DNA from: a virus
IMG/VR virus record: IMGVR_UViG_3300042892_000474
Span: 32,001 to 96,000 of that record
Length of the DNA stretch: 64,000 nt
Reading direction: 5' to 3' (one strand)
Numbering within the stretch: position 1 is the stretch's first letter; every line of letters begins with the position of its first letter. The notes below the pieces were generated by a model, which saw only the letters and a list, made by a program, of their open reading frames with translations, was not told where the DNA came from and did not search any database. This document shows positions 1 to 64,000 of this stretch, one piece after another. Made by a program: the position numbers and the translations under genes.

Positions 1-15
1 TTGTGGACTTGGCAT
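1..15 (-). CDS. 5' end of a gene running off the left edge (MPSPQ...), product not determinable
   Basis: Minus-strand ATG CCA AGT CCA CAA lies 5 nt downstream of a CATAAGTA late-type motif (plus 21-28) and directly after gp46. Only 5 codons are visible. Confidence 0.45.
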
Positions 16-20
16 ATTAT

Positions 21-28
21 TACTTATG
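21..28 (-). promoter_or_regulatory. late-promoter-like motif CATAAGTA
   Basis: Same octamer as at 15190-15197; intergenic; 5 nt before an ATG. Confidence 0.5.
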
Positions 29-50
29 TACTTTACAAGACAGTGAAAAA

Positions 51-2123
51 TTATTCTATGTCTACTGCTGTACTATAGCTAGTAAAGCCGTTTTCTTTAA
101 TTACCTTGAGAACGTTTGGCACACGACCTGCTAGTTCTTCGCGGTGACTAATTAACCAAATAGATTTCTGTCGTCTGCGACTCATATCTTTCAAAATTGC
201 TAAACTGTTTTCAACACCCATTGTGTCAAGTCCACTATCAATCAATTCGTCAATGAACAATGTGTTTATAGGTCCGTACAAACTTTCATACACATCACGG
301 AATGCAAAACTCAAGCCTAAGATTAAACGGTTACGTTCACCTCGACTTAAGTTATCAAAATCAAGATCACGACCCAGTTCAGTTATTTCAACTTGCAAAT
401 CGTTTTTAAATACAACTTGATGTGGCAATCCAATCTTGTCAAGATAATGCGTTAGTCTTGTGTTTAGATAACTCAAGTTTTGGTCAATGATTTTCTTGCG
501 AACAAATGAATCTTTGCTAGTCAACAAGTCAAGCAAGAACTTTTGATGTTCCATTGCTTTTGTCAAATCATTTATACCGTCAAACTTTATTTCTTGTAAA
601 GCCTTGCTTTCCATATCAACCACTTGTTCTTGATACGGATCAGCTTCCTGCGCTTTGATCTCAATTTGTGATAGTAACGATGATACCTTTGCTCTGTGCT
701 CAACTGCTTGGGTTTCGGTATCGTAATAAGTAGATGGCCTTTTGCCAAGATTGACGCTAGGCGTATCAAGAAGTTGTTCACTAAAGGGGTTATTTTCATG
801 CTCTTTTTCTTCTATCTGTTTTTTGATGTTATCAATTTCAGTAGATTGCCGAACTGCCTCAGCTTCAGTTTTATAGTGCGGTGTAGGTTTATTTCCTACA
901 ACTATAGGATTAGCAACAAGTTCATCTAATTGAAACTTCAAATCATCTAAATGACTTTTACTTGTGTTCCATAATTCAATCTTGCTATTCAACACGCTTG
1001 TATGTTGGTCGTCATGAAAATCTTGGCCACACGCATAGCATTTGTGTTCTTTAAGAGTTTCGATTTCTTGTGTTAACTTGTCGTAATTTTTACCTTCTTT
1101 AGTAATGTCCTTACGTAAGCTATCTACTTTATGGTCTTGTGCAGTCTTCAACTGTACTTGCTGATTGTGTAGTGCTAAATCTTTGTGGCTCTGTAACTCA
1201 ATCGTAAAATCGATATGACTCAACACATCCATTTTTAGTTTTAATGCATCAATGTCTTTGTCTTGTTTCTGCATCCACGCAGTTTGTCTAGCAATTAAAG
1301 CGGTGTATGTATCATGCTGTAACTTTTGGCTGTTCCAAATAGCTAAATCTTTGTGTGCTTGCAACTCAGATTCGATATCAATTTTTATTAGGTCATCATA
1401 CTCAACTGCAAGACTAGCCAAATCCTCATCATGCTTTTTAATCCAAAGCATTTGTCTACGTTTCAGTGCATCAATTTGCTCTTTGACTCGCTTGTTGGCT
1501 TCTTCTGTTGCCTTGATTCTAAATTCTTCTTGTTGTATATCATCTTTACTCTTGCGAATCATTTCTTTTACTATATCTGCTTTTTCAGATAGCAACGTAA
1601 TACCTAACAATTGTTCAATGATATCTTTTTGCTCATTGTTTTTCAGTGCAAGAAATGGCTCTGAATAGGTATTTAATACAACAATGTGACGAAACATGTC
1701 AAGAGACATGTTAAGGACTCGTTCAATAAATGCCTGAGTTTCTTTGTTCTCGCCCTGTTGATCTTCTGATGCCTTTTGATGCACGTTGTTGACGTAAAAT
1801 TTTAATACATTAGGCTTGCGACCTCGTTCAATTTTATAATCTGTGCCGTTTACATTGAACTCAAGTGTAACCATCATACCCTTTGTATTGGTACGATTAA
1901 CTAGGTTGTCTTTACGAATATTATTGATAGGTTGACCAAACAGTGCATAACACAGACCTTGAATCAACGTAGTCTTACCAGTGCCGTTGCGAGCACCGTC
2001 ACCACCTAAATCTAAGTTTTCACCTAAGATTAATGTGATTTCTTTTTTGTCAAAGTCAACTGCCTGAGTTACATTACCGATACTTAGAAAGTTACGTAGT
2101 GTGATATTTTTAAGTGTTACCAT
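51..2123 (-). CDS. gp46: recombination endonuclease ATPase subunit (T4 gp46 / Rad50 / SbcC-like)
   Basis: Walker A with insert (GENLDLGGDGARNGTGKTT), coiled coil with central CYAC zinc hook, signature LSRGE, Walker B/D-loop LFIDELIDSGLD, H-loop ISH; coupled to gp47. Confidence 0.95.
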   Translation of the reverse strand: MVTLKNITLRNFLSIGNVTQAVDFDKKEITLILGENLDLGGDGARNGTGKTTLIQGLCYALFGQPINNIRKDNLVNRTNTKGMMVTLEFNVNGTDYKIERGRKPNVLKFYVNNVHQKASEDQQGENKETQAFIERVLNMSLDMFRHIVVLNTYSEPFLALKNNEQKDIIEQLLGITLLSEKADIVKEMIRKSKDDIQQEEFRIKATEEANKRVKEQIDALKRRQMLWIKKHDEDLASLAVEYDDLIKIDIESELQAHKDLAIWNSQKLQHDTYTALIARQTAWMQKQDKDIDALKLKMDVLSHIDFTIELQSHKDLALHNQQVQLKTAQDHKVDSLRKDITKEGKNYDKLTQEIETLKEHKCYACGQDFHDDQHTSVLNSKIELWNTSKSHLDDLKFQLDELVANPIVVGNKPTPHYKTEAEAVRQSTEIDNIKKQIEEKEHENNPFSEQLLDTPSVNLGKRPSTYYDTETQAVEHRAKVSSLLSQIEIKAQEADPYQEQVVDMESKALQEIKFDGINDLTKAMEHQKFLLDLLTSKDSFVRKKIIDQNLSYLNTRLTHYLDKIGLPHQVVFKNDLQVEITELGRDLDFDNLSRGERNRLILGLSFAFRDVYESLYGPINTLFIDELIDSGLDTMGVENSLAILKDMSRRRQKSIWLISHREELAGRVPNVLKVIKENGFTSYSTAVDIE

Positions 2124-3139
2124 TATAGATTGTTATAAATGTCTAGTAGAATTTTCTTGTCGAAATTCTTGCTTTCGATTGCGTTGATTTGGTCAATCAC
2201 AATTTGATCAACTGATTCAAATTTTAATCCGTCAGCACTTTGCCCTTCAACAGGCTGCTCACCTTTAATCGGAATCAATACCATTTCCCGTAGTTTATAT
2301 TCGGGTATGAATGTTTCACGTAAGAAGTTGGCTTCTTCATAGCTGATATCAATGTCTAAATGAACTCTAATATGGCTGTCGATTAACAACATACCCTCTG
2401 GATTCTCTAACACATCACTTAACTTATGAACTCGAAATACTGGTTGTCTTGGCCAGCTACGAAAAGCCGGCTCTTGATCCCATTCAAGTATCATCATGCC
2501 ACGAGCATCATCACCTGCATCAGCATAATTGTGCGGGAATGCATTACCGATATACCAAATGTTCTTACGAGATTGTCGTTTATGAAAATGACCTGAAAAT
2601 ACTTTCTCAAAGCCAGTCATATGGTCTTCATTGATTTCTCCGTGATCGGGCATTTCTACCATTGCATTCATATAGAAACGAGGCAATTCAAGATGACCAA
2701 ACAAATACTTACCCTTCATTTTTTGTAGCTTTTTGAAATCTTCACCAACTAGCCACGGTGCGATAACTACGTTACCTTCTTGAAAGAAGTCGTTGATGAT
2801 TTTGACATTTGGTAAATGTTTAGCCCACTCAACACTATGGATGTCTCTGCGGTCACGATAAAAAAGATCGTGGTTACCTGGGATGAAATACACAGCGTCA
2901 AAGTTAGCATTTAATTTTTCTAATGCTTGTAACCCAAACTGTAATGTTTGAATATTAATACTAGCTCTATGGTGATTGTAATCGCCCAAGAAGAAGCATG
3001 TTTCGCATCCTTCTTTCTTTGCAGTGGCAATAAACCAATCTACAAAATTAGCACAGTCTTGATTATGTTGTAAGCTGTTTGACTTCAATCCAAAGTGGAT
3101 ATCAGTAAACACAGCGGCTTTTTTGAAAAGGTTACTCAT
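2123..3139 (-). CDS. gp47: recombination endonuclease nuclease subunit (T4 gp47 / Mre11 / SbcD-like metallophosphoesterase)
   Basis: Motifs DIHFG, LGDY, GNHD, GHLE, SGHFH. Start placed at the ATG of MSNLFKK (3139) rather than the ORF-track 3187. Confidence 0.95.
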   Translation of the reverse strand: MSNLFKKAAVFTDIHFGLKSNSLQHNQDCANFVDWFIATAKKEGCETCFFLGDYNHHRASINIQTLQFGLQALEKLNANFDAVYFIPGNHDLFYRDRRDIHSVEWAKHLPNVKIINDFFQEGNVVIAPWLVGEDFKKLQKMKGKYLFGHLELPRFYMNAMVEMPDHGEINEDHMTGFEKVFSGHFHKRQSRKNIWYIGNAFPHNYADAGDDARGMMILEWDQEPAFRSWPRQPVFRVHKLSDVLENPEGMLLIDSHIRVHLDIDISYEEANFLRETFIPEYKLREMVLIPIKGEQPVEGQSADGLKFESVDQIVIDQINAIESKNFDKKILLDIYNNL

Positions 3140-3145
3140 TTGTAT

Positions 3146-3174
3146 ATTATATAAAAATAGAGTTGCATATGCAA
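3146..3174 (-). promoter_or_regulatory. sigma70-type promoter for gp47-gp46, probably leaderless
   Basis: Minus strand TTGCAT-N17-TATAAT, then 6 nt to the gp47 ATG; no Shine-Dalgarno. Confidence 0.7.
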
Positions 3175-3181
3175 CTCTATT
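3153..3181 (-). terminator. intrinsic terminator-like hairpin after gp55 (26-bp perfect palindrome)
   Basis: AATAGAGTTGCATATGCAACTCTATT (3156-3181) is its own reverse complement; on the minus strand it ends in a T5 tract; it lies just after the gp55 stop. Confidence 0.6.
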
Positions 3182-3187
3182 GGACAA

Positions 3188-4099
3188 TCATTCTTCAAAA
3201 GACGGTGCACCTGCACCTGAACCTTGACGAGACCAACTTGGATTCAAACCGTTTATTTCTAAAATGTCATCTCGAATATTTTGATTTCGTTTTTCAGTAT
3301 TCAGTACACGACAGAAGCTATTGGTGATAGCAGCCGTGTAGTAAGCAAATGGGTTTGCCGATTTGGCTTCGTTAAAGCGTAATCCAACGTAGGTCAGTTG
3401 AAGAATAGCACTATTACGCATTTCATCATTGTATGTGTATCCTCGCCAATTATACTTCATTGCGTATTTTTCGCACATCATAATGTACATTCGAGCTAGC
3501 TTATTAGTTATTTGACCATGGTCTTTGCTAAAACTTCCACTAACCAAATCACCTGTCCAATGGCTTTTTCCAATACAATAAAAACTATTGTTTTCGTCTA
3601 TCTTATAATGTTGGAACGGTGGGAAATTTACCTTAAGATGAACCATGTCATCCACTTCAGCTTTAGTGGTAATGTCTTCTAAATCTGCAAAAATTTCATC
3701 TTGTTCGTTATCAAACTCAAAAATATCTTTTGCTGTTTTCTTTTTTACTGTTTTTCTAGGTTGTTTTTGAGCTACCGGAACGTGCTCCCAAGTCATTACT
3801 CTAAAGACTAAATCAGTGACGGGTATAGATAAAGGATCAATAGTTCCTTTTGCTAGGCCCTGTTCTATATCCATTCTAATTGCTCTAGTCTCACGTGCTT
3901 GCTGAACCGCTTCGGTTGAAAATGCATGTTCTAGTGATTTTTCTAAAGATTCTTGTGGCATATCTACAATATAGTCATATTGATGATATTCGGGTTTAGC
4001 AAAGTAGCAATACGTTGTTTTGCTCTCATGGATCTCTTTGAGAATGTCTTTGTTGTTTAAGTAATTGACAGGTTTTCTTGGTGTTGGTAATAGGCTCAT
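3188..4099 (-). CDS. gp55: late-transcription sigma factor (T4 gp55-like) with a long central insertion
   Basis: N-terminal NYLNNKDILKEI; C-terminal YTYNDEM...FNEAKSANPFAYYT...F.R.L..EK; gp55-gp47-gp46 order as in T4-like phages. Start at ATG 4099 with GGAG upstream (ORF track 4219). Confidence 0.85.
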   Translation of the reverse strand: MSLLPTPRKPVNYLNNKDILKEIHESKTTYCYFAKPEYHQYDYIVDMPQESLEKSLEHAFSTEAVQQARETRAIRMDIEQGLAKGTIDPLSIPVTDLVFRVMTWEHVPVAQKQPRKTVKKKTAKDIFEFDNEQDEIFADLEDITTKAEVDDMVHLKVNFPPFQHYKIDENNSFYCIGKSHWTGDLVSGSFSKDHGQITNKLARMYIMMCEKYAMKYNWRGYTYNDEMRNSAILQLTYVGLRFNEAKSANPFAYYTAAITNSFCRVLNTEKRNQNIRDDILEINGLNPSWSRQGSGAGAPSFEE

Positions 4100-4124
4100 A
4101 TGGCTCCGTAGTTTTGTTGAGATA

Positions 4125-4153
4125 AGTGTAACACTTTCTTTGCAAAAAAGCAA
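4125..4153 (-). promoter_or_regulatory. sigma70-type promoter for gp55
   Basis: Minus strand TTGCTT-N17-TACACT with an extended -10 TGn, upstream of the GGAG RBS and ATG 4099. Confidence 0.6.
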
Positions 4154-4186
4154 TAGAAAGATAAAGGAAAAGGTAAAAAATGCATT

Positions 4187-4205
4187 ATATTTATCAGATA
4201 AATAT
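4187..4205. promoter_or_regulatory. back-to-back late-promoter motifs (GATAAATA on both strands)
   Basis: ATATTTATC-A-GATAAATAT inverted repeat at the divergence point; T4 late promoter is TATAAATA. Confidence 0.65.
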
Positions 4206-4224
4206 CTATAAGGACACAACTATT

Positions 4225-5085
4225 ATGGCACGAGGACTTCAAGGAGCAATAAGTCAAACAAGACAGCAAGCAACGGCACAGGACCAGTACAATTACGCGG
4301 CATTGAGCGATTGGAGAGTGTGCTTGAGTCTTGCCCCGGGCAGTTCCGGGTATATGTACAAATCGGAAAATCCGGGTATTATGGCACCGTTGGCACAGAC
4401 CGACGGGGTAATATTTCCCTACACCCCTCAAATTTCAGTACAGTATGCGGCAACATATGACACAAGTGAAGTGGCACATAGTAATTACAAAATATTTCAA
4501 TATAAAAACAGTAGTGTAGATTCGATATCAATAACCGGCGACTTTACTGCACAAGACACTTATGAAGCTAATTATATGTTGGCAGTCATACACTTTTTCA
4601 AGTCGATGACAAAAATGTTTTACGGAAATGACCAAGATCCAGTCAATGGAACACCGCCCCCGTTGTGTTATATTTACGGTTTGGGGGAATTTCAATTCAA
4701 TAGACACCCTATTGCTATTACTGGTTTTAACTATAGTTTACCAAATGATGTAGATTATATTAGAGCAAGCGTAACTTCCAATTTCAACGATTCTGCGGCA
4801 AATGCTAGATTTTCGGACAATGCTACAAATTTAAGAACTGCAAGTTCAGGTATTAGTCAAGGCGGATTGCCCATGCCACCTCAATGGTCTTTATTGAAGG
4901 GTAACGGATATGCTCCTGGTACAGTCGAACCCACATATGTTCCTACAAGATTACAAATTCAGATCAATGCTATACCAATAGTAAGTAGACGAGATATAAG
5001 TCAAAACTTCAGCTTGCGTGATTATGCTTCAGGTGAGTTATTGAAGGGGTCGCAACGAAAAGAGCAAGGTGGAGGTATCTGGTAA
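4225..5085 (+). CDS. putative baseplate tail-tube cap/initiator (gp48/gp54-like)
   Basis: First gene of the baseplate operon, before gp53; FPYTP...ITGDFTA...PPP pattern of tube-fold baseplate proteins. Start 4225 with AAGGA (ORF track 4180). Confidence 0.5.
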   Translation: MARGLQGAISQTRQQATAQDQYNYAALSDWRVCLSLAPGSSGYMYKSENPGIMAPLAQTDGVIFPYTPQISVQYAATYDTSEVAHSNYKIFQYKNSSVDSISITGDFTAQDTYEANYMLAVIHFFKSMTKMFYGNDQDPVNGTPPPLCYIYGLGEFQFNRHPIAITGFNYSLPNDVDYIRASVTSNFNDSAANARFSDNATNLRTASSGISQGGLPMPPQWSLLKGNGYAPGTVEPTYVPTRLQIQINAIPIVSRRDISQNFSLRDYASGELLKGSQRKEQGGGIW

Positions 5086-5399
5086 TGGCATCAATTAACA
5101 ATGTGTATCCAGCAACAAGTCCGTATTCAAATACGGATGTAGTAAATAAGAAATTCTTAGATGTTATGATTAACAAGCCTATTCCTGCATTGGGTTCCGA
5201 TGTATATTGGGCTATAACACCGGTGTACGAGTTTAGACCTGATATCTTAGCATACGATCTTTACAGCGATTCTAGACTATGGTGGGTCTTTGCACAGCGA
5301 AACCCAAATAGATTGAAGGATCCTTACTTTGATTTCATAACTGGTACTGAGATTTATCTTCCTAAAATGGACACACTTAAAAGAGCATTGGGTATATAA
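5085..5399 (+). CDS. gp53: baseplate wedge protein, LysM-like (T4 gp53-like)
   Basis: RPDILAYDLYSDSRLWWVFAQRN...GTEIYLP motif; position in operon. Confidence 0.8.
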   Translation: MASINNVYPATSPYSNTDVVNKKFLDVMINKPIPALGSDVYWAITPVYEFRPDILAYDLYSDSRLWWVFAQRNPNRLKDPYFDFITGTEIYLPKMDTLKRALGI

Positions 5400-5401
5400 T
5401 A

Positions 5402-7663
5402 ATGGCAGTAGTTTATGATGAACTAGGTAATGTAATTGGCGATTACAATGATCCTCCTCCGGATGAAACCCCAGGATCAGGCACAACTCAAGCCGGATCT
5501 CCTGGCGTATCTGAAAATTCAGGCGTAGGTTCTCGCAGATTTAATCCATTGAGCACGTACTCAAGTTATACTTACCAGCTATCATTGTATATGATTACAC
5601 CTGACGCACTAGACGAGTTTAATCGTTCGGGCAGAAAAGACATATTCATGGTTAATGGCGCTAGAGAATCCGATGGAAATGAATCCGGTGCATATTTGAT
5701 AGCCCAGAGTGGGGGTATCAATAATCCTGCAACTAGAGCACCGGGGTTTGAGTATGACTATTATATTGATAACTTAAAAATCGTGTCAGCCGTTACTGGT
5801 AATAGTACAGCATCACCTACAACTAATGTAGGTTTTGACTTTACTATCACAGAAGCATATGGTCTGTCGTTTATCACTAACTTAAAAAGAGCTAAAGAAG
5901 CGTTGGAAAGATATTCGACAACTATCAATTATAAAAATAGCACTAATGCGAGCCGACAATTTTTCATATTAGGATTAAAGTTTCTAGGATATGATGCTGC
6001 TGGCCAACTAATAACTAAATCAAATCTAGTCAATGAGACAGATCCTACTTTTCAACGATTTTACGACATTAACATTACTGAAATTGGATTCAAGATTGAT
6101 GGTAAAACAACAACATACAATATCAAGGCAGCATCTCTTCCAATAGCTAGTGCATTAGGTCAAAAAAGAGGTGTTATTGATAAAGGTGCTACTCAATTAG
6201 TGGGAAATAATGTACAGCAGATTCTTAACCAGTTGATGGGAAAGATGACAAAGGATCAAGAAGACGATGTAAAAGCTAAAAAACGAGAATTTGGTAACAC
6301 TTACAGTATACGATTCATAGATGATGCAGATAGTATTGCACAATCTTCTATCGTTAGTTTAGCTGATACAAGTAAAATAAAATGGCCAATGGCTAACCCA
6401 ACTGACAAGAAAACTGTTAATGATAGTTTGTCAATAAAAGCACAACCCAATAGCAATGAAAGAACAGTTGCATTTAACCGAGACACCCCAATTTTACAGG
6501 CTATCACTAGTGTGATAACACAAAGTGAGTATTTGGTCAATGGTTTAAAATCAGTATACACCACTGCCGAACAACCCAATGCAGAAACAAATAGTCAGTC
6601 AGCAGAAAAAATTGACAGTAATAAAAGATTAAAGTGGTTCAACATAGCACCAGTAATTTCAGGAACTAAATTTGATACCATAATTAAAGATTGGGTGTTT
6701 GATATTGAATATCAGGTTAGAACTTATGAGATCCCAGTGTTAATGTCTGCGTATGCTGATAAGACTACTCCTTATTACGGGGCGGTAAAGAGATATGAAT
6801 ACTGGTGGACTGGTCAAAACTCTGAAGTTATTAAATACGAACAAACAATGAATAACGCATACTTTAATGTGTCATTGGGCGGCGGTGATGCGTCAAGTAC
6901 CGCTACCGGTGGGAATGCACAGGTTCCTTTAGTAACGAGTAAAGTTCAACCAGCCGACAAATTAGGTAAATTGGGTGTAGGTAAAGAAGCACAAAATAGT
7001 GTAACCACTGACCTAATGACACCAGGTGATTGGGCTAACGCAAAAATTGAAATTTTAGGCGATCCTGATTATCTTTCTAATGAAACAGCTAACATAAATG
7101 ATGATGCAAAATCATTTTACGGACCTGATGGATTCACTATTGATTTTAAAGCCGGACAAGTTTTTATTGAAATTAAGTTTCTAGAAGCAGTTGATTATGA
7201 ACATGATACCGGATTGATGAAAATAAACACAGATATATTGTTTTTTGACTATCCTGTTTCTATTGCTAAAAAATTAGACGGGGCAATAAGCTATCTAGTT
7301 ACTAGAATAACACATCATTTCAGAAGTGGTAAGTTTACACAGGAACTAGAATGTAAAATAAACACTTTTGCCGATGTAAAAGGCACGACTATATTACAAG
7401 AACGAGAACAAAACAGAGCATCCGCAGAAGCGGCCGCGAATAACTCTAGAGAAACAGAAAATATAGCATCTAGATATCCACCTCCTGCAGGATTCAAAGC
7501 TGATCCTCCTCCATCTACTGGTACTACAGGTGGAAATCAATCAGTGGGATCATCAACACCTGCAACTACACAAGATACTACCGCTAAAGGCGTAGCAAAT
7601 GATGATGCAGCCATTGAGGCTGCATGGCAACAAGACTACTTAGGTGGAGGCAGAGGAGCATAA
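5402..7663 (+). CDS. putative baseplate hub protein (gp27/GPD-like)
   Basis: Lies between gp53 and the spike; C-terminal AKIEILGDP...YLVTRITHHFRSGKFTQEL hub pattern. Confidence 0.6.
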   Translation: MAVVYDELGNVIGDYNDPPPDETPGSGTTQAGSPGVSENSGVGSRRFNPLSTYSSYTYQLSLYMITPDALDEFNRSGRKDIFMVNGARESDGNESGAYLIAQSGGINNPATRAPGFEYDYYIDNLKIVSAVTGNSTASPTTNVGFDFTITEAYGLSFITNLKRAKEALERYSTTINYKNSTNASRQFFILGLKFLGYDAAGQLITKSNLVNETDPTFQRFYDINITEIGFKIDGKTTTYNIKAASLPIASALGQKRGVIDKGATQLVGNNVQQILNQLMGKMTKDQEDDVKAKKREFGNTYSIRFIDDADSIAQSSIVSLADTSKIKWPMANPTDKKTVNDSLSIKAQPNSNERTVAFNRDTPILQAITSVITQSEYLVNGLKSVYTTAEQPNAETNSQSAEKIDSNKRLKWFNIAPVISGTKFDTIIKDWVFDIEYQVRTYEIPVLMSAYADKTTPYYGAVKRYEYWWTGQNSEVIKYEQTMNNAYFNVSLGGGDASSTATGGNAQVPLVTSKVQPADKLGKLGVGKEAQNSVTTDLMTPGDWANAKIEILGDPDYLSNETANINDDAKSFYGPDGFTIDFKAGQVFIEIKFLEAVDYEHDTGLMKINTDILFFDYPVSIAKKLDGAISYLVTRITHHFRSGKFTQELECKINTFADVKGTTILQEREQNRASAEAAANNSRETENIASRYPPPAGFKADPPPSTGTTGGNQSVGSSTPATTQDTTAKGVANDDAAIEAAWQQDYLGGGRGA

Positions 7664-10600
7664 TGGCAGAAGATATTTTCAAACCGGCTGGTGCGTCAAA
7701 GGCTAGTAAACCTGATTCTGGTGGTGGTGTTGTTAAAAATGTACCGGTATTTGGCATCGTAAAAAATAACGTTGATCCAACTAGAACTGGACGTATTCAA
7801 GTTTACATAACTGATTTAGGAAGTGATGATCCTGATAATCCGTCAGGCTGGGTAACAGTATCGTACATGAGTCCCTTTTATGGATTCGTTGAACCAACTG
7901 CAGGAACTACCGGCGACGGCGACTTTGCAGCCAATCCTGCAAGCTACGGTGTATGGAACAGCCCACCTGATTTAGGCACAAGCGTAATTTGTATATTCAT
8001 TAACGGTGACCCTAACTATGGATTCTACATAGGCTGTGCTCCTAAGGCAGAAGCATTGCACATGGTTCCTGCTATCGGATCTAGTGAAAATATTATCACT
8101 AATAATAATGGTGAAGCACAAAGCTACGGTGGTGCTTCACAACTTCCGGTAACTAACATCAACATTAATAACAAAGCTATTTCCGACGGTGGCAACTTTT
8201 TAGATGAACCAAAACCAGTACATAGCTATCTAGCGTCTATCTTATTCAAGCAAGGTTTGGTTCGTGATCCATTAAGAGGTACAATTACTACCGGCGCTCA
8301 ACGAGAAAGTCCTTCTCGTGTTGGATGGGGCGTAAGTTCACCGGGTCGACCAATCTATTCAGGTGGATACACTGATTCTAGCATTGTACAAGCCGCACAG
8401 TCTGGTAAAGACTCTGCTGGCATGACAGTGATTTCACGTAGAGGTGGACATTCAATCGTTATGGATGACGGTGATCTGATAGGAAGAGACCAATTAGTAA
8501 GACTACGTTCAGCAGGTGGGCATCAGATTTTGATGAGTGATGATGGACAAACATTATTCATTATACACAGCAACGGACAATCATGGGTAGAAATGGGCAA
8601 AGAAGGCACCATTGATATGTTTTGTACGAATAGCTTTAACGTAAGAACACAAGGTGATATAAACTTTCACGCTGACACTAACATAAACATTCATGCTAAG
8701 AAAAAATTAAACATTAAGGCTGAAGACATTAACATTCAGTCTGAAAAAAGCACTACACAAAAAGTAGGAACAGATTTCAAAGTAGAAACTTCAGGAAAAT
8801 ATACTCACAAGGTTGGCGGCTCTATGAGCTTACAGTCTGGTGGAGAAGGTAGTTTCAACTCTACTGGAACTTTATTCATCAACGGTAGTAGAGTTAACTT
8901 AAATACAGGCTCCGGATCTGCACCAGAGTCAGTAGCTCCACTACAAGATATTGGTCACACTGATACAATGTTTGAATCAGTAAAAGGTTATATTGCGTCA
9001 CCCGGTACATTAAAGAGCATCACTTCTAGAACACCTGCACATGCACCGTGGGTCAATGCTAATCAAGGTGTTAATGTAAGTACTAGCTCAAATGCTAGTG
9101 ATAAATTACCATCTGCACCAAGCGCGGCAGTTGAAAAAGCAAATGAGGCGGCAGCCGTTGCACCTACTGGTAATCCAGTTCAGCCGGCAGCGTTGTCAAC
9201 AGTTCCACCTACTGCATCAATAAGTGATGCAGTAGATTCACAAGCAACCGGATCAATGGTCAGTGCAGTTGCGACTAATGCGGCAACAGGTGCAGCGGCA
9301 GCGGCAGTAGCTACAGGCGCAGGCATTGTTTCAACTGCAACAGGTTCAGTAGCATCACTTGGTGCATTGGCACAAACACCTGCCCAACTAGAATCAGCCG
9401 GCATATTAAAGCCAGGATCATCTGCATTAGTAGATTCATTGGTTAAATCAGGATCACCGTTATCACAAGCATTACCTAATAATCTGTTTACTGGCGAAGG
9501 TGGCATTACTAGTCTAACATCGTTTGTAGGTAATCCTGGTGCACAGATTTCAGGAATGATTTCTAACTTCCAAAAATCACAAACAGCATTAACTGGCGCT
9601 GGTTTAATGACAGGAAAAGAATCGTCTACTTCAATCGCAGGATTGATTATGTCAGGCGCAACTGCAGGTGTTTCTAATACTATAAACGCAGTAAAAAACT
9701 TAGGTACATTAGCATCGAATATATCATTACCAAGTTTAGGACTTCCTGGTGTCACGAATCCTATTACTAATGCTATTGGCTCAGGTAACTACGCAGCCAG
9801 ATTGGCTGAATCTAGCACTGGCGGCTTAGGCTCAATTATGAGCACAGTTCTTCCTGTTGTTGGATTAATAGCCGGATCTAAGTTGAATAGTCGAGGATCT
9901 AGTGCAGCCGCATTTGGCCTAATAGCATCATCGTTAACTGCTTTACCGCGTGGCCCCGTAAATTTAAAATCTAACTCAAATTCTAATTACGATCTTGCAG
10001 TAGCACGTTCATCAGGTTTAAACGATCCGTTAACATCAGCAGCCAGAGTACTAAGAACTACAGGACAAATATTAGGTGGTAGTAATGCAAGGGTAACAAA
10101 TGCTGTAGCCGGCGGTATCACTGCTATAGGCAGATTAAATTCAGCACAAAATCCCGCGCAAGCATTAAGAGGATTAACTGGAGTTATTGGAAGTATTGGT
10201 ACAATAGGAACATCATTAGGAAACAAATCAGTAGCAAAGGCTTCAAGAGATGTTAATGCTATAATAGGTGTATCATCTAGAGTTAACAGGGGTCTTGCAA
10301 CTATAGCTAATGCAAAAACTGCCTCACAAGCTTTGGGCGGTTTACTAGGGGTGTTTGGTGGAGTTGGCACCGGAGCATCTATATTTGGCAATAAGAAACT
10401 AATCAAAACTACTAGAGATATTAATAAGATAATAACCAACACTGGTCAAATATTGAGAGCATCTCAAGTTTTATCAACAAGTAAAAACGTCAACCAAACA
10501 TTGGGAGCATACGGTTCTATAATAAACGCCGCCGGCCGCATTGCAGGCGTGTTTGGTAAAAACAGTAAGAGTACTGGCTTGTTTGGACTTCCAGGAGGAC

Positions 10601-11316
10601 AGTTAAGCGTAGGTTCTATCGTTAATAAATCTTTAGGGTCATTGGGTATTCCTAAAAATCCGGCGCTAAACGCTATCATAACTAGTGCAGTGACTTCTTC
10701 TCTTAACAAAATAGCGTTTCCTAAAGCTATTCAAGGTGCAGCAGGATTGGCAGCAGGATTACCTTCTAGTTTGAATTTACCTACAAGTCAAATTACTAAC
10801 GCACTAAGTAGTTTACAAGCAAGTGGTCAAAACTTAGCAGGTCTTGCGATGGGAGACTTATCTCTAGGCGAAGCTGGCCCATTAGGCGCCGCAATGTCTG
10901 CAATTGGATTTGGTGGCGCAGGCGCAATTAAGATGCCAAGTATAGGTTTAAATACTAATAATATTGCAGAAGTTAACGCTCAAATCAGTTCATTGTTAGA
11001 AGATTCTAGAATTCCTAAACCTGAATTTGGCGATATAGATGAATCTGCGGCAGCGTTGTTAGATGCAATGTTAGCACAGAATGATCAAATTGACAGTGCA
11101 TTTGACGAAATTGAAGGATTAACTGAAGAAGCTGAATCTGCGAGAGAAGAATACTTTGCATTAGAAAATGCATTACCCGCCGGCGATCCGCAATTAGCCT
11201 CAGCTAGAGAAAATTGGATTTCATTAAGTCAAGACTTGCAAAGTAGACTAGAAGCGATTGATAGCGTAATAAATCAATCAGTACTCATAGCTATTGATGA
11301 TAACGATCTCGCATAA
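7663..11316 (+). CDS. gp5: baseplate central spike (gp5/VgrG-like OB-fold and beta-helix) with ~800-aa C-terminal extension
   Basis: VKNNVDPTRTGRIQVYI...W...PPDLGTSVICIFINGDPN OB-fold; GHSIVMDD/GHQILMSDD and beta-helix ending INGSRVNLN; followed by gp25. Start 7663 with GAGGAG (ORF track 7624). Confidence 0.8.
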   Translation: MAEDIFKPAGASKASKPDSGGGVVKNVPVFGIVKNNVDPTRTGRIQVYITDLGSDDPDNPSGWVTVSYMSPFYGFVEPTAGTTGDGDFAANPASYGVWNSPPDLGTSVICIFINGDPNYGFYIGCAPKAEALHMVPAIGSSENIITNNNGEAQSYGGASQLPVTNININNKAISDGGNFLDEPKPVHSYLASILFKQGLVRDPLRGTITTGAQRESPSRVGWGVSSPGRPIYSGGYTDSSIVQAAQSGKDSAGMTVISRRGGHSIVMDDGDLIGRDQLVRLRSAGGHQILMSDDGQTLFIIHSNGQSWVEMGKEGTIDMFCTNSFNVRTQGDINFHADTNINIHAKKKLNIKAEDINIQSEKSTTQKVGTDFKVETSGKYTHKVGGSMSLQSGGEGSFNSTGTLFINGSRVNLNTGSGSAPESVAPLQDIGHTDTMFESVKGYIASPGTLKSITSRTPAHAPWVNANQGVNVSTSSNASDKLPSAPSAAVEKANEAAAVAPTGNPVQPAALSTVPPTASISDAVDSQATGSMVSAVATNAATGAAAAAVATGAGIVSTATGSVASLGALAQTPAQLESAGILKPGSSALVDSLVKSGSPLSQALPNNLFTGEGGITSLTSFVGNPGAQISGMISNFQKSQTALTGAGLMTGKESSTSIAGLIMSGATAGVSNTINAVKNLGTLASNISLPSLGLPGVTNPITNAIGSGNYAARLAESSTGGLGSIMSTVLPVVGLIAGSKLNSRGSSAAAFGLIASSLTALPRGPVNLKSNSNSNYDLAVARSSGLNDPLTSAARVLRTTGQILGGSNARVTNAVAGGITAIGRLNSAQNPAQALRGLTGVIGSIGTIGTSLGNKSVAKASRDVNAIIGVSSRVNRGLATIANAKTASQALGGLLGVFGGVGTGASIFGNKKLIKTTRDINKIITNTGQILRASQVLSTSKNVNQTLGAYGSIINAAGRIAGVFGKNSKSTGLFGLPGGQLSVGSIVNKSLGSLGIPKNPALNAIITSAVTSSLNKIAFPKAIQGAAGLAAGLPSSLNLPTSQITNALSSLQASGQNLAGLAMGDLSLGEAGPLGAAMSAIGFGGAGAIKMPSIGLNTNNIAEVNAQISSLLEDSRIPKPEFGDIDESAAALLDAMLAQNDQIDSAFDEIEGLTEEAESAREEYFALENALPAGDPQLASARENWISLSQDLQSRLEAIDSVINQSVLIAIDDNDLA
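10159..10566 (+). repeat. tandem 56-aa (168-nt) degenerate repeats in the spike extension
   Basis: QALRGLTGVI.. (10159), QALGGLLGVF.. (10327) and QTLGAYGSII.. (10495) are exactly 168 nt apart; GNK...RD[VI]N.II is shared by the first two. Confidence 0.75.
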
Positions 11317-11319
11317 ATA
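11312..11319 (+). promoter_or_regulatory. late-promoter motif CATAAATA
   Basis: Overlaps the gp5 stop; 5 nt before the gp25 ATG. Confidence 0.55.
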
Positions 11320-11324
11320 ATATC

Positions 11325-11774
11325 ATGCCTCAATATATTGGATTTAGCACAGTTGGTGCAAACTTACCCAGAACAACTAATGCTCCTGTCGGAAATGATG
11401 GTGGTGCCGGTACCGTACAGAAATCAATTAATACTGGTAGAAAATTTAGATTAGTTGATCAACCATTAGTAATTCAAGATTTTGTGAATGCTTTAAACAT
11501 CCGTCAAGGACAGAAGGTTGGAAATCCAGGATACGGAACTACATTATGGAGCTTTGTGTTTGAACCTAATACAGCAGATGTTCAATTTAAAGTAGAAAAC
11601 GAATTGAAACGTGTTGCTAGCTTAGATCCTAGATTATTAGTAAACACTGTCAAAGCATATCCGCAAGAGAACGGAATTTTGTTAGAACTAGAAGTAGCCG
11701 TTGCTCCTTTTAATCAAGCAAATTTGTTGAACGTCTTTTTAAGTTCTTCAACCGGCTCAGCCGCAATTCAATAA
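11325..11774 (+). CDS. gp25: baseplate wedge / sheath initiator (gp25-like)
   Basis: IRQGQKVGNPGYGTTLWSFVFEP...DPRL gp25 motif. Confidence 0.9.
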   Translation: MPQYIGFSTVGANLPRTTNAPVGNDGGAGTVQKSINTGRKFRLVDQPLVIQDFVNALNIRQGQKVGNPGYGTTLWSFVFEPNTADVQFKVENELKRVASLDPRLLVNTVKAYPQENGILLELEVAVAPFNQANLLNVFLSSSTGSAAIQ

Positions 11775-11802
11775 ACCCTAATAAAAGACGGTTTTTAGGT
11801 AT

Positions 11803-11810
11803 GATAAATA
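11803..11810 (+). promoter_or_regulatory. late-promoter motif GATAAATA
   Basis: Intergenic, 18 nt before the gp6 ATG. Confidence 0.65.
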
Positions 11811-11828
11811 CTTAAAAGAGATAAACCT

Positions 11829-14800
11829 ATGGCTACAAGCTCACGACAATCAGCATTATTTGGGGTCAACGATTGGCAAGCGATCTATCAAACGTTCCGC
11901 GAAGCCGATTTTAGAAGTTATGATTATGAAACTTTACGCAAAAGTTTCATCGATTATCTACGTGTGTACTACCCGGAAACCTTTAATGATTACATAGAGT
12001 CCAGTGAATTCATTGCACTATTGGACGTTATTGCATTTATGGGTCAAGGTCTTGCTTTCCGCAATGACTTGAACACACGTGAAAATTTTATTGATACTGC
12101 GGAACGTAGAGATAGTGTTATTAAACTTGCTAACCTAGTAAGCTATACCCCCAAGCGCAACTTGGCTGCTCAAGGTTATCTAAAAATCGTAAACATACAA
12201 ACCACTCAAAACATCACAGATTTGAATGGTACAAATTTAAGCAATCTTCCAATTCTTTGGAACGATCCTGCGAACCCTAGTTGGTTAGAACAATTCAACA
12301 CTATTATTAATACGGCATTAGTTGACACACAACGAATTGGCCGACCCGGAAACACAGCAGATTTGTTAGGAGTAACTACTAGCGAATACACTATGAAAAT
12401 TCCTAATACGTCATTACCAATAGTACCGTTTACTTCAGTTGTAGATGGTATTGCAATGAATTTCGAACTATGCAGTGTAACCAGCGTTGACGAAAATTAC
12501 ATGTATGAGATTCCTCCTGCACCTAGCGGCAGATTTAACATGCTATATCGTAACGACAAATTGGGTTACGGTAGTCCAAACACTGGATACTTTTTCTACT
12601 TCAAACAAGGTATTTTACAAAATTACGATTTTACCTTAGAACAGCAAATTGCTAACCAAGTGGTAAATATTGATATTGAAGGAATCAACAATGAAGATAC
12701 TTGGTTGTATCAGTTGAACACCAATAACGGTACTAGAGTTCTTTGGAATAAAGTTGAAAACATCTATGCTGATGCGTATTTGCAAACTGAAACTAGTAAC
12801 AGAACAATATTTTCAGTGAACTCTAGATTCAACGACCAAGTTAGTTATGTGTTTGGTGATGGAGTGTTCAGTCAAATTCCAGTAGGTACATATCGTGCAT
12901 ACGTTCGTGCAGGCAACGCACTGACTTACACTATCGACCCTACAGAAATGCAGGGCATAACAGTGTCATTCAGTTATGTAAACCGTACAGGTAAAACAGA
13001 AATACTAACATTGGGTCTTGAACTACAACTTCCAGTATCTAATGCACAGTCACGTGAGCCATTAGCACAAATTAAACAACGTGCTCCAACTCGATATTAT
13101 ACTCAAAACCGTATGGTTAATGGTGAAGATTACAATAACTTCCCATATACATTGTATAGCTCTATCATTAAGAGTAAGGCAATTAATCGTAGCAGTATTG
13201 GTGTTAGTAAAAACTTAGACTTGTTAGATCCTACAGGAAAATATTCAAGTTTAAATAGTTTTGCAACAGATGGTGCTTTATGGCAAGACACTACTAATGG
13301 CTTTGAGTCGTTGACTATTAACACTGTTGGTAATATTATTACATTCTTAACTGACACATTGAATAGTGTGTTGTCCAGTAACCGTGTTGTTCAATACTAC
13401 ACTCAAAACTTCACACAGTATACTATTGATGCCGCATCTGGTGACGGTACAGTATATTGGAACGCTAGCACAGTTGATGGTAACTCGTTAACGGGTTATT
13501 TCTACAACATCACTGATGGCAGCGAATTACCTATTCCAATTGGTACATATTCTACTAACAACGTAAAATATATCACATCAGGTTCACTTGTAAAATTTAT
13601 AGCGCCTAGTGGTTTTTACTTTGATGCAAATAATAGACTAGTCTCAGGTATACCAGGTGCTAGTAACCAAACATATATTTGGACAACTACATTAGCCGTC
13701 ATAGGTGATGGCTACAATAATGGTCAAGGCAATTTTGCTAACGGTACGGGCCCGGTAACATTGAATGGATATGTACCAGCCGGTGCTATATTAACAACCG
13801 TACTTCCTGCATTTGATAACTCATTGTCTAACGAAATTGTTCAGGAATGTATCATTCGTATGGAACTACAACAAAACTTTAGTTTAGTGTTTAACAATTC
13901 ATTGACTATTGCACAAGATCGTTGGAGTATTAAACAATACGATGATGCAAATTGGTTTGTAAACTTTCAATATATAAACGGAAGATACATTGTAACTTAT
14001 CGTTCTTTGCGCTATTATTTTGGTAGTGTAGAAGACACACGCTTTAGTTTTGAACGTGATAAGTTAGTATATGATCCGCTAAGTGGAAAAATTCTACAAG
14101 ATTTCATTAGCGTACTAGCAACAAATACTCAACCTAATAGTAACAATCCATTGTCTAAAGCAATCAGTGTGAACATCGTGGGACAAACAGTAGAAAGTGA
14201 TGGCTACATCAATGACTTTGAAGTTGAAGTAGCTAGTAATGATATTAACAATCGTGGATTAATAATCAATCCTGATTTCTTTCAAACAGTAACCGGGTAT
14301 GTCACTGGTGGCGCAAACACAGGTATATACGTGTTTTTTGAATTAGTCGAAGATGCTATTAACTTATCTAGATATCAGATTGTGCCTACAACAGATGTGG
14401 TGCAATACCAAACTAAGACTCAAATTGAAGTAGCTAAATATGAGTATCCACTAGGACAATTGTTTTATGCGTTTGGCGAAACAACTTTTTGGAAAACAGT
14501 GCAGGATAATACAGTGAATACACCCTTTTATATATTAGAAGAACAACCTCAGTATTCTATTAAGTTTGGTCGTCAAGGATTACAATTTCAGTATCGTCAC
14601 AATAGTAACAATACAACTAGAATTGACCCTGCAACAACGAACATTATTGATTTATATGTAGTGACTCAGAGTTATTACACTCAATATCAAAACTATATAC
14701 AAGACACATCCAATACTGTGCCCATGCCACCTAAGCCAACTATCAATGAGTTGAGTGAAGAATATGGCGAATTGAATAATTACAAAATGCTTAGTGATAG

Positions 14801-15194
14801 TATGGTATTAAACAGTGTTGTGTTTAAACCATTGTTTGGAGCAAAAGCAAGTCCAAACTTACAGGCTACCATTAAGGTTATTAAAGCATCAAATACAAAT
14901 GCCAGTGATAGCGAAATTCGAAGTGCAGTATTAACAGCTATGAACGCCTATTTTGAAATCAACAATTGGAACTTTGGTGATACGTTTTATTTCAGCGAAC
15001 TGAGTGCATACTTGCATGATCAAGTAGGAGAATACATTAGTTCCGCAGTACTAGTTCCAAATGATCCTACAATGAAATTTGGAGACTTGTATGAAATAAA
15101 ATGCGCACCGTATGAAATATTCGTCAACGCGGCTACTGCAAATGACGTATTGGTTATCGCTGCTTTAACACCAGCTGAATTACAAATTGCATAA
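11829..15194 (+). CDS. gp6: baseplate wedge subunit (T4 gp6 / baseplate J-like)
   Basis: DYETLRKSFIDYL...FNDYIESS...LLDVIA...ENFIDTA.RRDSV.KLA..VSY.P, FGDG, and QNRMVNGEDY motifs. Confidence 0.9.
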   Translation: MATSSRQSALFGVNDWQAIYQTFREADFRSYDYETLRKSFIDYLRVYYPETFNDYIESSEFIALLDVIAFMGQGLAFRNDLNTRENFIDTAERRDSVIKLANLVSYTPKRNLAAQGYLKIVNIQTTQNITDLNGTNLSNLPILWNDPANPSWLEQFNTIINTALVDTQRIGRPGNTADLLGVTTSEYTMKIPNTSLPIVPFTSVVDGIAMNFELCSVTSVDENYMYEIPPAPSGRFNMLYRNDKLGYGSPNTGYFFYFKQGILQNYDFTLEQQIANQVVNIDIEGINNEDTWLYQLNTNNGTRVLWNKVENIYADAYLQTETSNRTIFSVNSRFNDQVSYVFGDGVFSQIPVGTYRAYVRAGNALTYTIDPTEMQGITVSFSYVNRTGKTEILTLGLELQLPVSNAQSREPLAQIKQRAPTRYYTQNRMVNGEDYNNFPYTLYSSIIKSKAINRSSIGVSKNLDLLDPTGKYSSLNSFATDGALWQDTTNGFESLTINTVGNIITFLTDTLNSVLSSNRVVQYYTQNFTQYTIDAASGDGTVYWNASTVDGNSLTGYFYNITDGSELPIPIGTYSTNNVKYITSGSLVKFIAPSGFYFDANNRLVSGIPGASNQTYIWTTTLAVIGDGYNNGQGNFANGTGPVTLNGYVPAGAILTTVLPAFDNSLSNEIVQECIIRMELQQNFSLVFNNSLTIAQDRWSIKQYDDANWFVNFQYINGRYIVTYRSLRYYFGSVEDTRFSFERDKLVYDPLSGKILQDFISVLATNTQPNSNNPLSKAISVNIVGQTVESDGYINDFEVEVASNDINNRGLIINPDFFQTVTGYVTGGANTGIYVFFELVEDAINLSRYQIVPTTDVVQYQTKTQIEVAKYEYPLGQLFYAFGETTFWKTVQDNTVNTPFYILEEQPQYSIKFGRQGLQFQYRHNSNNTTRIDPATTNIIDLYVVTQSYYTQYQNYIQDTSNTVPMPPKPTINELSEEYGELNNYKMLSDSMVLNSVVFKPLFGAKASPNLQATIKVIKASNTNASDSEIRSAVLTAMNAYFEINNWNFGDTFYFSELSAYLHDQVGEYISSAVLVPNDPTMKFGDLYEIKCAPYEIFVNAATANDVLVIAALTPAELQIA

Positions 15195-15197
15195 GTA
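15190..15197 (+). promoter_or_regulatory. late-promoter-like motif CATAAGTA
   Basis: Overlaps the gp6 stop; 7 nt before the ATG of the giant gene; no SD. Confidence 0.5.
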
Positions 15198-15204
15198 ATA
15201 TATT

Positions 15205-18200
15205 ATGGCATCAAGAATAAGAACACTAAATTTTCTACCTGAAATTTTTCAGACAACAACCAATTCACAGTTTTTAGCCGCGACTTTAGATCAAATCGTA
15301 GCTCAACCTGAAACAAAAAAGATACAAGGGTACATTGGTACAAAGTTTGGTTATGGCATAAATGCCAAAGATTACTATGTAACTGAACCTACTAAGACCC
15401 GCACAGATTATCAATTAGACCCGGGTGTTGTGTTTACAAAAACAAACGAATCTGTCGCTAAAGACTTTATTAGTTATCCAGGTATAATTGATGCATTAAA
15501 ACTAGAAGGTGGTATAACAAACAATAATGACAGATTGTTTAATAGCCAATTCTATTCTTGGGATTCTTTTACTAACCTAGATAAAATTATTAACTTTAAT
15601 CAGTACTACTGGATACCAGAAGGCCCTGAACGAGTTATCGTTTCTAGTGAAACTGTTTTTTATGCTAACGACTACGTAGTTTATGATTTACCCAACGGGT
15701 ACAATATTGTTCCATTAACGTCTGCGGATGGCCTAGGTAGCACTAATCCCACACTGACATTATTACGAGGCGGAACTTACACCTTTGCAGTAAATCAATC
15801 AACTCAATTTTGGATTCAAGGTGAACCAGGAGTTACAGGATACAGTCCTACTCAACCTAATGTACAAACACGTGAAATTTTAGGAGTTGACAACAACGGT
15901 GCTACTCAAGGCTTAGTTACGTTTACTGTACCTCCCAATGATGCACAGGATGAATATAACTTCCCTGGAAACAACACAGTAAGCTTAGTTTCTACTTTAC
16001 CGTTTGCCTCAATTAATGGTGCTAGACTAAGTGACTTAGTAAATGGTATTGATGGTATAACCTCACTCGATGGGTTGAGAGTTATGTTTTACAACACTGG
16101 AATTCCAAACGAAGTTGGATACGTATCAAACTTTTTTGACTATACACCATATGATGAAAATAATGATCTAACTGAATTAAAAACTATCAGCATTACTAAT
16201 ACTAATAGTGTAACAGATGCTATTACTTGTAATAGTACAGCCAATCTAACTGTAGGAAATGCTATAATTTTTAATGGCAATCCTTTTGGTGGCATAGCAT
16301 CATATTCAACCACATTACCAAATACAATTTATTACGTGCAGTCTATATTAAATTCTACAGAATTTACTATATCATCTACACCGGCTGGTTCAGTATTACC
16401 ATTGTCTACTGCATCTGGATCAATGACCGGGGTCATTAATCAAGGTCAATACGAGCAAGGTTACTATACAAACGTAAATGAATATTTTTACTCTATTCAA
16501 TTATTAGGTGATCCTTCTGATCCAGTAATACGTTTAGTTCAATCATCAGAAATACCAGTTGATGAAAAAATTACTGCTACTTTTGGTACTGAGTGGGGTA
16601 CTAGAAATTTCTATAGAAATACGTCAGGTATAATTTTATTAATTCCCTACATAAGCGCTCCTCTAGATACACTGTACTACCAGGACGGTACTTCCCCAAA
16701 TAAAGTAGGTATCATTCGTTTAATTGAAAGTAATATTTCTAACACGTTAAATGTAGAAGATGATATATTAGGCAACGCTCAATTTACTTCTACTAATGGA
16801 GTAGCTTTTACCAATGGTCTTAAAGTTAGTTTTCAAGGGGATGTTATTCCTAAAAGTTACTTGTTTGGTGAATATTATGTAGAAGGTGTGGGTGCTGCAA
16901 TTGAATTACTACCTGTAGAAAATTTCATAGCACCGGAAAATTTTACTGCAAGTACATATGTAGCCTGGGATACATTAGGTTGGGATACTGCGGCATGGGA
17001 AGGTAATTCATACGTTCCAGTCACACCGGACTATATTACTATCTCACGCAATAGTATTGACAAAAATGCCTGGTCACGTAGTAACCGTTGGTTCCATATT
17101 GATGTTATCAATGCAACTGCGACATATAATAATAATCCTAATCTAGTTACGTTATATGCAACCTCAGCATATAAAGCAAAAAGACCAATTATAGAGTTTT
17201 ATCCTAACATAAAATTGTTTAATTCTGGTTCAGAAGGTAAAGATCCTGTAGATTTTATAGATACTAGAACAACTGACGCCTTTTCGCTTGTTGCAGGTCA
17301 AGAGAATTATTATCCTGATGTTGAAGTGTATACTGCATACACTGGTATTATCACAAGCACTGATTATACACCAATCCGTGCCTTTAGCGGTGCAGCCGAT
17401 GCCACAAACATCATCACCACTGTAACTGGTACGACTGGATTCAGAGTTGATGACCTAATTATTTTTGACGGTGTTACTCCAAGCTTGGGCATAGTGAATG
17501 GTTCTACATATTTTGTAGCAGAGATTGTGTCTGGTACTGAGTTTAAAATATCTAGTATTAAAGGCGGCGATGTTGTAGATTTCAGTAATATATCTTCAGG
17601 CGGAACATTTGCTTGGACACCGCAGAGTACTACTTTAACCATTGACGCAGATGATGTAACTGGTACAATGACTGTTGGTCAATATATCACTGATTCTACT
17701 AACCAATTGCCTAGAAATACTCAAATACTTTCTATCACTGGTAGTACTACATTAACCATTGAAGTAGGTTGGGATGAAGGGTCTTCGGGTTATATTCCAA
17801 CAACAACCGAATCATCTTTTGTTAGTACTGATACAACTAATGACAATTATTCATTGTTTGAAGGTGCAAGAGTTATTTTCACTCAGGATACTGACACTAG
17901 CGTAAAAAATAAAATTTATGTAGCTAGATTTTCTATTATAGCCGAGTCATCTATTCCAGTTATAACATTAACTGAAGTAGATAACGGTAATGTTCATCCC
18001 GATCAACAAACAGTTGCATTGCGTGGATATTTTAATCAAGGTAAAGAATTTTGGTATGATGGTTTAGAATGGATAGATGGTCAACAAAAAACTACACTAA
18101 ATCAGCCTCCGTTATTTGACATTTATGATAGTAATGGTATAAGTTTTGGTGACCCGACTATTTACTTAGGTACATCATTTATCGGTTGCAAGTTATTTGC

Positions 18201-21200
18201 ATATGGTATAGGTGCCGGAATAGATGACACTGTATTGGGATTTCCTATTAAGTATAGTGCGATAGATAACGTTGGCGATATCAGTTTTGATGTTTCTTTA
18301 AACGCAGACACCTTCGATTATGTAAGTGGAACTAATCCTATTACGCAAAAAATAAATACTGGTTATGTGTATCAGTATAATAACAGAATAGAATATGAGC
18401 GTCAACTAGGATGGCAGACTGCTGTATCACCTAGTGTTCAATATCAAATTTTTGAATTTAACTATGATCCATTAAATCCTACAACTTCATATGTATGCGA
18501 TATTGCAAAGTCTAGTGCTGATAGTACTAACTGGCCTACAATTGAAGTATACATTAACAATACCATTGTATCTCATGGGGAATACACTGTGACTGTAGGA
18601 CCTGATACTACAACAGTAGTGCTCAATGAAAATCCTATACTTGAAACAGTAATTCAAATATTGTTGTTGAGTGACCAAGTAAGCAATACTGCCTACTATT
18701 CTATACCGAATAATTTAAATAACAATCCATTGAATGCTGATATTGTAGTTGCCAACATAGGTGATATTCGTGGGCAATATCAAAGCAGTTTCTACAATAA
18801 CCCTAATTCAACAGGTAAAGTTTTTGGCCCAAATAACTATAGAGATTTGGGTAACATGGTTCCGTGGGGAGATAAGATTATACAAAACAGTGCAAGCTTA
18901 GTATTGCCTGGTGCATTCTTGCGTAAGCAGGAACATAATTTATTCAATGCACTGATGTTCAATAGTAAAGAATATGTTAAGTTTAAAAATTTATTAGCAT
19001 ATACTGTGAATAATAGTGATTATGTTCAACGATATGATCCTGCCACAATGTTAGATGATGCGTTAGATCAAATAACCTCGTCAAAAACTGATAATCAATC
19101 ATTCTTTTGGTCTGATATGTTACCTAGTAAGGCAGCATATGTGTCCAATACATACTCATTTGCAAATAGCTTAGATGTAAGTATATACCCATTGTCTAGA
19201 GTTTACGATTACACTACTGCAAATTACTATGGTGTATTGGTATATTTGATTCGCACTCAATCAGGTATTACAACAACTCAACAGTTGATTAAAGGTCAAG
19301 ACTATACTATAAGTGCAACTGCTCCGTCATTAACTGTAAGTTTAGACTTACAACCTGGTGATGTAATAACAATTAAAGAATACAATCAAACATACGGTTC
19401 TTATGTTCCTAATACTCCTACTAAATTGGGATTGTATCCAGCATATCTTCCTGAAGTAATTTTAGATAGCAATTACACTAATCCTACATATTTCATCAGG
19501 GGGCATGATGGATCATATACTAAATTGTATGGAGAATACGATACTACTACCGAACTGTTATCTGATTTTAGAGACCAAGTTTCATTAGAATTTGAATTAC
19601 GTGTTTATAACAACTTAAAAATTAGCTCAGTAATTCCTATTAAGGAATATGAAATTTTGCCCGGATTCTTTAGAGATATCGATTATTCGTATCCTGAGTG
19701 GTTAGAGATATACAGTAATGGATTCTTAAATTGGGTTGGTCAAAATCGTTTAAATTATAAAACTCAGTTCTACAATGCTGGTAACAATTATACATACAAC
19801 TATTTCCAAAGCGGTAATGCAATTAACAAGGCTGTAATTACTCAAGGCTATTGGAGAGGTATATATCAGTATTTCTATGATACTACGACACCAAACACTA
19901 CGCCGTGGGAAATGTTGGGCTTCACTGAAATGCCTACATGGTGGACAAATAGATATGGTCCTGCTCCATACACAAGTGATAACTTAGTTTTATGGAGTGA
20001 TTTAGCAGAAGGCATAGATTGGAACAACGGTAACCCAGTTGTAATTCCTGAAGCCGTACGTGACGGATTGTTAGAAATAATTCCGGTTGACAGTGCTGGT
20101 AATTTGCTTCCTCCTATCGACACTGTAGTTGGTAGTTACAATCAAAAATTATTCCAACGTGATTGGAAAGTAGGAGACGGTGCACCAGTTGAGTTTAGCT
20201 ATAGACGCAGTAGCACTTACCCATTCGATTTAATGAGAACATTGGCTCTAACTAAGCCAGCAGAATTCTTTAACTTAGGGGTCGATATAGACCACTACAA
20301 ATACAATGCAGAATTTAACCAATACTTAGTAAACAATCGTAGCCACTTGAGAATGAGTGACATTGATGTGTACGGCACCGGCACCCCTGTAACTAGCTAT
20401 GTTAACTGGGTTGTTGATTATGAAAAACAAATAGGAATTGATGCAACTACTAATATAACTGAAATGTTAAACAACATGGATGTTCGTTTGGTATACAGAT
20501 TAGCGGGATTTAGCGACAAAACTTTATTAAAGTTTTTTGTTGAAAAGAGTACACCCAATAGTGCAAATGCTAGTTTGTTAATTCCTGATGAGAGTTACAG
20601 CGTGTTATTGTATGATAACCAACCGTTTAACAGAATCATTTATTCAGGTGTAATTATACAAACGGCATCTTCAGGTGGATTCACAGTATATGGCAATTCA
20701 CAAACATATGCGTACTTTAAAACATTAAAGCCAAAATTTGGCGGCAAGTATGAAACCATAGATGTAGAAGACTTGTCAATAAGAGTGACTCCGGATCATT
20801 TTGACAAAGAACAAATAGTACCATATAACACTGCATTCTATACAGCACAGGAAGTTGCGCAGTTCTTAGCAGACTACGGTGCATACTTAACTAGTTTAGG
20901 TATGAAGTTCGATGACATGGAAAATGAAATCGAAATAAATTGGGCTCAAATGATTGCTGAGTTCTTATACTGGGCTCAGACTGGGTGGTCAGCCGGCAGC
21001 ATCGTTACATTAAACCCTTCTGCTAAAAAATTAATGATTGACAAAGATAGTAATATCGTACAACCATTAACATTGCAACAGTCAAACTTTATATTGAATC
21101 AGAATTTATATCCTATTCAATTGAATGACATGTCAGTCGTTCGTCAAGGTACTGCATTCAGTGTAGCGGCGTTAAATGCAGGTGATGTGTTATCATATGG

Positions 21201-24200
21201 TCAATTCAATCTAAGTAATTTTGAACATGGTATTGTGTTTGATAACGTAACATTGTTCGGTGACATTATCTATAATTTAACTACAGGATTACGTCAAAAC
21301 CGTATTGCATTACGAGGTACAAAGAGTGCTGATTGGAATGGTACAGTCAATGCTAGTGGATTCATTTACAATCAAGATAATATCAAAGAATGGAATCGAA
21401 CTGCAAAATATACTAAGGGTGAAATCGTTAAGTATAAGAACAAATATTGGGTAGCTACTAAGGTTATCCAAGCCAGTGAACTCTTTAAAGAAGCTGATTG
21501 GAAACGCACTGATTATGATGAAGTACAAAAAGGATTGTTACCTAACTCAAGCACACGTAGTTATGAAAGTTCGTTGTACTACGATATCGATCAAGCTAAC
21601 TTGGAAAAAGATGCTGACTTACTAAGCTTCAGTCTGATTGGATACCGTCCGCGTGATTATATGGCTCTTGCAGACTTGACAGACATTACGCAAGTCAACG
21701 TATACAAGAACATGATTAAGAACAAAGGTACATTGAACGCAGCTAGTGCATTCAAAGGCGCCACTTTGCCTCAAGGCGGCATTGATTATGAAATTTTTGA
21801 AAATTGGGCTATAAAGGCCGGAGAGTTTGGCGGTGTACTAAACAACAATTTTGTAGAATTTAGAGTTAACGAAAAATCAATGACAGGAAATCCTGCAATA
21901 GTAGGGTTGACTCAGGGAATTTACAATCAAGGTGTACAACAAGAAGTCCCGTTATACTCATTGTTCAACTACGGTAGAACCATTACAAACGTTAATGTTT
22001 TGCCTACAACTACAGAAACTATCAGTACATTGTATCCTGATGCAGGATATGTAAATTACAATGACATTAAAATGTCTGCTTTCTTCTATTCTCAATTGGG
22101 AGTAGCAGTAGATAAAAATGGTTCTATCGTACCTATTCAAGACTTTTTTGTACGTGATTACGTATGGTTAGCCAACTACTTAGAGCAATGGCAAGTTTAC
22201 ACACCTGTGTCAATGGGTCAAGTAACTACTGTAAAAAATAACTTAAATGAAACAATTACTGTAACATTTAACAAACCTCATAATCTAACACAATATCAAC
22301 CATTTGCTATTGTGAATTTTGATCCTGCGATTGATGGCTATTATCTAGCAACGATTGTGATTGATCAAAACAGAGTGTTGGTAAACAAAGTTTTAGACAC
22401 TAGCATCAAGACCATTAATGGTCAAGGTGTTGCTATGAAGTTTACTTCTCAACGTGTTGCAACTCCTGCAGAAATTGCAAACTTACCATTAACAGAAGCA
22501 GAATTTAGAAAGAATACAGTATGGGTAGATACTGATGCTTCTGGATCATGGGGCGTATACAGAAAAAATATAAACTATACATTAGAAAATCAAGTAACTA
22601 AAGCATCTTCTCAATCATTGGGAAGTGCAGTTGCGATAAGTAGCCAATTAGGTTATGTGATCAGCGATGCAGATTTGGGTCAAGTGTATCGTTACACCTT
22701 CAACGATTTGAATAATGCATATGAACTTGTACAAACTTTAGTTGGTAACCCTACATTTGGTAGTACTATTAGTTACGCGGGTGATCTATATGCAATTGCG
22801 GAAACAACAGGTGCGGCTAGTAGTGTTAAATTGTATCAGTTGCAAAGTACAACAACATCAGATGATTTGGTATTAGTACAAACTATACCTTATGCTGCCG
22901 CGCTCGATGATCTTTGGGGAACAGCAATATCAATATCAAAAAATCAAAATTGGATTTATATATCTGATATTGATAACAACACGGTACATGTGTATCAACG
23001 TTCAAATATTGTTACTACAGCGGGGAACTTTGAATCGACAGAAACATATATAATCAATTCAATCGGTACTACTGACTTTACTAGTATTGGAGCAACATCT
23101 AACGATGTAGGCACGGTATTTATTGCAACAGGGGTAGGCACAGGCACCGGAGTAGCCACAAAGATTACATTCAATGCAGTTACTACAATAGATGGTGATG
23201 CATTGGGATTGACTAACTCCGGTGATAAATTTGGATATTCAATCGCTACAGAATATGATAGCAATAAAATAATTATAGGAACTCCCTACAAAGATGAAGG
23301 GTCTGTTGACAAATGGGGTCGCACCTATGTCTTTCAGCGTCTGTCTCAAAACCTAGAAATTCAATACAACACTGTATCTCCAAACACGCAAACATTGCAA
23401 CTAGCTTGGACACCTTCTTCTACTGAATTCACAGTCACTGATACTAATGCTACAACAGATAGGATAACATTATCAACATTGCCTAATCCGGCTACTGACG
23501 TTGATAAGCCTATCATGTTTATTGGTTCTGGTTTTACTGGAACTGAAATAACTACATCAAAGGTATACTACATCGCTACGGTTTCGGGGTATGATATAAC
23601 TATCAAGGAATCAAGAGAAAGTGCAACTGTTGTTCCTCTTGCAACAGTTGCCGGCATGACAAATGCTAAAGCATACTTACAAGACGATACATTGTTTGTA
23701 TCTAACAACGGAACATTGATACAAGACAGTAATTATGCAGTAATCAGTGATACGTTAGTGTATACTGCTTCATTGAATGCAGGTGATATAATTGACGTAA
23801 ATGGTCATGAGATAACGTTGTTACAAAACATTGCGCCTGCAGAAGCTCCTCAAACCGGCGCCCAGTTTGGTACAAGTGTAACAACCAATAATACTGCAAG
23901 CGAGATATTAATTGGAGCACCGTTCCAATTAAGTACACAAACTTCAGAGGGTGTAGTATATCGTTACACAGATCCAGGCGCCGCTTATGGTATGTATGTG
24001 GGTACAACTGACTGTAATGTCACTACAACTAGAAAAATATTATTAAATGGATTCTTAACCTACATACCTGTAGGTAACGCAACCGTAGTAGCGAATGCTA
24101 TAAATTCATCTAACATAACTAATGTTGCCGCAACAGCAATTAACGGAAAATTAGTTATATTATTAGTGGATAATAGTCTAGCTCCTATCAACGAAAAATT

Positions 24201-27200
24201 ATGTTTAAGCATAACTGATACTACTACATTATCTGAATTGGGAATTACTGTATTTGACATGACTCAAGAAATTGTATGTCCACATAATATCGGCCCAACA
24301 CAATTTGGTACAGTAGTTAAGTTTAATGAGTATGGTAGTTTTGTTGCTAGTGCCCCAGTTGGTACTAGATACTCTGCTACTACCTTTGACTTTGTTGATG
24401 ACGAAAATCAAGACAATGATACGTTGTTTGATAACAATACTACATCTTGGATAGACGAATCACCAAATTTTGGTGCAGTGTACATGTTCGACTACATCTC
24501 ACAGTACAATGAAAGTTTATTAAATCTAGGTAAATTCGTATATGCGCAAAGTGTTAACTCACCAAACTTAGCATATACACCGTTTAATACTTACGACCAA
24601 GCAACTGATGTAACTACAAGTAATCAACCACTGTATGGCACTGCGTTAGACTTTAATAATTACGGAGTAATTGTAGGTACTCCCGGTGATGTAGGTTCTA
24701 CAACCGGATCCGAGTACGCCGGCTCTGCAACAGTTTATAACAACAGTACTGGTGTAAAAGATTGGGCTCTGTATAGATACTCTGCTCCAATCGTAGACAT
24801 TAACAAGATTTTTAATATTCAGTTGTTCAGCGCAGAATCGAATGAGACATTGATTAATATGGATTACATTGATCCATTGCAAGGAAAAATATTAGGAGCA
24901 GCAAGAGAAAATATTGACATTATTTCTAACGTTGATCCTGCAAATTACAACAACGGCGATACCGTTACAGGCGGCCTAGTATGGGGAGCAGATCATGTTG
25001 GTAAAGTTTGGTTAAACACTAAGAATCTTCGTTTTGTAAACTATCATCAAAACAATGACGTTTCTTATAACAGTCAATATTGGGGTACATTGTTTCCTGG
25101 TAGTGACGTATCAGTTTGTAGTTGGGTAGCAAGTAATGTACTACCTGGCGAATACAGAGGGCCAGGAATACCTGTTGATGTAACTTCATTCTCTATTCAA
25201 TATGTAATAGACGCAGCCGGCGCACTTGCTCCTGTCTATTATTTCTGGGCTAGAAATACAAATACTATATTCTCAAACAATGGTAAGACATTAGCAGATT
25301 CTATCATTGCATCTTATATTGAAAATCCAAAAGCATCTGGTATAAGTTATTTTAGTCCTATTCTTCCTAGTGTTTACGGATTGTATAACTCTGGTGATTA
25401 TATCAATGCCAATGATAGTGTATTACACATTGGATTTGCTACAGGTAACAACGATGACGTATCGCATGAACAATTTAATTTAATTCGTTCAGGATTCCCT
25501 AGTGATTTCTTACCTGGAGTTCCAAATACAACTAATGAAATACCTGATAGCTTGTATGATCGTTTATTAGACAGCTTATGCGGTGTTGATGAAACAGGTG
25601 CAATTGTTCCTAATCCATATTTGCCAAAAGCAGTTCAAACGGGTATACTAGCAAGACCTCGACAGAGTTTTTTCCTAGATCGTTTTACTGCATTAAAAAA
25701 TTATCTACAGTATGCAAATTCTATATTAACTCAGTTCCCCATAACTGAAATCAGACAATCTTCATTCTTGACATCATCAGGTGAGTTCTATGATACTAGA
25801 GACTATTGGGAATTTATTAATTGGTGGGCAACAGGTTATGATGACAACATAAAATCTGCATTACAGGTTCCTATCTATGCAGATTTATCTACACTGTCAG
25901 TCATCCCTGGCACTATAGTAACTGTATCTACTAACATGAGTGGTAAAGCAGAAACTTACATATTCGAGTTAACCGGTAATTGGAGACGTATTGGTTTAGA
26001 AAACGGCACAATACGCTTTAAATCATCATTATGGGATTATGAATCAGTTCGTTTAGGTTACGGTGATAACTTCTTTGACACTGATACTTATGATGTTTAT
26101 CCTAGTGAAGAAACACGCAAAATTGTTCGTGCATTGAACGAACAAATATATACGGATGACCTATTGGTATACAGAAACCGTAGTTTGATTTTGTTGTTTG
26201 AATACATTCAAAGTGAAACCACAGAAAGTCAAAATTACTTACCATGGCTAAACAAAACATCATTCATTGATGTTGCACATACTATACGTGAACTACGACC
26301 AATCGAAGTATTCCAAACGGATAATCAAGATTTCTTGTCAGGGTACATGAATGAAATAAAACCATATCATGTGGTTATCAAAGAATTCTTATTTAAGTAT
26401 ACTGGTAGCGAAGTGTATAGTGGAAATATTACTGATTTTGATTTGCCTGCAAAATATGACAAATCTCAAGCACAGTTTATAACACCTCAATTAGTTTATA
26501 ATAGCGGTAACGGAGTAAATCAATTTACTCCTGACAATCCTATATGGGAAGAACAAGAATACTCACAGTGGTTTGAAAACCATGGGTTGTCTATAACAGG
26601 TGAACTTGATGCACACATAACAACATTAGCGTCATATATTTCATTGAATACTAAATCTTTTGCAGTTGATAATGCTCAAGGTTTACCTATCAATGGTATT
26701 TTAAAAATGGGAACCGAACAAATTGGATACTCATCAGTGGATCGTGCGTTAAATGTATTGGCTGGGTTAACTCGCGGAGTTAACGGAACCCCAATTACAG
26801 AACATATTCCTGGTGAAAACATATTTATGGATCTTCCTGCTGTGCTATTACTTGATGGCGGCAGAGGATATATCGAACCTCCTAAGGTTACTGCATATAT
26901 TGATCCAGTGTTGTATCCGGCACCAACAAAACCTGCGGTGTTGAATGCAGTAATGAATTTAGATAGTGTATTGCGTGTGGACGTTGTTGATCCTGGCCAA
27001 GGATATACAGTACTACCAAAAATAATCATTGACTCATCTATTGTTGTTCCATTCTCAAGTACGGATGTAAACACATTCTCTAGCACTATTCAAATTTATG
27101 CTCCGTTATTGCAAACAGGAGACCTAATTCAATACAAAGTAGGAACTAACAGTACACCAATTGGTGGATTAGAAAACGATCAATGGTATTATATCAATGT

Positions 27201-30200
27201 ATTAGAAACTGTACCTTCAGTTGTTTTGGGATTTTATGATAACTATGCTGATTGTATTAATGATCACGATAGACTCCCGTTATTCAGTACAGGAACAGGT
27301 GCAAATCACACAGTTAATCTAGGTGCAAAGGCAAGTGCAATTTCTAGTTCATTACCTATAAGGCAAAATGATATTGTATTAAGGTTTGATAGAACTGCGT
27401 ATACATCAAAAGTCATTGAATGGGTAACCGGTAGATACTATGGTGCTTTCTTCGCCGGCACATATTCTAATAGCGAATCAATAGCAAGCTCATCAATTAC
27501 TTTACAAAGTACTCAGCCACCAATAGCTGATATATTGGCTAGTGCTCAAGGTGTAGCATTTGAAATAACTGATTTGAGAAACGAGAGAACAGTAACGTAT
27601 AGTTCTTTTATTCGTAATGTGCATAGCACATATGCGTCAAATGATGTTGTTAGATTAACTCTACAAGACGATGGTTCTGGTAATCCAAACGCATCTGGTG
27701 GTACTAATGGATTCTATATAGGAATGCCTGTAACATTTATCGGTGACATTGGATCTAGTGGTATTGTTAATGAACAAGTTTACTATGTCAATAGTATTGT
27801 AAATCAAACTGATTTTACTTTGTCAATAAACAGTACAGGTAGCCCTTTATTACCATTGACTAATTGGACAGTAGGCCCGGCTGGACTAGAATGTTTTGTA
27901 GGAGAAGTTACCGATATTGCAGTTATTACTGTAAATTATCCTGGAATACTTGATGTTACATCAACCTTAGCAGTTACTAACAACATAACAGTACCGTTAA
28001 ATGTTACAGGTACTGGTGGCACCGCTGGCTTCTACATTGATTTGCCTATCTTCTTTACAGGTACTGACCCAACTAAGATACAAAACGGAGTGTTTGGTGG
28101 AATCATAGAAAATGAAGTTTATTATGTAACTACCGTAGTAGACAATCAAACATTTACTATGTCTGAAACACAGAATCCGCAGACGTTTAATGTAACTGCA
28201 ACTGTTGCGTCTAATGACACTGTACTGATTGACGGTGATACTAATAAACTTATTGTCAATGAGCCTATAATTTTTAACACCATGATACTTGCAGGAGTTG
28301 AAAGTGCTACATTTGGTGGCCTAGTTTCAGGAACAACTTACTATGTTTCTTCTATTGTTAGCCCTAGTGCATTCCAAATATCAGCTACTGTTAACGGTGC
28401 TGTGTTACCGTTGTCTGATGTTTCGCCGGCAAGCAACACTTCAGCGTTGGTAACTAGTCAGAAAAATACTGTTACATTGACTACCGCTACAGGAAACAGT
28501 ATGGTAGTTAACGTTAGCTTACCGGTAAGTCCAGGACAAGTTAATGGTCAGTTGTTCACACTATACGAAACTTCTGGTCAATATCCTGGGTTAGATGGAA
28601 CAAATGGAAATCTAATTACTAGAGGTGTTGCGGCATTGATAGGTGAGCGCACTTCAGGAATTGACGGATTACCGGTTGATGTTAACTCAATTGTAATGAC
28701 TAACTATAACGCAGGTGACACTGTTGCAAGAGGGTTGACTAACATATATGTTAATATGCCTATAGAAATCTCAGAAGACCTATTCTTTACAAATGTGCTT
28801 GTTCCTGGAACAACTTATTATGTAGTAGACAAAGGCACTATTGAAATTGAAGTGACAAACACATCATCTTCAACTAATGAATTGACTTGTGATACTACTG
28901 AGATGTTATTTGCTGATATGCCAATCACATTCTCTGGATCAGGCATTGGTGGTGCAGAAATTGATGTTGAATATTGGATTAAAGAAATAGTAAGTGACAC
29001 TAGATTCACAATCACTAACACGCCCGGTGGTTTAGAACTAACATTATCTACTGCTAGCGGATTGATGACCGGTACTGGATTACCGTATATCAAAGTCGCA
29101 GGCAACCTCGGCGACCCTGCTGAGTATCCAGGTGACTCCCAACAAAGTGCATCAATCACAGCCGCAAACCCTGCGGTTATTACAGTCGCTAATGCTCCTG
29201 AAAATGGAACTACAGTAATCTTTAGAAACGGTACTGTACCTTCAGGCATGTCTTTGGGAACGAGATATTATGTCCGTAATGCTAATAGCACTACGTTCAA
29301 TGTTTCGTTAACCGCTAGCGGTGCGTTAATAAACACTTCTTCTGGTTCACTATCAACTTCTACCATGGTCATCACTACTGAAACTACAGTAGATCAAACG
29401 CCGCTAACAGTAGCTGAATTTGATGTAAGTTATATTTTAGGTGGATATAGAGTATTAATTAGCAATTTGGGTACAGGATATGCAGTAGATAACACAATTG
29501 TTATTCCGGGAAATGAAATAGGTGGCACATCACCGTTGAACGACTTAACAGTAACTGTTAACTCTATTGGAACTAATGGTGAAATTACAAGCGTAATCTG
29601 TAACGGAACGGTAGCCGGTGATTCAAACCAATATTACTTAAAAGTAATTTCATCTACTGAGTTCGAATTATATCAGAATCAATTGATGACAGTTCCTGTA
29701 AGTGGTCTGTCATTGCCCTACGTTGGTATTACTGAAGCTACAGTTACTGCTGTAAGTTCAGCCAATGATAGATTGACAATTGGTGACACTAGTGTGTTTG
29801 ATGTTAATGATGCAGTTGTGTTTACTGGATCTGTTCAGACAAACATAACAAATATTACTGAAGGTGAAACATATTATATCTATGATATTCCATCTAGTAC
29901 ACAGTTTAGAATTAGCACAGTACCCGGAGACGTTACTACTATTGTAAATATAGTGACCACAATTGGTGTTAACTTTACAATGGCTAAATCAGGTTCGTTT
30001 GCATTGTTACCAGAGCCATTCATCTTCAATCAAAGTATTGTCAAATATAACAACCGAGTATATGTTTGTGTGATATCTAACAACGACACTGAGTTTGTAT
30101 TCGGTAAGTGGGAATTATTAACTAGTGGCGACAGAAGATTAAATGCAATGGATCGTGTATTTGGTTACTATCAACCAACTGATAACATGCCAGGCAAAGA

Positions 30201-33200
30201 TTTGTCTCAATTGTTTGAAGGAGTAATATATCCAAACAGTACTTATTTGGGTAATGCGTTTGCGCCCGATGATCAGTATCCAATCGACACCATATTACAA
30301 GATCAAGCGTTCTATCCTGCTGATGTAGATATACATGCTGTTGTTTGGGATGGTGTGCGTTATTTGGCAGCAGCCGACATGACTGATTATTCTAGTGTAA
30401 TATCAAGTCTAACCGGAGACGAATGGTCAATTCAAAAGTTAGCAAATAGTCCGATAAACACTACTGATATGATTTATGCAGGTGGTTATTATATAATGAC
30501 TACCAACAATCCAGCAACCCCTGTGTTTAGAAGTATAGATGGTATAACATGGACTACTAATGGCTACTATACCCCGTATGGTTCTGTTCCGTATGATACT
30601 ACAACCTATGATTTTACTGCACTGAGCATATCTTCATTGAATTTAAATTCAGTTGGATACAGAGATAACTTATGGGTCGCTGTCGGAGAAGGAATTGTTT
30701 CTAGCGATGATACCTATATTTGGAGACAACGATTTACATTCAGTAACCCTACATTGACTAATATCCTATACGGTGTTAATGGAGTTAGCGTTCCAAACTA
30801 CATTGGATTTATCGCTGTTGGTAAAGGTCAACAGTTAGATTATTCAACTGGCGTAGGAATTACGATTGATGTAAACATTGTTTTAACAAGCACTGACGGA
30901 ATTAACTGGAATCAAATTCCTGCATTAAGTTCTAAGGGCTTCTACGGTGTTACACACAACAGTTCAAAAATTGTAGCTGTGGGTGAAGATGGAGTAATAT
31001 ACATATCTGATAACGGTGCAAATTGGTTAGGTGTAAATGAAGTTACAGTGATTAGTGCAAACGACTCATCTAACGAATTGAACGTAACTAGCACCGCTGG
31101 ATTTATAGTTGGAGATCAAGTTAAATTCTCAGAGTCATTCAACGTCTTTGTCGCAGGAACAACATATTATGTAGTTAATATAATATCGCTCACTCAGTTA
31201 CAAGTAAGTGCTACTCCTGGTGGATTACCAGTAACATTGAACGTGTTTGATCCTAGTGAGACAACATATATGTTTGCACCAAGAACAACATCATTGGTTG
31301 ATGTGTATTATGCAAACAATAGATATGTTGCTGTCGGTGATGCGGGGCTCATTAAAGTATCGATTGACGGTTATTCTTGGGCCCAGCATAGTTCCGGAAC
31401 TTCAGAGAATTTAAATGGAATTACCTATAACTCTACAAGCGGAGAATGGATAGCAGTTGGTGATAATAACACTATTTTAATTAGTTCTGATAATGGTGTC
31501 ACTTGGACTAGCTCATCAGTATTTGCAATACAACCTACGATCTATGATGTACAGGGTGCAGAATTTACATATGGTTATGGACCAGAAGAATTAGTTCCTG
31601 GTGTCGTTACTGATAACATTACGATGACAGTTGCGACTCGCCCTGGCACTAATTGGGATGAAACAATTTATGCTCACGTTGGTTATAACGTTGTTAGCAT
31701 AGAGTACACTCCTACTTCAGGAACACAGACATTATATAGTTTTGATATAGGTAATTTGTACAACGTTCAGACTCCTGCTCAAATTGCAGTTTACATTATT
31801 GACGGAACTACAGGACTAAGCACTGCAATATATGAAACATTAAATTATACAATCAATTGGATTGATTATACGATCACCTTAAATACTCCTCTTACTTTCT
31901 CACCCGTAGCAAACAACCTACGTGTAGATGTGTATGAAGTGGGTAATGGAAATCAGTTAGTTAAGTCTAGTACAAAATCTGATCCTATAAGAATTAATTC
32001 TTCAACTGGATGGAATGAAATTTACGTAAATTGTAATTATTCTGGACAAATATACGATGGTTCAGGTATCATAAGACCAGATACTCAACCAGTTGATGTT
32101 ATTGCTACTATGACTGATAGCACAAATAACTCAATACTATGTGCAAGCGTAGAAGATTTTGTATTAAACAGTCCAATAACCTTTCAAGGTAGTGTGTTTG
32201 GTGGTATTGCAGAAGACACTACATACTATGTAAAAACTATTAGTTATGTAACCAATAGAATTACAATCTCAACTACAATAAATGTTAGTACTGGTACTGC
32301 AGGATCAACATTAGCGTTGACTGATGGTACTGGTTCTATGAATGTTGTTATTAGAGTTGGATACGGAGCAGTGTGGACTAGCCCTATTATCTATCACAAC
32401 GGTAGTAAATTATTAATAGGAACAACTAGTACAATTACTAGAACAAAAGCTAGTAACAATGCAATAACAACAAACACTACTAGTGGTATGGTAATAGGGG
32501 AAAGAATAGTGTTTAGTGACACTATGTTTGGTGGAGTATTGTTGCCACAAACAACTTACTACATCAAATCTATCGTTGATCCTAACGAATTTACAGTATC
32601 TGCGACACTCGGCGGCCCAGTTATAGCATTAACAAACGCCACCGGGGGTGCAGAGTTTATATCTAACGACTATGCTTTTGGTATTGCAGATAACGGTATT
32701 AGTGCGTCAATTATCTTCTCAACAGGAGATTATGATGACAATGTTGATTACATTAGCTATACTTTATTTGGAGAAACTACTCCTACTCAGTATGGTTACA
32801 CTATACCTGAAGTTCAAGTAATAAGTGCTACCGGAGCAACAGGTCCGTTCTCATTAGATAATTTTGTTGGTGATAATAATCCTGATAATGCAATTGTAGA
32901 AGTAAATGGATTACGACTATTAAACACTACTGCGTATACTATAGATAGTAACAATAACGAAATCACATTTGTATCTGCGCCTACGTTAGGTAGTACTATT
33001 GCCGTAACGACATTTAATAATACTGACCGTCAGTATTTAAATACTCAGTATAACATAACTGGTGTAACAGTTGCTAACATCGTTGACGTTAACAATACCA
33101 TAACACCGGTTGCCGCTATCACTAATTGTACAGCTTCAAATGGTACAACAGAGGTAATAACTTGCGTTTCAACTACCGGATTTGTTCCAGGACAAACTAT

Positions 33201-34686
33201 TCAGTTTAAAGGAGCAACTAGTTTTGGCGACATTGCGATTGATGGTACTGTATATTATGTTCGTGCTGTTCTTTCTTCAACTACGTTCACTATTCAAAAT
33301 GAAAGTGGAACGATAATTAACCTATCTACTGGTACTGGATTAGTAATTGCATACGTTGGAGGACAATCAGCAGTACGAGTTACAACTGGAATTGCTCACG
33401 GCTTAACGTCCGGTGATGTAGTAAGAATCGACGGTACATTAGGATCTGTTCAATTAAATAACAATACCTATTATGTACATGTTATAAATTCTACTCAAGT
33501 AGACTTATACATCGACACACCTTACAATCCAGGATTGTCTGCGATTAACAACCCTGTTACTGCTATATCATCATATGTAAGTGGTGGTTATATTTGGGAA
33601 TCAACTGCTTATATTATACAAAATCTTGAGGTCACGGATACTACTAATGACCCAGTATTGGGTAACTACTTAACCGTAGCTAGTACGGAAACGTTAATCA
33701 TTGGAACTCCTATCGTGTTCACCGGAGCTGTATTTGGAGGGGTGTCGGCAAACACTACGTATTATGTTAAATCAATAGTCAGTGTTACTGAGTTTTCTAT
33801 TACTGCGACTAGAGACGGTAGTGAAGTTATATTATCTACTGTATCCGGATCAATGTATGTAACTCAATGGGAACAAGACAATGTTGATAGATTATGGGTA
33901 ACAGTCAATGGATACCGTGTACCTTCAACAAGATTGCGTTTAAATGCAAATAATGAAGTTAGTATATTAGCATCAATTACAACTTTGGATAGCGTGACCA
34001 TTACAAGCATGATGCCAAGTGCTACTCCAAACGAAGAAGTATTCTTAATCAACGTCAATCAAATTGGAACCAATGTTGCGTATCGTGCAAACACACAGAC
34101 TAGAACTTGGTTAGTTGAACCGTTGAGCAATACCGACACAGTGATGTATGTTGATGATGTAACTAGATTAACAGATTTAGTTACTCAAAATGAGATAGTT
34201 CCTGCAGCAGTTGATGGGTATTTCTACATAGGTCTAGAAGCCGACAAGAGAATTATATCTAATGTCAGTGTTGTAAACAATACCATAGGACAAACTATCG
34301 CTAGTGAAAACTATGAAATTGTAATAGTAAACTTGTCTCCTGTATTAAAAATAGCAGCCGGCGCATATATTTCTGTTGGAAATCAGGTAACTATAACTAT
34401 CTTAGAAGGAAACTTGTTATATGTTAACGGCGAGCAAATTAAGTTTAGCTCAGTTGATTTAGCAAATAATACTATTTCTGGCCTACAACGAGGAACAAAT
34501 GGCACCGGTGCTCAGTTCTTTATACCGTTGTACTCCGAAGTTTACGGATTGTTGTCTAATAATCAAATGTCCATTCAGGATTATCAGGAAGTTTGGAACT
34601 CTAACGTGTACAATACAGTTGAGGGCGACCCGTTACAGATATCTACAACTCCATCCGCAATATTCTTACGCGGTGATATAAATTGA
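15205..34686 (+). CDS. giant (6493 aa) baseplate wedge/fibre-like structural protein in the gp7 position, multi-repeat
   Basis: Follows gp6; N-terminal LNFLPEIFQT...FL and internal EIKPYHV gp7-type motifs; about 16-18 'TYYV..I...T.F.IS' modules; FG-GAP-like (FG.S[IV]A...IG[AT]P) and BNR-like (VAVG..G.I..S.DG..W) propeller blades; a CBM5/12-like WNRTAKYTKGEIVKYKNKYW segment. Confidence 0.75.
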   Translation: MASRIRTLNFLPEIFQTTTNSQFLAATLDQIVAQPETKKIQGYIGTKFGYGINAKDYYVTEPTKTRTDYQLDPGVVFTKTNESVAKDFISYPGIIDALKLEGGITNNNDRLFNSQFYSWDSFTNLDKIINFNQYYWIPEGPERVIVSSETVFYANDYVVYDLPNGYNIVPLTSADGLGSTNPTLTLLRGGTYTFAVNQSTQFWIQGEPGVTGYSPTQPNVQTREILGVDNNGATQGLVTFTVPPNDAQDEYNFPGNNTVSLVSTLPFASINGARLSDLVNGIDGITSLDGLRVMFYNTGIPNEVGYVSNFFDYTPYDENNDLTELKTISITNTNSVTDAITCNSTANLTVGNAIIFNGNPFGGIASYSTTLPNTIYYVQSILNSTEFTISSTPAGSVLPLSTASGSMTGVINQGQYEQGYYTNVNEYFYSIQLLGDPSDPVIRLVQSSEIPVDEKITATFGTEWGTRNFYRNTSGIILLIPYISAPLDTLYYQDGTSPNKVGIIRLIESNISNTLNVEDDILGNAQFTSTNGVAFTNGLKVSFQGDVIPKSYLFGEYYVEGVGAAIELLPVENFIAPENFTASTYVAWDTLGWDTAAWEGNSYVPVTPDYITISRNSIDKNAWSRSNRWFHIDVINATATYNNNPNLVTLYATSAYKAKRPIIEFYPNIKLFNSGSEGKDPVDFIDTRTTDAFSLVAGQENYYPDVEVYTAYTGIITSTDYTPIRAFSGAADATNIITTVTGTTGFRVDDLIIFDGVTPSLGIVNGSTYFVAEIVSGTEFKISSIKGGDVVDFSNISSGGTFAWTPQSTTLTIDADDVTGTMTVGQYITDSTNQLPRNTQILSITGSTTLTIEVGWDEGSSGYIPTTTESSFVSTDTTNDNYSLFEGARVIFTQDTDTSVKNKIYVARFSIIAESSIPVITLTEVDNGNVHPDQQTVALRGYFNQGKEFWYDGLEWIDGQQKTTLNQPPLFDIYDSNGISFGDPTIYLGTSFIGCKLFAYGIGAGIDDTVLGFPIKYSAIDNVGDISFDVSLNADTFDYVSGTNPITQKINTGYVYQYNNRIEYERQLGWQTAVSPSVQYQIFEFNYDPLNPTTSYVCDIAKSSADSTNWPTIEVYINNTIVSHGEYTVTVGPDTTTVVLNENPILETVIQILLLSDQVSNTAYYSIPNNLNNNPLNADIVVANIGDIRGQYQSSFYNNPNSTGKVFGPNNYRDLGNMVPWGDKIIQNSASLVLPGAFLRKQEHNLFNALMFNSKEYVKFKNLLAYTVNNSDYVQRYDPATMLDDALDQITSSKTDNQSFFWSDMLPSKAAYVSNTYSFANSLDVSIYPLSRVYDYTTANYYGVLVYLIRTQSGITTTQQLIKGQDYTISATAPSLTVSLDLQPGDVITIKEYNQTYGSYVPNTPTKLGLYPAYLPEVILDSNYTNPTYFIRGHDGSYTKLYGEYDTTTELLSDFRDQVSLEFELRVYNNLKISSVIPIKEYEILPGFFRDIDYSYPEWLEIYSNGFLNWVGQNRLNYKTQFYNAGNNYTYNYFQSGNAINKAVITQGYWRGIYQYFYDTTTPNTTPWEMLGFTEMPTWWTNRYGPAPYTSDNLVLWSDLAEGIDWNNGNPVVIPEAVRDGLLEIIPVDSAGNLLPPIDTVVGSYNQKLFQRDWKVGDGAPVEFSYRRSSTYPFDLMRTLALTKPAEFFNLGVDIDHYKYNAEFNQYLVNNRSHLRMSDIDVYGTGTPVTSYVNWVVDYEKQIGIDATTNITEMLNNMDVRLVYRLAGFSDKTLLKFFVEKSTPNSANASLLIPDESYSVLLYDNQPFNRIIYSGVIIQTASSGGFTVYGNSQTYAYFKTLKPKFGGKYETIDVEDLSIRVTPDHFDKEQIVPYNTAFYTAQEVAQFLADYGAYLTSLGMKFDDMENEIEINWAQMIAEFLYWAQTGWSAGSIVTLNPSAKKLMIDKDSNIVQPLTLQQSNFILNQNLYPIQLNDMSVVRQGTAFSVAALNAGDVLSYGQFNLSNFEHGIVFDNVTLFGDIIYNLTTGLRQNRIALRGTKSADWNGTVNASGFIYNQDNIKEWNRTAKYTKGEIVKYKNKYWVATKVIQASELFKEADWKRTDYDEVQKGLLPNSSTRSYESSLYYDIDQANLEKDADLLSFSLIGYRPRDYMALADLTDITQVNVYKNMIKNKGTLNAASAFKGATLPQGGIDYEIFENWAIKAGEFGGVLNNNFVEFRVNEKSMTGNPAIVGLTQGIYNQGVQQEVPLYSLFNYGRTITNVNVLPTTTETISTLYPDAGYVNYNDIKMSAFFYSQLGVAVDKNGSIVPIQDFFVRDYVWLANYLEQWQVYTPVSMGQVTTVKNNLNETITVTFNKPHNLTQYQPFAIVNFDPAIDGYYLATIVIDQNRVLVNKVLDTSIKTINGQGVAMKFTSQRVATPAEIANLPLTEAEFRKNTVWVDTDASGSWGVYRKNINYTLENQVTKASSQSLGSAVAISSQLGYVISDADLGQVYRYTFNDLNNAYELVQTLVGNPTFGSTISYAGDLYAIAETTGAASSVKLYQLQSTTTSDDLVLVQTIPYAAALDDLWGTAISISKNQNWIYISDIDNNTVHVYQRSNIVTTAGNFESTETYIINSIGTTDFTSIGATSNDVGTVFIATGVGTGTGVATKITFNAVTTIDGDALGLTNSGDKFGYSIATEYDSNKIIIGTPYKDEGSVDKWGRTYVFQRLSQNLEIQYNTVSPNTQTLQLAWTPSSTEFTVTDTNATTDRITLSTLPNPATDVDKPIMFIGSGFTGTEITTSKVYYIATVSGYDITIKESRESATVVPLATVAGMTNAKAYLQDDTLFVSNNGTLIQDSNYAVISDTLVYTASLNAGDIIDVNGHEITLLQNIAPAEAPQTGAQFGTSVTTNNTASEILIGAPFQLSTQTSEGVVYRYTDPGAAYGMYVGTTDCNVTTTRKILLNGFLTYIPVGNATVVANAINSSNITNVAATAINGKLVILLVDNSLAPINEKLCLSITDTTTLSELGITVFDMTQEIVCPHNIGPTQFGTVVKFNEYGSFVASAPVGTRYSATTFDFVDDENQDNDTLFDNNTTSWIDESPNFGAVYMFDYISQYNESLLNLGKFVYAQSVNSPNLAYTPFNTYDQATDVTTSNQPLYGTALDFNNYGVIVGTPGDVGSTTGSEYAGSATVYNNSTGVKDWALYRYSAPIVDINKIFNIQLFSAESNETLINMDYIDPLQGKILGAARENIDIISNVDPANYNNGDTVTGGLVWGADHVGKVWLNTKNLRFVNYHQNNDVSYNSQYWGTLFPGSDVSVCSWVASNVLPGEYRGPGIPVDVTSFSIQYVIDAAGALAPVYYFWARNTNTIFSNNGKTLADSIIASYIENPKASGISYFSPILPSVYGLYNSGDYINANDSVLHIGFATGNNDDVSHEQFNLIRSGFPSDFLPGVPNTTNEIPDSLYDRLLDSLCGVDETGAIVPNPYLPKAVQTGILARPRQSFFLDRFTALKNYLQYANSILTQFPITEIRQSSFLTSSGEFYDTRDYWEFINWWATGYDDNIKSALQVPIYADLSTLSVIPGTIVTVSTNMSGKAETYIFELTGNWRRIGLENGTIRFKSSLWDYESVRLGYGDNFFDTDTYDVYPSEETRKIVRALNEQIYTDDLLVYRNRSLILLFEYIQSETTESQNYLPWLNKTSFIDVAHTIRELRPIEVFQTDNQDFLSGYMNEIKPYHVVIKEFLFKYTGSEVYSGNITDFDLPAKYDKSQAQFITPQLVYNSGNGVNQFTPDNPIWEEQEYSQWFENHGLSITGELDAHITTLASYISLNTKSFAVDNAQGLPINGILKMGTEQIGYSSVDRALNVLAGLTRGVNGTPITEHIPGENIFMDLPAVLLLDGGRGYIEPPKVTAYIDPVLYPAPTKPAVLNAVMNLDSVLRVDVVDPGQGYTVLPKIIIDSSIVVPFSSTDVNTFSSTIQIYAPLLQTGDLIQYKVGTNSTPIGGLENDQWYYINVLETVPSVVLGFYDNYADCINDHDRLPLFSTGTGANHTVNLGAKASAISSSLPIRQNDIVLRFDRTAYTSKVIEWVTGRYYGAFFAGTYSNSESIASSSITLQSTQPPIADILASAQGVAFEITDLRNERTVTYSSFIRNVHSTYASNDVVRLTLQDDGSGNPNASGGTNGFYIGMPVTFIGDIGSSGIVNEQVYYVNSIVNQTDFTLSINSTGSPLLPLTNWTVGPAGLECFVGEVTDIAVITVNYPGILDVTSTLAVTNNITVPLNVTGTGGTAGFYIDLPIFFTGTDPTKIQNGVFGGIIENEVYYVTTVVDNQTFTMSETQNPQTFNVTATVASNDTVLIDGDTNKLIVNEPIIFNTMILAGVESATFGGLVSGTTYYVSSIVSPSAFQISATVNGAVLPLSDVSPASNTSALVTSQKNTVTLTTATGNSMVVNVSLPVSPGQVNGQLFTLYETSGQYPGLDGTNGNLITRGVAALIGERTSGIDGLPVDVNSIVMTNYNAGDTVARGLTNIYVNMPIEISEDLFFTNVLVPGTTYYVVDKGTIEIEVTNTSSSTNELTCDTTEMLFADMPITFSGSGIGGAEIDVEYWIKEIVSDTRFTITNTPGGLELTLSTASGLMTGTGLPYIKVAGNLGDPAEYPGDSQQSASITAANPAVITVANAPENGTTVIFRNGTVPSGMSLGTRYYVRNANSTTFNVSLTASGALINTSSGSLSTSTMVITTETTVDQTPLTVAEFDVSYILGGYRVLISNLGTGYAVDNTIVIPGNEIGGTSPLNDLTVTVNSIGTNGEITSVICNGTVAGDSNQYYLKVISSTEFELYQNQLMTVPVSGLSLPYVGITEATVTAVSSANDRLTIGDTSVFDVNDAVVFTGSVQTNITNITEGETYYIYDIPSSTQFRISTVPGDVTTIVNIVTTIGVNFTMAKSGSFALLPEPFIFNQSIVKYNNRVYVCVISNNDTEFVFGKWELLTSGDRRLNAMDRVFGYYQPTDNMPGKDLSQLFEGVIYPNSTYLGNAFAPDDQYPIDTILQDQAFYPADVDIHAVVWDGVRYLAAADMTDYSSVISSLTGDEWSIQKLANSPINTTDMIYAGGYYIMTTNNPATPVFRSIDGITWTTNGYYTPYGSVPYDTTTYDFTALSISSLNLNSVGYRDNLWVAVGEGIVSSDDTYIWRQRFTFSNPTLTNILYGVNGVSVPNYIGFIAVGKGQQLDYSTGVGITIDVNIVLTSTDGINWNQIPALSSKGFYGVTHNSSKIVAVGEDGVIYISDNGANWLGVNEVTVISANDSSNELNVTSTAGFIVGDQVKFSESFNVFVAGTTYYVVNIISLTQLQVSATPGGLPVTLNVFDPSETTYMFAPRTTSLVDVYYANNRYVAVGDAGLIKVSIDGYSWAQHSSGTSENLNGITYNSTSGEWIAVGDNNTILISSDNGVTWTSSSVFAIQPTIYDVQGAEFTYGYGPEELVPGVVTDNITMTVATRPGTNWDETIYAHVGYNVVSIEYTPTSGTQTLYSFDIGNLYNVQTPAQIAVYIIDGTTGLSTAIYETLNYTINWIDYTITLNTPLTFSPVANNLRVDVYEVGNGNQLVKSSTKSDPIRINSSTGWNEIYVNCNYSGQIYDGSGIIRPDTQPVDVIATMTDSTNNSILCASVEDFVLNSPITFQGSVFGGIAEDTTYYVKTISYVTNRITISTTINVSTGTAGSTLALTDGTGSMNVVIRVGYGAVWTSPIIYHNGSKLLIGTTSTITRTKASNNAITTNTTSGMVIGERIVFSDTMFGGVLLPQTTYYIKSIVDPNEFTVSATLGGPVIALTNATGGAEFISNDYAFGIADNGISASIIFSTGDYDDNVDYISYTLFGETTPTQYGYTIPEVQVISATGATGPFSLDNFVGDNNPDNAIVEVNGLRLLNTTAYTIDSNNNEITFVSAPTLGSTIAVTTFNNTDRQYLNTQYNITGVTVANIVDVNNTITPVAAITNCTASNGTTEVITCVSTTGFVPGQTIQFKGATSFGDIAIDGTVYYVRAVLSSTTFTIQNESGTIINLSTGTGLVIAYVGGQSAVRVTTGIAHGLTSGDVVRIDGTLGSVQLNNNTYYVHVINSTQVDLYIDTPYNPGLSAINNPVTAISSYVSGGYIWESTAYIIQNLEVTDTTNDPVLGNYLTVASTETLIIGTPIVFTGAVFGGVSANTTYYVKSIVSVTEFSITATRDGSEVILSTVSGSMYVTQWEQDNVDRLWVTVNGYRVPSTRLRLNANNEVSILASITTLDSVTITSMMPSATPNEEVFLINVNQIGTNVAYRANTQTRTWLVEPLSNTDTVMYVDDVTRLTDLVTQNEIVPAAVDGYFYIGLEADKRIISNVSVVNNTIGQTIASENYEIVIVNLSPVLKIAAGAYISVGNQVTITILEGNLLYVNGEQIKFSSVDLANNTISGLQRGTNGTGAQFFIPLYSEVYGLLSNNQMSIQDYQEVWNSNVYNTVEGDPLQISTTPSAIFLRGDIN

Positions 34687-34688
34687 AA

Positions 34689-34696
34689 GATAAATA
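34689..34696 (+). promoter_or_regulatory. late-promoter motif GATAAATA
   Basis: 4 nt before ATG 34701. Confidence 0.65.
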
Positions 34697-34700
34697 AATC

Positions 34701-34853
34701 ATGAACGAAAAACATTTACAGAGCCAGGAATCTACTCAAAAAAAGCCTGAAACTAAGCCTAATGAGCATGGGGGCTTTTACTTTTCCTCGCATTTAAAGA
34801 TTTTCGATCCAAACACAAAACAAGTTTTAGTACAAAAAAGAGGCGATAACTGA
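34701..34853 (+). CDS. 50-aa small protein missing from the ORF track
   Basis: MNEKHLQSQESTQKKPETKPNEHGGFYFSSHLKIFDPNTKQVLVQKRGDN*; fills the gap, has a late motif upstream and a TGATG overlap with the next gene. Confidence 0.75.
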   Translation: MNEKHLQSQESTQKKPETKPNEHGGFYFSSHLKIFDPNTKQVLVQKRGDN

Positions 34854-35473
34854 TGTCAGTAATTACTTTATCATATAAAATTGAAGGTTTTCTAAAGGTC
34901 TACGACCCCAATAACGGGGAAGTTTTTGTGGACAAGAAGAATGCCATCAACTACGAAAATATGTCGGAAGCAATTGCTGACACATTAAGCAGCCGCGGGT
35001 ACGGAGAAATCTACGAAATGGCTTTTGGTAACGGTGGGGCAAGCGTTGATGAAACCGGAGTTATCACCTATTTACCTCCTAATACTACTGGTCAAAATGC
35101 AGCATTATATAACCAAACTTATACTAAAATTGTTGACGACACTAGTGTGTTTAACTTGGATCCTACACGTAATAAAATGACAGTATCACATACTACTGGT
35201 AAGGTGTATACTGATATTTTGGTTCAGTGTTTGCTAGATTATGGTGAACCTGCAGGACAAAACGCATTTGACAATAGTACTCAAACTGACGGGGAGTACG
35301 TTTTTGATGAACTTGGCTTATTGGCCAATTATGGCACAGATAACGACGGGAATGTTATAACTAGACTTTTAACTCATGTTATTTTTCACCCCGTACAAAA
35401 GTCTTTGAATAGACAAATTCAGATAGATTATACGGTTAGAATTCAAGCACTAACTAACTTGGTAACTATTTAA
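34853..35473 (+). CDS. putative baseplate/fibre-attachment structural protein
   Basis: Lies between the giant wedge and the fibres; MAFGNGG...FDELGL...LLTHVIFHPVQKSLNRQIQIDYTVRI pattern. Confidence 0.55.
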   Translation: MSVITLSYKIEGFLKVYDPNNGEVFVDKKNAINYENMSEAIADTLSSRGYGEIYEMAFGNGGASVDETGVITYLPPNTTGQNAALYNQTYTKIVDDTSVFNLDPTRNKMTVSHTTGKVYTDILVQCLLDYGEPAGQNAFDNSTQTDGEYVFDELGLLANYGTDNDGNVITRLLTHVIFHPVQKSLNRQIQIDYTVRIQALTNLVTI

Positions 35474-35481
35474 GATAAATA
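35474..35481 (+). promoter_or_regulatory. late-promoter motif GATAAATA
   Basis: Intergenic, followed by GGAG and ATG 35506. Confidence 0.65.
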
Positions 35482-35505
35482 AGAAGAATATCGGAGTGAT
35501 TTGAA

Positions 35506-36723
35506 ATGGCATATACAATTGTTAAAAGTGATGGGACAGTTTTAACGACAGTACCGGATGGTACGATTAATACTACTAGTACATCTATCGGGCTTCCCGG
35601 CAGAAACTACGCCGGCTACGGCCAAACATTAGATACCAACTTTGTCCATCAACTAGAAAATTTTGCCGACACTACCCCTCCGGCAAATCCTATACGTGGT
35701 CAGTTATGGTACAATACAAATAATAGCACACTATATGTTTGTCCCACAGACGGTGAAGCAAACGCATTAGCTTGGCTAGCATTGACTTCAACCAGTTCAG
35801 GTGGTACTACAACATTTGGTGCAGTTACAGTAACTGGAAACGTTCAGGCTAATAATTTGGCTGCAACTAATAACGTTACCGGTAATGCTGGGTCATTTAA
35901 CTATCTTACAGTATCAGCAAATGCTAATATTGCAGACGCAAACATCACTACTGCTAACATAGGAACGTTTAGAACTACTGTTATTACAACAGGTTCAAAC
36001 ATAACTGCAGGTTCTATTACTGGTACATGGACTTCAAACGGTGGATTATCTGGTAACTCTATCATTATAACTAATGGTAACTTGTTTATAGGTAATAGTG
36101 CAGGCGCAAACTTATATGGTGTTAGAACAGACAAGTATATGTATTCTAACGGTGATCCTATCAGTTTTGCAGGTACATATAGTAACAGTAATGTAGCAAG
36201 TTATTTACCAGTATACAACGGTGCCATTCTTTCTACAACAACTCAAGCAACTACATTAACAACCGGTGCAAATACGACTGCAGGTACTATTACTGGTAAC
36301 TGGACGTTAAGTGCAGGATCAAGATTCAATGCAACATATGCTGACTTGGCTGAACGTTTTGCGGCTGATGCCGTGTATGATGCAGGTACTGTTGTTGAGT
36401 TAGGCGGCGAAGAAGAAATTACTGCTGTTCAGTACGAACTAAGTGAAGATGTATTTGGTGTTATTTCAGACACTGCGGCTTATTTGATGAATTCAGGTGC
36501 CGGCACTGATAAAACGCACCCACCGGTCGCAATGAGCGGCCGAGTTAAAGTAAAAGTTACTGGTATAGTTAAAAAGCATCAACGATTAGTAAGTGCAGGA
36601 AAAGGTATTGCAAGAGCTGCCGAAGAAGGTGAAGCAAACGCATTCAATACGATTGGAAGATCGTTAGAAAATAAGACTACATCTGGCGTTGGTACAGTTG
36701 AAGCTATTGTAATTATAAAATAA
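35506..36723 (+). CDS. tail fibre-like protein with C-terminal intramolecular chaperone (peptidase G2/S74-type)
   Basis: N-terminal GRNYAGYG...NFVHQLENFA...P.NPIRGQLWY anchor; Thr/Asn/Gly-rich shaft with duplicated TTG.N.TAG.ITG.WT; YADLAERF...GVIS...G.V.VKV.G chaperone domain. Confidence 0.75.
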   Translation: MAYTIVKSDGTVLTTVPDGTINTTSTSIGLPGRNYAGYGQTLDTNFVHQLENFADTTPPANPIRGQLWYNTNNSTLYVCPTDGEANALAWLALTSTSSGGTTTFGAVTVTGNVQANNLAATNNVTGNAGSFNYLTVSANANIADANITTANIGTFRTTVITTGSNITAGSITGTWTSNGGLSGNSIIITNGNLFIGNSAGANLYGVRTDKYMYSNGDPISFAGTYSNSNVASYLPVYNGAILSTTTQATTLTTGANTTAGTITGNWTLSAGSRFNATYADLAERFAADAVYDAGTVVELGGEEEITAVQYELSEDVFGVISDTAAYLMNSGAGTDKTHPPVAMSGRVKVKVTGIVKKHQRLVSAGKGIARAAEEGEANAFNTIGRSLENKTTSGVGTVEAIVIIK

Positions 36724-36732
36724 GGATAAAAG

Positions 36733-37683
36733 ATGAGTTACGCACAATTTGGTTTAATTGAAGCCACAGACTTCAACAATCTTGTTGGTGGTAACCCTGT
36801 AACCTCAAGCGGTAAATTGAATACTGTTTGGGCAACCGGTGGCACAAACGCAGGATATGGACAGACTGCTGTTGCTAACGTTGCAGTAGGTACAGCGGTT
36901 GCGGCATCGAACTGGGCCTCTCTAGTAAACAGTACAGCAAACTCTGCGTCACATCAGGGGACAAGCATTACCAGCGTTACTGCACCTTCAGCAGGTGGAA
37001 CAGTAACATATTTGTCTGCAATACCAACTAACCTAACTACAATTTATAACAGTCGCTTAAATGCCGCAGCCCAAGGAAGTACTACTTCAAACACTGCAAC
37101 TAGAGCGACCACATGGAGTTCAGCAATTACATTCACCCATACTGCTACATTTGCTAACGGCGATGCGGCTAGATACTTTTTTAATGCAGGTGGACAATTA
37201 GCAATTACGTGTGCGCATCCTAGTGGAACAGGTATCAATTTGTTATTAAATAACTTAGCCAGTAACGTAGGGACCGTAGTATTAAGCAGTCCAACGTCAG
37301 GTGCTATCACAGTTGCCGGCACATCATATAATGGTATAACTAAAGTTGGTGGTGGTGGAAATGCCCCTACAATTAGTACCAACACTGGATATTATGCACT
37401 GACAGCATCAAACGTTACTGCTTTCACACAAACTGCATCAACCGGACCTAGTGGTTACCTAAGTACATTTATCCGTGTAATCGTTCAAAGTAACGGCACA
37501 CAAGGTGCTAATGGTGATGCAGGATCCATAATTACAATTTATACTGTCTGGGATGAAGTTCCGGACGGCTTAACAGCGGCTGCTAACTCGGCTACTACGT
37601 TGACAGTTCGACCCCCTGCGATTACTAACATATCAAATACTTGGGGTGCAGTCACCCTTTCTGGTACAGTCTCTGGTACATAA
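36733..37683 (+). CDS. Ser/Thr/Gly/Ala-rich virion (fibre-associated) protein
   Basis: About 28% Ser+Thr by hand count, few charged residues, ARYFFNAGG motif; follows the fibre gene with a TAAGGA RBS. Confidence 0.6.
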   Translation: MSYAQFGLIEATDFNNLVGGNPVTSSGKLNTVWATGGTNAGYGQTAVANVAVGTAVAASNWASLVNSTANSASHQGTSITSVTAPSAGGTVTYLSAIPTNLTTIYNSRLNAAAQGSTTSNTATRATTWSSAITFTHTATFANGDAARYFFNAGGQLAITCAHPSGTGINLLLNNLASNVGTVVLSSPTSGAITVAGTSYNGITKVGGGGNAPTISTNTGYYALTASNVTAFTQTASTGPSGYLSTFIRVIVQSNGTQGANGDAGSIITIYTVWDEVPDGLTAAANSATTLTVRPPAITNISNTWGAVTLSGTVSGT

Positions 37684-37708
37684 TTTTTAAGCAGGTGCTT
37701 GTGTCTAT

Positions 37709-37715
37709 CTAAATA
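37709..37715 (+). promoter_or_regulatory. possible late-promoter variant CTAAATA heading the glyco-enzyme operon
   Basis: Intergenic, followed by AGGAG and ATG 37732. Confidence 0.4.
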
Positions 37716-37731
37716 CTCTTAGGAGTGATCT

Positions 37732-38037
37732 ATGGACACAAAAACTTTAATTAGCGAAGCTAAAGCCCGATTTAGCCACAACGCTGCCAAATCATATCTA
37801 AAAGAAAAGTACGAAACACGATTAATCGTTGCAGAGCAAGGCGGCCTTTGGAGAGCAAACCTTCAAACAATCAATTTTTTAAATAATTCTCAATCTAATA
37901 CGGTCATCTTAGTTGACAGTTTTGAAAATCCGGTTGAGGTAAATCGTACAGAACTTTTAGCTAAACTTAATGAAACTTACGAATCTATAATGCGTGAGTG
38001 GCTAAATGAATGGGCAGAGCTAGAGAAAAAACGATGA
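37732..38037 (+). CDS. hypothetical protein (101 aa, helical)
   Basis: AGGAG RBS; ATGA overlap with the next gene. Confidence 0.7.
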   Translation: MDTKTLISEAKARFSHNAAKSYLKEKYETRLIVAEQGGLWRANLQTINFLNNSQSNTVILVDSFENPVEVNRTELLAKLNETYESIMREWLNEWAELEKKR

Positions 38038-38843
38038 GTAGAGGCGCACTACTCTTTGCGTTTAACTCTCCCAAATACGATTACTACGCTATGGCGGAGT
38101 ACACTGCAAAGAGAATCAATCATTTTTTAGGACTTCCGGTAACAATTGTTACTGATGAATCCAGCATACCAAATAATTCCAAATACAAGTTTGACAACAC
38201 TATTGTTGTAGAACCGGACAAGAACAACATCCGAGACTATGTAGTTTGGATTAACAAAGGTCGATATCAAGCATATGACCTAAGTCCATATGATGAAACA
38301 CTATTATTGGACACCGACTACGTAGTAAATAGTGACCGCTTACTAAGCACATTTGACATTTGTGATGATTTTTGTTGTCATGATACTACTTCATTTCTAA
38401 TGCACCCAAAAGCACCTCAAGAAATATTAAGTGCGTATAGCTTTAAAACACTGTGGGCTACAGTCATAACATTTAAAAAAACTCAAAGAGCAAAACAAAT
38501 CTTTGAATGCTTAGAAATGGTTCAAAAAAATTACGAGCATTACGCAAACATTCATAGTTTCATTGCCGGAGTATACCGCAATGATTACGCATTGACATTG
38601 GCCTTGCGTATTGCTAATGGGCATCTAAACATTAATTCAGACATTATTCCCTGGAATCTATTACACGTTGGTAAAAATACTTCAGTATACGCAGAAAGCA
38701 CAGATGAATTCAATACAGAGTATACCGTAATGTTTGACAATTGGCAACGAGGTAAAATTCGTAAAGAATATATCAATATCAAAGATACAGACTTTCACGT
38801 AATGAATAAAGAAAACTTTTTGGAGTTAATTAAAAATGGATAA
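38034..38843 (+). CDS. GT-A-fold glycosyltransferase-like protein
   Basis: YDLSPYDETLLLDTD (DxD), RNDYA, late HVMNK; start at the ATGA overlap 38034. Confidence 0.65.
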   Translation: MSRGALLFAFNSPKYDYYAMAEYTAKRINHFLGLPVTIVTDESSIPNNSKYKFDNTIVVEPDKNNIRDYVVWINKGRYQAYDLSPYDETLLLDTDYVVNSDRLLSTFDICDDFCCHDTTSFLMHPKAPQEILSAYSFKTLWATVITFKKTQRAKQIFECLEMVQKNYEHYANIHSFIAGVYRNDYALTLALRIANGHLNINSDIIPWNLLHVGKNTSVYAESTDEFNTEYTVMFDNWQRGKIRKEYINIKDTDFHVMNKENFLELIKNG

Positions 38844-39639
38844 AGGTTTTGTAATCATTGCCCAGGATGGCGGCTCATTAGAGACATATCAGAAATGTGC
38901 CGATGCATTAGCTAAAAGCATCAAGCGTACTATGCCCGACGCTAAAGTATCCATTATTACTGACAATAAAATAAAAAACAAATCTTTGTATGATAAAGTT
39001 ATACCCTTGCCCTACGGAGATCAAGCACCCAAAAGTTATTGGAAATTGAACAATGATTGGCAGGTGTATGATGCTAGTCCATATGAATACACTATAAAAC
39101 TAGAAGCAGATATATATCTTCCCAGTTCAATAGACTATTGGTGGGATGCATTGAAGCATAGAGATTTAGTGATATCTACTAACATTAGAGACTTTAAACA
39201 GGAATTATCCCCGTCCAGAGTATACCGCAGATTCATTGATGATAACAAATTGCCTGATACTTACAACGCAATCACTTATTTTAAAAAGTCTGACACGGCA
39301 AAGAACTTTTTTGAAGTAGTTAGACACCTATTTGAAAACTGGGCTGAGTTCAGAGCTACATTAAAATGTAGTCCGTATGAAGAAGCTACTACTGATTGGG
39401 TATATGCTTTGGCAGCGCACATTGTAGGGGTCGAGAATTGTACACTACCTGATTTTAAAGAAATGAGTATGGTGCATATGAAAAGGTTAATAAATAACTT
39501 ACCTACCGAAGACTGGACTGACGCACTAGTTTATGAAATATTGCCACATACATTGCGCATCAATTCATGTCCACAGCTTTACCCGTTTCACTATCATGTG
39601 AAGACGTTTTCTACTAAAATACTAAAAGCCTATGACTGA
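38836..39639 (+). CDS. GT-A-fold glycosyltransferase-like protein, paralog of the preceding gene
   Basis: YDASPYEYTIKLEAD (ExD), YFKKS..AK.FF, HMK/HYH; shares its motif order with 38034-38843. Confidence 0.6.
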   Translation: MDKGFVIIAQDGGSLETYQKCADALAKSIKRTMPDAKVSIITDNKIKNKSLYDKVIPLPYGDQAPKSYWKLNNDWQVYDASPYEYTIKLEADIYLPSSIDYWWDALKHRDLVISTNIRDFKQELSPSRVYRRFIDDNKLPDTYNAITYFKKSDTAKNFFEVVRHLFENWAEFRATLKCSPYEEATTDWVYALAAHIVGVENCTLPDFKEMSMVHMKRLINNLPTEDWTDALVYEILPHTLRINSCPQLYPFHYHVKTFSTKILKAYD

Positions 39640-39988
39640 AACTACACAAGATGATGATATTCTAATTCTTTGGGAGGCTCCTGTAATACAGGCTCCTGAG
39701 TTTCGTTTGTATTATGACGAAGCTACCGGTAAAGTTATTTGCTACACATGCGAAAAACTTGAAGGTAAGTATCTAGTAATCGATGCTATTACGTATGCAC
39801 AAGCAAGACCGGACCTTCGAATTATCGACGGGCGTATATCTACTGCTAGTAATCATGCAATTGTATCTAAGTTAATGCCACATCTTACCCAAGGTCAACT
39901 ATGTGAAGCAGAGGACATCAGTATAGTAGTTTCATCAGAAGGCGACAACATTAATAGATGGAAACTAAACACATATGAGCTTAAATAA
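39632..39988 (+). CDS. hypothetical protein (118 aa)
   Basis: Overlaps both neighbours by a few nt; FRLYYDE..G motif. Confidence 0.65.
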   Translation: MTETTQDDDILILWEAPVIQAPEFRLYYDEATGKVICYTCEKLEGKYLVIDAITYAQARPDLRIIDGRISTASNHAIVSKLMPHLTQGQLCEAEDISIVVSSEGDNINRWKLNTYELK

Positions 39989-40928
39989 TATAGTTGATGT
40001 AGCCGATTTGGACTGCATCTACCTAAGCTATGACGAGCCACAAAAAGAAGAATTTTGGCTAAAAATTAAAAACATGGTTCCTTGGGCAAAGCGGGTAGAC
40101 GGAATCAAGGGTTCAGATGCGGCACACAAAGCTGCCGGCGCCGCATCAGACACTGAGCGGTTCATATTGATTGACGGGGACAATATGCCCGATGAATCAT
40201 TCTTCAATATGCAACTAGACTTTACAGGCAGAGATCCATCATACACCAAAGCACAATTTCGTTGGAAGGCAGTTAATGCTATCAACGGATTGCGTTATGG
40301 TAATGGTGGCATGAGTTCTTGGACAAAGACTTATGTTGCTAACATGAAGACACATGAAAATCAAAAAGACGGAGATGCGGCTCGTATTGCTGACTTCTGT
40401 TTAGATAGCAAAGATAACTTGTATTGGGCAATGTATGATTGTTACAGCACAACATACCCCAATCATACTCCGTTTCAAGCTTGGAGAGCAGGCTTTAGAG
40501 AAGGAGTCAAGATGTGTCTTAACAAAGGTGAAGTTCCTTCAGTAGATGAGTTTAAAGAAACAGTTGCTAGTCGCAATTTGAACAACTTGACTATTTGGCA
40601 GAACGTAGGTGCGGATGTAGAGAACGGCATGTGGGCTATCTACGGTGCTAGACTCGGTACATACATGACTCTCTTAACTGATTGGGACGCACATAATGTT
40701 CAATGGTTTGACAATTACACGGTGTTATGGGAAGAACATATTAACCGAGATCCTGAACGTGAAGCAACATTGTTAGGCGCGGCATTACATGACAAGTTAG
40801 GTTTGCCAATGTGTACGCTAGGTAAAGAACAAAGTAAGTTCTTTAAGCGTCATTATCAAACAGACTATCATAATCAAGGCCCGTTAGTCACTGAGATGGA
40901 AGTTATTCGAAAAATTGAAGGATGGTAA
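39975..40928 (+). CDS. GT-A-like glycosyltransferase
   Basis: YLSYDEP, RVDGIKG...AH, FILIDGDN (DxD), YGNGG. Confidence 0.55.
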   Translation: MSLNNIVDVADLDCIYLSYDEPQKEEFWLKIKNMVPWAKRVDGIKGSDAAHKAAGAASDTERFILIDGDNMPDESFFNMQLDFTGRDPSYTKAQFRWKAVNAINGLRYGNGGMSSWTKTYVANMKTHENQKDGDAARIADFCLDSKDNLYWAMYDCYSTTYPNHTPFQAWRAGFREGVKMCLNKGEVPSVDEFKETVASRNLNNLTIWQNVGADVENGMWAIYGARLGTYMTLLTDWDAHNVQWFDNYTVLWEEHINRDPEREATLLGAALHDKLGLPMCTLGKEQSKFFKRHYQTDYHNQGPLVTEMEVIRKIEGW

Positions 40929-42337
40929 TGAGCGAAAGTCATGAACAAAAAAGAATCAAAGACATTAGGATCAAGATCGAAAACGAAACTGGTCCTACTT
41001 TTTGCCTTGCTAAATGGCATCATGTAACAATGTATTTGCAATCAGGAGAGACTCATAGTTGTTACCATCCTCAACCTCATAAGATTCCTTTAGAAGAATT
41101 ATATGATAACCCTTCTGCATTACATAACACACAGCAGAAGAAAGAAGAACGTAAACTAATGCTTGATGGTGGTAAGCCCACTGGATGCCAGTATTGCTGG
41201 AACATTGAAGCTATGGGTCCTGATTACATCAGTGACCGTCACATTCGTAACGCAAGTATCTTTACCGAAGAACGATATGAACAAACCGCAAAGGGTCCGT
41301 GGAATCAAAACATCAACCCCGAGTACATCGAAATCAACTTTGGTAACGAATGTAACTTCAAGTGTGGCTACTGTCATCCTAAGTATAGTACAAGCTTCTA
41401 CAAAGAGATTGAGCAGAATGGTCCTGTCACTAATGTGAAGAATCACCGTTGTGATATTGACTGGATGCGATTGTATCAACGTGAAGATGACAATCCATAC
41501 GTTGATGCGTTTTGGGAGTGGTGGCCAGAGATGCGTAAGACATTGAATATCATGCGTGTAACTGGTGGCGAACCTACACTACATAAGAGCACATGGACAT
41601 TGCTTGAAAAGATTGAAGAAGATCCTATGCCCTGGTTAGAGTTGAACATCAACAGCAACTTGGGTACTAAGCCTATTCTTATCGAGCGTTTATCAGACAA
41701 AGTTAAAAAACTTACAGGTGAAGGTAAGATTAAAAACTTTAAGTTGTTCACTAGTTTAGATACTTGGGGTGAACGTGCTGAATACATTCGTACTGGATTA
41801 GATTTAGAGTTGTGGGAAAAGAATTTTCACACGTATCTAACTCGCACAGACAGTCCGATCACATTCATGATTACATTCAATATCTTTAGTGTAACTACAT
41901 TTAAAAGTTTCTTAGAGAAGTTTATTGAATGGCGCAAGATATATGGATGGTATGACGATCCTATAAACCCACAACATCGTGTGCGTTTTGATACACCTTA
42001 TCTACGTGATCCTATTCAATACGATATGAACATTCTTCCTAAAGAAGAATTCATGCCTTACATGTACGAAGCACTGAAATACATGGAAGAAAATACTGAC
42101 GATAAACGCAGTGATGCTTTTAGTAGCATTGAGTACGAAAAATTTAAGCGTGTAGTTGACTACATGGCCGAGACTGTTTATCCTGAAGAAAAGCTAATTG
42201 AAGGACGTAGAGATTTCTATAATTGGTTCAACGAATTAGATGAACGTAGAGAAGCAGATATGTTATCTGTATTTCCAGAAATGCTAAGTTTTTACAGACT
42301 ATGCCAAGAGACAAATCAACTGAATCCATTTAAATGA
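40928..42337 (+). CDS. radical SAM enzyme with N-terminal SPASM/twitch-like domain
   Basis: CNFKCGYC and GGEP; N-terminal FCLAKW...SCYH...CQYC. Start at the TAATG overlap (ORF track 40922). Confidence 0.9.
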   Translation: MSESHEQKRIKDIRIKIENETGPTFCLAKWHHVTMYLQSGETHSCYHPQPHKIPLEELYDNPSALHNTQQKKEERKLMLDGGKPTGCQYCWNIEAMGPDYISDRHIRNASIFTEERYEQTAKGPWNQNINPEYIEINFGNECNFKCGYCHPKYSTSFYKEIEQNGPVTNVKNHRCDIDWMRLYQREDDNPYVDAFWEWWPEMRKTLNIMRVTGGEPTLHKSTWTLLEKIEEDPMPWLELNINSNLGTKPILIERLSDKVKKLTGEGKIKNFKLFTSLDTWGERAEYIRTGLDLELWEKNFHTYLTRTDSPITFMITFNIFSVTTFKSFLEKFIEWRKIYGWYDDPINPQHRVRFDTPYLRDPIQYDMNILPKEEFMPYMYEALKYMEENTDDKRSDAFSSIEYEKFKRVVDYMAETVYPEEKLIEGRRDFYNWFNELDERREADMLSVFPEMLSFYRLCQETNQLNPFK

Positions 42338-43563
42338 ACAAAGACTATTTACTAAACGACAGCAAAACATTTTGTATGTTTCCTTGGATTCATTTAAACG
42401 TGACTCCCAAAGGAGACATATATCCTTGCTGTTCAAACGACTATACAAAGCCCTTTGGTAACACTAAAGAAGTTACTTTACACAAAGCATTCAACAGCCC
42501 TAAGATGAAAGAACTTAGATTGGATATGTTGAATGAGCGTAAGAATGAAATCTGCAAGTTCTGTTATCAGCATGAAGAAGCAGGACCACACAGTTTCCGT
42601 AACTATAGCAAAGAACACTTTGGTAAGTATTATGACGAAGTTGTGCCCACTACCCAAGAAGATGGAACAGTAGACGAGTTTAAGATGCGTTACTTTGATA
42701 TCAGATTCAGTAACATTTGTAACTTCAAATGTCGTACATGTGGTTCAGAGTTTTCTAGTCAGTGGGGCCTAGAGATGAACAAGAATTACGATAAGGATCA
42801 CCCGATTGTTATTCACGTAGACGATGGTAAGGGTAAAGTACTAGAAGAAGTATTGGATCAAGTAGAACACATAGACCTAGCATACTTTGCGGGTGGAGAG
42901 CCCTTGATTACCGAAGAACATTATGTTATACTAGAAGAAATGATTCGTAAAGGCCGCACTGATGTAGTATTAAGATATAACACCAATGCTAGTAATATCA
43001 AGTACAAGAACCATGATGTACTTGATCTTTGGAAACACTTTAAGAAGGTTGAGTTGAGTTGTTCAATTGACCATTACGGCGAACGTGCTGAATTACTACG
43101 TTCAGGTACTGATTGGGGTAAAGTAGAAAGCAATCTATTAACCTTTAGAGATTTGGACTATGTTAGTTTTCAAATGAATACTGTATTTTCTATTTTTAAT
43201 TACTTGACGATTGGTGAGTTCTATCAATACTTGAAAGATAAGAATATTATCCGTAGAGAAGATTGGTATCATAGTTTATATCTTGCAGTTCATCCTATGT
43301 ATTACAGTGCAAAAAGTTTACCAAAATCATTGAAGCCATTAGCACAGGAAAAAGCATTGAAATGGGCAGAAGCTAACGATAACGACGGCACTAGCTTGTC
43401 AAGATTAGTTCGTGATGCTGTAAATTTTGCTAATGAGAGTGATACTTGGAGTGACGTTAAGACTCAGTTCTTAGGACATACTAAATCGCTTGACAGAATA
43501 CGTGAGGAAAGTTTCTGGAAAACATTCCCCGAGTTAAATAAATTATCTGAATTATTGGAGTAA
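42334..43563 (+). CDS. radical SAM enzyme with N-terminal SPASM/twitch domain
   Basis: CNFKCRTC and GGEP; N-terminal FCMFPW...G.IYPCC...CKFC. Confidence 0.9.
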   Translation: MNKDYLLNDSKTFCMFPWIHLNVTPKGDIYPCCSNDYTKPFGNTKEVTLHKAFNSPKMKELRLDMLNERKNEICKFCYQHEEAGPHSFRNYSKEHFGKYYDEVVPTTQEDGTVDEFKMRYFDIRFSNICNFKCRTCGSEFSSQWGLEMNKNYDKDHPIVIHVDDGKGKVLEEVLDQVEHIDLAYFAGGEPLITEEHYVILEEMIRKGRTDVVLRYNTNASNIKYKNHDVLDLWKHFKKVELSCSIDHYGERAELLRSGTDWGKVESNLLTFRDLDYVSFQMNTVFSIFNYLTIGEFYQYLKDKNIIRREDWYHSLYLAVHPMYYSAKSLPKSLKPLAQEKALKWAEANDNDGTSLSRLVRDAVNFANESDTWSDVKTQFLGHTKSLDRIREESFWKTFPELNKLSELLE

Positions 43564-43566
43564 TCA

Positions 43567-44838
43567 ATGGATAACGTAACAGTAGAGAACCTGGTTAAGC
43601 ACGGAAAACATTTCTGTGTATTGCCCTGGGTTCATTTTCACAGTTGGCCTGACGGTCGAGTAATGCCTTGCTGTATTGCAGATAGCAATATGCCTGTTGC
43701 AGACTTAAAAGATGGTGAATCAATCATCAACATGATGAATAGTAGTGATTATAAGAAATTGCGCACTGCTATGATGAATGATGAACCGGTCGAAGCATGT
43801 AAGCGTTGCTATGACTTAGAACTAATGGGTACTTGGACAATGCGCCAGTCTCATAATAAGCGCAAGGGCCTAGAGTACGTAAACTACATTGCAGAAAATA
43901 CAATGGAAGACGGAAGCCTCATTGACTTTGAAATGAAGTACATGGACTTGCGTTTTAGTAGTATCTGTAATATGAAGTGCAGAAGCTGTGGTCCAGGATG
44001 TTCAAGTCAATGGGCACAAGAGTTTGTCGACCGTGTTGGTATGGACAACTATGAGAAATACTTCAAGACCACTAAGATTGTTATTAACTCAGCAGAAGAA
44101 ATGGGATTCATGGCTAAACTTAAGCCATATCTCAAAGATGTAACAGAAGTCTATTTTGCAGGTGGCGAGATTATCATTACTCCTGAGCACTATGAATGCT
44201 TAGACTATTGGATTGAAAACGGATTAACGGATCAAGTTGAATTGACATATACTACAAACTTTAGTAGCTTGAAGTATAAAAAAGACATTGACTTGATTGC
44301 GTATTGGAAGAAATTCCCTAAACTGAAAATTTGGGCATCACTTGACGCACATGGTGATGTAGCTGAATGTATCAGAAAGGGTACAGATTGGGATCGTATT
44401 GTTAGTAATATCAAGTTAGTAAAAGAGCAAGTACCGCATGCTGAATTTCAGATTACTCCAACCATCAGTATTTGGAATGTGTTTACTTTCCCTGACTTCT
44501 TTGATTATATGATCAATGAAGGGTTTATTGATACTAAATCTAGCCCACGCTTTAATTTAGCTACCAACCCCTGGTATGCTAACATTATGATCCTACCCGC
44601 TAGTGTAAAGCGAAGACTCGCTGAATTGTACCGTGTCTATCAGAATCGTTACAAAGATAACATTGATATCTACAATGGATTTAAAATGATTATCTATAAC
44701 TTGACTGTGGGCGATGAGAACAAGGGTGGCATTCAAGAGTTTATCAAGTTCAATGAAGAACTAGATGACTTTAGGGATGAAAAATTGGAAGAAGTTATTC
44801 CAGAACTAAAAGAGGTATTCGATTGGGCAAGAAGCTAA
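43567..44838 (+). CDS. radical SAM enzyme with N-terminal SPASM/twitch domain
   Basis: CNMKCRSC and GGEI; N-terminal FCVLPW...G.VMPCC...CKRC. Confidence 0.9.
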   Translation: MDNVTVENLVKHGKHFCVLPWVHFHSWPDGRVMPCCIADSNMPVADLKDGESIINMMNSSDYKKLRTAMMNDEPVEACKRCYDLELMGTWTMRQSHNKRKGLEYVNYIAENTMEDGSLIDFEMKYMDLRFSSICNMKCRSCGPGCSSQWAQEFVDRVGMDNYEKYFKTTKIVINSAEEMGFMAKLKPYLKDVTEVYFAGGEIIITPEHYECLDYWIENGLTDQVELTYTTNFSSLKYKKDIDLIAYWKKFPKLKIWASLDAHGDVAECIRKGTDWDRIVSNIKLVKEQVPHAEFQITPTISIWNVFTFPDFFDYMINEGFIDTKSSPRFNLATNPWYANIMILPASVKRRLAELYRVYQNRYKDNIDIYNGFKMIIYNLTVGDENKGGIQEFIKFNEELDDFRDEKLEEVIPELKEVFDWARS

Positions 44839-45815
44839 TAGCGATTGAGGCTCCCCAGCCCTATCTCGCAATAACATGGCAAGTAAACAATTTCTGCAAC
44901 TATAAGTGCAGTTATTGTAACCCTGGCAACTGGGGAGGCACTGACCGTAACGAAGGTAACTTAGACATATACCTAAATAACTTAGAAACGATTATCAATC
45001 GCTACAAGTCAGCAGGGTATAAGAACTTTAAGTTCTTCTTCAGCGGTGGAGAACCTACAGCTTGGAAGAACTTTATTCCTATCTGTGAATGGATTTACGA
45101 AAAGTTACCTCGTGCTACTCTTGCAGTTAACACTAACTTGAGTCGTCCACTAGAGTGGTGGAAGAAACACTATCATCTATTTGACGATGTAGTGGGTAGC
45201 TTTCACATTGAATTCGCAGACAAACAGCGATATGAAGAAAACTCTATGTTCTTATGTGACAAGGTCAACTACCTTTCTACTAAGATGTTAATGCACGAAG
45301 AAAGATTCTGGGAAGTAGTTGACTATGGAAACTATCTTAAGACAGTAATGCCTAATTACTTCTTAGAGTGGACACCGTTGTTTGATGAAATGTCAGTAAA
45401 CACAGGCCCTTGGCACTACAAAGATCCTGCTAAAGAAGCATGGTTACGTGAGCATACAACGGAGATTCAACAAACTAAACGTAAGCCGATGAAACGCACT
45501 ACGTTGACAGTTAGTTATAACAAGTATGAAGATAATTCTACTGAAGTGTGTAACAGCAACGAAGTTATTGTAGCAGGAAACAACTTCTTTAACGGTTGGA
45601 GTTGCAACGTGGGTGATTGTATCTTTATCAATCCCGTAGGCGAGATGAGCCTAGCAAGTTGCGGCATGGGTGGTTACGTGGGTCATATATTAGATGATAT
45701 TAATCGTGTAGGCCCAAAACAAATCATATGTGAGAAAGAACACTGTCATTGCGGAACAGATATTATTATTCCTAAATTTGATGGCGAATGGTTAGAAAAA
45801 AATGCAGTTAAATGA
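44823..45815 (+). CDS. radical SAM enzyme with C-terminal Cys-rich (twitch/SPASM) domain
   Basis: CNYKCSYC and GGEP; C-terminal GWSC...SC...IC..EHCHC; TTG start with GAGG upstream. Confidence 0.88.
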   Translation: MGKKLIAIEAPQPYLAITWQVNNFCNYKCSYCNPGNWGGTDRNEGNLDIYLNNLETIINRYKSAGYKNFKFFFSGGEPTAWKNFIPICEWIYEKLPRATLAVNTNLSRPLEWWKKHYHLFDDVVGSFHIEFADKQRYEENSMFLCDKVNYLSTKMLMHEERFWEVVDYGNYLKTVMPNYFLEWTPLFDEMSVNTGPWHYKDPAKEAWLREHTTEIQQTKRKPMKRTTLTVSYNKYEDNSTEVCNSNEVIVAGNNFFNGWSCNVGDCIFINPVGEMSLASCGMGGYVGHILDDINRVGPKQIICEKEHCHCGTDIIIPKFDGEWLEKNAVK

Positions 45816-47142
45816 AAATGATCCGTTAAAAATTGTTTACAGCTGGATTGGACCAAGAGGTCCAATGGTGAACACAGAGTTGCCTAACATTATGAGTTAC
45901 GCTAGTGTGGGTGAAAGCACCGACGCACATGGTAGTAATTTCTTTTGGGCAGATGATATATATTGGCGAGTGTTTATGCACAACGGTAATCACCCGTTAT
46001 CTTCTACATTTGGCTTAGAAGAACATGATCCGTTTATATACCCATATACATTAGCTTGGCGTATACAGTTTCAGAACTATTTCTTGAATGGTGGTGGTTT
46101 GTTAGAGTTCAGTCATACTCCTAATCACATAACACATCAAGTCAGAGATCGTAATGGCTTCTTCTTAATTGACTATGCACCCGAAGCATGGGTACAAGAT
46201 GGACAATTACGTGCAATGCATGCCTACTTCGGACATTACAATAGAATTCCAATGGGCAAGGTCATATACATTACTGGTTGTATGAACGCAGAACAATTAT
46301 ACAACAACTGGTGTGATCGAAATGGAATCCCCGATGATCCAATGCATCGTATGATAATGATACCTTTCCCTATATCACAACATGCATTATCATTACAGTT
46401 ACAGAACACTCCGGAACCAGTGTACGACACTGACACTGTGCCTGAAAAAGTATTCTTATGCTGGAATCGTAGATTTAGACCTCACCGTACACATCTTGCA
46501 CTAGCATTAGACAAAGCCGGCATCGTTGACCGTAGCTATTATAGCATGAACTTGACTGACCCTGAGATGAACAGTGTTCATTTTAAGACTACAGTTGACT
46601 TATATTCAAACCCTATGCTACAAATAGGTAACAAAGATGTTGAAAACTTCATGGCTAAGTTACCGTTAGTAATTGACGGAGAGACAGAGATACAAAGAAT
46701 GTGCGGTGACTTTGATGCAGCCGCTAGACCTTTTTATCAGAACAGCTTAGTTAGTATCATAACTGAAACAAATTTTGATTGGACTGAACTAACTGCTACA
46801 GAAAAGACATGGAAGCCTGCAAAAGAAAAACATCCATTCATTATGGTAGGAACTGCAGGTGCATTGCGTACATTACGTGAGTTTGGATTTCAAACGTTTG
46901 ATGACTTCTGGGATGAATCATATGACGAAATCGAAGATCCTAAGCGTAGACTGTTTGAGATTGTGAAAGTTTGTAAAGAAATTGCTAGCTGGACACCAGA
47001 GCAAATACTAGACTTTAAGCGTAAGGTAAAGCCTATAGTAGATCATAACTTTAAGATATTGACTACTAACACTTCTAAAACGGTAGCAGATAAGATACGT
47101 GTAGAAGCCTCTAAACGCTTAAGAGAAGAACCTAAGGATTAA
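45802..47142 (+). CDS. putative GT-B glycosyltransferase ('ET...TEK' family, GT10-like)
   Basis: FLCWNRRFRPHR and SIITET...TEKTWKP...HPF...GF.TF...DESYD. Confidence 0.5.
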   Translation: MQLNENDPLKIVYSWIGPRGPMVNTELPNIMSYASVGESTDAHGSNFFWADDIYWRVFMHNGNHPLSSTFGLEEHDPFIYPYTLAWRIQFQNYFLNGGGLLEFSHTPNHITHQVRDRNGFFLIDYAPEAWVQDGQLRAMHAYFGHYNRIPMGKVIYITGCMNAEQLYNNWCDRNGIPDDPMHRMIMIPFPISQHALSLQLQNTPEPVYDTDTVPEKVFLCWNRRFRPHRTHLALALDKAGIVDRSYYSMNLTDPEMNSVHFKTTVDLYSNPMLQIGNKDVENFMAKLPLVIDGETEIQRMCGDFDAAARPFYQNSLVSIITETNFDWTELTATEKTWKPAKEKHPFIMVGTAGALRTLREFGFQTFDDFWDESYDEIEDPKRRLFEIVKVCKEIASWTPEQILDFKRKVKPIVDHNFKILTTNTSKTVADKIRVEASKRLREEPKD

Positions 47143-47143
47143 T

Positions 47144-48124
47144 ATGAAAAAGATTTTAGTATGTGGAGCGGGTGGATTTATAGGCTCTCACTTAGTAGAG
47201 AGATTAAAGAAAGCTGGTCACTACGTAGTAGGTGTGGACTTAAAAGAACCCTTATACAGTAAGTCGCAGGCTGATGAATTCTATGTGGTAGATTTAAGAG
47301 ATCAACAGAATGTAGAGAGCTTATTTCATACAATTAGTTACGATGAAATATATCAATTAGCTGCCGACATGGGCGGCGCCGGCTACATCTTTACCGGCGA
47401 ACACGATGCTGATATCATGCATAACAGTGTAATGATTAATTTAAACATATTAGATAATGTTCGTAGAAAGAATAAAAACGCTAAAATATTCTATAGTTCA
47501 AGCGCATGTATGTACCCAGAGCACAATCAACTAGACCCTGACAACCCAGTGTTGTCAGAATCAAGCGCATACCCTGCAAACCCTGACAGTGAGTACGGTT
47601 GGGAAAAGTTATTCAGTGAGCGATTGTATTTGACGTATGCTAAGAACTATGGCATAGAAGTACGTATTGCACGTTTTCACAATGTATTTGGTCCCTACGG
47701 ATCTTGGAATAATGGCAAAGAGAAAGCACCTGCGGCTCTTTGCAGAAAAGTAGCAACTGTCGAGCCTGGCGGAACAATAGAGATATGGGGTCCGGGCACT
47801 CAAACTCGTAGCTTTTTATTCATTGATGAATGTTTAGATGGCATACAGCGTTTGATGGAAAGTGATTTTTCAGAGCCAGTCAACTTAGGTAGCTCTCGAA
47901 TGATATCAATTAACAATCTAGTCTATCTAATAGCCGATCTTGTTGGTAAAAAAGTTCATATTAAAAATATACCCGGGCCAATGGGAGTTATGGGTCGTAC
48001 TAGTGATAACACATTGATACGTGAAAAATTAAATTGGGCTCCTACAGAATCGTTAGAAGTAGGTATACATAAAACATATAAATGGATTGTTGAACAGATA
48101 GAATGCGGAACCGATGATAAATGA
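47144..48124 (+). CDS. NAD-dependent epimerase, GDP-mannose 3,5-epimerase-like
   Basis: GAGGFIG, AADMGGAGYI, SSACMYP, YGWEK, EKAPAALCRK, Q.RSF.FIDEC..G, all characteristic of the GME subfamily of extended SDRs. Confidence 0.88.
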   Translation: MKKILVCGAGGFIGSHLVERLKKAGHYVVGVDLKEPLYSKSQADEFYVVDLRDQQNVESLFHTISYDEIYQLAADMGGAGYIFTGEHDADIMHNSVMINLNILDNVRRKNKNAKIFYSSSACMYPEHNQLDPDNPVLSESSAYPANPDSEYGWEKLFSERLYLTYAKNYGIEVRIARFHNVFGPYGSWNNGKEKAPAALCRKVATVEPGGTIEIWGPGTQTRSFLFIDECLDGIQRLMESDFSEPVNLGSSRMISINNLVYLIADLVGKKVHIKNIPGPMGVMGRTSDNTLIREKLNWAPTESLEVGIHKTYKWIVEQIECGTDDK

Positions 48125-49200
48125 CCCGCGTATATGTGTTACAAGTATTCCCTGAGACGGGAGTTGAATGGTATACTGATATCATTAAGGATATAAAATT
48201 AAAAAATCCTGATTATATTACCGTAATATCATTGGGCGAAATTAATGTAGAACTAATTTTTGATAATTTGTTCAACCTAATCGAAAATTGGCTCATAGAA
48301 AATAAGAAATACATGTACGTATTGTGGGCCGGCCCCGACAAAGAGATAAGACCCTATATACACGGGGTCAATACGTTAGGCAGTGCATATGGTAATTTAG
48401 CATGTGTTGAGGGCACTATAATTGATTACGGTGACGTAAACGTGTTTGAAACAAGCAATAAGCTATTCACTTCATATAACAACAATCCAAAGTATGAACG
48501 TAAATTGTTTGTAGATTTACTAGTAAACAATGACTTAATCAATGATGGTATCGTCACATACAGATATCCAGACTTGCGCACTAATCCTATGTACGATTGG
48601 AAGTATCATGATGGTTCAGTATTGTCAGACGAACCTGATTTTCAATTAAACTCTAATCAAACTTTCAGTGCTGGACGTCTACCAAAAAGCTATTTCACTG
48701 GCTTTATTGATATAGTAGCAGAAACTGACTATAGAAATGATTTCTTTGTGCCCACTGAAAAAACGGCTAAACCCTGGGGCGCATTAAAGCCTTACTTAGT
48801 GATATCTAGTATGAATTATCATAAGTGGTTGTATTCAGAATACGGTATCGAAATGTATGACGAATTGTTTGACTACAACTTTGACAGTATGCTCACTGTC
48901 GAGGAACGCATACAGGGCATAATAGACAACTTGCTAAGATTAAAAGCACTATTTAATAGTGATCCAAGTGCAAAGTTTAAGATGTATGAACAAATTAAAT
49001 CAAAATTAAAACACAATAGGAACATGGCTTTGCAGATGTTTAAAACATTACAAGACAAAGATAAATTAATTCCAGAGTGTTTAAAATTCATAACTACAGA
49101 AAATGATTATGAATTATTAGGAGAAGTGTATAATAACAAGGGTCATTTGCATTTCATCACTAATAAAGAATGGCATTTACGCCCAAGATTAGGTATATAA
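48121..49200 (+). CDS. putative GT-B glycosyltransferase ('ET...TEK' family)
   Basis: FTSYNNNPKYER and DIVAET...TEKTAKP...KPY...YDELFDYNFD. Confidence 0.5.
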   Translation: MTRVYVLQVFPETGVEWYTDIIKDIKLKNPDYITVISLGEINVELIFDNLFNLIENWLIENKKYMYVLWAGPDKEIRPYIHGVNTLGSAYGNLACVEGTIIDYGDVNVFETSNKLFTSYNNNPKYERKLFVDLLVNNDLINDGIVTYRYPDLRTNPMYDWKYHDGSVLSDEPDFQLNSNQTFSAGRLPKSYFTGFIDIVAETDYRNDFFVPTEKTAKPWGALKPYLVISSMNYHKWLYSEYGIEMYDELFDYNFDSMLTVEERIQGIIDNLLRLKALFNSDPSAKFKMYEQIKSKLKHNRNMALQMFKTLQDKDKLIPECLKFITTENDYELLGEVYNNKGHLHFITNKEWHLRPRLGI

Positions 49201-49201
49201 C

Positions 49202-50077
49202 ATGAGCAAAAAGAAATACATTGTAGGTTTAGGATGCAGTTGGACGCAAGGCGAAGGCGGCTATCCTGAAGAAATATGGAACCAATACAACGGAAAAGTT
49301 CAACTAAGGGGTGTTCCCGACTTTCATTTACGTAAGTATGAGCATGAAAACAGTTGGGTCAATCAACTGTGTGTGAATCATTTCCCTGAGTATACCCCTA
49401 TGAACTTGGGAGTCCGTGGTATAGGAAATAATGCCGCCGTCAATCAATTACATTTCTGCGACCGCATTGATTGGGACAATAGTGAAGGATATATTATTCT
49501 TATGCTTAGTGGATTTGAACGATTAGACTTCTTTCATCAGTACCCCAAACGAAATGAAAATCAAGACGATGGGTATAGTAACGGTGAATTTGTACATTAC
49601 AAGTGGCGTAGCGCATGGCCTATTGCAGGTGAAGGTGGCGCAGAAGAACCTTTATGGGCGGTATACGGTAAAATGCTATGGAGTGAACAATTTGCCGCAA
49701 ATAATGCATTAATGGCTTTATTGAACTTGCAATCATTTGCTAAGGCGCATGGCTTTAAAGTAGTTGTTGCTAACTCATTCAATCAATCACCGGGTGGATC
49801 AGTCACTAAATATCTACTAGAAAACGCCGGCAATGTGTTTAACAAGTTTGATTGGTCTACGTATTTGCATAATCAAACAAAATACGGTGCATTTGTACAG
49901 CGTTTTGTAGAATTAGACGGACTTATGAACCCTAAGGACTGGGGCGGACATTATGAGTTTTACAGTAAGAGGGCCTGGCCAGCTAAATATTTGACTAACT
50001 GTATTCATCCAACTGTTGAAGGATACAAGTTTATAGCCAAAGAATTGGCCACCTTCATACAGAATAAAAATGTCTAA
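49202..50077 (+). CDS. SGNH-superfamily protein (esterase or O-acyltransferase-like)
   Basis: Block I GCSWTQG, block II NLG..G.GN, C-terminal HP..EGY..IA. Confidence 0.6.
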   Translation: MSKKKYIVGLGCSWTQGEGGYPEEIWNQYNGKVQLRGVPDFHLRKYEHENSWVNQLCVNHFPEYTPMNLGVRGIGNNAAVNQLHFCDRIDWDNSEGYIILMLSGFERLDFFHQYPKRNENQDDGYSNGEFVHYKWRSAWPIAGEGGAEEPLWAVYGKMLWSEQFAANNALMALLNLQSFAKAHGFKVVVANSFNQSPGGSVTKYLLENAGNVFNKFDWSTYLHNQTKYGAFVQRFVELDGLMNPKDWGGHYEFYSKRAWPAKYLTNCIHPTVEGYKFIAKELATFIQNKNV

Positions 50078-51998
50078 AAAGATAATCAGCTTTGTCAGTC
50101 CTAACTTTCAACAGGGTCCTAAGGAATTAAACGCATATTACTTGCCGTATAGTCCGGGAATCCTGTGGAGCTACGTAAATCAGTTCCCTACAATTAATGA
50201 AAACTATGAATTGGGGGAATTTATTTGGCGCCGCGAAGACATAGAAGATGCAGTAGAGATATTAAAAGACAGTGATGTAATTGGCTTCAGTACATATATT
50301 TGGAATCGTAGTTATACTAAAGAATTGGGGAAAGCATTAAAATTAGCTAATCCTAATTTATTCATTATTGGTGGCGGCCCCGAATTCCCTATCGAAAAAG
50401 AAGATATCTTTGAACAATACCCTTTCTTAGATATATGCGTTAAGCTTGAGGGTGAAAAAACATTCCGTGCAGTATTAGAAGAACATTTAAAAGACACCCC
50501 TGACTATAAATCTATTAAAGGTATGCTAGTTAATGACAACGGGGTAGCAGTTAGTACAGGTGATACCGTTCGTATTGATGACTTAGATACGATTCCTAGT
50601 CCTTATCTGACGGGTATATTCGATAAACTAATGAAGAAGCACCCTGAGATTCGTTGGAACGGAACTATCGAAACAAACAGAGGATGCCCCTATGCATGTA
50701 CCTTCTGTGATTGGGGTAGCTTGACATACAATAAAGTAAAGATATTCGAATTAGAAAGAGTATTTGCTGAATTAGAGTGGATGGGTCAGAATCAATTTGA
50801 TTTTATTAGCTTTACCGATGCGAATTTTGGTATCTTTGCAGAGCGTGATAGTTTAATTGCTGATAAATTAATTGCTGTACAAAAAGAATACGGCATGCCA
50901 CGTGCATATACAATTGCCTGGGCGAAGAATCAAAAGAAAGAAGTTGTTGATATCGTTAAGAAATTAATCTATGAAGGTGGAGCCAAGATCGGCTTAAACT
51001 TGTCTGTGCAGACAATGGACGAGAACACATTAGAGATCATCAAACGAACCAACTTAGATACAAACAAGATTGGTGAAGTGTTTGTTATGTGTGAAGAGGC
51101 TAACATCCCGTTGTACACAGAGTTGATTCTAGGACTGCCGGGTGAAACATTAGCAAGTTGGAAAGAAAACTTCTATAGATTGTACAAAGCAGGCAATCAC
51201 ACTGGTATCACTGTATATCAAGCACAACTATTAGAAAACGCTGAAATGAATCTGACTCAGCGTAAGATGTATAAGCTACAAGGTCAAGTTGTTTACGATT
51301 ACTTAGTAGGCTCTAACAACGAAAAGAATCTACGTGAAGGTGTTGAAATTGTGGTAAGCACACGTGACTTACCACTTGACAAGATGCTTCAAGCGCAATT
51401 ACACAGTTGGTATCAAAACACATTTCACATTAACGGCATGACAAACTATATCAGTCGTGTATTGTTTAAATTGCACGGTGTTGAATATAGAGATTTCTAT
51501 GAAAAACTTTATCAATATATAGAAAAAGATCCATGGGTTAACAGTGAGATTCAACGTATTGGTAAACATTATGGGTTATGGGGTGAGAAGGGAATGATAG
51601 ATCACCCATTATTAATGGGTATGCACATTCACGGATGGAACTTAATACATAGTACTATTATCATGTTACACAGTGATAATAAACATAAGCATATTTTTGA
51701 CATTATTGAAAGTTTCTTACTAAAAGAGTATCCATTACCCAAAGACTTACACGATGAGTTAATGCTTATCCAACGTAATTATTTGGTTGACTATACACAA
51801 TGCGGAACATATCCTAAGGTTATTGACTTTAAGTATGATATATTCGGCTATCTACAGAATCAAAATGAATTAGAATCTCCTGCTAGTTATGAGTTTGATT
51901 TCCCTGAGGATAAGACAATGACATTAGAGAAATTTTGTGAACAGATATTCTTTGCAAGACGTAGAAACTTTGGTAAGGCTTGGGTTACTAGAAAATGA
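50070..51998 (+). CDS. cobalamin-dependent radical SAM enzyme
   Basis: B12-binding domain (DVIGFSTYIWN...GGP...EGE), RGCPYACTFC, DANFG, LILGLPGET. Confidence 0.9.
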   Translation: MSKKIISFVSPNFQQGPKELNAYYLPYSPGILWSYVNQFPTINENYELGEFIWRREDIEDAVEILKDSDVIGFSTYIWNRSYTKELGKALKLANPNLFIIGGGPEFPIEKEDIFEQYPFLDICVKLEGEKTFRAVLEEHLKDTPDYKSIKGMLVNDNGVAVSTGDTVRIDDLDTIPSPYLTGIFDKLMKKHPEIRWNGTIETNRGCPYACTFCDWGSLTYNKVKIFELERVFAELEWMGQNQFDFISFTDANFGIFAERDSLIADKLIAVQKEYGMPRAYTIAWAKNQKKEVVDIVKKLIYEGGAKIGLNLSVQTMDENTLEIIKRTNLDTNKIGEVFVMCEEANIPLYTELILGLPGETLASWKENFYRLYKAGNHTGITVYQAQLLENAEMNLTQRKMYKLQGQVVYDYLVGSNNEKNLREGVEIVVSTRDLPLDKMLQAQLHSWYQNTFHINGMTNYISRVLFKLHGVEYRDFYEKLYQYIEKDPWVNSEIQRIGKHYGLWGEKGMIDHPLLMGMHIHGWNLIHSTIIMLHSDNKHKHIFDIIESFLLKEYPLPKDLHDELMLIQRNYLVDYTQCGTYPKVIDFKYDIFGYLQNQNELESPASYEFDFPEDKTMTLEKFCEQIFFARRRNFGKAWVTRK

Positions 51999-54040
51999 AA
52001 ACAGTTTATGTAAGTCAGTTAGACGACCCCACACTAGATGATTTTATCAACGTTGTTTCTAATGAGAAACCAAACATAATTATATTACTATGTGAAACTG
52101 AATGGCATTCACGTGAGTTAACCATTGACATGGCTAACCTATTGAATGATAACAATATTAAACTAATAGTTACAGTTGGTGCATTTATTAGCGATTACTA
52201 TGTTGAACAAACAAAATATTTTAACAATATAGAAATAATCCACTGGCACACATACTGGATTCATTGGGCGGTGCAATGTAGCAATCAGTTAGATTTCAAT
52301 AGAACATATACCGATTTTAAATATCCTTATATTTGTTTGAATAATAAGAATTGGATTCATCGTTGTATGTTAGTAGATGAGTTAACTGGTCAGGGTTTAC
52401 TAGATAAAGGTATTGTAACCTGGAATAGATTTCCTGCAAGAAATCCTAGCTTATATCAATTCAAACACTATAATGATGAGGTCAGATTAATATCAGACGA
52501 CTTTGAAACTAAACTAGATTCATTTTTGATTCCTGATGAATATCATCAATCATTTTTACATGTAATAGGTGAGGCTACTACAACAGTGCCTTTTATTACT
52601 GAGAAGACTTGCTTACCTATATTGTTTAAAAAGCCGTTTGTCATAATGGCTGATCAGTATTTTCATCAAAAGTTAGTAAACATGGGTTTTGAGTTATATG
52701 ATGAGATTATAGATTACAGTTTCGACAGTGAGCCCGACATGCTTAAACGTGCTGAGGCTATTGCAGTAAACGTTAAACGTATATCAGAACAGAATACTAC
52801 TGAGTTATATCAAAGAATTAAAGCCAAAGCTGAACGCAATTATAATAATTATATGCGTATATTCAAAGACATTAACACTATTCCCGAGATTATCAAAGAC
52901 CGTATATACGCAATAAACAACGGCTTAGTAACAAAACAAAATGCAACAGATGGTAGATATGTTCACATGTGTCATTTAATGGTTAACCGTCATAAGATTA
53001 TACATTTTGATATATGGGACAGTCAACTAGTAGAAAAAATCAACAATTTTATAAACGACAGGGGACGAATATCCAAGATAATATTCAACAGTGCAATAGA
53101 GTTTGAGTACAATAAAGCCGCCGGATCTATAACATTGTTTAATGAGCTAGTAGAGTTTGCTAAACTTTATAACATTGAGTTTCATCTTATAACCGGTATT
53201 AATAAACATAATACAATATCTATATCTGATTACGTGAAAATTTACTATTGGCCAACCTTTTGGCTTACAATGGCATTGAGTAGACTTTTAGTAAGTCCTA
53301 ACTATCAAATGAATAATAGTATATGTTTAGATGTAGAGGATGTGCATGTGTCTAGAAATATTCCTATCAAATATCCTTTTATTAGCATGAATAAAGCACC
53401 TAAGATTCATAGAGCTATAATGATGGATATGTTAGCTAAACATGATGTAATTGACAAGGGTGTAGTAATCTGGCGTGAGACTACTGAATCTTATCCATTT
53501 AAGTATTGGAACCAAGAGATTATGTTGCGTGACCAGTTAGATAGATTTGTAAGTCAAGAAAGATTACCATTAGAATATGCAATGTCTTTCATGCAATTGG
53601 TTCCAGAAACTAGTGAAATATTATTTGGTCTTTCAGAAAAAACAGCAATGCCGTTGTTCTTTAATAAGCCGTTTTTAGTAGCGGGTTGTATGGGTTTCCA
53701 TAAACAATTACAAGAATTAGGATTTAAATTATACGATGAATTGTTTGATTATACGTTTGATAGTGAACCTGACATTGATATTAGGTATGACTTAATAGCA
53801 CAGAATATCAATCGTTACACTGATAAAACTCCGGGGCAGTTAAAAGAACTATATAATAGTGTATTTGAAAAGTGTGTGTACAATAAGAAAATAGCTTTGA
53901 AACTAGCTACACAATCATCATTGATTCCCACAGTGTGGCAAGACTTAGTTAATCATGTTGTTATCAATAAGTATCCAGATTATTCAGATGACATAAACAA
54001 CTTTATTAGAAACAATGAACATAGATTTAAAGAAATATAA
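51995..54040 (+). CDS. tandem double 'ET...TEK' putative glycosyltransferase
   Basis: Two homologous halves: YP.I..N...IHR...[TS]EKT..P..F.KPF...GF.LYDE..DY.FDSEPD occurs twice. Confidence 0.55.
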   Translation: MKTVYVSQLDDPTLDDFINVVSNEKPNIIILLCETEWHSRELTIDMANLLNDNNIKLIVTVGAFISDYYVEQTKYFNNIEIIHWHTYWIHWAVQCSNQLDFNRTYTDFKYPYICLNNKNWIHRCMLVDELTGQGLLDKGIVTWNRFPARNPSLYQFKHYNDEVRLISDDFETKLDSFLIPDEYHQSFLHVIGEATTTVPFITEKTCLPILFKKPFVIMADQYFHQKLVNMGFELYDEIIDYSFDSEPDMLKRAEAIAVNVKRISEQNTTELYQRIKAKAERNYNNYMRIFKDINTIPEIIKDRIYAINNGLVTKQNATDGRYVHMCHLMVNRHKIIHFDIWDSQLVEKINNFINDRGRISKIIFNSAIEFEYNKAAGSITLFNELVEFAKLYNIEFHLITGINKHNTISISDYVKIYYWPTFWLTMALSRLLVSPNYQMNNSICLDVEDVHVSRNIPIKYPFISMNKAPKIHRAIMMDMLAKHDVIDKGVVIWRETTESYPFKYWNQEIMLRDQLDRFVSQERLPLEYAMSFMQLVPETSEILFGLSEKTAMPLFFNKPFLVAGCMGFHKQLQELGFKLYDELFDYTFDSEPDIDIRYDLIAQNINRYTDKTPGQLKELYNSVFEKCVYNKKIALKLATQSSLIPTVWQDLVNHVVINKYPDYSDDINNFIRNNEHRFKEI

Positions 54041-54806
54041 GCGTATATTTGCATTTGGATGTAGTTTTACATTCTACAAGTGGCAAACTTGGGCAGACTT
54101 AATAGCAGTAGAAACAAAAGCAGAGTATTATAATTATGCTATTGCAGGGTTAGGTAATATGGGTATAATGGCTAGAGTTGCCGAAGCCAATGCCAAATAT
54201 AAATTCAATGATACTGATCTAGTAATGATAATGTGGTCTACATTCAGCAGAGAAGATAGATGGATTAATACCGGTTGGTTTACTCAAGGTAATGTATGGA
54301 ATTCAGAATACCCTAAGAGTTGGGTAAAAGATTATTGTGATCCTGCAGGCTATATGATTCGTGACCATGCTATAATTAACTTAGTTAATAAGTCATTAGC
54401 ACAAAGTAACTGTGGTACAATATTGTTGAAAAGTATTCCATTTAAGTATACTGAATATGGTAGTGTTGACAACGAACATGTAACAAACACCTTGTCTTCA
54501 TTATATCAAAAAGAGTATGATGACATGCCAATATCATTATATGACTTTTTAGGACAAAACTGGTCTACAGATCCAGTGCCATATATAACGTTTGCCGGCC
54601 ATATGCAAAGGGATCCTCACTCTAAACCAACATTATATTATGATTACTTAAAAGCATGTGGGTTAGAATTGAGTAAAACAACACATGAGTATGCCTTAGA
54701 AGCTACACACTTGTTAACTCAGTGCAAAACTGAACAAGATATCCAACAAAAGTTTGGAACCCCATTACAATGTTTAATCAGTAAAGATTTCACATTTTTA
54801 CTATGA
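54015..54806 (+). CDS. SGNH-superfamily protein
   Basis: FGCSFT, NYAIAGLGN, WS...RED, C-terminal DPH. Confidence 0.55.
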   Translation: MNIDLKKYKRIFAFGCSFTFYKWQTWADLIAVETKAEYYNYAIAGLGNMGIMARVAEANAKYKFNDTDLVMIMWSTFSREDRWINTGWFTQGNVWNSEYPKSWVKDYCDPAGYMIRDHAIINLVNKSLAQSNCGTILLKSIPFKYTEYGSVDNEHVTNTLSSLYQKEYDDMPISLYDFLGQNWSTDPVPYITFAGHMQRDPHSKPTLYYDYLKACGLELSKTTHEYALEATHLLTQCKTEQDIQQKFGTPLQCLISKDFTFLL

Positions 54807-55867
54807 AATACCTTTATGTACGCATTGCTCCTTACTTAGGAAAAACCGTCAGCCTTGAAGGCTTAGTTCAGGAAATTAATAATACCGTAACGTTATATTA
54901 TGAACCCGGCGATGAGATAATGTTTACTGCTATAGTTGAAAAATTAAGCACATTTGACAAAAGTTTTTTTGATTCAATATTAGATAACGCGGGAGCTTAC
55001 GCACAATCGATAAACATACCACATCATTATCTATTGCATGATACCGCAAGAGAATTGACTAAAGATAGAAAAAATGTCTATTATATAAACACTTGGGCTT
55101 ACATTACGTATAAGCACAGTGTAACTAGACATAGAAATAAATGGTATCCAGAAAGTAAAAAAGCATTATTTTTAATAGGGAAACCTGTTAGACGCCATAG
55201 GATAGGTTTGATGTATTACTTCTACGCTAATAATCTATTAGAGTACTTAGACTACTCATTATACTTTCCCCCAACACCAAACAATATAAATGCTATAAAA
55301 AATGCAGACATACATTATCTACAGGATGAACAGTATATTATCAAGTTTTTAATAGACATACAAAAGCCTAGTATGGACATTGATATTTCAAAATGTTATG
55401 ATACCAATGTATTTGAATATACTGGTTTTCCAACTAACCTTAAATATTATAAAAATACTTGTCTAAGCATTGTCAGTGAAAATTCAGTTGAATTAACACC
55501 TAATCCAATGGGCAAAATCGATATGCCTTACTTGACAGAAAAACTATATAGAGCAATGATCAATCACCATCCCTTTATAATTGTAGGGGATATAGGAATT
55601 GATGAACATCTAACCCAATTGGGGTACAAGACATTTAACAAGTTTTTTCTACCGCCGGCCACTGAGATTGATCTGATATTAAATTGGACAGCAAAAAGTG
55701 TCAAACACTTTATAGATAATTTAGACAAGAACGTAGATGAAATAAGAGAAATGGTAACACATAATTACAATCATTACATGCAACAATCTGTTAATGAAAT
55801 AGAATATTTAAAGAAAATGTTGCCCTCTATAGAGTTAGAACACGTTGACCTATTAGGTAAATTGTAA
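54803..55867 (+). CDS. putative GT-B glycosyltransferase ('ET...TEK' family)
   Basis: GKPVRRHR and SIVSEN...YLTEKLYRA...HPF...GYKTF. Confidence 0.5.
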   Translation: MKYLYVRIAPYLGKTVSLEGLVQEINNTVTLYYEPGDEIMFTAIVEKLSTFDKSFFDSILDNAGAYAQSINIPHHYLLHDTARELTKDRKNVYYINTWAYITYKHSVTRHRNKWYPESKKALFLIGKPVRRHRIGLMYYFYANNLLEYLDYSLYFPPTPNNINAIKNADIHYLQDEQYIIKFLIDIQKPSMDIDISKCYDTNVFEYTGFPTNLKYYKNTCLSIVSENSVELTPNPMGKIDMPYLTEKLYRAMINHHPFIIVGDIGIDEHLTQLGYKTFNKFFLPPATEIDLILNWTAKSVKHFIDNLDKNVDEIREMVTHNYNHYMQQSVNEIEYLKKMLPSIELEHVDLLGKL

Positions 55868-55893
55868 TAAATTTAAATGACTGTACCTAAACA

Positions 55894-55901
55894 AATAAAT
55901 A
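55894..55901 (+). promoter_or_regulatory. late-promoter-like motif AATAAATA
   Basis: Intergenic; upstream of GAGGT RBS and ATG 55924; sits in the loop of a TACCTAA/TTAGGTA inverted repeat. Confidence 0.45.
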
Positions 55902-55923
55902 TTAGGTATACATGAGGTATTAA

Positions 55924-58900
55924 ATGAAAAAAGTAGCAATGATTGGTGTAGGTAAATTGGGTCAAGACTGTGCAGAGGTTATGGCTGACGCAGGGTATGA
56001 CGTTGTAGGATATGACGTAGAGCCTAGACTTCCAATGTTCCCTATGAAGGATACAATTGAAGAAGCAGTTAAGGATAGAGACTTTATTTTTATAGCAGCT
56101 CCTACTCCACACAATCCAATTTACGGGGGAGAAACTCCAACAAGTCATCTCCCCAACAAAGATTTTGATTACACTATCGTTACTGATATTCTTACAGAGG
56201 TCAATAGACACGTTACTAGAAGTCAATTAGTTGTTCTTATCAGTACAGTGCTACCCGGAACAGTTCGAAACATCCTAGAGCCTTGTATCACTAACGCAAG
56301 ATTCATTTACAACCCTTACCTTATTGCTATGGGTACCGTAAAATGGGACATGGTAAATCCAGAAATGGTAATTATCGGTACAGAAGATGGTAGCCTAACA
56401 GGTGATGCTAGTGAACTAATTGACTTCTATAAAGTGTTTATGCAGAATGATCCACGCTATGAAGTTGGCACATGGGACGAAGCTGAGTCAATTAAGATTT
56501 TCTACAATACATTCATCAGTACCAAACTAGCATTAGTTAACATGGTTCAGGATGTTGCAGAGACTAACGGCAACATCAACGTAGATGTAGTTACACAAGC
56601 ATTGGCTAAGAGCACACATCGCATCATGGGTCCAGCATACATGAAAGCCGGACTAGGAGACGCCGGCGCGTGTCACCCACGGGATAACATTGCATTACGT
56701 TATCTAGCAGACAGATTAGATTTGGGTTATGACTTGTTTGATTCAATCATGACCGCACGTGAAGTACAAGCTGAACGTATGGCCTTGCGTTGCTTAAAGA
56801 ATGGCCGTAATGTAACAATCATCGGTAAAGCATACAAGCCATGTGTCCCCTATACAAACGGTAGTGCAAGTATGTTAGTGGGGTACTACATTGAAAAACA
56901 TGGTGGTAACTTAAACTACTACGATCCAAATACTGAGGATCATGACATGCGTGAAGACTGGACTCATGTGTATCTAATTGGATATTGGGAGAGTTGGGTT
57001 GAGAATTTAAAGTTTAAAGATCCGGGCGCTGTGATTATTGATCCATGGCGCATGATGACTAGTCATCAACATAGTGGTGAAATTATACATTACGGTGATA
57101 CTAGAACAAAGCACAATTACCGTGTTCCTTCTACTACAACTGAAACAATGTTACGTCAAGTGTTTGAAATGTTTCCAGACATTAAGGACTATGAAAATGC
57201 TATTCATTTGATTGACGCTACAATTAATTTTGAAACAATGTTTGTACGTAGACCTACAGAAGATATTGTTAAGGAAATGCGTGAAGCTCATAAGAATGGT
57301 AAGTCAAAGTTCTTGTTCTTTGCGGCTACTGAAGCATTTATGCCACATGTTCAAAGTAAGATACAACGTATTGCTAACATTGTTGATGATACTATTTCGG
57401 AAGAAGACATCATTGTAGTCACTGGTGTCGTTGATGCTGATAAAGTATATGAAAAATTAATTGATAAGAATGGTTGGAACAAACGTGTTTCATTGTTAAA
57501 TTGTCATTTCTTCAACTACATTACTACGACATATGCTCAAGGATATGAATACATTGGTGGGTATGATATTAGATTTAGGGGTAAAATATTCACATGTTTT
57601 AATAAACTAAATCGTGAGCATAGATTAATGCTACTTGAAAGAATGTTGCATGAAAATTTAGTTGATAAAGCCTGGTACAGCTTTGAGGGTGACACTGACT
57701 TTAAAGAAAAGATTCCGTTATTACGTACTCAAAAGTTTCCATTAATTAAACAAAATGCAGAACTATTTCCATTGCGATTGAATATCACAGAACATAGACA
57801 CAATCCAGTGGACATTCAACCCGATGATTTGCAATACTATAAAGACAGTTATTTCAGTGTAATCACTGAAACATTGTTCTATGATAAGAATCGTCCGGAT
57901 CAAGCGCATCGTCCTTTTGTTGAAGATAGCTTGTTTTTAACTGAAAAAACATATCGTTGCTTTGCATTAAATCACCCGTTCGTATTAATGGCTAGACCAC
58001 ATTGCTTGCGTGAATTACGTAAACAAGGGTATAAAACATTTAGTCCATACATTGATGAATCATATGATGACATTCAAAATGATGACCTGCGTTTTGAAGC
58101 AGTTGTTAAAGAAATTAAACGACTAAATAACTTTACAGGTGGCGATTGGGAAGTATGGCAAGCTGGTATAAAAGAAATTGTTGAATTCAATCAACAACAT
58201 TTCCATACTAATAAGGATTTTGCAATCACTAAAAATTATCAACAATTGTTTAATAATGTTGTTATTACTAAGCCAGTTGTTCACGTAGCTCAAAAAGTGC
58301 AAACAATAACATATCCAATTGATCAGCCTATTATTAAGCCAGAACCGTTGTCTGTAATCATACCTGTACAGGATATGCCTGCACCCAATTTGAATCTTGA
58401 TTCGGTTAGGTCTTTTCCGATGCCGGCCGAATCAAATCCCGATCAATTAGATTGGTCTAAACAAACTCGCAGTTTTGAAAATGGTTTCGTGCTAGAATAT
58501 CCTACGCACATGGATGGCGGCGGCTTTGAAATCAAAGATGAGTTATATTCATTGATTGAACGAATCGGAAAAGAACATTACGGACGTGCGTTAGATTGGT
58601 GTTCAGGAGTGGGCCCATTAGGCTATGATCTCCTAGACAAAAACAAAGTTGATACTATAGCATTTGTTGATATACACGGACCTTCTATAAAGTCTTGTTT
58701 ATCTAATGCATCTGCTAACAAAATGACTGACCGAGTTAGTGCATATGTATGTGATAACATAATGCAAATACCTTCTGCGGAAAAATTTGACTTAGTTATA
58801 GCAAATCCCCCGCATAGTGGTGACAGGCAAGCTTTTATTGAATCGCTTGAACACTTAAACTGCTTAGATAATACATGTAGGTTAATAGTTGATGATGGGT

Positions 58901-59088
58901 ATGAAGCACTGCAGGATTTCTATGAAAATATTAAAAAGTACCTAAATCCAGGTGCCGATATTTTCATCACTACCGGCGCCAACCAAGAACATTACATTGC
59001 GTGGGCTACAAGCGGTGGGTTGAAGTTTAAGGGTTTTTGCCCAATGGCAGATAACCCCAATAGTGGCATATACCATTATACTGTATAA
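55924..59088 (+). CDS. three-domain fusion: UDP-glucose/GDP-mannose 6-dehydrogenase + 'ET...TEK' GT-like domain + class I SAM methyltransferase
   Basis: GVGKLG, AESIKIFYN, G.AGACHPRD, AYKP (aa ~1-395); N..HR and SVITET...TEK...DESYD (aa ~400-775); DWCSGVG and VIANPPH (aa ~845-1054). Confidence 0.85.
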   Translation: MKKVAMIGVGKLGQDCAEVMADAGYDVVGYDVEPRLPMFPMKDTIEEAVKDRDFIFIAAPTPHNPIYGGETPTSHLPNKDFDYTIVTDILTEVNRHVTRSQLVVLISTVLPGTVRNILEPCITNARFIYNPYLIAMGTVKWDMVNPEMVIIGTEDGSLTGDASELIDFYKVFMQNDPRYEVGTWDEAESIKIFYNTFISTKLALVNMVQDVAETNGNINVDVVTQALAKSTHRIMGPAYMKAGLGDAGACHPRDNIALRYLADRLDLGYDLFDSIMTAREVQAERMALRCLKNGRNVTIIGKAYKPCVPYTNGSASMLVGYYIEKHGGNLNYYDPNTEDHDMREDWTHVYLIGYWESWVENLKFKDPGAVIIDPWRMMTSHQHSGEIIHYGDTRTKHNYRVPSTTTETMLRQVFEMFPDIKDYENAIHLIDATINFETMFVRRPTEDIVKEMREAHKNGKSKFLFFAATEAFMPHVQSKIQRIANIVDDTISEEDIIVVTGVVDADKVYEKLIDKNGWNKRVSLLNCHFFNYITTTYAQGYEYIGGYDIRFRGKIFTCFNKLNREHRLMLLERMLHENLVDKAWYSFEGDTDFKEKIPLLRTQKFPLIKQNAELFPLRLNITEHRHNPVDIQPDDLQYYKDSYFSVITETLFYDKNRPDQAHRPFVEDSLFLTEKTYRCFALNHPFVLMARPHCLRELRKQGYKTFSPYIDESYDDIQNDDLRFEAVVKEIKRLNNFTGGDWEVWQAGIKEIVEFNQQHFHTNKDFAITKNYQQLFNNVVITKPVVHVAQKVQTITYPIDQPIIKPEPLSVIIPVQDMPAPNLNLDSVRSFPMPAESNPDQLDWSKQTRSFENGFVLEYPTHMDGGGFEIKDELYSLIERIGKEHYGRALDWCSGVGPLGYDLLDKNKVDTIAFVDIHGPSIKSCLSNASANKMTDRVSAYVCDNIMQIPSAEKFDLVIANPPHSGDRQAFIESLEHLNCLDNTCRLIVDDGYEALQDFYENIKKYLNPGADIFITTGANQEHYIAWATSGGLKFKGFCPMADNPNSGIYHYTV

Positions 59089-59100
59089 TGTCCATATGTG

Positions 59101-59129
59101 TTGTACTACTTGTAACAGAGTAGTATAAT
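59101..59129 (+). promoter_or_regulatory. sigma70-type promoter
   Basis: TTGTAC-N17-TATAAT followed by AGGAG and a TTG start at 59150. Confidence 0.7.
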
Positions 59130-59149
59130 ATAGAAAATAGGAGCACATT

Positions 59150-61414
59150 TTGGATTTTACCTTAAGATCATTGGCTGTTGACGAATTAAAGCCTAAGGAG
59201 CGTCCCACCGAGGATATAGCTGATGCGCGCCATCGTAGTATGATGGAAGCAATTGCTCCTTATGCCAAAGCAACAGTTCAAAAGAACTTAACCCCTGTAT
59301 ATGTTGACTACAAGACAAGAAACACTAAGTTAGTTCTTGTACTGTGCCCCGAATGGAGCCCTTATATGCCTCCGTTTAGTCTTGCACGATTAAGCGGTGT
59401 TGCCAAGAGTTCGGGCTATGAAACACACATTATTGATTTGAATGTTAAAGCGTATAACGCATTCAAGAAAGACTGGTGGCCTAAACAGCGTATTCCATTT
59501 AGACTATGGGATCCGTCTAGTTCATGGCATTGGCTGGGCGATACTTACATGAATGATATTCATCCATTGTTGGGCCCTGAGATACTAGAACCAGCAGTAG
59601 ATAAGATCATTGAAATGAACCCGGATGTAGTTGGCTTCAGTGTTTATTACATTAGCGAAGAACCTACGAAGTGGATGTGTCGTGAAATCAAGCGTAGAGC
59701 ACCTCACATTAAGATTGCAGTCGGTGGACCTAACGTACACAAGAGTTGGTTTGCAACACATCCGTACTATGACTATGTTGTGGTAGGTGAAGGTGAGCAG
59801 AATCTATTAGTAATGCTTGACGAAATAGAAGACAAGATAGAAGTAGAGTATCCTCGCTATCTTACACAGCCCGAAGATCAACGTATCAACATCAACGGCT
59901 TGCCTATGCCCGACTATGAGAGCATTGACTTTTCACAGTACGAATTACCTAACGGCGTTAATAGTGAAATCAGTAGAGGTTGCACTGCTAAATGTACATT
60001 CTGTGAAGAAACACACTTTTGGAAGTATCGTCAGCGTCAAAGTGTTGACTTGATTACAGAAGTTGAATGGCTGTACTACAACAAAGGCACAGATATTATC
60101 TGGTTCATCGATTCGTTAATCAATGGTAACCCTAAAGAACTACGAGCCTTTGCCCTTGCTCTTAAAGAGAAAGACTTGAAAGTCAAGTGGACAGGATACG
60201 CACGTTGCGATGGTCGTATGGACTTAGAGTACTTGCAAGACTTAGCAGCCGGCGGCGCTATCATGTTTAACTTTGGTGTTGAATCCGGAAGTCAGAAAGT
60301 ACTTGATGATATGGCTAAAGGTGTTACTATCGCTGAGATGGAACAGAACTTTATCGACTGTAAAAAGACAGGCATCTGGGCAGCTACTAACTGGATCGTA
60401 GGCTTCCCGACAGAAGACTATCAAGACTATTCAGACACTATGACATTCTTCTGGCGTATGCGTAACAACAACATTAACAATGCAGGTTTAGGTGTTGGCT
60501 ATGGCATGGGTCCTGAGACTATTGTAGGGCAGCACCCTCACAAGTTTAATATCAGTTGGCACAAGTATCAAGGTCACTGGATACGCAATGACTTTACGTT
60601 CGGTGGCACACACTTGATGATTCGTGTCAAAACATGGCACATGTTTGCTGACTTCTTTCGCGGAGTAACCGATGTACCTATCAGCTATCCGGTGCGTCAT
60701 GCATTAGAGAAAGAACACTACAAAATCAAACTCAATCATACTGATATGGCTAGAGAGATTGAGTATGAGAAGTTTGATTACAACATTATTAAGCCAAACA
60801 TTAATCCTTTTGCTGATGCATTAGTAAATGAAATGTGGCCCTTCTTGCGCATGTTATGGAAATGTCGTGGTGGATACGAAGCAGAGATACGATACAATCC
60901 TGAGATTGACTTAAAAGAATTTGGTCAACAATTTGGCCCCGGGATGTTTAATGCCGTGTACAAGTTTAAGATTAGTGACAGCGGTAAGTGGGAAGCAGAC
61001 TTTGATATGAAGTTTGAGCAGATTGATAATCCGTTTGATGACCGTGAGCGTCCGCCCCTAGGTCGTAAAGGTCCGTTCTATGCACAAGATTATTCACGTA
61101 TGATGAGCAACACTGCACTACGAGCCCGTAAACTTGCAAAGCCTACATGGAGTGACGCTGAAGGTCGTGATGGTCAAGACTTTAGTGATTTGTTAGATGA
61201 AGAAACAGAACTTAACAAGAACGTTGACTTTACGTTTGACTATCATTACATTGGCTACGGTAACTGGGGCAATTACAAAGACTTTGAAGTTGCTGTATCT
61301 AATACTTCACGTGAAGTTATTCCGGAAAAAGAAGCAATGTTTGCTTTAGATTTTGCAAAGCAACCACAAACCATTAGTATAGATTCAATCAAACGTAAGA
61401 AAGATATAGAATGA
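59150..61414 (+). CDS. cobalamin-dependent radical SAM enzyme
   Basis: PDVVGFS...VGGP...GEGE, SRGCTAKCTFC, FGVESGSQKVL, IVGFPTE. Confidence 0.9.
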   Translation: MDFTLRSLAVDELKPKERPTEDIADARHRSMMEAIAPYAKATVQKNLTPVYVDYKTRNTKLVLVLCPEWSPYMPPFSLARLSGVAKSSGYETHIIDLNVKAYNAFKKDWWPKQRIPFRLWDPSSSWHWLGDTYMNDIHPLLGPEILEPAVDKIIEMNPDVVGFSVYYISEEPTKWMCREIKRRAPHIKIAVGGPNVHKSWFATHPYYDYVVVGEGEQNLLVMLDEIEDKIEVEYPRYLTQPEDQRININGLPMPDYESIDFSQYELPNGVNSEISRGCTAKCTFCEETHFWKYRQRQSVDLITEVEWLYYNKGTDIIWFIDSLINGNPKELRAFALALKEKDLKVKWTGYARCDGRMDLEYLQDLAAGGAIMFNFGVESGSQKVLDDMAKGVTIAEMEQNFIDCKKTGIWAATNWIVGFPTEDYQDYSDTMTFFWRMRNNNINNAGLGVGYGMGPETIVGQHPHKFNISWHKYQGHWIRNDFTFGGTHLMIRVKTWHMFADFFRGVTDVPISYPVRHALEKEHYKIKLNHTDMAREIEYEKFDYNIIKPNINPFADALVNEMWPFLRMLWKCRGGYEAEIRYNPEIDLKEFGQQFGPGMFNAVYKFKISDSGKWEADFDMKFEQIDNPFDDRERPPLGRKGPFYAQDYSRMMSNTALRARKLAKPTWSDAEGRDGQDFSDLLDEETELNKNVDFTFDYHYIGYGNWGNYKDFEVAVSNTSREVIPEKEAMFALDFAKQPQTISIDSIKRKKDIE

Positions 61415-62001
61415 AAGAAGTTCAGCAATTTGAAAGATTGATTGCTGACTACTACAACGCACCGTATGCAGTTGCAGTAGATTGTTGTACACACGGTATA
61501 GAGTTAGCATTACGCTATACTAAGTTTGATAACGTAACATGTCCGACTAATACATATCTAAGCGTTCCTATGACGTTTGAGAAGTTGAACTTAGATTGGC
61601 AGTTCAATCAACAATACTGGAAAGATTATTACTATGTAGGCAACACTAACATCATCGATGCCGCTGTCTATTGGAAGAAGAATGGATACATACCTAATAC
61701 GTTTATGTGTCTAAGCTTTCAGTACCGAAAGCATTTGAATGTTGGACGTGGCGGCATGATCTTAGTAGAACATGACTATGAATATGTTGCACTAAAGAAA
61801 ATGAGTTATGATGGTCGTGTGCCTGATACTCTCTGGGCTGAACAAGATATAGATATGTTGGGATACCATTACTATATGACCCCGGAGACAGCAGTATTAG
61901 GTATGAATAGATTCGAACAGATTAAAGACACTGACCCAAAACAATGGTCACACACAGATTATCCTGATATATCAAAAATGAAGGTATTTAATGTTAAGTA
62001 A
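61411..62001 (+). CDS. shortened DegT/DnrJ/EryC1/StrS-family PLP aminotransferase
   Basis: V..FE..IA.Y...AVAV..CT.G..LAL, DAA, SFQYRKHL..G.GG (PLP lysine), GY.Y.M...A.LG; only 196 aa. Confidence 0.75.
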   Translation: MKEVQQFERLIADYYNAPYAVAVDCCTHGIELALRYTKFDNVTCPTNTYLSVPMTFEKLNLDWQFNQQYWKDYYYVGNTNIIDAAVYWKKNGYIPNTFMCLSFQYRKHLNVGRGGMILVEHDYEYVALKKMSYDGRVPDTLWAEQDIDMLGYHYYMTPETAVLGMNRFEQIKDTDPKQWSHTDYPDISKMKVFNVK

Positions 62002-62977
62002 GAACGAATGGGATCCTTTGCTATCAGTTATAGTAGGAGTAGCCGACGATGCTAGAGTTCCTATTGTAGATCCTAGTTTACGAATGGTAAACTATGCTGA
62101 TGTAAAGAAAATATATAATATTCCAAACGCGGGCCTATACCCAGAACAAGTTATCAATGAGGCTAATGAAGATTTAGATTTATTCAGCAAATTCTTAGAG
62201 TCATGTAATGTTAGAGTACACAGACCAGATAGGTCTGTAGTGCCTAGCTATTATAACTATTGCCCACGTGATAGTGTATTGATACACGATGATAAAGTTA
62301 TAGCAACGCCCATGCCTTTGCGTAGTAGACAAGACGAGTATAAAGCACTATTGCCAGTGTTACAAAACTATAGCGATGTACTAGTACCTAGGTTTCCTAG
62401 AGATAGTAGCTTATACAATAGCGAGTGTTTAGGTAACCCGGACATTCTAGCATTGACTGAAACCGAACCAGCATTTGATGCGGCAAACATACTTAGAAGC
62501 AACGATGATTTGTTTTATCTTGTAAGTAATAGCGGAAACAAAAGCGGTGCTGAACTATTACAGCTTGCACACCCAGATAAGAAAGTACATACTATCGAAG
62601 GCGTGTACAGTTATATGCACCTTGACAGCACGATTGCATTACTACGTGAGGGATTGATGTTATTGAATCCTGCACGTATCAAGTCAGTAGAACAACTACC
62701 TAAGCCACTACAATCGTGGGATGTTATTTGGGCACCCGAACCAGTAGATATAGGTCATTACCCTGGCTACTGTAATGCAAGTACCTGGGTTAGTGTGAAC
62801 TTATTCAGCGTTAATCCTAACCTTGCTGTAGTAGAAGCACACCAAGAACCGTTACGAATAGAATTAGAAAAGCATAAGATTGATGTACAGATGATGCCTA
62901 TGCGTCACGCACGTACATTGGGAGGCTGCTTCCATTGTGTAACTTTAGACATAGAAAGGAATCACAATGGCAAATAA
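61991..62977 (+). CDS. amidinotransferase (glycine / inosamine-phosphate amidinotransferase family)
   Basis: NEWDPL..VIVG, CPRD, FDAAN, HLD, GGCFHC.TLD (Cys-His-Asp catalytic set). Confidence 0.9.
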   Translation: MLSKNEWDPLLSVIVGVADDARVPIVDPSLRMVNYADVKKIYNIPNAGLYPEQVINEANEDLDLFSKFLESCNVRVHRPDRSVVPSYYNYCPRDSVLIHDDKVIATPMPLRSRQDEYKALLPVLQNYSDVLVPRFPRDSSLYNSECLGNPDILALTETEPAFDAANILRSNDDLFYLVSNSGNKSGAELLQLAHPDKKVHTIEGVYSYMHLDSTIALLREGLMLLNPARIKSVEQLPKPLQSWDVIWAPEPVDIGHYPGYCNASTWVSVNLFSVNPNLAVVEAHQEPLRIELEKHKIDVQMMPMRHARTLGGCFHCVTLDIERNHNGK

Positions 62978-64000
62978 ATGGACAAGAGGACACATAAGTA
63001 GATTCTGGAATACAGATGATGTAAAGAAGTTTGATTATGTTAGACAACCTTTAATGGATTCTGAACTTGAAGAATGGAAAGCTAAAGGCTATGACTATGT
63101 AAAAAGTTTTTCAGGGTCTATGTATGATAGTCGTAATCCTATGCCTGAATGGGTTAATAGGTTTGGCAACATATTCGACTTTAAAAACATGACGTATAAT
63201 TTCTACAAAATGCAACAATTAGAAATTATGCCAACGCACGTAGACCATTTTCAAACCTATATGAGATTGTTCAATGTAGAGTATGAAAATGCAGTTAGAA
63301 TTTTAGTAATGTTAGATGATTGGAAGCCTGGCCATTACTTAGAAGTAGATGGAGTAGGTATAGTTAATTGGGTAGCCGGCGATTATTTTATGTGGGACAG
63401 TGACGTTCCGCATGCAGCCAGTAATATAGGGATTGAAGATAGATACACCCTACAAATTACAGGCACTAGAATTAATTCAGAAGATGTATATAAGCATGTG
63501 CATTGGTATAATGTTCCTGGGTTAGTAACAAAGAAAGAATCATTGTTCAGTCCTGAAATGACTGAAATGAAAAAGCGCATGAATAAAAATTCTCCGTACT
63601 ACATTTATATGTACAACAGAGAGTTACCAGATTTAGAAACTATCAATCACAGCGCAGAAGATACAGCCTATTTAAATGATAATGGATTAGAAATCTATCT
63701 GTATGAGCCGTTGTGTTCGTATCGCAAGAATGACCAACAAATGTATCCTCCGCATGGATCTAAGCATTCATTAATTTTCTATTCTGAGTTCCACTATGAT
63801 CATGTGCAGAAAACAGATGACATGCGGGCAGTAGAATTAGACAGTATTGTAGAATACATTGACAGAAACAAATTAACAAATGTCACAGTGAAAACCTGTG
63901 ACTATAACATAGAAAAGTTTTACACTCATTACCTATCCAAAATGAAATTGGAAGCTGATGATTTGTTTGTAAAGTATTTTGACACTAATGAATTTGAGAA
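62967..64000 (+). CDS. 2OG-Fe(II) oxygenase-like cupin fused to a further domain; runs off the right edge and is missing from the ORF track
   Basis: Hand translation from ATG 62967 is open to the end (MANKWTRGH...); PTHVDH...VPHAASNIG...RYTLQITG gives HxD...H...R; AGGA RBS; overlaps the amidinotransferase stop. Confidence 0.75.
   Translation, partial: MANKWTRGHISRFWNTDDVKKFDYVRQPLMDSELEEWKAKGYDYVKSFSGSMYDSRNPMPEWVNRFGNIFDFKNMTYNFYKMQQLEIMPTHVDHFQTYMRLFNVEYENAVRILVMLDDWKPGHYLEVDGVGIVNWVAGDYFMWDSDVPHAASNIGIEDRYTLQITGTRINSEDVYKHVHWYNVPGLVTKKESLFSPEMTEMKKRMNKNSPYYIYMYNRELPDLETINHSAEDTAYLNDNGLEIYLYEPLCSYRKNDQQMYPPHGSKHSLIFYSEFHYDHVQKTDDMRAVELDSIVEYIDRNKLTNVTVKTCDYNIEKFYTHYLSKMKLEADDLFVKYFDTNEFE

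Follow-up and report, generated by a model that had tools for sequence, protein, structure and literature searches.

Virus-encoded glycan assembly that is cytoplasmic and independent of membranes is known from the chlorovirus PBCV-1 (A064R and its partners) and from the fibril-glycan clusters of Mimivirus. Among phages, O-glycosylation of virion proteins has been described in mycobacteriophages (Freeman et al. 2023, as cited in PMC12619734); going by that citing account, the resemblance to the locus described here would lie in phage-encoded transferases that decorate virion proteins as a shield, whereas the mycobacteriophages have one to few transferases without donor-synthesis or tailoring genes and belong to another phage group with another host. 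Uncharacterised cassettes of glycosyltransferase (GT), UDP-glucose dehydrogenase and radical SAM genes lie amid the tail-fibre genes of T4-like aquatic phages (PMC7029224; also PMC5332604, PMC12801897), whose environmental genomes carry up to 12 radical SAM genes (PMC5332604). In pelagimyophages and cyanomyophages they are part of the host-recognition clusters (HRCs) of Zaragoza-Solas et al. (2020), which were read, from annotation only, as modifying the host O-chain (PMC7029224).

We analysed a window of 64,000 nucleotides from an uncultured freshwater T4-like jumbo myovirus of about 400 kb. Between 37732 and the end of the window, exactly 22 ORFs are listed on the plus strand and no competing ones on the minus strand (Table 1). 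The first starts 48 nt past the last fibre gene, and gaps within the island range from -28 to +3 nt, except at 55924 and 59150, which follow gaps of 56 and 61 nt, in agreement with the co-directional, mostly overlapping block of the preliminary description. Its extent of >26 kb proved too short: the block is real, but 64000 is only the window edge, and the genes continue to the contig end, giving a block of >27 kb and, with the downstream part, an island of about 38 kb in total. Beyond the window lie a carbamoyltransferase, a tandem-repeat transferase of about 2,700 aa and further GT-B genes. We propose, at about even chances of being right, that the island works as a late-expressed glycan factory that needs no lipid carrier and whose acceptor is a virion protein.

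Table 1 Features of the island and the adjoining fibre module, in window coordinates
Feature	Coordinates	Strand	Basis or remark
Three fibre-module genes (206, 405, 316 aa)	34853..37683	+	always 5' of island
Late-type promoter-like motif CTAAATA	37709..37715	+	23 nt 5' of first island gene
101-aa helical protein	37732..38037	+	no family match; in 80/80 loci
GT-A, GT8/glycogenin-like, paralogue of 38836	38010..38843	+	profile vs glycogenin, E 5e-6
GT-A, GT8/glycogenin-like, LDTD motif	38836..39639	+	profile; paralogy with 38010
Conserved 118-aa Cys-containing protein	39632..39988	+	kept among relatives
GT-A, DGDN motif, helical C-terminal half	39975..40928	+	structure model
N-terminal-twitch radical SAM, universal in island family	40922..42337	+	NF033640, 317 bits
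N-terminal-twitch radical SAM	42334..43563	+	NF033640, 373 bits
N-terminal-twitch radical SAM	43567..44838	+	NF033640, 357 bits
Radical SAM, C-terminal Cys-rich (SPASM/twitch-like) tail	44823..45815	+	CX3CX2C, Cys-rich tail
GT-B, virus-only 'GT10-like' family	45802..47142	+	paralogy
GDP-mannose 3,5-epimerase (to GDP-L-galactose / GDP-L-gulose)	47144..48124	+	PDB 2c59, E 2e-98
GT-B 'GT10-like', modelled representative	48121..49200	+	model, structure searches
SGNH/GDSL-like hydrolase or acyltransferase	49202..50077	+	motifs GCSWT, G.GN, C.HPT
B12-dependent radical SAM, KedN5-like sugar C-methyltransferase type	50070..51998	+	NF033712, E 1.5e-74, under family cut-off
Two tandem GT-B 'GT10-like' units in one protein	51995..54040	+	paralogy
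SGNH-like protein	54015..54806	+	motifs GCSFT, G.GN, D.HP
Divergent GT-B 'GT10-like' protein	54803..55867	+	paralogy
Late-type promoter-like motif ATAAATA	55895..55901	+	29 nt 5' of 55924
Fusion of NDP-sugar 6-dehydrogenase, GT-B 'GT10-like' and MTS/HemK-type N-methyltransferase (NPPH motif)	55924..59088	+	1054 aa; profiles, paralogy
B12-dependent radical SAM, methyltransferase class	59150..61414	+	family profiles, CX3CX2C
DegT-like, half-length (196 aa), SF..K motif retained	61411..62001	+	family profile
StrB1-like amidinotransferase	61991..62977	+	profile vs 1bwd, E 5e-109
Fusion of small HxD...H cupin (probable 2OG oxygenase) and GT-B 'GT10-like'	62967..64000	+	runs on to window-equivalent 64751

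The preliminary description knew of no phage pathway as complex as this among those characterised, a claim that holds for characterised systems but leaves aside the published cassettes. The likeness to HRCs is one of gene content: in T4-like aquatic myoviruses, too, a large hypervariable region joins tail fibres with GT8-type, UDP-glucose dehydrogenase and radical SAM cassettes that, like the island interior, differ among close relatives. Unlike HRCs, the island is an ordered operon in a jumbo phage, with an invariant, putatively priming core, a virus-only GT-B family in seven or more copies, a GDP-mannose 3,5-epimerase, B12-radical SAMs, amidino- and carbamoyltransferases and a giant repeat transferase.

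We surveyed synteny in 80 loci, fetched as viral contigs around the GT8 gene. The order giant baseplate/fibre protein, 34853, 35506, 36733, 37732, GT8, GT8, 39632, GT-A and radical SAM was kept in all 80, the three fibre genes included. The cultured Ralstonia jumbo phage RsoM2USA (ORF347-355; MG752970; PMC8504454) has a homologous minimal core at 26-39% identity, directly after virion proteins identified by MS: a fibre-like gene, small ORF, GT8, GT8, small ORF, GT-A, N-twitch radical SAM (38% identical to 40922) and second GT-A, with homologues of the fibre genes just 5' of its GT block. Of the cultured phages in the collection searched, RsoM2USA alone has a 39975 homologue; it differs in that these genes are all annotated as hypothetical and that GT-B cassettes, epimerase cluster and B12 enzymes are absent there. 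The 38836 GT8-like gene has at least 566 relatives in IMG/VR. The fibre linkage noted in the preliminary description extends to every contig fetched and to RsoM2USA, although such adjacency is weak evidence because gene order in structural modules is also historically conserved.

The island interior differs gene by gene, even among near-identical strains. One relative with 92-99% identical flanks exactly lacks 48121 and another carries two copies, while minimal islands pass from GT-A and radical SAM straight to carbamoyltransferase and giant transferase. Median identity reaches 82% in 39975, the most conserved transferase, and 74-83% in the radical SAMs, whereas the GT-B genes have 26-50%. Such a cassette-like interior with low GT-B identity is what one would expect if the glycan were exposed and subject to diversifying selection.

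Transferases went undetected in a Pfam search, even at E<=10. The three GT-A proteins named earlier were recovered as two glycogenin/GT8-like by profile and one resembling PBCV-1 A64R by fold: the predicted model of 39975 (pLDDT 85) has the PBCV-1 capsid transferase 2p6w (A64R) as its top Foldseek match. Further likeness to giant-virus systems lies in the island's own sugar-nucleotide enzymes and multidomain transferase-plus-methyltransferase proteins; those systems differ in belonging to eukaryotic viruses, in having experimentally shown capsid or fibril targets and in lacking radical SAM enzymes, and the similarity is at the fold level only.

Seven GT-B copies are present by paralogy, rather than the six counted before, so that of the earlier estimate of at least nine transferase domains the transferase nature stands and the number rises to at least 10 in the window, or at least 13 once the downstream part is counted. 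The 48121 model (pLDDT 91.8) found GT-B transferases as nearly all of its best matches in two independent structure searches, and both this model and that of 39975 fall in GT rather than non-transferase folds. The 48121 model matches the T4 DNA glucosyltransferases no worse than it does protein or glycan transferases, which counts against a virion-protein target. Hypermodification of the phage's DNA by a complex glycan, extending glucosylation or arabinosylation of the T4 type, is an alternative that we consider remote; five complete relatives have only a canonical ThyA, which favours a virion protein.

The four SPASM/twitch and two B12 radical SAM enzymes described previously are borne out by profile matches and by CX3CX2C in all six (at residue 144 in 40922), with the three N-twitch enzymes scoring 317-373 bits against an NF033640 cut-off of 170. 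SPASM/twitch enzymes are typically peptide maturases, and the island's have weak NCBIfam matches to several; they might act on a peptide or protein, crosslinking or epimerising either a fibre protein or the product of a conserved 32-aa ORF (MFIIRFF...RKRDPFIYK) in the manner of RiPPs, and the transferases would then glycosylate the result, as in glycocins. SunS/ThuS peptide S-glycosyltransferases are also among the fold matches of 39975, and the 32-aa ORF precedes the carbamoyltransferase with its own TATAAATA upstream. This is nevertheless very unlikely: that ORF lies about 20 kb from the twitch enzymes, NF033640 carries no assigned substrate, bacterial homologues adjoin PhoX, DegT and transporters, where no evident precursor peptide was noted, and the sugar-nucleotide and KedN5-like enzymes indicate sugar chemistry.

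Family searches agree with the donor synthesis proposed earlier. The predicted GDP-mannose 3,5-epimerase (next-best family, E 1e-28) would make L-hexose donors from host GDP-mannose, and the predicted NDP-sugar dehydrogenase would make uronic-acid donors. Also encoded are families that methylate sugars (two B12-radical SAMs and one N-methyltransferase, the MTS domain of the 1054-aa fusion) and families that amidinate, carbamoylate and (de)acylate them, which upholds the methyltransferase and amidinotransferase assignments; sugar amination and oxidation are possibly added. Two SGNH proteins, an aminotransferase and a 2OG oxygenase, likewise claimed before, have motif or profile matches but weaker support: 49202 has weak GDSL matches on block V and is kin to 54015 by an A4/A5 profile match, the cupin has an HxD...H motif and a Pfam E of 0.025, and the DegT-like protein is only half-length, as it also is in relatives.

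These families (StrB1-like amidinotransferase, TobZ/NodU-type carbamoyltransferase, KedN5/GenK-type B12-radical SAM, DegT, twitch radical SAM) recall aminoglycoside and unusual-sugar pathways, a likeness of family-level membership, and could suggest that the product is free and soluble instead of conjugated: an aminoglycoside-like pseudo-oligosaccharide, or an oligosaccharide with decorations, directed at the host or at competitors. The cultured Synechococcus phage S-SCSM2R (ORF301-310) encodes a 57% identical homologue of the 61991 amidinotransferase in an operon with a DegT-like gene of the same short length (588 nt, annotated AHBA synthase), a radical SAM, 2OG oxygenases and several GTs, published as putative 'antibiotic synthesis genes' (PMC12801897); this operon is much smaller and lies away from fibre genes. 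A free product is highly improbable, since the ORFs scanned yielded no enzyme for cyclitol formation, no exporter and no self-resistance gene, such molecules need far fewer than ten to thirteen transferase domains, and cassette turnover and fibre linkage would be left unexplained; the phage late-operon context is a further difference from those pathways.

Hydropathy over 19-residue windows does not rise above 1.35 in any cluster protein, matching the earlier statement that none is obviously membrane-embedded. With donor, transferase and tailoring enzymes verified, this sustains the reading of a cytoplasmic, membrane-independent pathway to a heavily tailored glycan. It is also compatible with remodelling of a host envelope glycan (LPS core or O-chain, capsule, surface-protein glycan) through the host's lipid carrier, flippase and export, for superinfection block or to keep progeny off debris, O-antigen transferases being typically soluble and peripheral. 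A porin gene lies just past the island in one close relative, the S-SCSM2R operon sits among non-structural genes, and an envelope target is how the analogous HRC cassettes have been read. We regard it as unlikely: an initiating phosphoglycosyltransferase, a flippase and a polymerase are absent from the island and from five complete relatives, in which neither class of polyprenyl-phosphate sugar-1-phosphate transferase is present, the GT8 profile matches glycogenin and no LPS transferase in PDB, and the fibre linkage is invariant across large divergence.

The promoter-like motif bears on the same question. [AC]TAAATA is rarer on the plus strand than chance (16 observed vs 39 expected), yet 7 of the 16 sites sit 5-60 nt 5' of starts, an enrichment of about 16-fold, and it precedes baseplate genes, fibre genes, the island and island-internal gaps alike; several relatives have TATAAATA at the position equivalent to 55895..55901. 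Judged from the T4 late consensus, the island is probably expressed late, along with virion genes, which speaks against an envelope target. RNA-library contigs overlap parts of it, with DNA carry-over possible.

On indirect evidence, a virion protein is the best-supported target, with a probability near one half. It is favoured by the invariant fibre linkage, the motif common to structural genes and island, the turnover of transferases as cassettes, the lack of a lipid-carrier initiating enzyme in five complete relatives and the capsid-glycan transferase matched by the GT-A model; the position of the S-SCSM2R sub-operon argues against it. So does the 3,002-aa Gly-X-Ser fibre, the obvious acceptor in this genome, since three of the four complete relatives with an island lack it. 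Among the adjacent fibre proteins, 36733 is 28% Ser+Thr and 35506 ends in a Peptidase_G2 intramolecular-chaperone domain. On the virion-protein reading, the invariant 5' core (two GT8-like proteins, GT-A and N-twitch radical SAM) would prime a soluble acceptor, most simply a fibre protein encoded just upstream. Extension and decoration of the glycan would fall to the variable GT-B cassettes and to the fused proteins that both tailor and transfer (dehydrogenase-GT-methyltransferase and oxygenase-GT). The result would be a sugar coat that differs between strains and may serve as a shield or adhesion modifier.

The glycan-assembly and radical-tailoring island, whose genes we name by their start coordinates in the window, starts at 37732 and runs through the rest of the window as exactly 22 ORFs on the plus strand, the first of which begins 48 nt past the last fibre gene, in agreement with the preliminary description. 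Junctions between island genes range from -28 to +3 nt, with two exceptions (gaps of 56 and 61 nt). The maximum 19-residue hydropathy window is at most 1.35 throughout, and therefore none of the island proteins is membrane-embedded, as had also been proposed. This lack of a membrane protein, together with the absence of either polyprenyl-phosphate sugar-1-phosphate transferase class from five complete relatives (335-367 kb), makes it unlikely that the phage encodes a lipid-linked assembly pathway.

The source contig is 106,074 bp long (the window being its bases 32001-96000), and its CheckV completeness of 26% implies a genome near 400 kb. Genes for an SbcCD-like nuclease and for the baseplate (hub, gp25-like and gp6-like wedge) lie 5' of the island, along with a 6,493-aa ORF that is probably a giant baseplate or fibre protein and whose C-terminus is 40-83% conserved across relatives. 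Three small fibre-module genes then precede the island, one with a C-terminal Peptidase_G2 intramolecular-chaperone domain. The wedge protein is ~33% identical to its counterparts in cultured jumbo myoviruses (for example, Phosso, Atu_ph07 and GAP32), and a megablast search of cultured phages with the island and baseplate region revealed no DNA-level match except a 105-nt stretch of the epimerase. Near-identical DNA is present in lake and freshwater metagenomes from at least 16 studies.

Coordinates of giant, small and half-length ORFs in and around the island (L002, a fetched locus)
Feature	Coordinates	Strand	Remarks
6,493-aa ORF	15205-34686	+	Thr 11%, Ser 8%, Asn 8%, Cys/His nearly absent; directly 3' of gp6-like wedge gene
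50-aa ORF	34701-34853	+	Between giant ORF and 34853; GATAAATA 11 nt upstream
DegT-like half-length protein, 196 aa	61411-62001	+	SF..K motif kept; short form conserved in relatives
32-aa ORF MFIIRFFKNLIKEYKYRKRIKELRKRDPFIYK	L002:2787-2885 (window-equivalent 64786-64884)		Between 62967 and carbamoyltransferase
Giant repeat protein	L002:4370-12073 (window-equivalent 66369-74072)		Repeats and GT-A-like modules

The island extends past position 64000: 62967 ends at 64751 and is followed by the conserved 32-aa ORF, a NodU/TobZ-type carbamoyltransferase and a protein of >2,568 aa that is truncated where the contig stops. In L049, a near-identical relative, this protein reaches 2,717 aa and is followed by two further GT-B genes and, beyond them, by 2OG oxygenases, a subtilase, a porin and a MoxR ATPase, which puts the whole island at ~38 kb. 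The L049 porin gene (17180-18058; Porin_4, E = 1.5e-18) is of the Gram-negative type and sits with the subtilase just past the island, and both may be auxiliary genes with a role at the host envelope. Separately, one lake metagenome contig joins 51976 to 54048 (a 2,071-nt joint), which would remove the double GT-B gene 51995; because the joint is flanked by only 23 letters it may be an artefact, and we gave it no weight.

Pfam and PHROGs assigned ten unnamed island ORFs to no transferase family (Pfam even at E ≤ 10), and the transferase count of the preliminary description, three GT-A and six GT-B-like domains, was therefore put to independent tests. The three GT-A domains were borne out, while the GT-B figure proved one too low: all-against-all BLAST revealed one ~200-aa domain in seven copies (45802, 48121, 51995 twice, 54803, 55924 and 62967). 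An AlphaFold2 model of 48121, built on a 32-sequence alignment (pLDDT 91.8), had a Helicobacter pylori alpha-1,3-fucosyltransferase as its best Foldseek match, and nearly all other leading matches were GT-B transferases. Four residues (R127, E201, E213 and K214) are invariant in the 32 family sequences, and the motif N..(H)R ... E[TS]...TEK..P..KPF recurs in all seven window copies; its Arg/E...TEK elements may be equivalent to the C-terminal nucleotide-sugar motif of fucosyltransferases. The family was not placed in CAZy GT10, since none of the 32 members matched PF00852 or any other GT Pfam model at E ≤ 1. Searching the PDB by sequence with profiles A1, A2 and A3 returned only coiled-coil noise, with no GT from A1 or A2, and in the Atlas the family consists of virus-only, hypothetical proteins. 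We conclude that the seven-copy domain defines a family of GT-B transferases that share a GT10-like motif but are not demonstrably members of GT10.

Among the GT-A proteins, 38010 and 38836 are paralogues, and an LDTD (DxD) motif is present; their profile (A7) matches 19 glycogenin sequences across the N-terminal 100 residues (E = 5e-6 to 2e-5), and the Pfam GT8 model does not match them at E ≤ 10. The third, 39975, is predicted to adopt a GT-A Rossmann-like fold with a DxD motif (pLDDT 85), with the PBCV-1 capsid transferase A64R as the best Foldseek match and the SunS/ThuS peptide S-glycosyltransferases also listed. With the GT8-like pair, 39975 and the seven-copy family, the window holds three GT-A and seven GT-B domains. 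Downstream of the window, the giant protein contains ~30 tandem 65-aa repeats (FDFSWHP...PYIY.FGTQW...GGPRY; consensus NW.VP..VD...FDFSWHPD..PPYIY.FGTQWQKTGGPRY...KYV), followed by degenerate GT-A-like modules and then a 39975-like GT-A domain. It has no family match, an ESM Atlas search of the repeat region scored only 0.75-0.76, and the gene is always linked to the carbamoyltransferase, minimal islands included. The peptide of the 32-aa ORF, which ends in RKRDPFIYK, recurs in at least seven related loci, and the DPFIY at its end is similar to the DPPYIY element found in the repeats of the giant protein.

All six island radical SAM proteins carry the CX3CX2C motif. Three of them (40922, 42334 and 43567) are N-terminal-twitch enzymes (NF033640; 317, 373 and 357 bits; cut-off, 170) with the motif at residues 144, 129 and 134 and additional N-terminal Cys clusters; the fourth, 44823, has a Cys-rich C-terminus, and 50070 (KedN5-like) and 59150 are B12-radical SAM enzymes. 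A weak Radical_SAM match in the 1054-aa fusion 55924 was discounted, as the CX3CX2C motif is absent there. The bacterial homologues fetched for the N-twitch enzymes came mainly from metagenome-assembled genomes (MAGs) of Bdellovibrionota and Flavobacteriales, and Bdellovibrionota MAG contigs (L166, L173, L175, L197 and L200) contain arrays of 5-8 paralogues, which adjoin a PhoX alkaline phosphatase in two genomes and have a Na/Pi cotransporter, DegT aminotransferase or histidine kinase nearby in individual loci. These bacterial arrays may be linked to phosphate starvation; the loci fetched for context are not polysaccharide loci and do not indicate a substrate.

By sequence comparison, 47144 is a predicted GDP-mannose 3,5-epimerase (Arabidopsis GME, 2c59; E = 2e-98, residues 3-320) that stands well apart from other SDR sugar enzymes, the next-best family being UXS at 1e-28. 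Gene 55924 encodes a fusion of an NDP-sugar dehydrogenase, a GT-B domain and an MTS/HemK-type N-methyltransferase (NPPH motif). A StrB1-like amidinotransferase is encoded by 61991 (profile against 1bwd, E = 5e-109, residues 3-325), with H315 and C316 invariant in the family within a conserved C-terminal GGGFHCVT stretch, and 64890, just past the window, is a NodU/CmcH/TobZ carbamoyltransferase (Carbam_trans_C 163 and Carbam_trans_N 123.5 bits, both above cut-offs). The DegT-like protein 61411 is without the stretch equal to profile positions ~80-185 and without the C-terminal domain, and is the same length as ORF305 of cyanophage S-SCSM2R, annotated as an AHBA synthase. SGNH blocks I (GxSxT), III (GxN) and V (DxxH) are visible in the alignments of 49202 and 54015 (A4 and A5), two families that match one another (hhalign, 96%) and that show weak matches to GDSL proteins in the PDB (E = 0.27-0.8) and none in Pfam. 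At its N-terminus, 62967 has a small HxD...H cupin whose match to an Asp/Asn-hydroxylase is no more than faint, and a PDB search with the profile of its 2OG-like domain found nothing. Tailoring families of this kind fit a free aminoglycoside-like product, yet such a product seems very improbable, as it would not explain ten to thirteen transferases or the fibre linkage, and cyclitol and export genes are missing among the ORFs scanned.

Linkage to the fibre genes, which the preliminary description had suggested surveying, was found in every one of 80 loci fetched around the GT8 gene, all with one common order: the C-terminus of the giant protein, 34853, 35506, 36733, 37732, GT8, GT8, 39632 and GT-A. 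Radical SAM genes come next in loci that reach so far, after which the island varies, with the full set as here, other radical SAM paralogues or, in minimal islands, one radical SAM gene and then directly the carbamoyltransferase and giant transferase. IMG/VR contains 293 confirmed relatives of the GT-B family and at least 566 of the GT8-like gene. Over 38 same-type loci, median identities were 74-83% for the radical SAMs, 82% for GT-A 39975, 73% for the epimerase and 26-50% for the GT-B genes; one relative with 92-99% identical flanking genes is exactly without 48121, and another has two copies there.

In the collection of cultured phages, the only one with a 39975 homologue is the Ralstonia jumbo phage RsoM2USA, which keeps the order of the island core at 26-39% identity, with all genes annotated as hypothetical, directly downstream of proteins that mass spectrometry identified in its virions. 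S-SCSM2R encodes an amidinotransferase 57% identical to that of the island, in an operon that likewise includes a short DegT of the same length, a radical SAM, 2OG oxygenases and GTs but, unlike the island, does not adjoin fibre genes; it has been published as 'antibiotic synthesis genes' (PMC12801897).

TATAAATA, the canonical T4 late consensus, was rejected as the window's late promoter, with no occurrence on either strand of positions 1-64000 against 10 expected; the window apparently uses [A/C]TAAATA instead. This motif is depleted on the plus strand (16 observed versus 39 expected), and 7 of the 16 sit 5-60 nt upstream of starts, a zone covering 2.7% of positions. The starts so headed are those of two baseplate genes, two fibre-module genes, the first island gene (CTAAATA at 37709), 55924 and the 32-aa ORF. 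For ATAAATA the counts are 10 on the plus strand (25 expected) and just 3 on the minus strand, and these figures suggest strong counter-selection against stray late-promoter-like sequences. Several relatives have TATAAATA before the 55924 homologue and CTAAATA-type boxes before 59150, and the 32-aa ORF downstream of 62967 has its own TATAAATA and a hairpin upstream. Because the motif is shared with virion genes, we infer by analogy with T4 that the island is transcribed late, probably together with those genes. Contigs from one RNA library, which are short and not proof of transcription, strand or level, lie on several island genes.

Fibre linkage, the late-type motif and the absence of lipid-carrier enzymes point to a virion protein as the acceptor, most simply a fibre-module protein encoded immediately upstream, a reading to which we give about an even chance. 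The Gly-X-Ser collagen-like fibre of this genome was rejected as the obligatory acceptor, being absent from the island-bearing G001-G003 (three of four complete relatives). Modification of a host envelope glycan with host machinery, the published reading of similar pelagimyophage clusters as altering the host O-chain (PMC7029224), appears distinctly less probable, although it deserves some weight. DNA is an unlikely target: the GT-B model is structurally similar to T4 BGT/AGT and the NPPH methyltransferase would suit it, but transferase number and late-type signals fit poorly, and each of five complete relatives, used here because the window's genome is only 26% complete, has one PF00303 gene scoring as canonical ThyA and no second, hydroxymethylase-like (dCMP/dUMP) paralogue.

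The enzyme families identified here suggest a pathway whose substrates and step order are our inference. GDP-L-galactose/L-gulose would be made from host GDP-mannose and a uronic acid from a UDP-hexose, and the invariant GT8-GT8-GT-A-radical SAM core would install and edit the first sugars on the acceptor, perhaps with the two small proteins serving as adaptors. The chain would then be extended by GT-B cassettes and fused tailor-plus-transfer enzymes, B12-radical SAM enzymes would C-methylate it, and the amidinotransferase, short DegT, cupin, carbamoyltransferase, N-methyltransferase and SGNH proteins would decorate it. L-Fucose is 6-deoxy-L-galactose, which makes the pairing of a GDP-L-hexose epimerase with fucosyltransferase-like GT-B enzymes chemically coherent.

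In T4-like marine phages, uncharacterised cassettes that combine GT8, UDP-glucose dehydrogenase and radical SAM genes have been described among the fibre genes (PMC7029224, PMC5332604). To these the window adds the largest and most fully annotated version of this island type, structural support for the GT-A and GT-B assignments, promoter statistics, an architecture of invariant core and variable cassettes, and tests that make the DNA and collagen-fibre readings less likely. Given how widely the phage recurs in lake metagenomes, the system is ecologically common, and reduced versions in the cultured RsoM2USA and S-SCSM2R make the question experimentally approachable now; the island is of interest mainly for these two reasons and for its wealth of uncharacterised enzyme families.

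Should the virion carry the product, the system would far exceed in elaboration any other glycosylation system known in a bacteriophage and would be a bacterial-virus counterpart to the glycan machinery of chloroviruses and mimiviruses. It would also give a reason why transferase/radical-SAM cassettes are kept among the fibre genes of T4-like aquatic phages, require the published host-LPS reading of such cassettes to be revisited, and provide a biological setting for three uncharacterised and almost exclusively viral enzyme families (the 'GT10-like' GT-B, the N-twitch radical SAMs and the FDFSWHP-repeat transferase). More tentatively, and with the balance somewhat against it, a whole lineage of abundant freshwater jumbo phages may coat a virion protein with a long, tailored, lipid-carrier-independent glycan, which would be L-hexose-rich, radical-SAM-edited and bear guanidino, carbamoyl and C-methyl groups, and which an invariant priming core and swappable transferase cassettes would assemble in the cytoplasm. 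Were this true, phage strains would differ in 'serotype' much as bacteria do in O-antigen, the N-terminal-twitch radical SAMs would constitute a new class of enzymes that edit glycans, with the ~2,700-aa tandem-repeat GT-A protein representing a new kind of scaffolded transferase.
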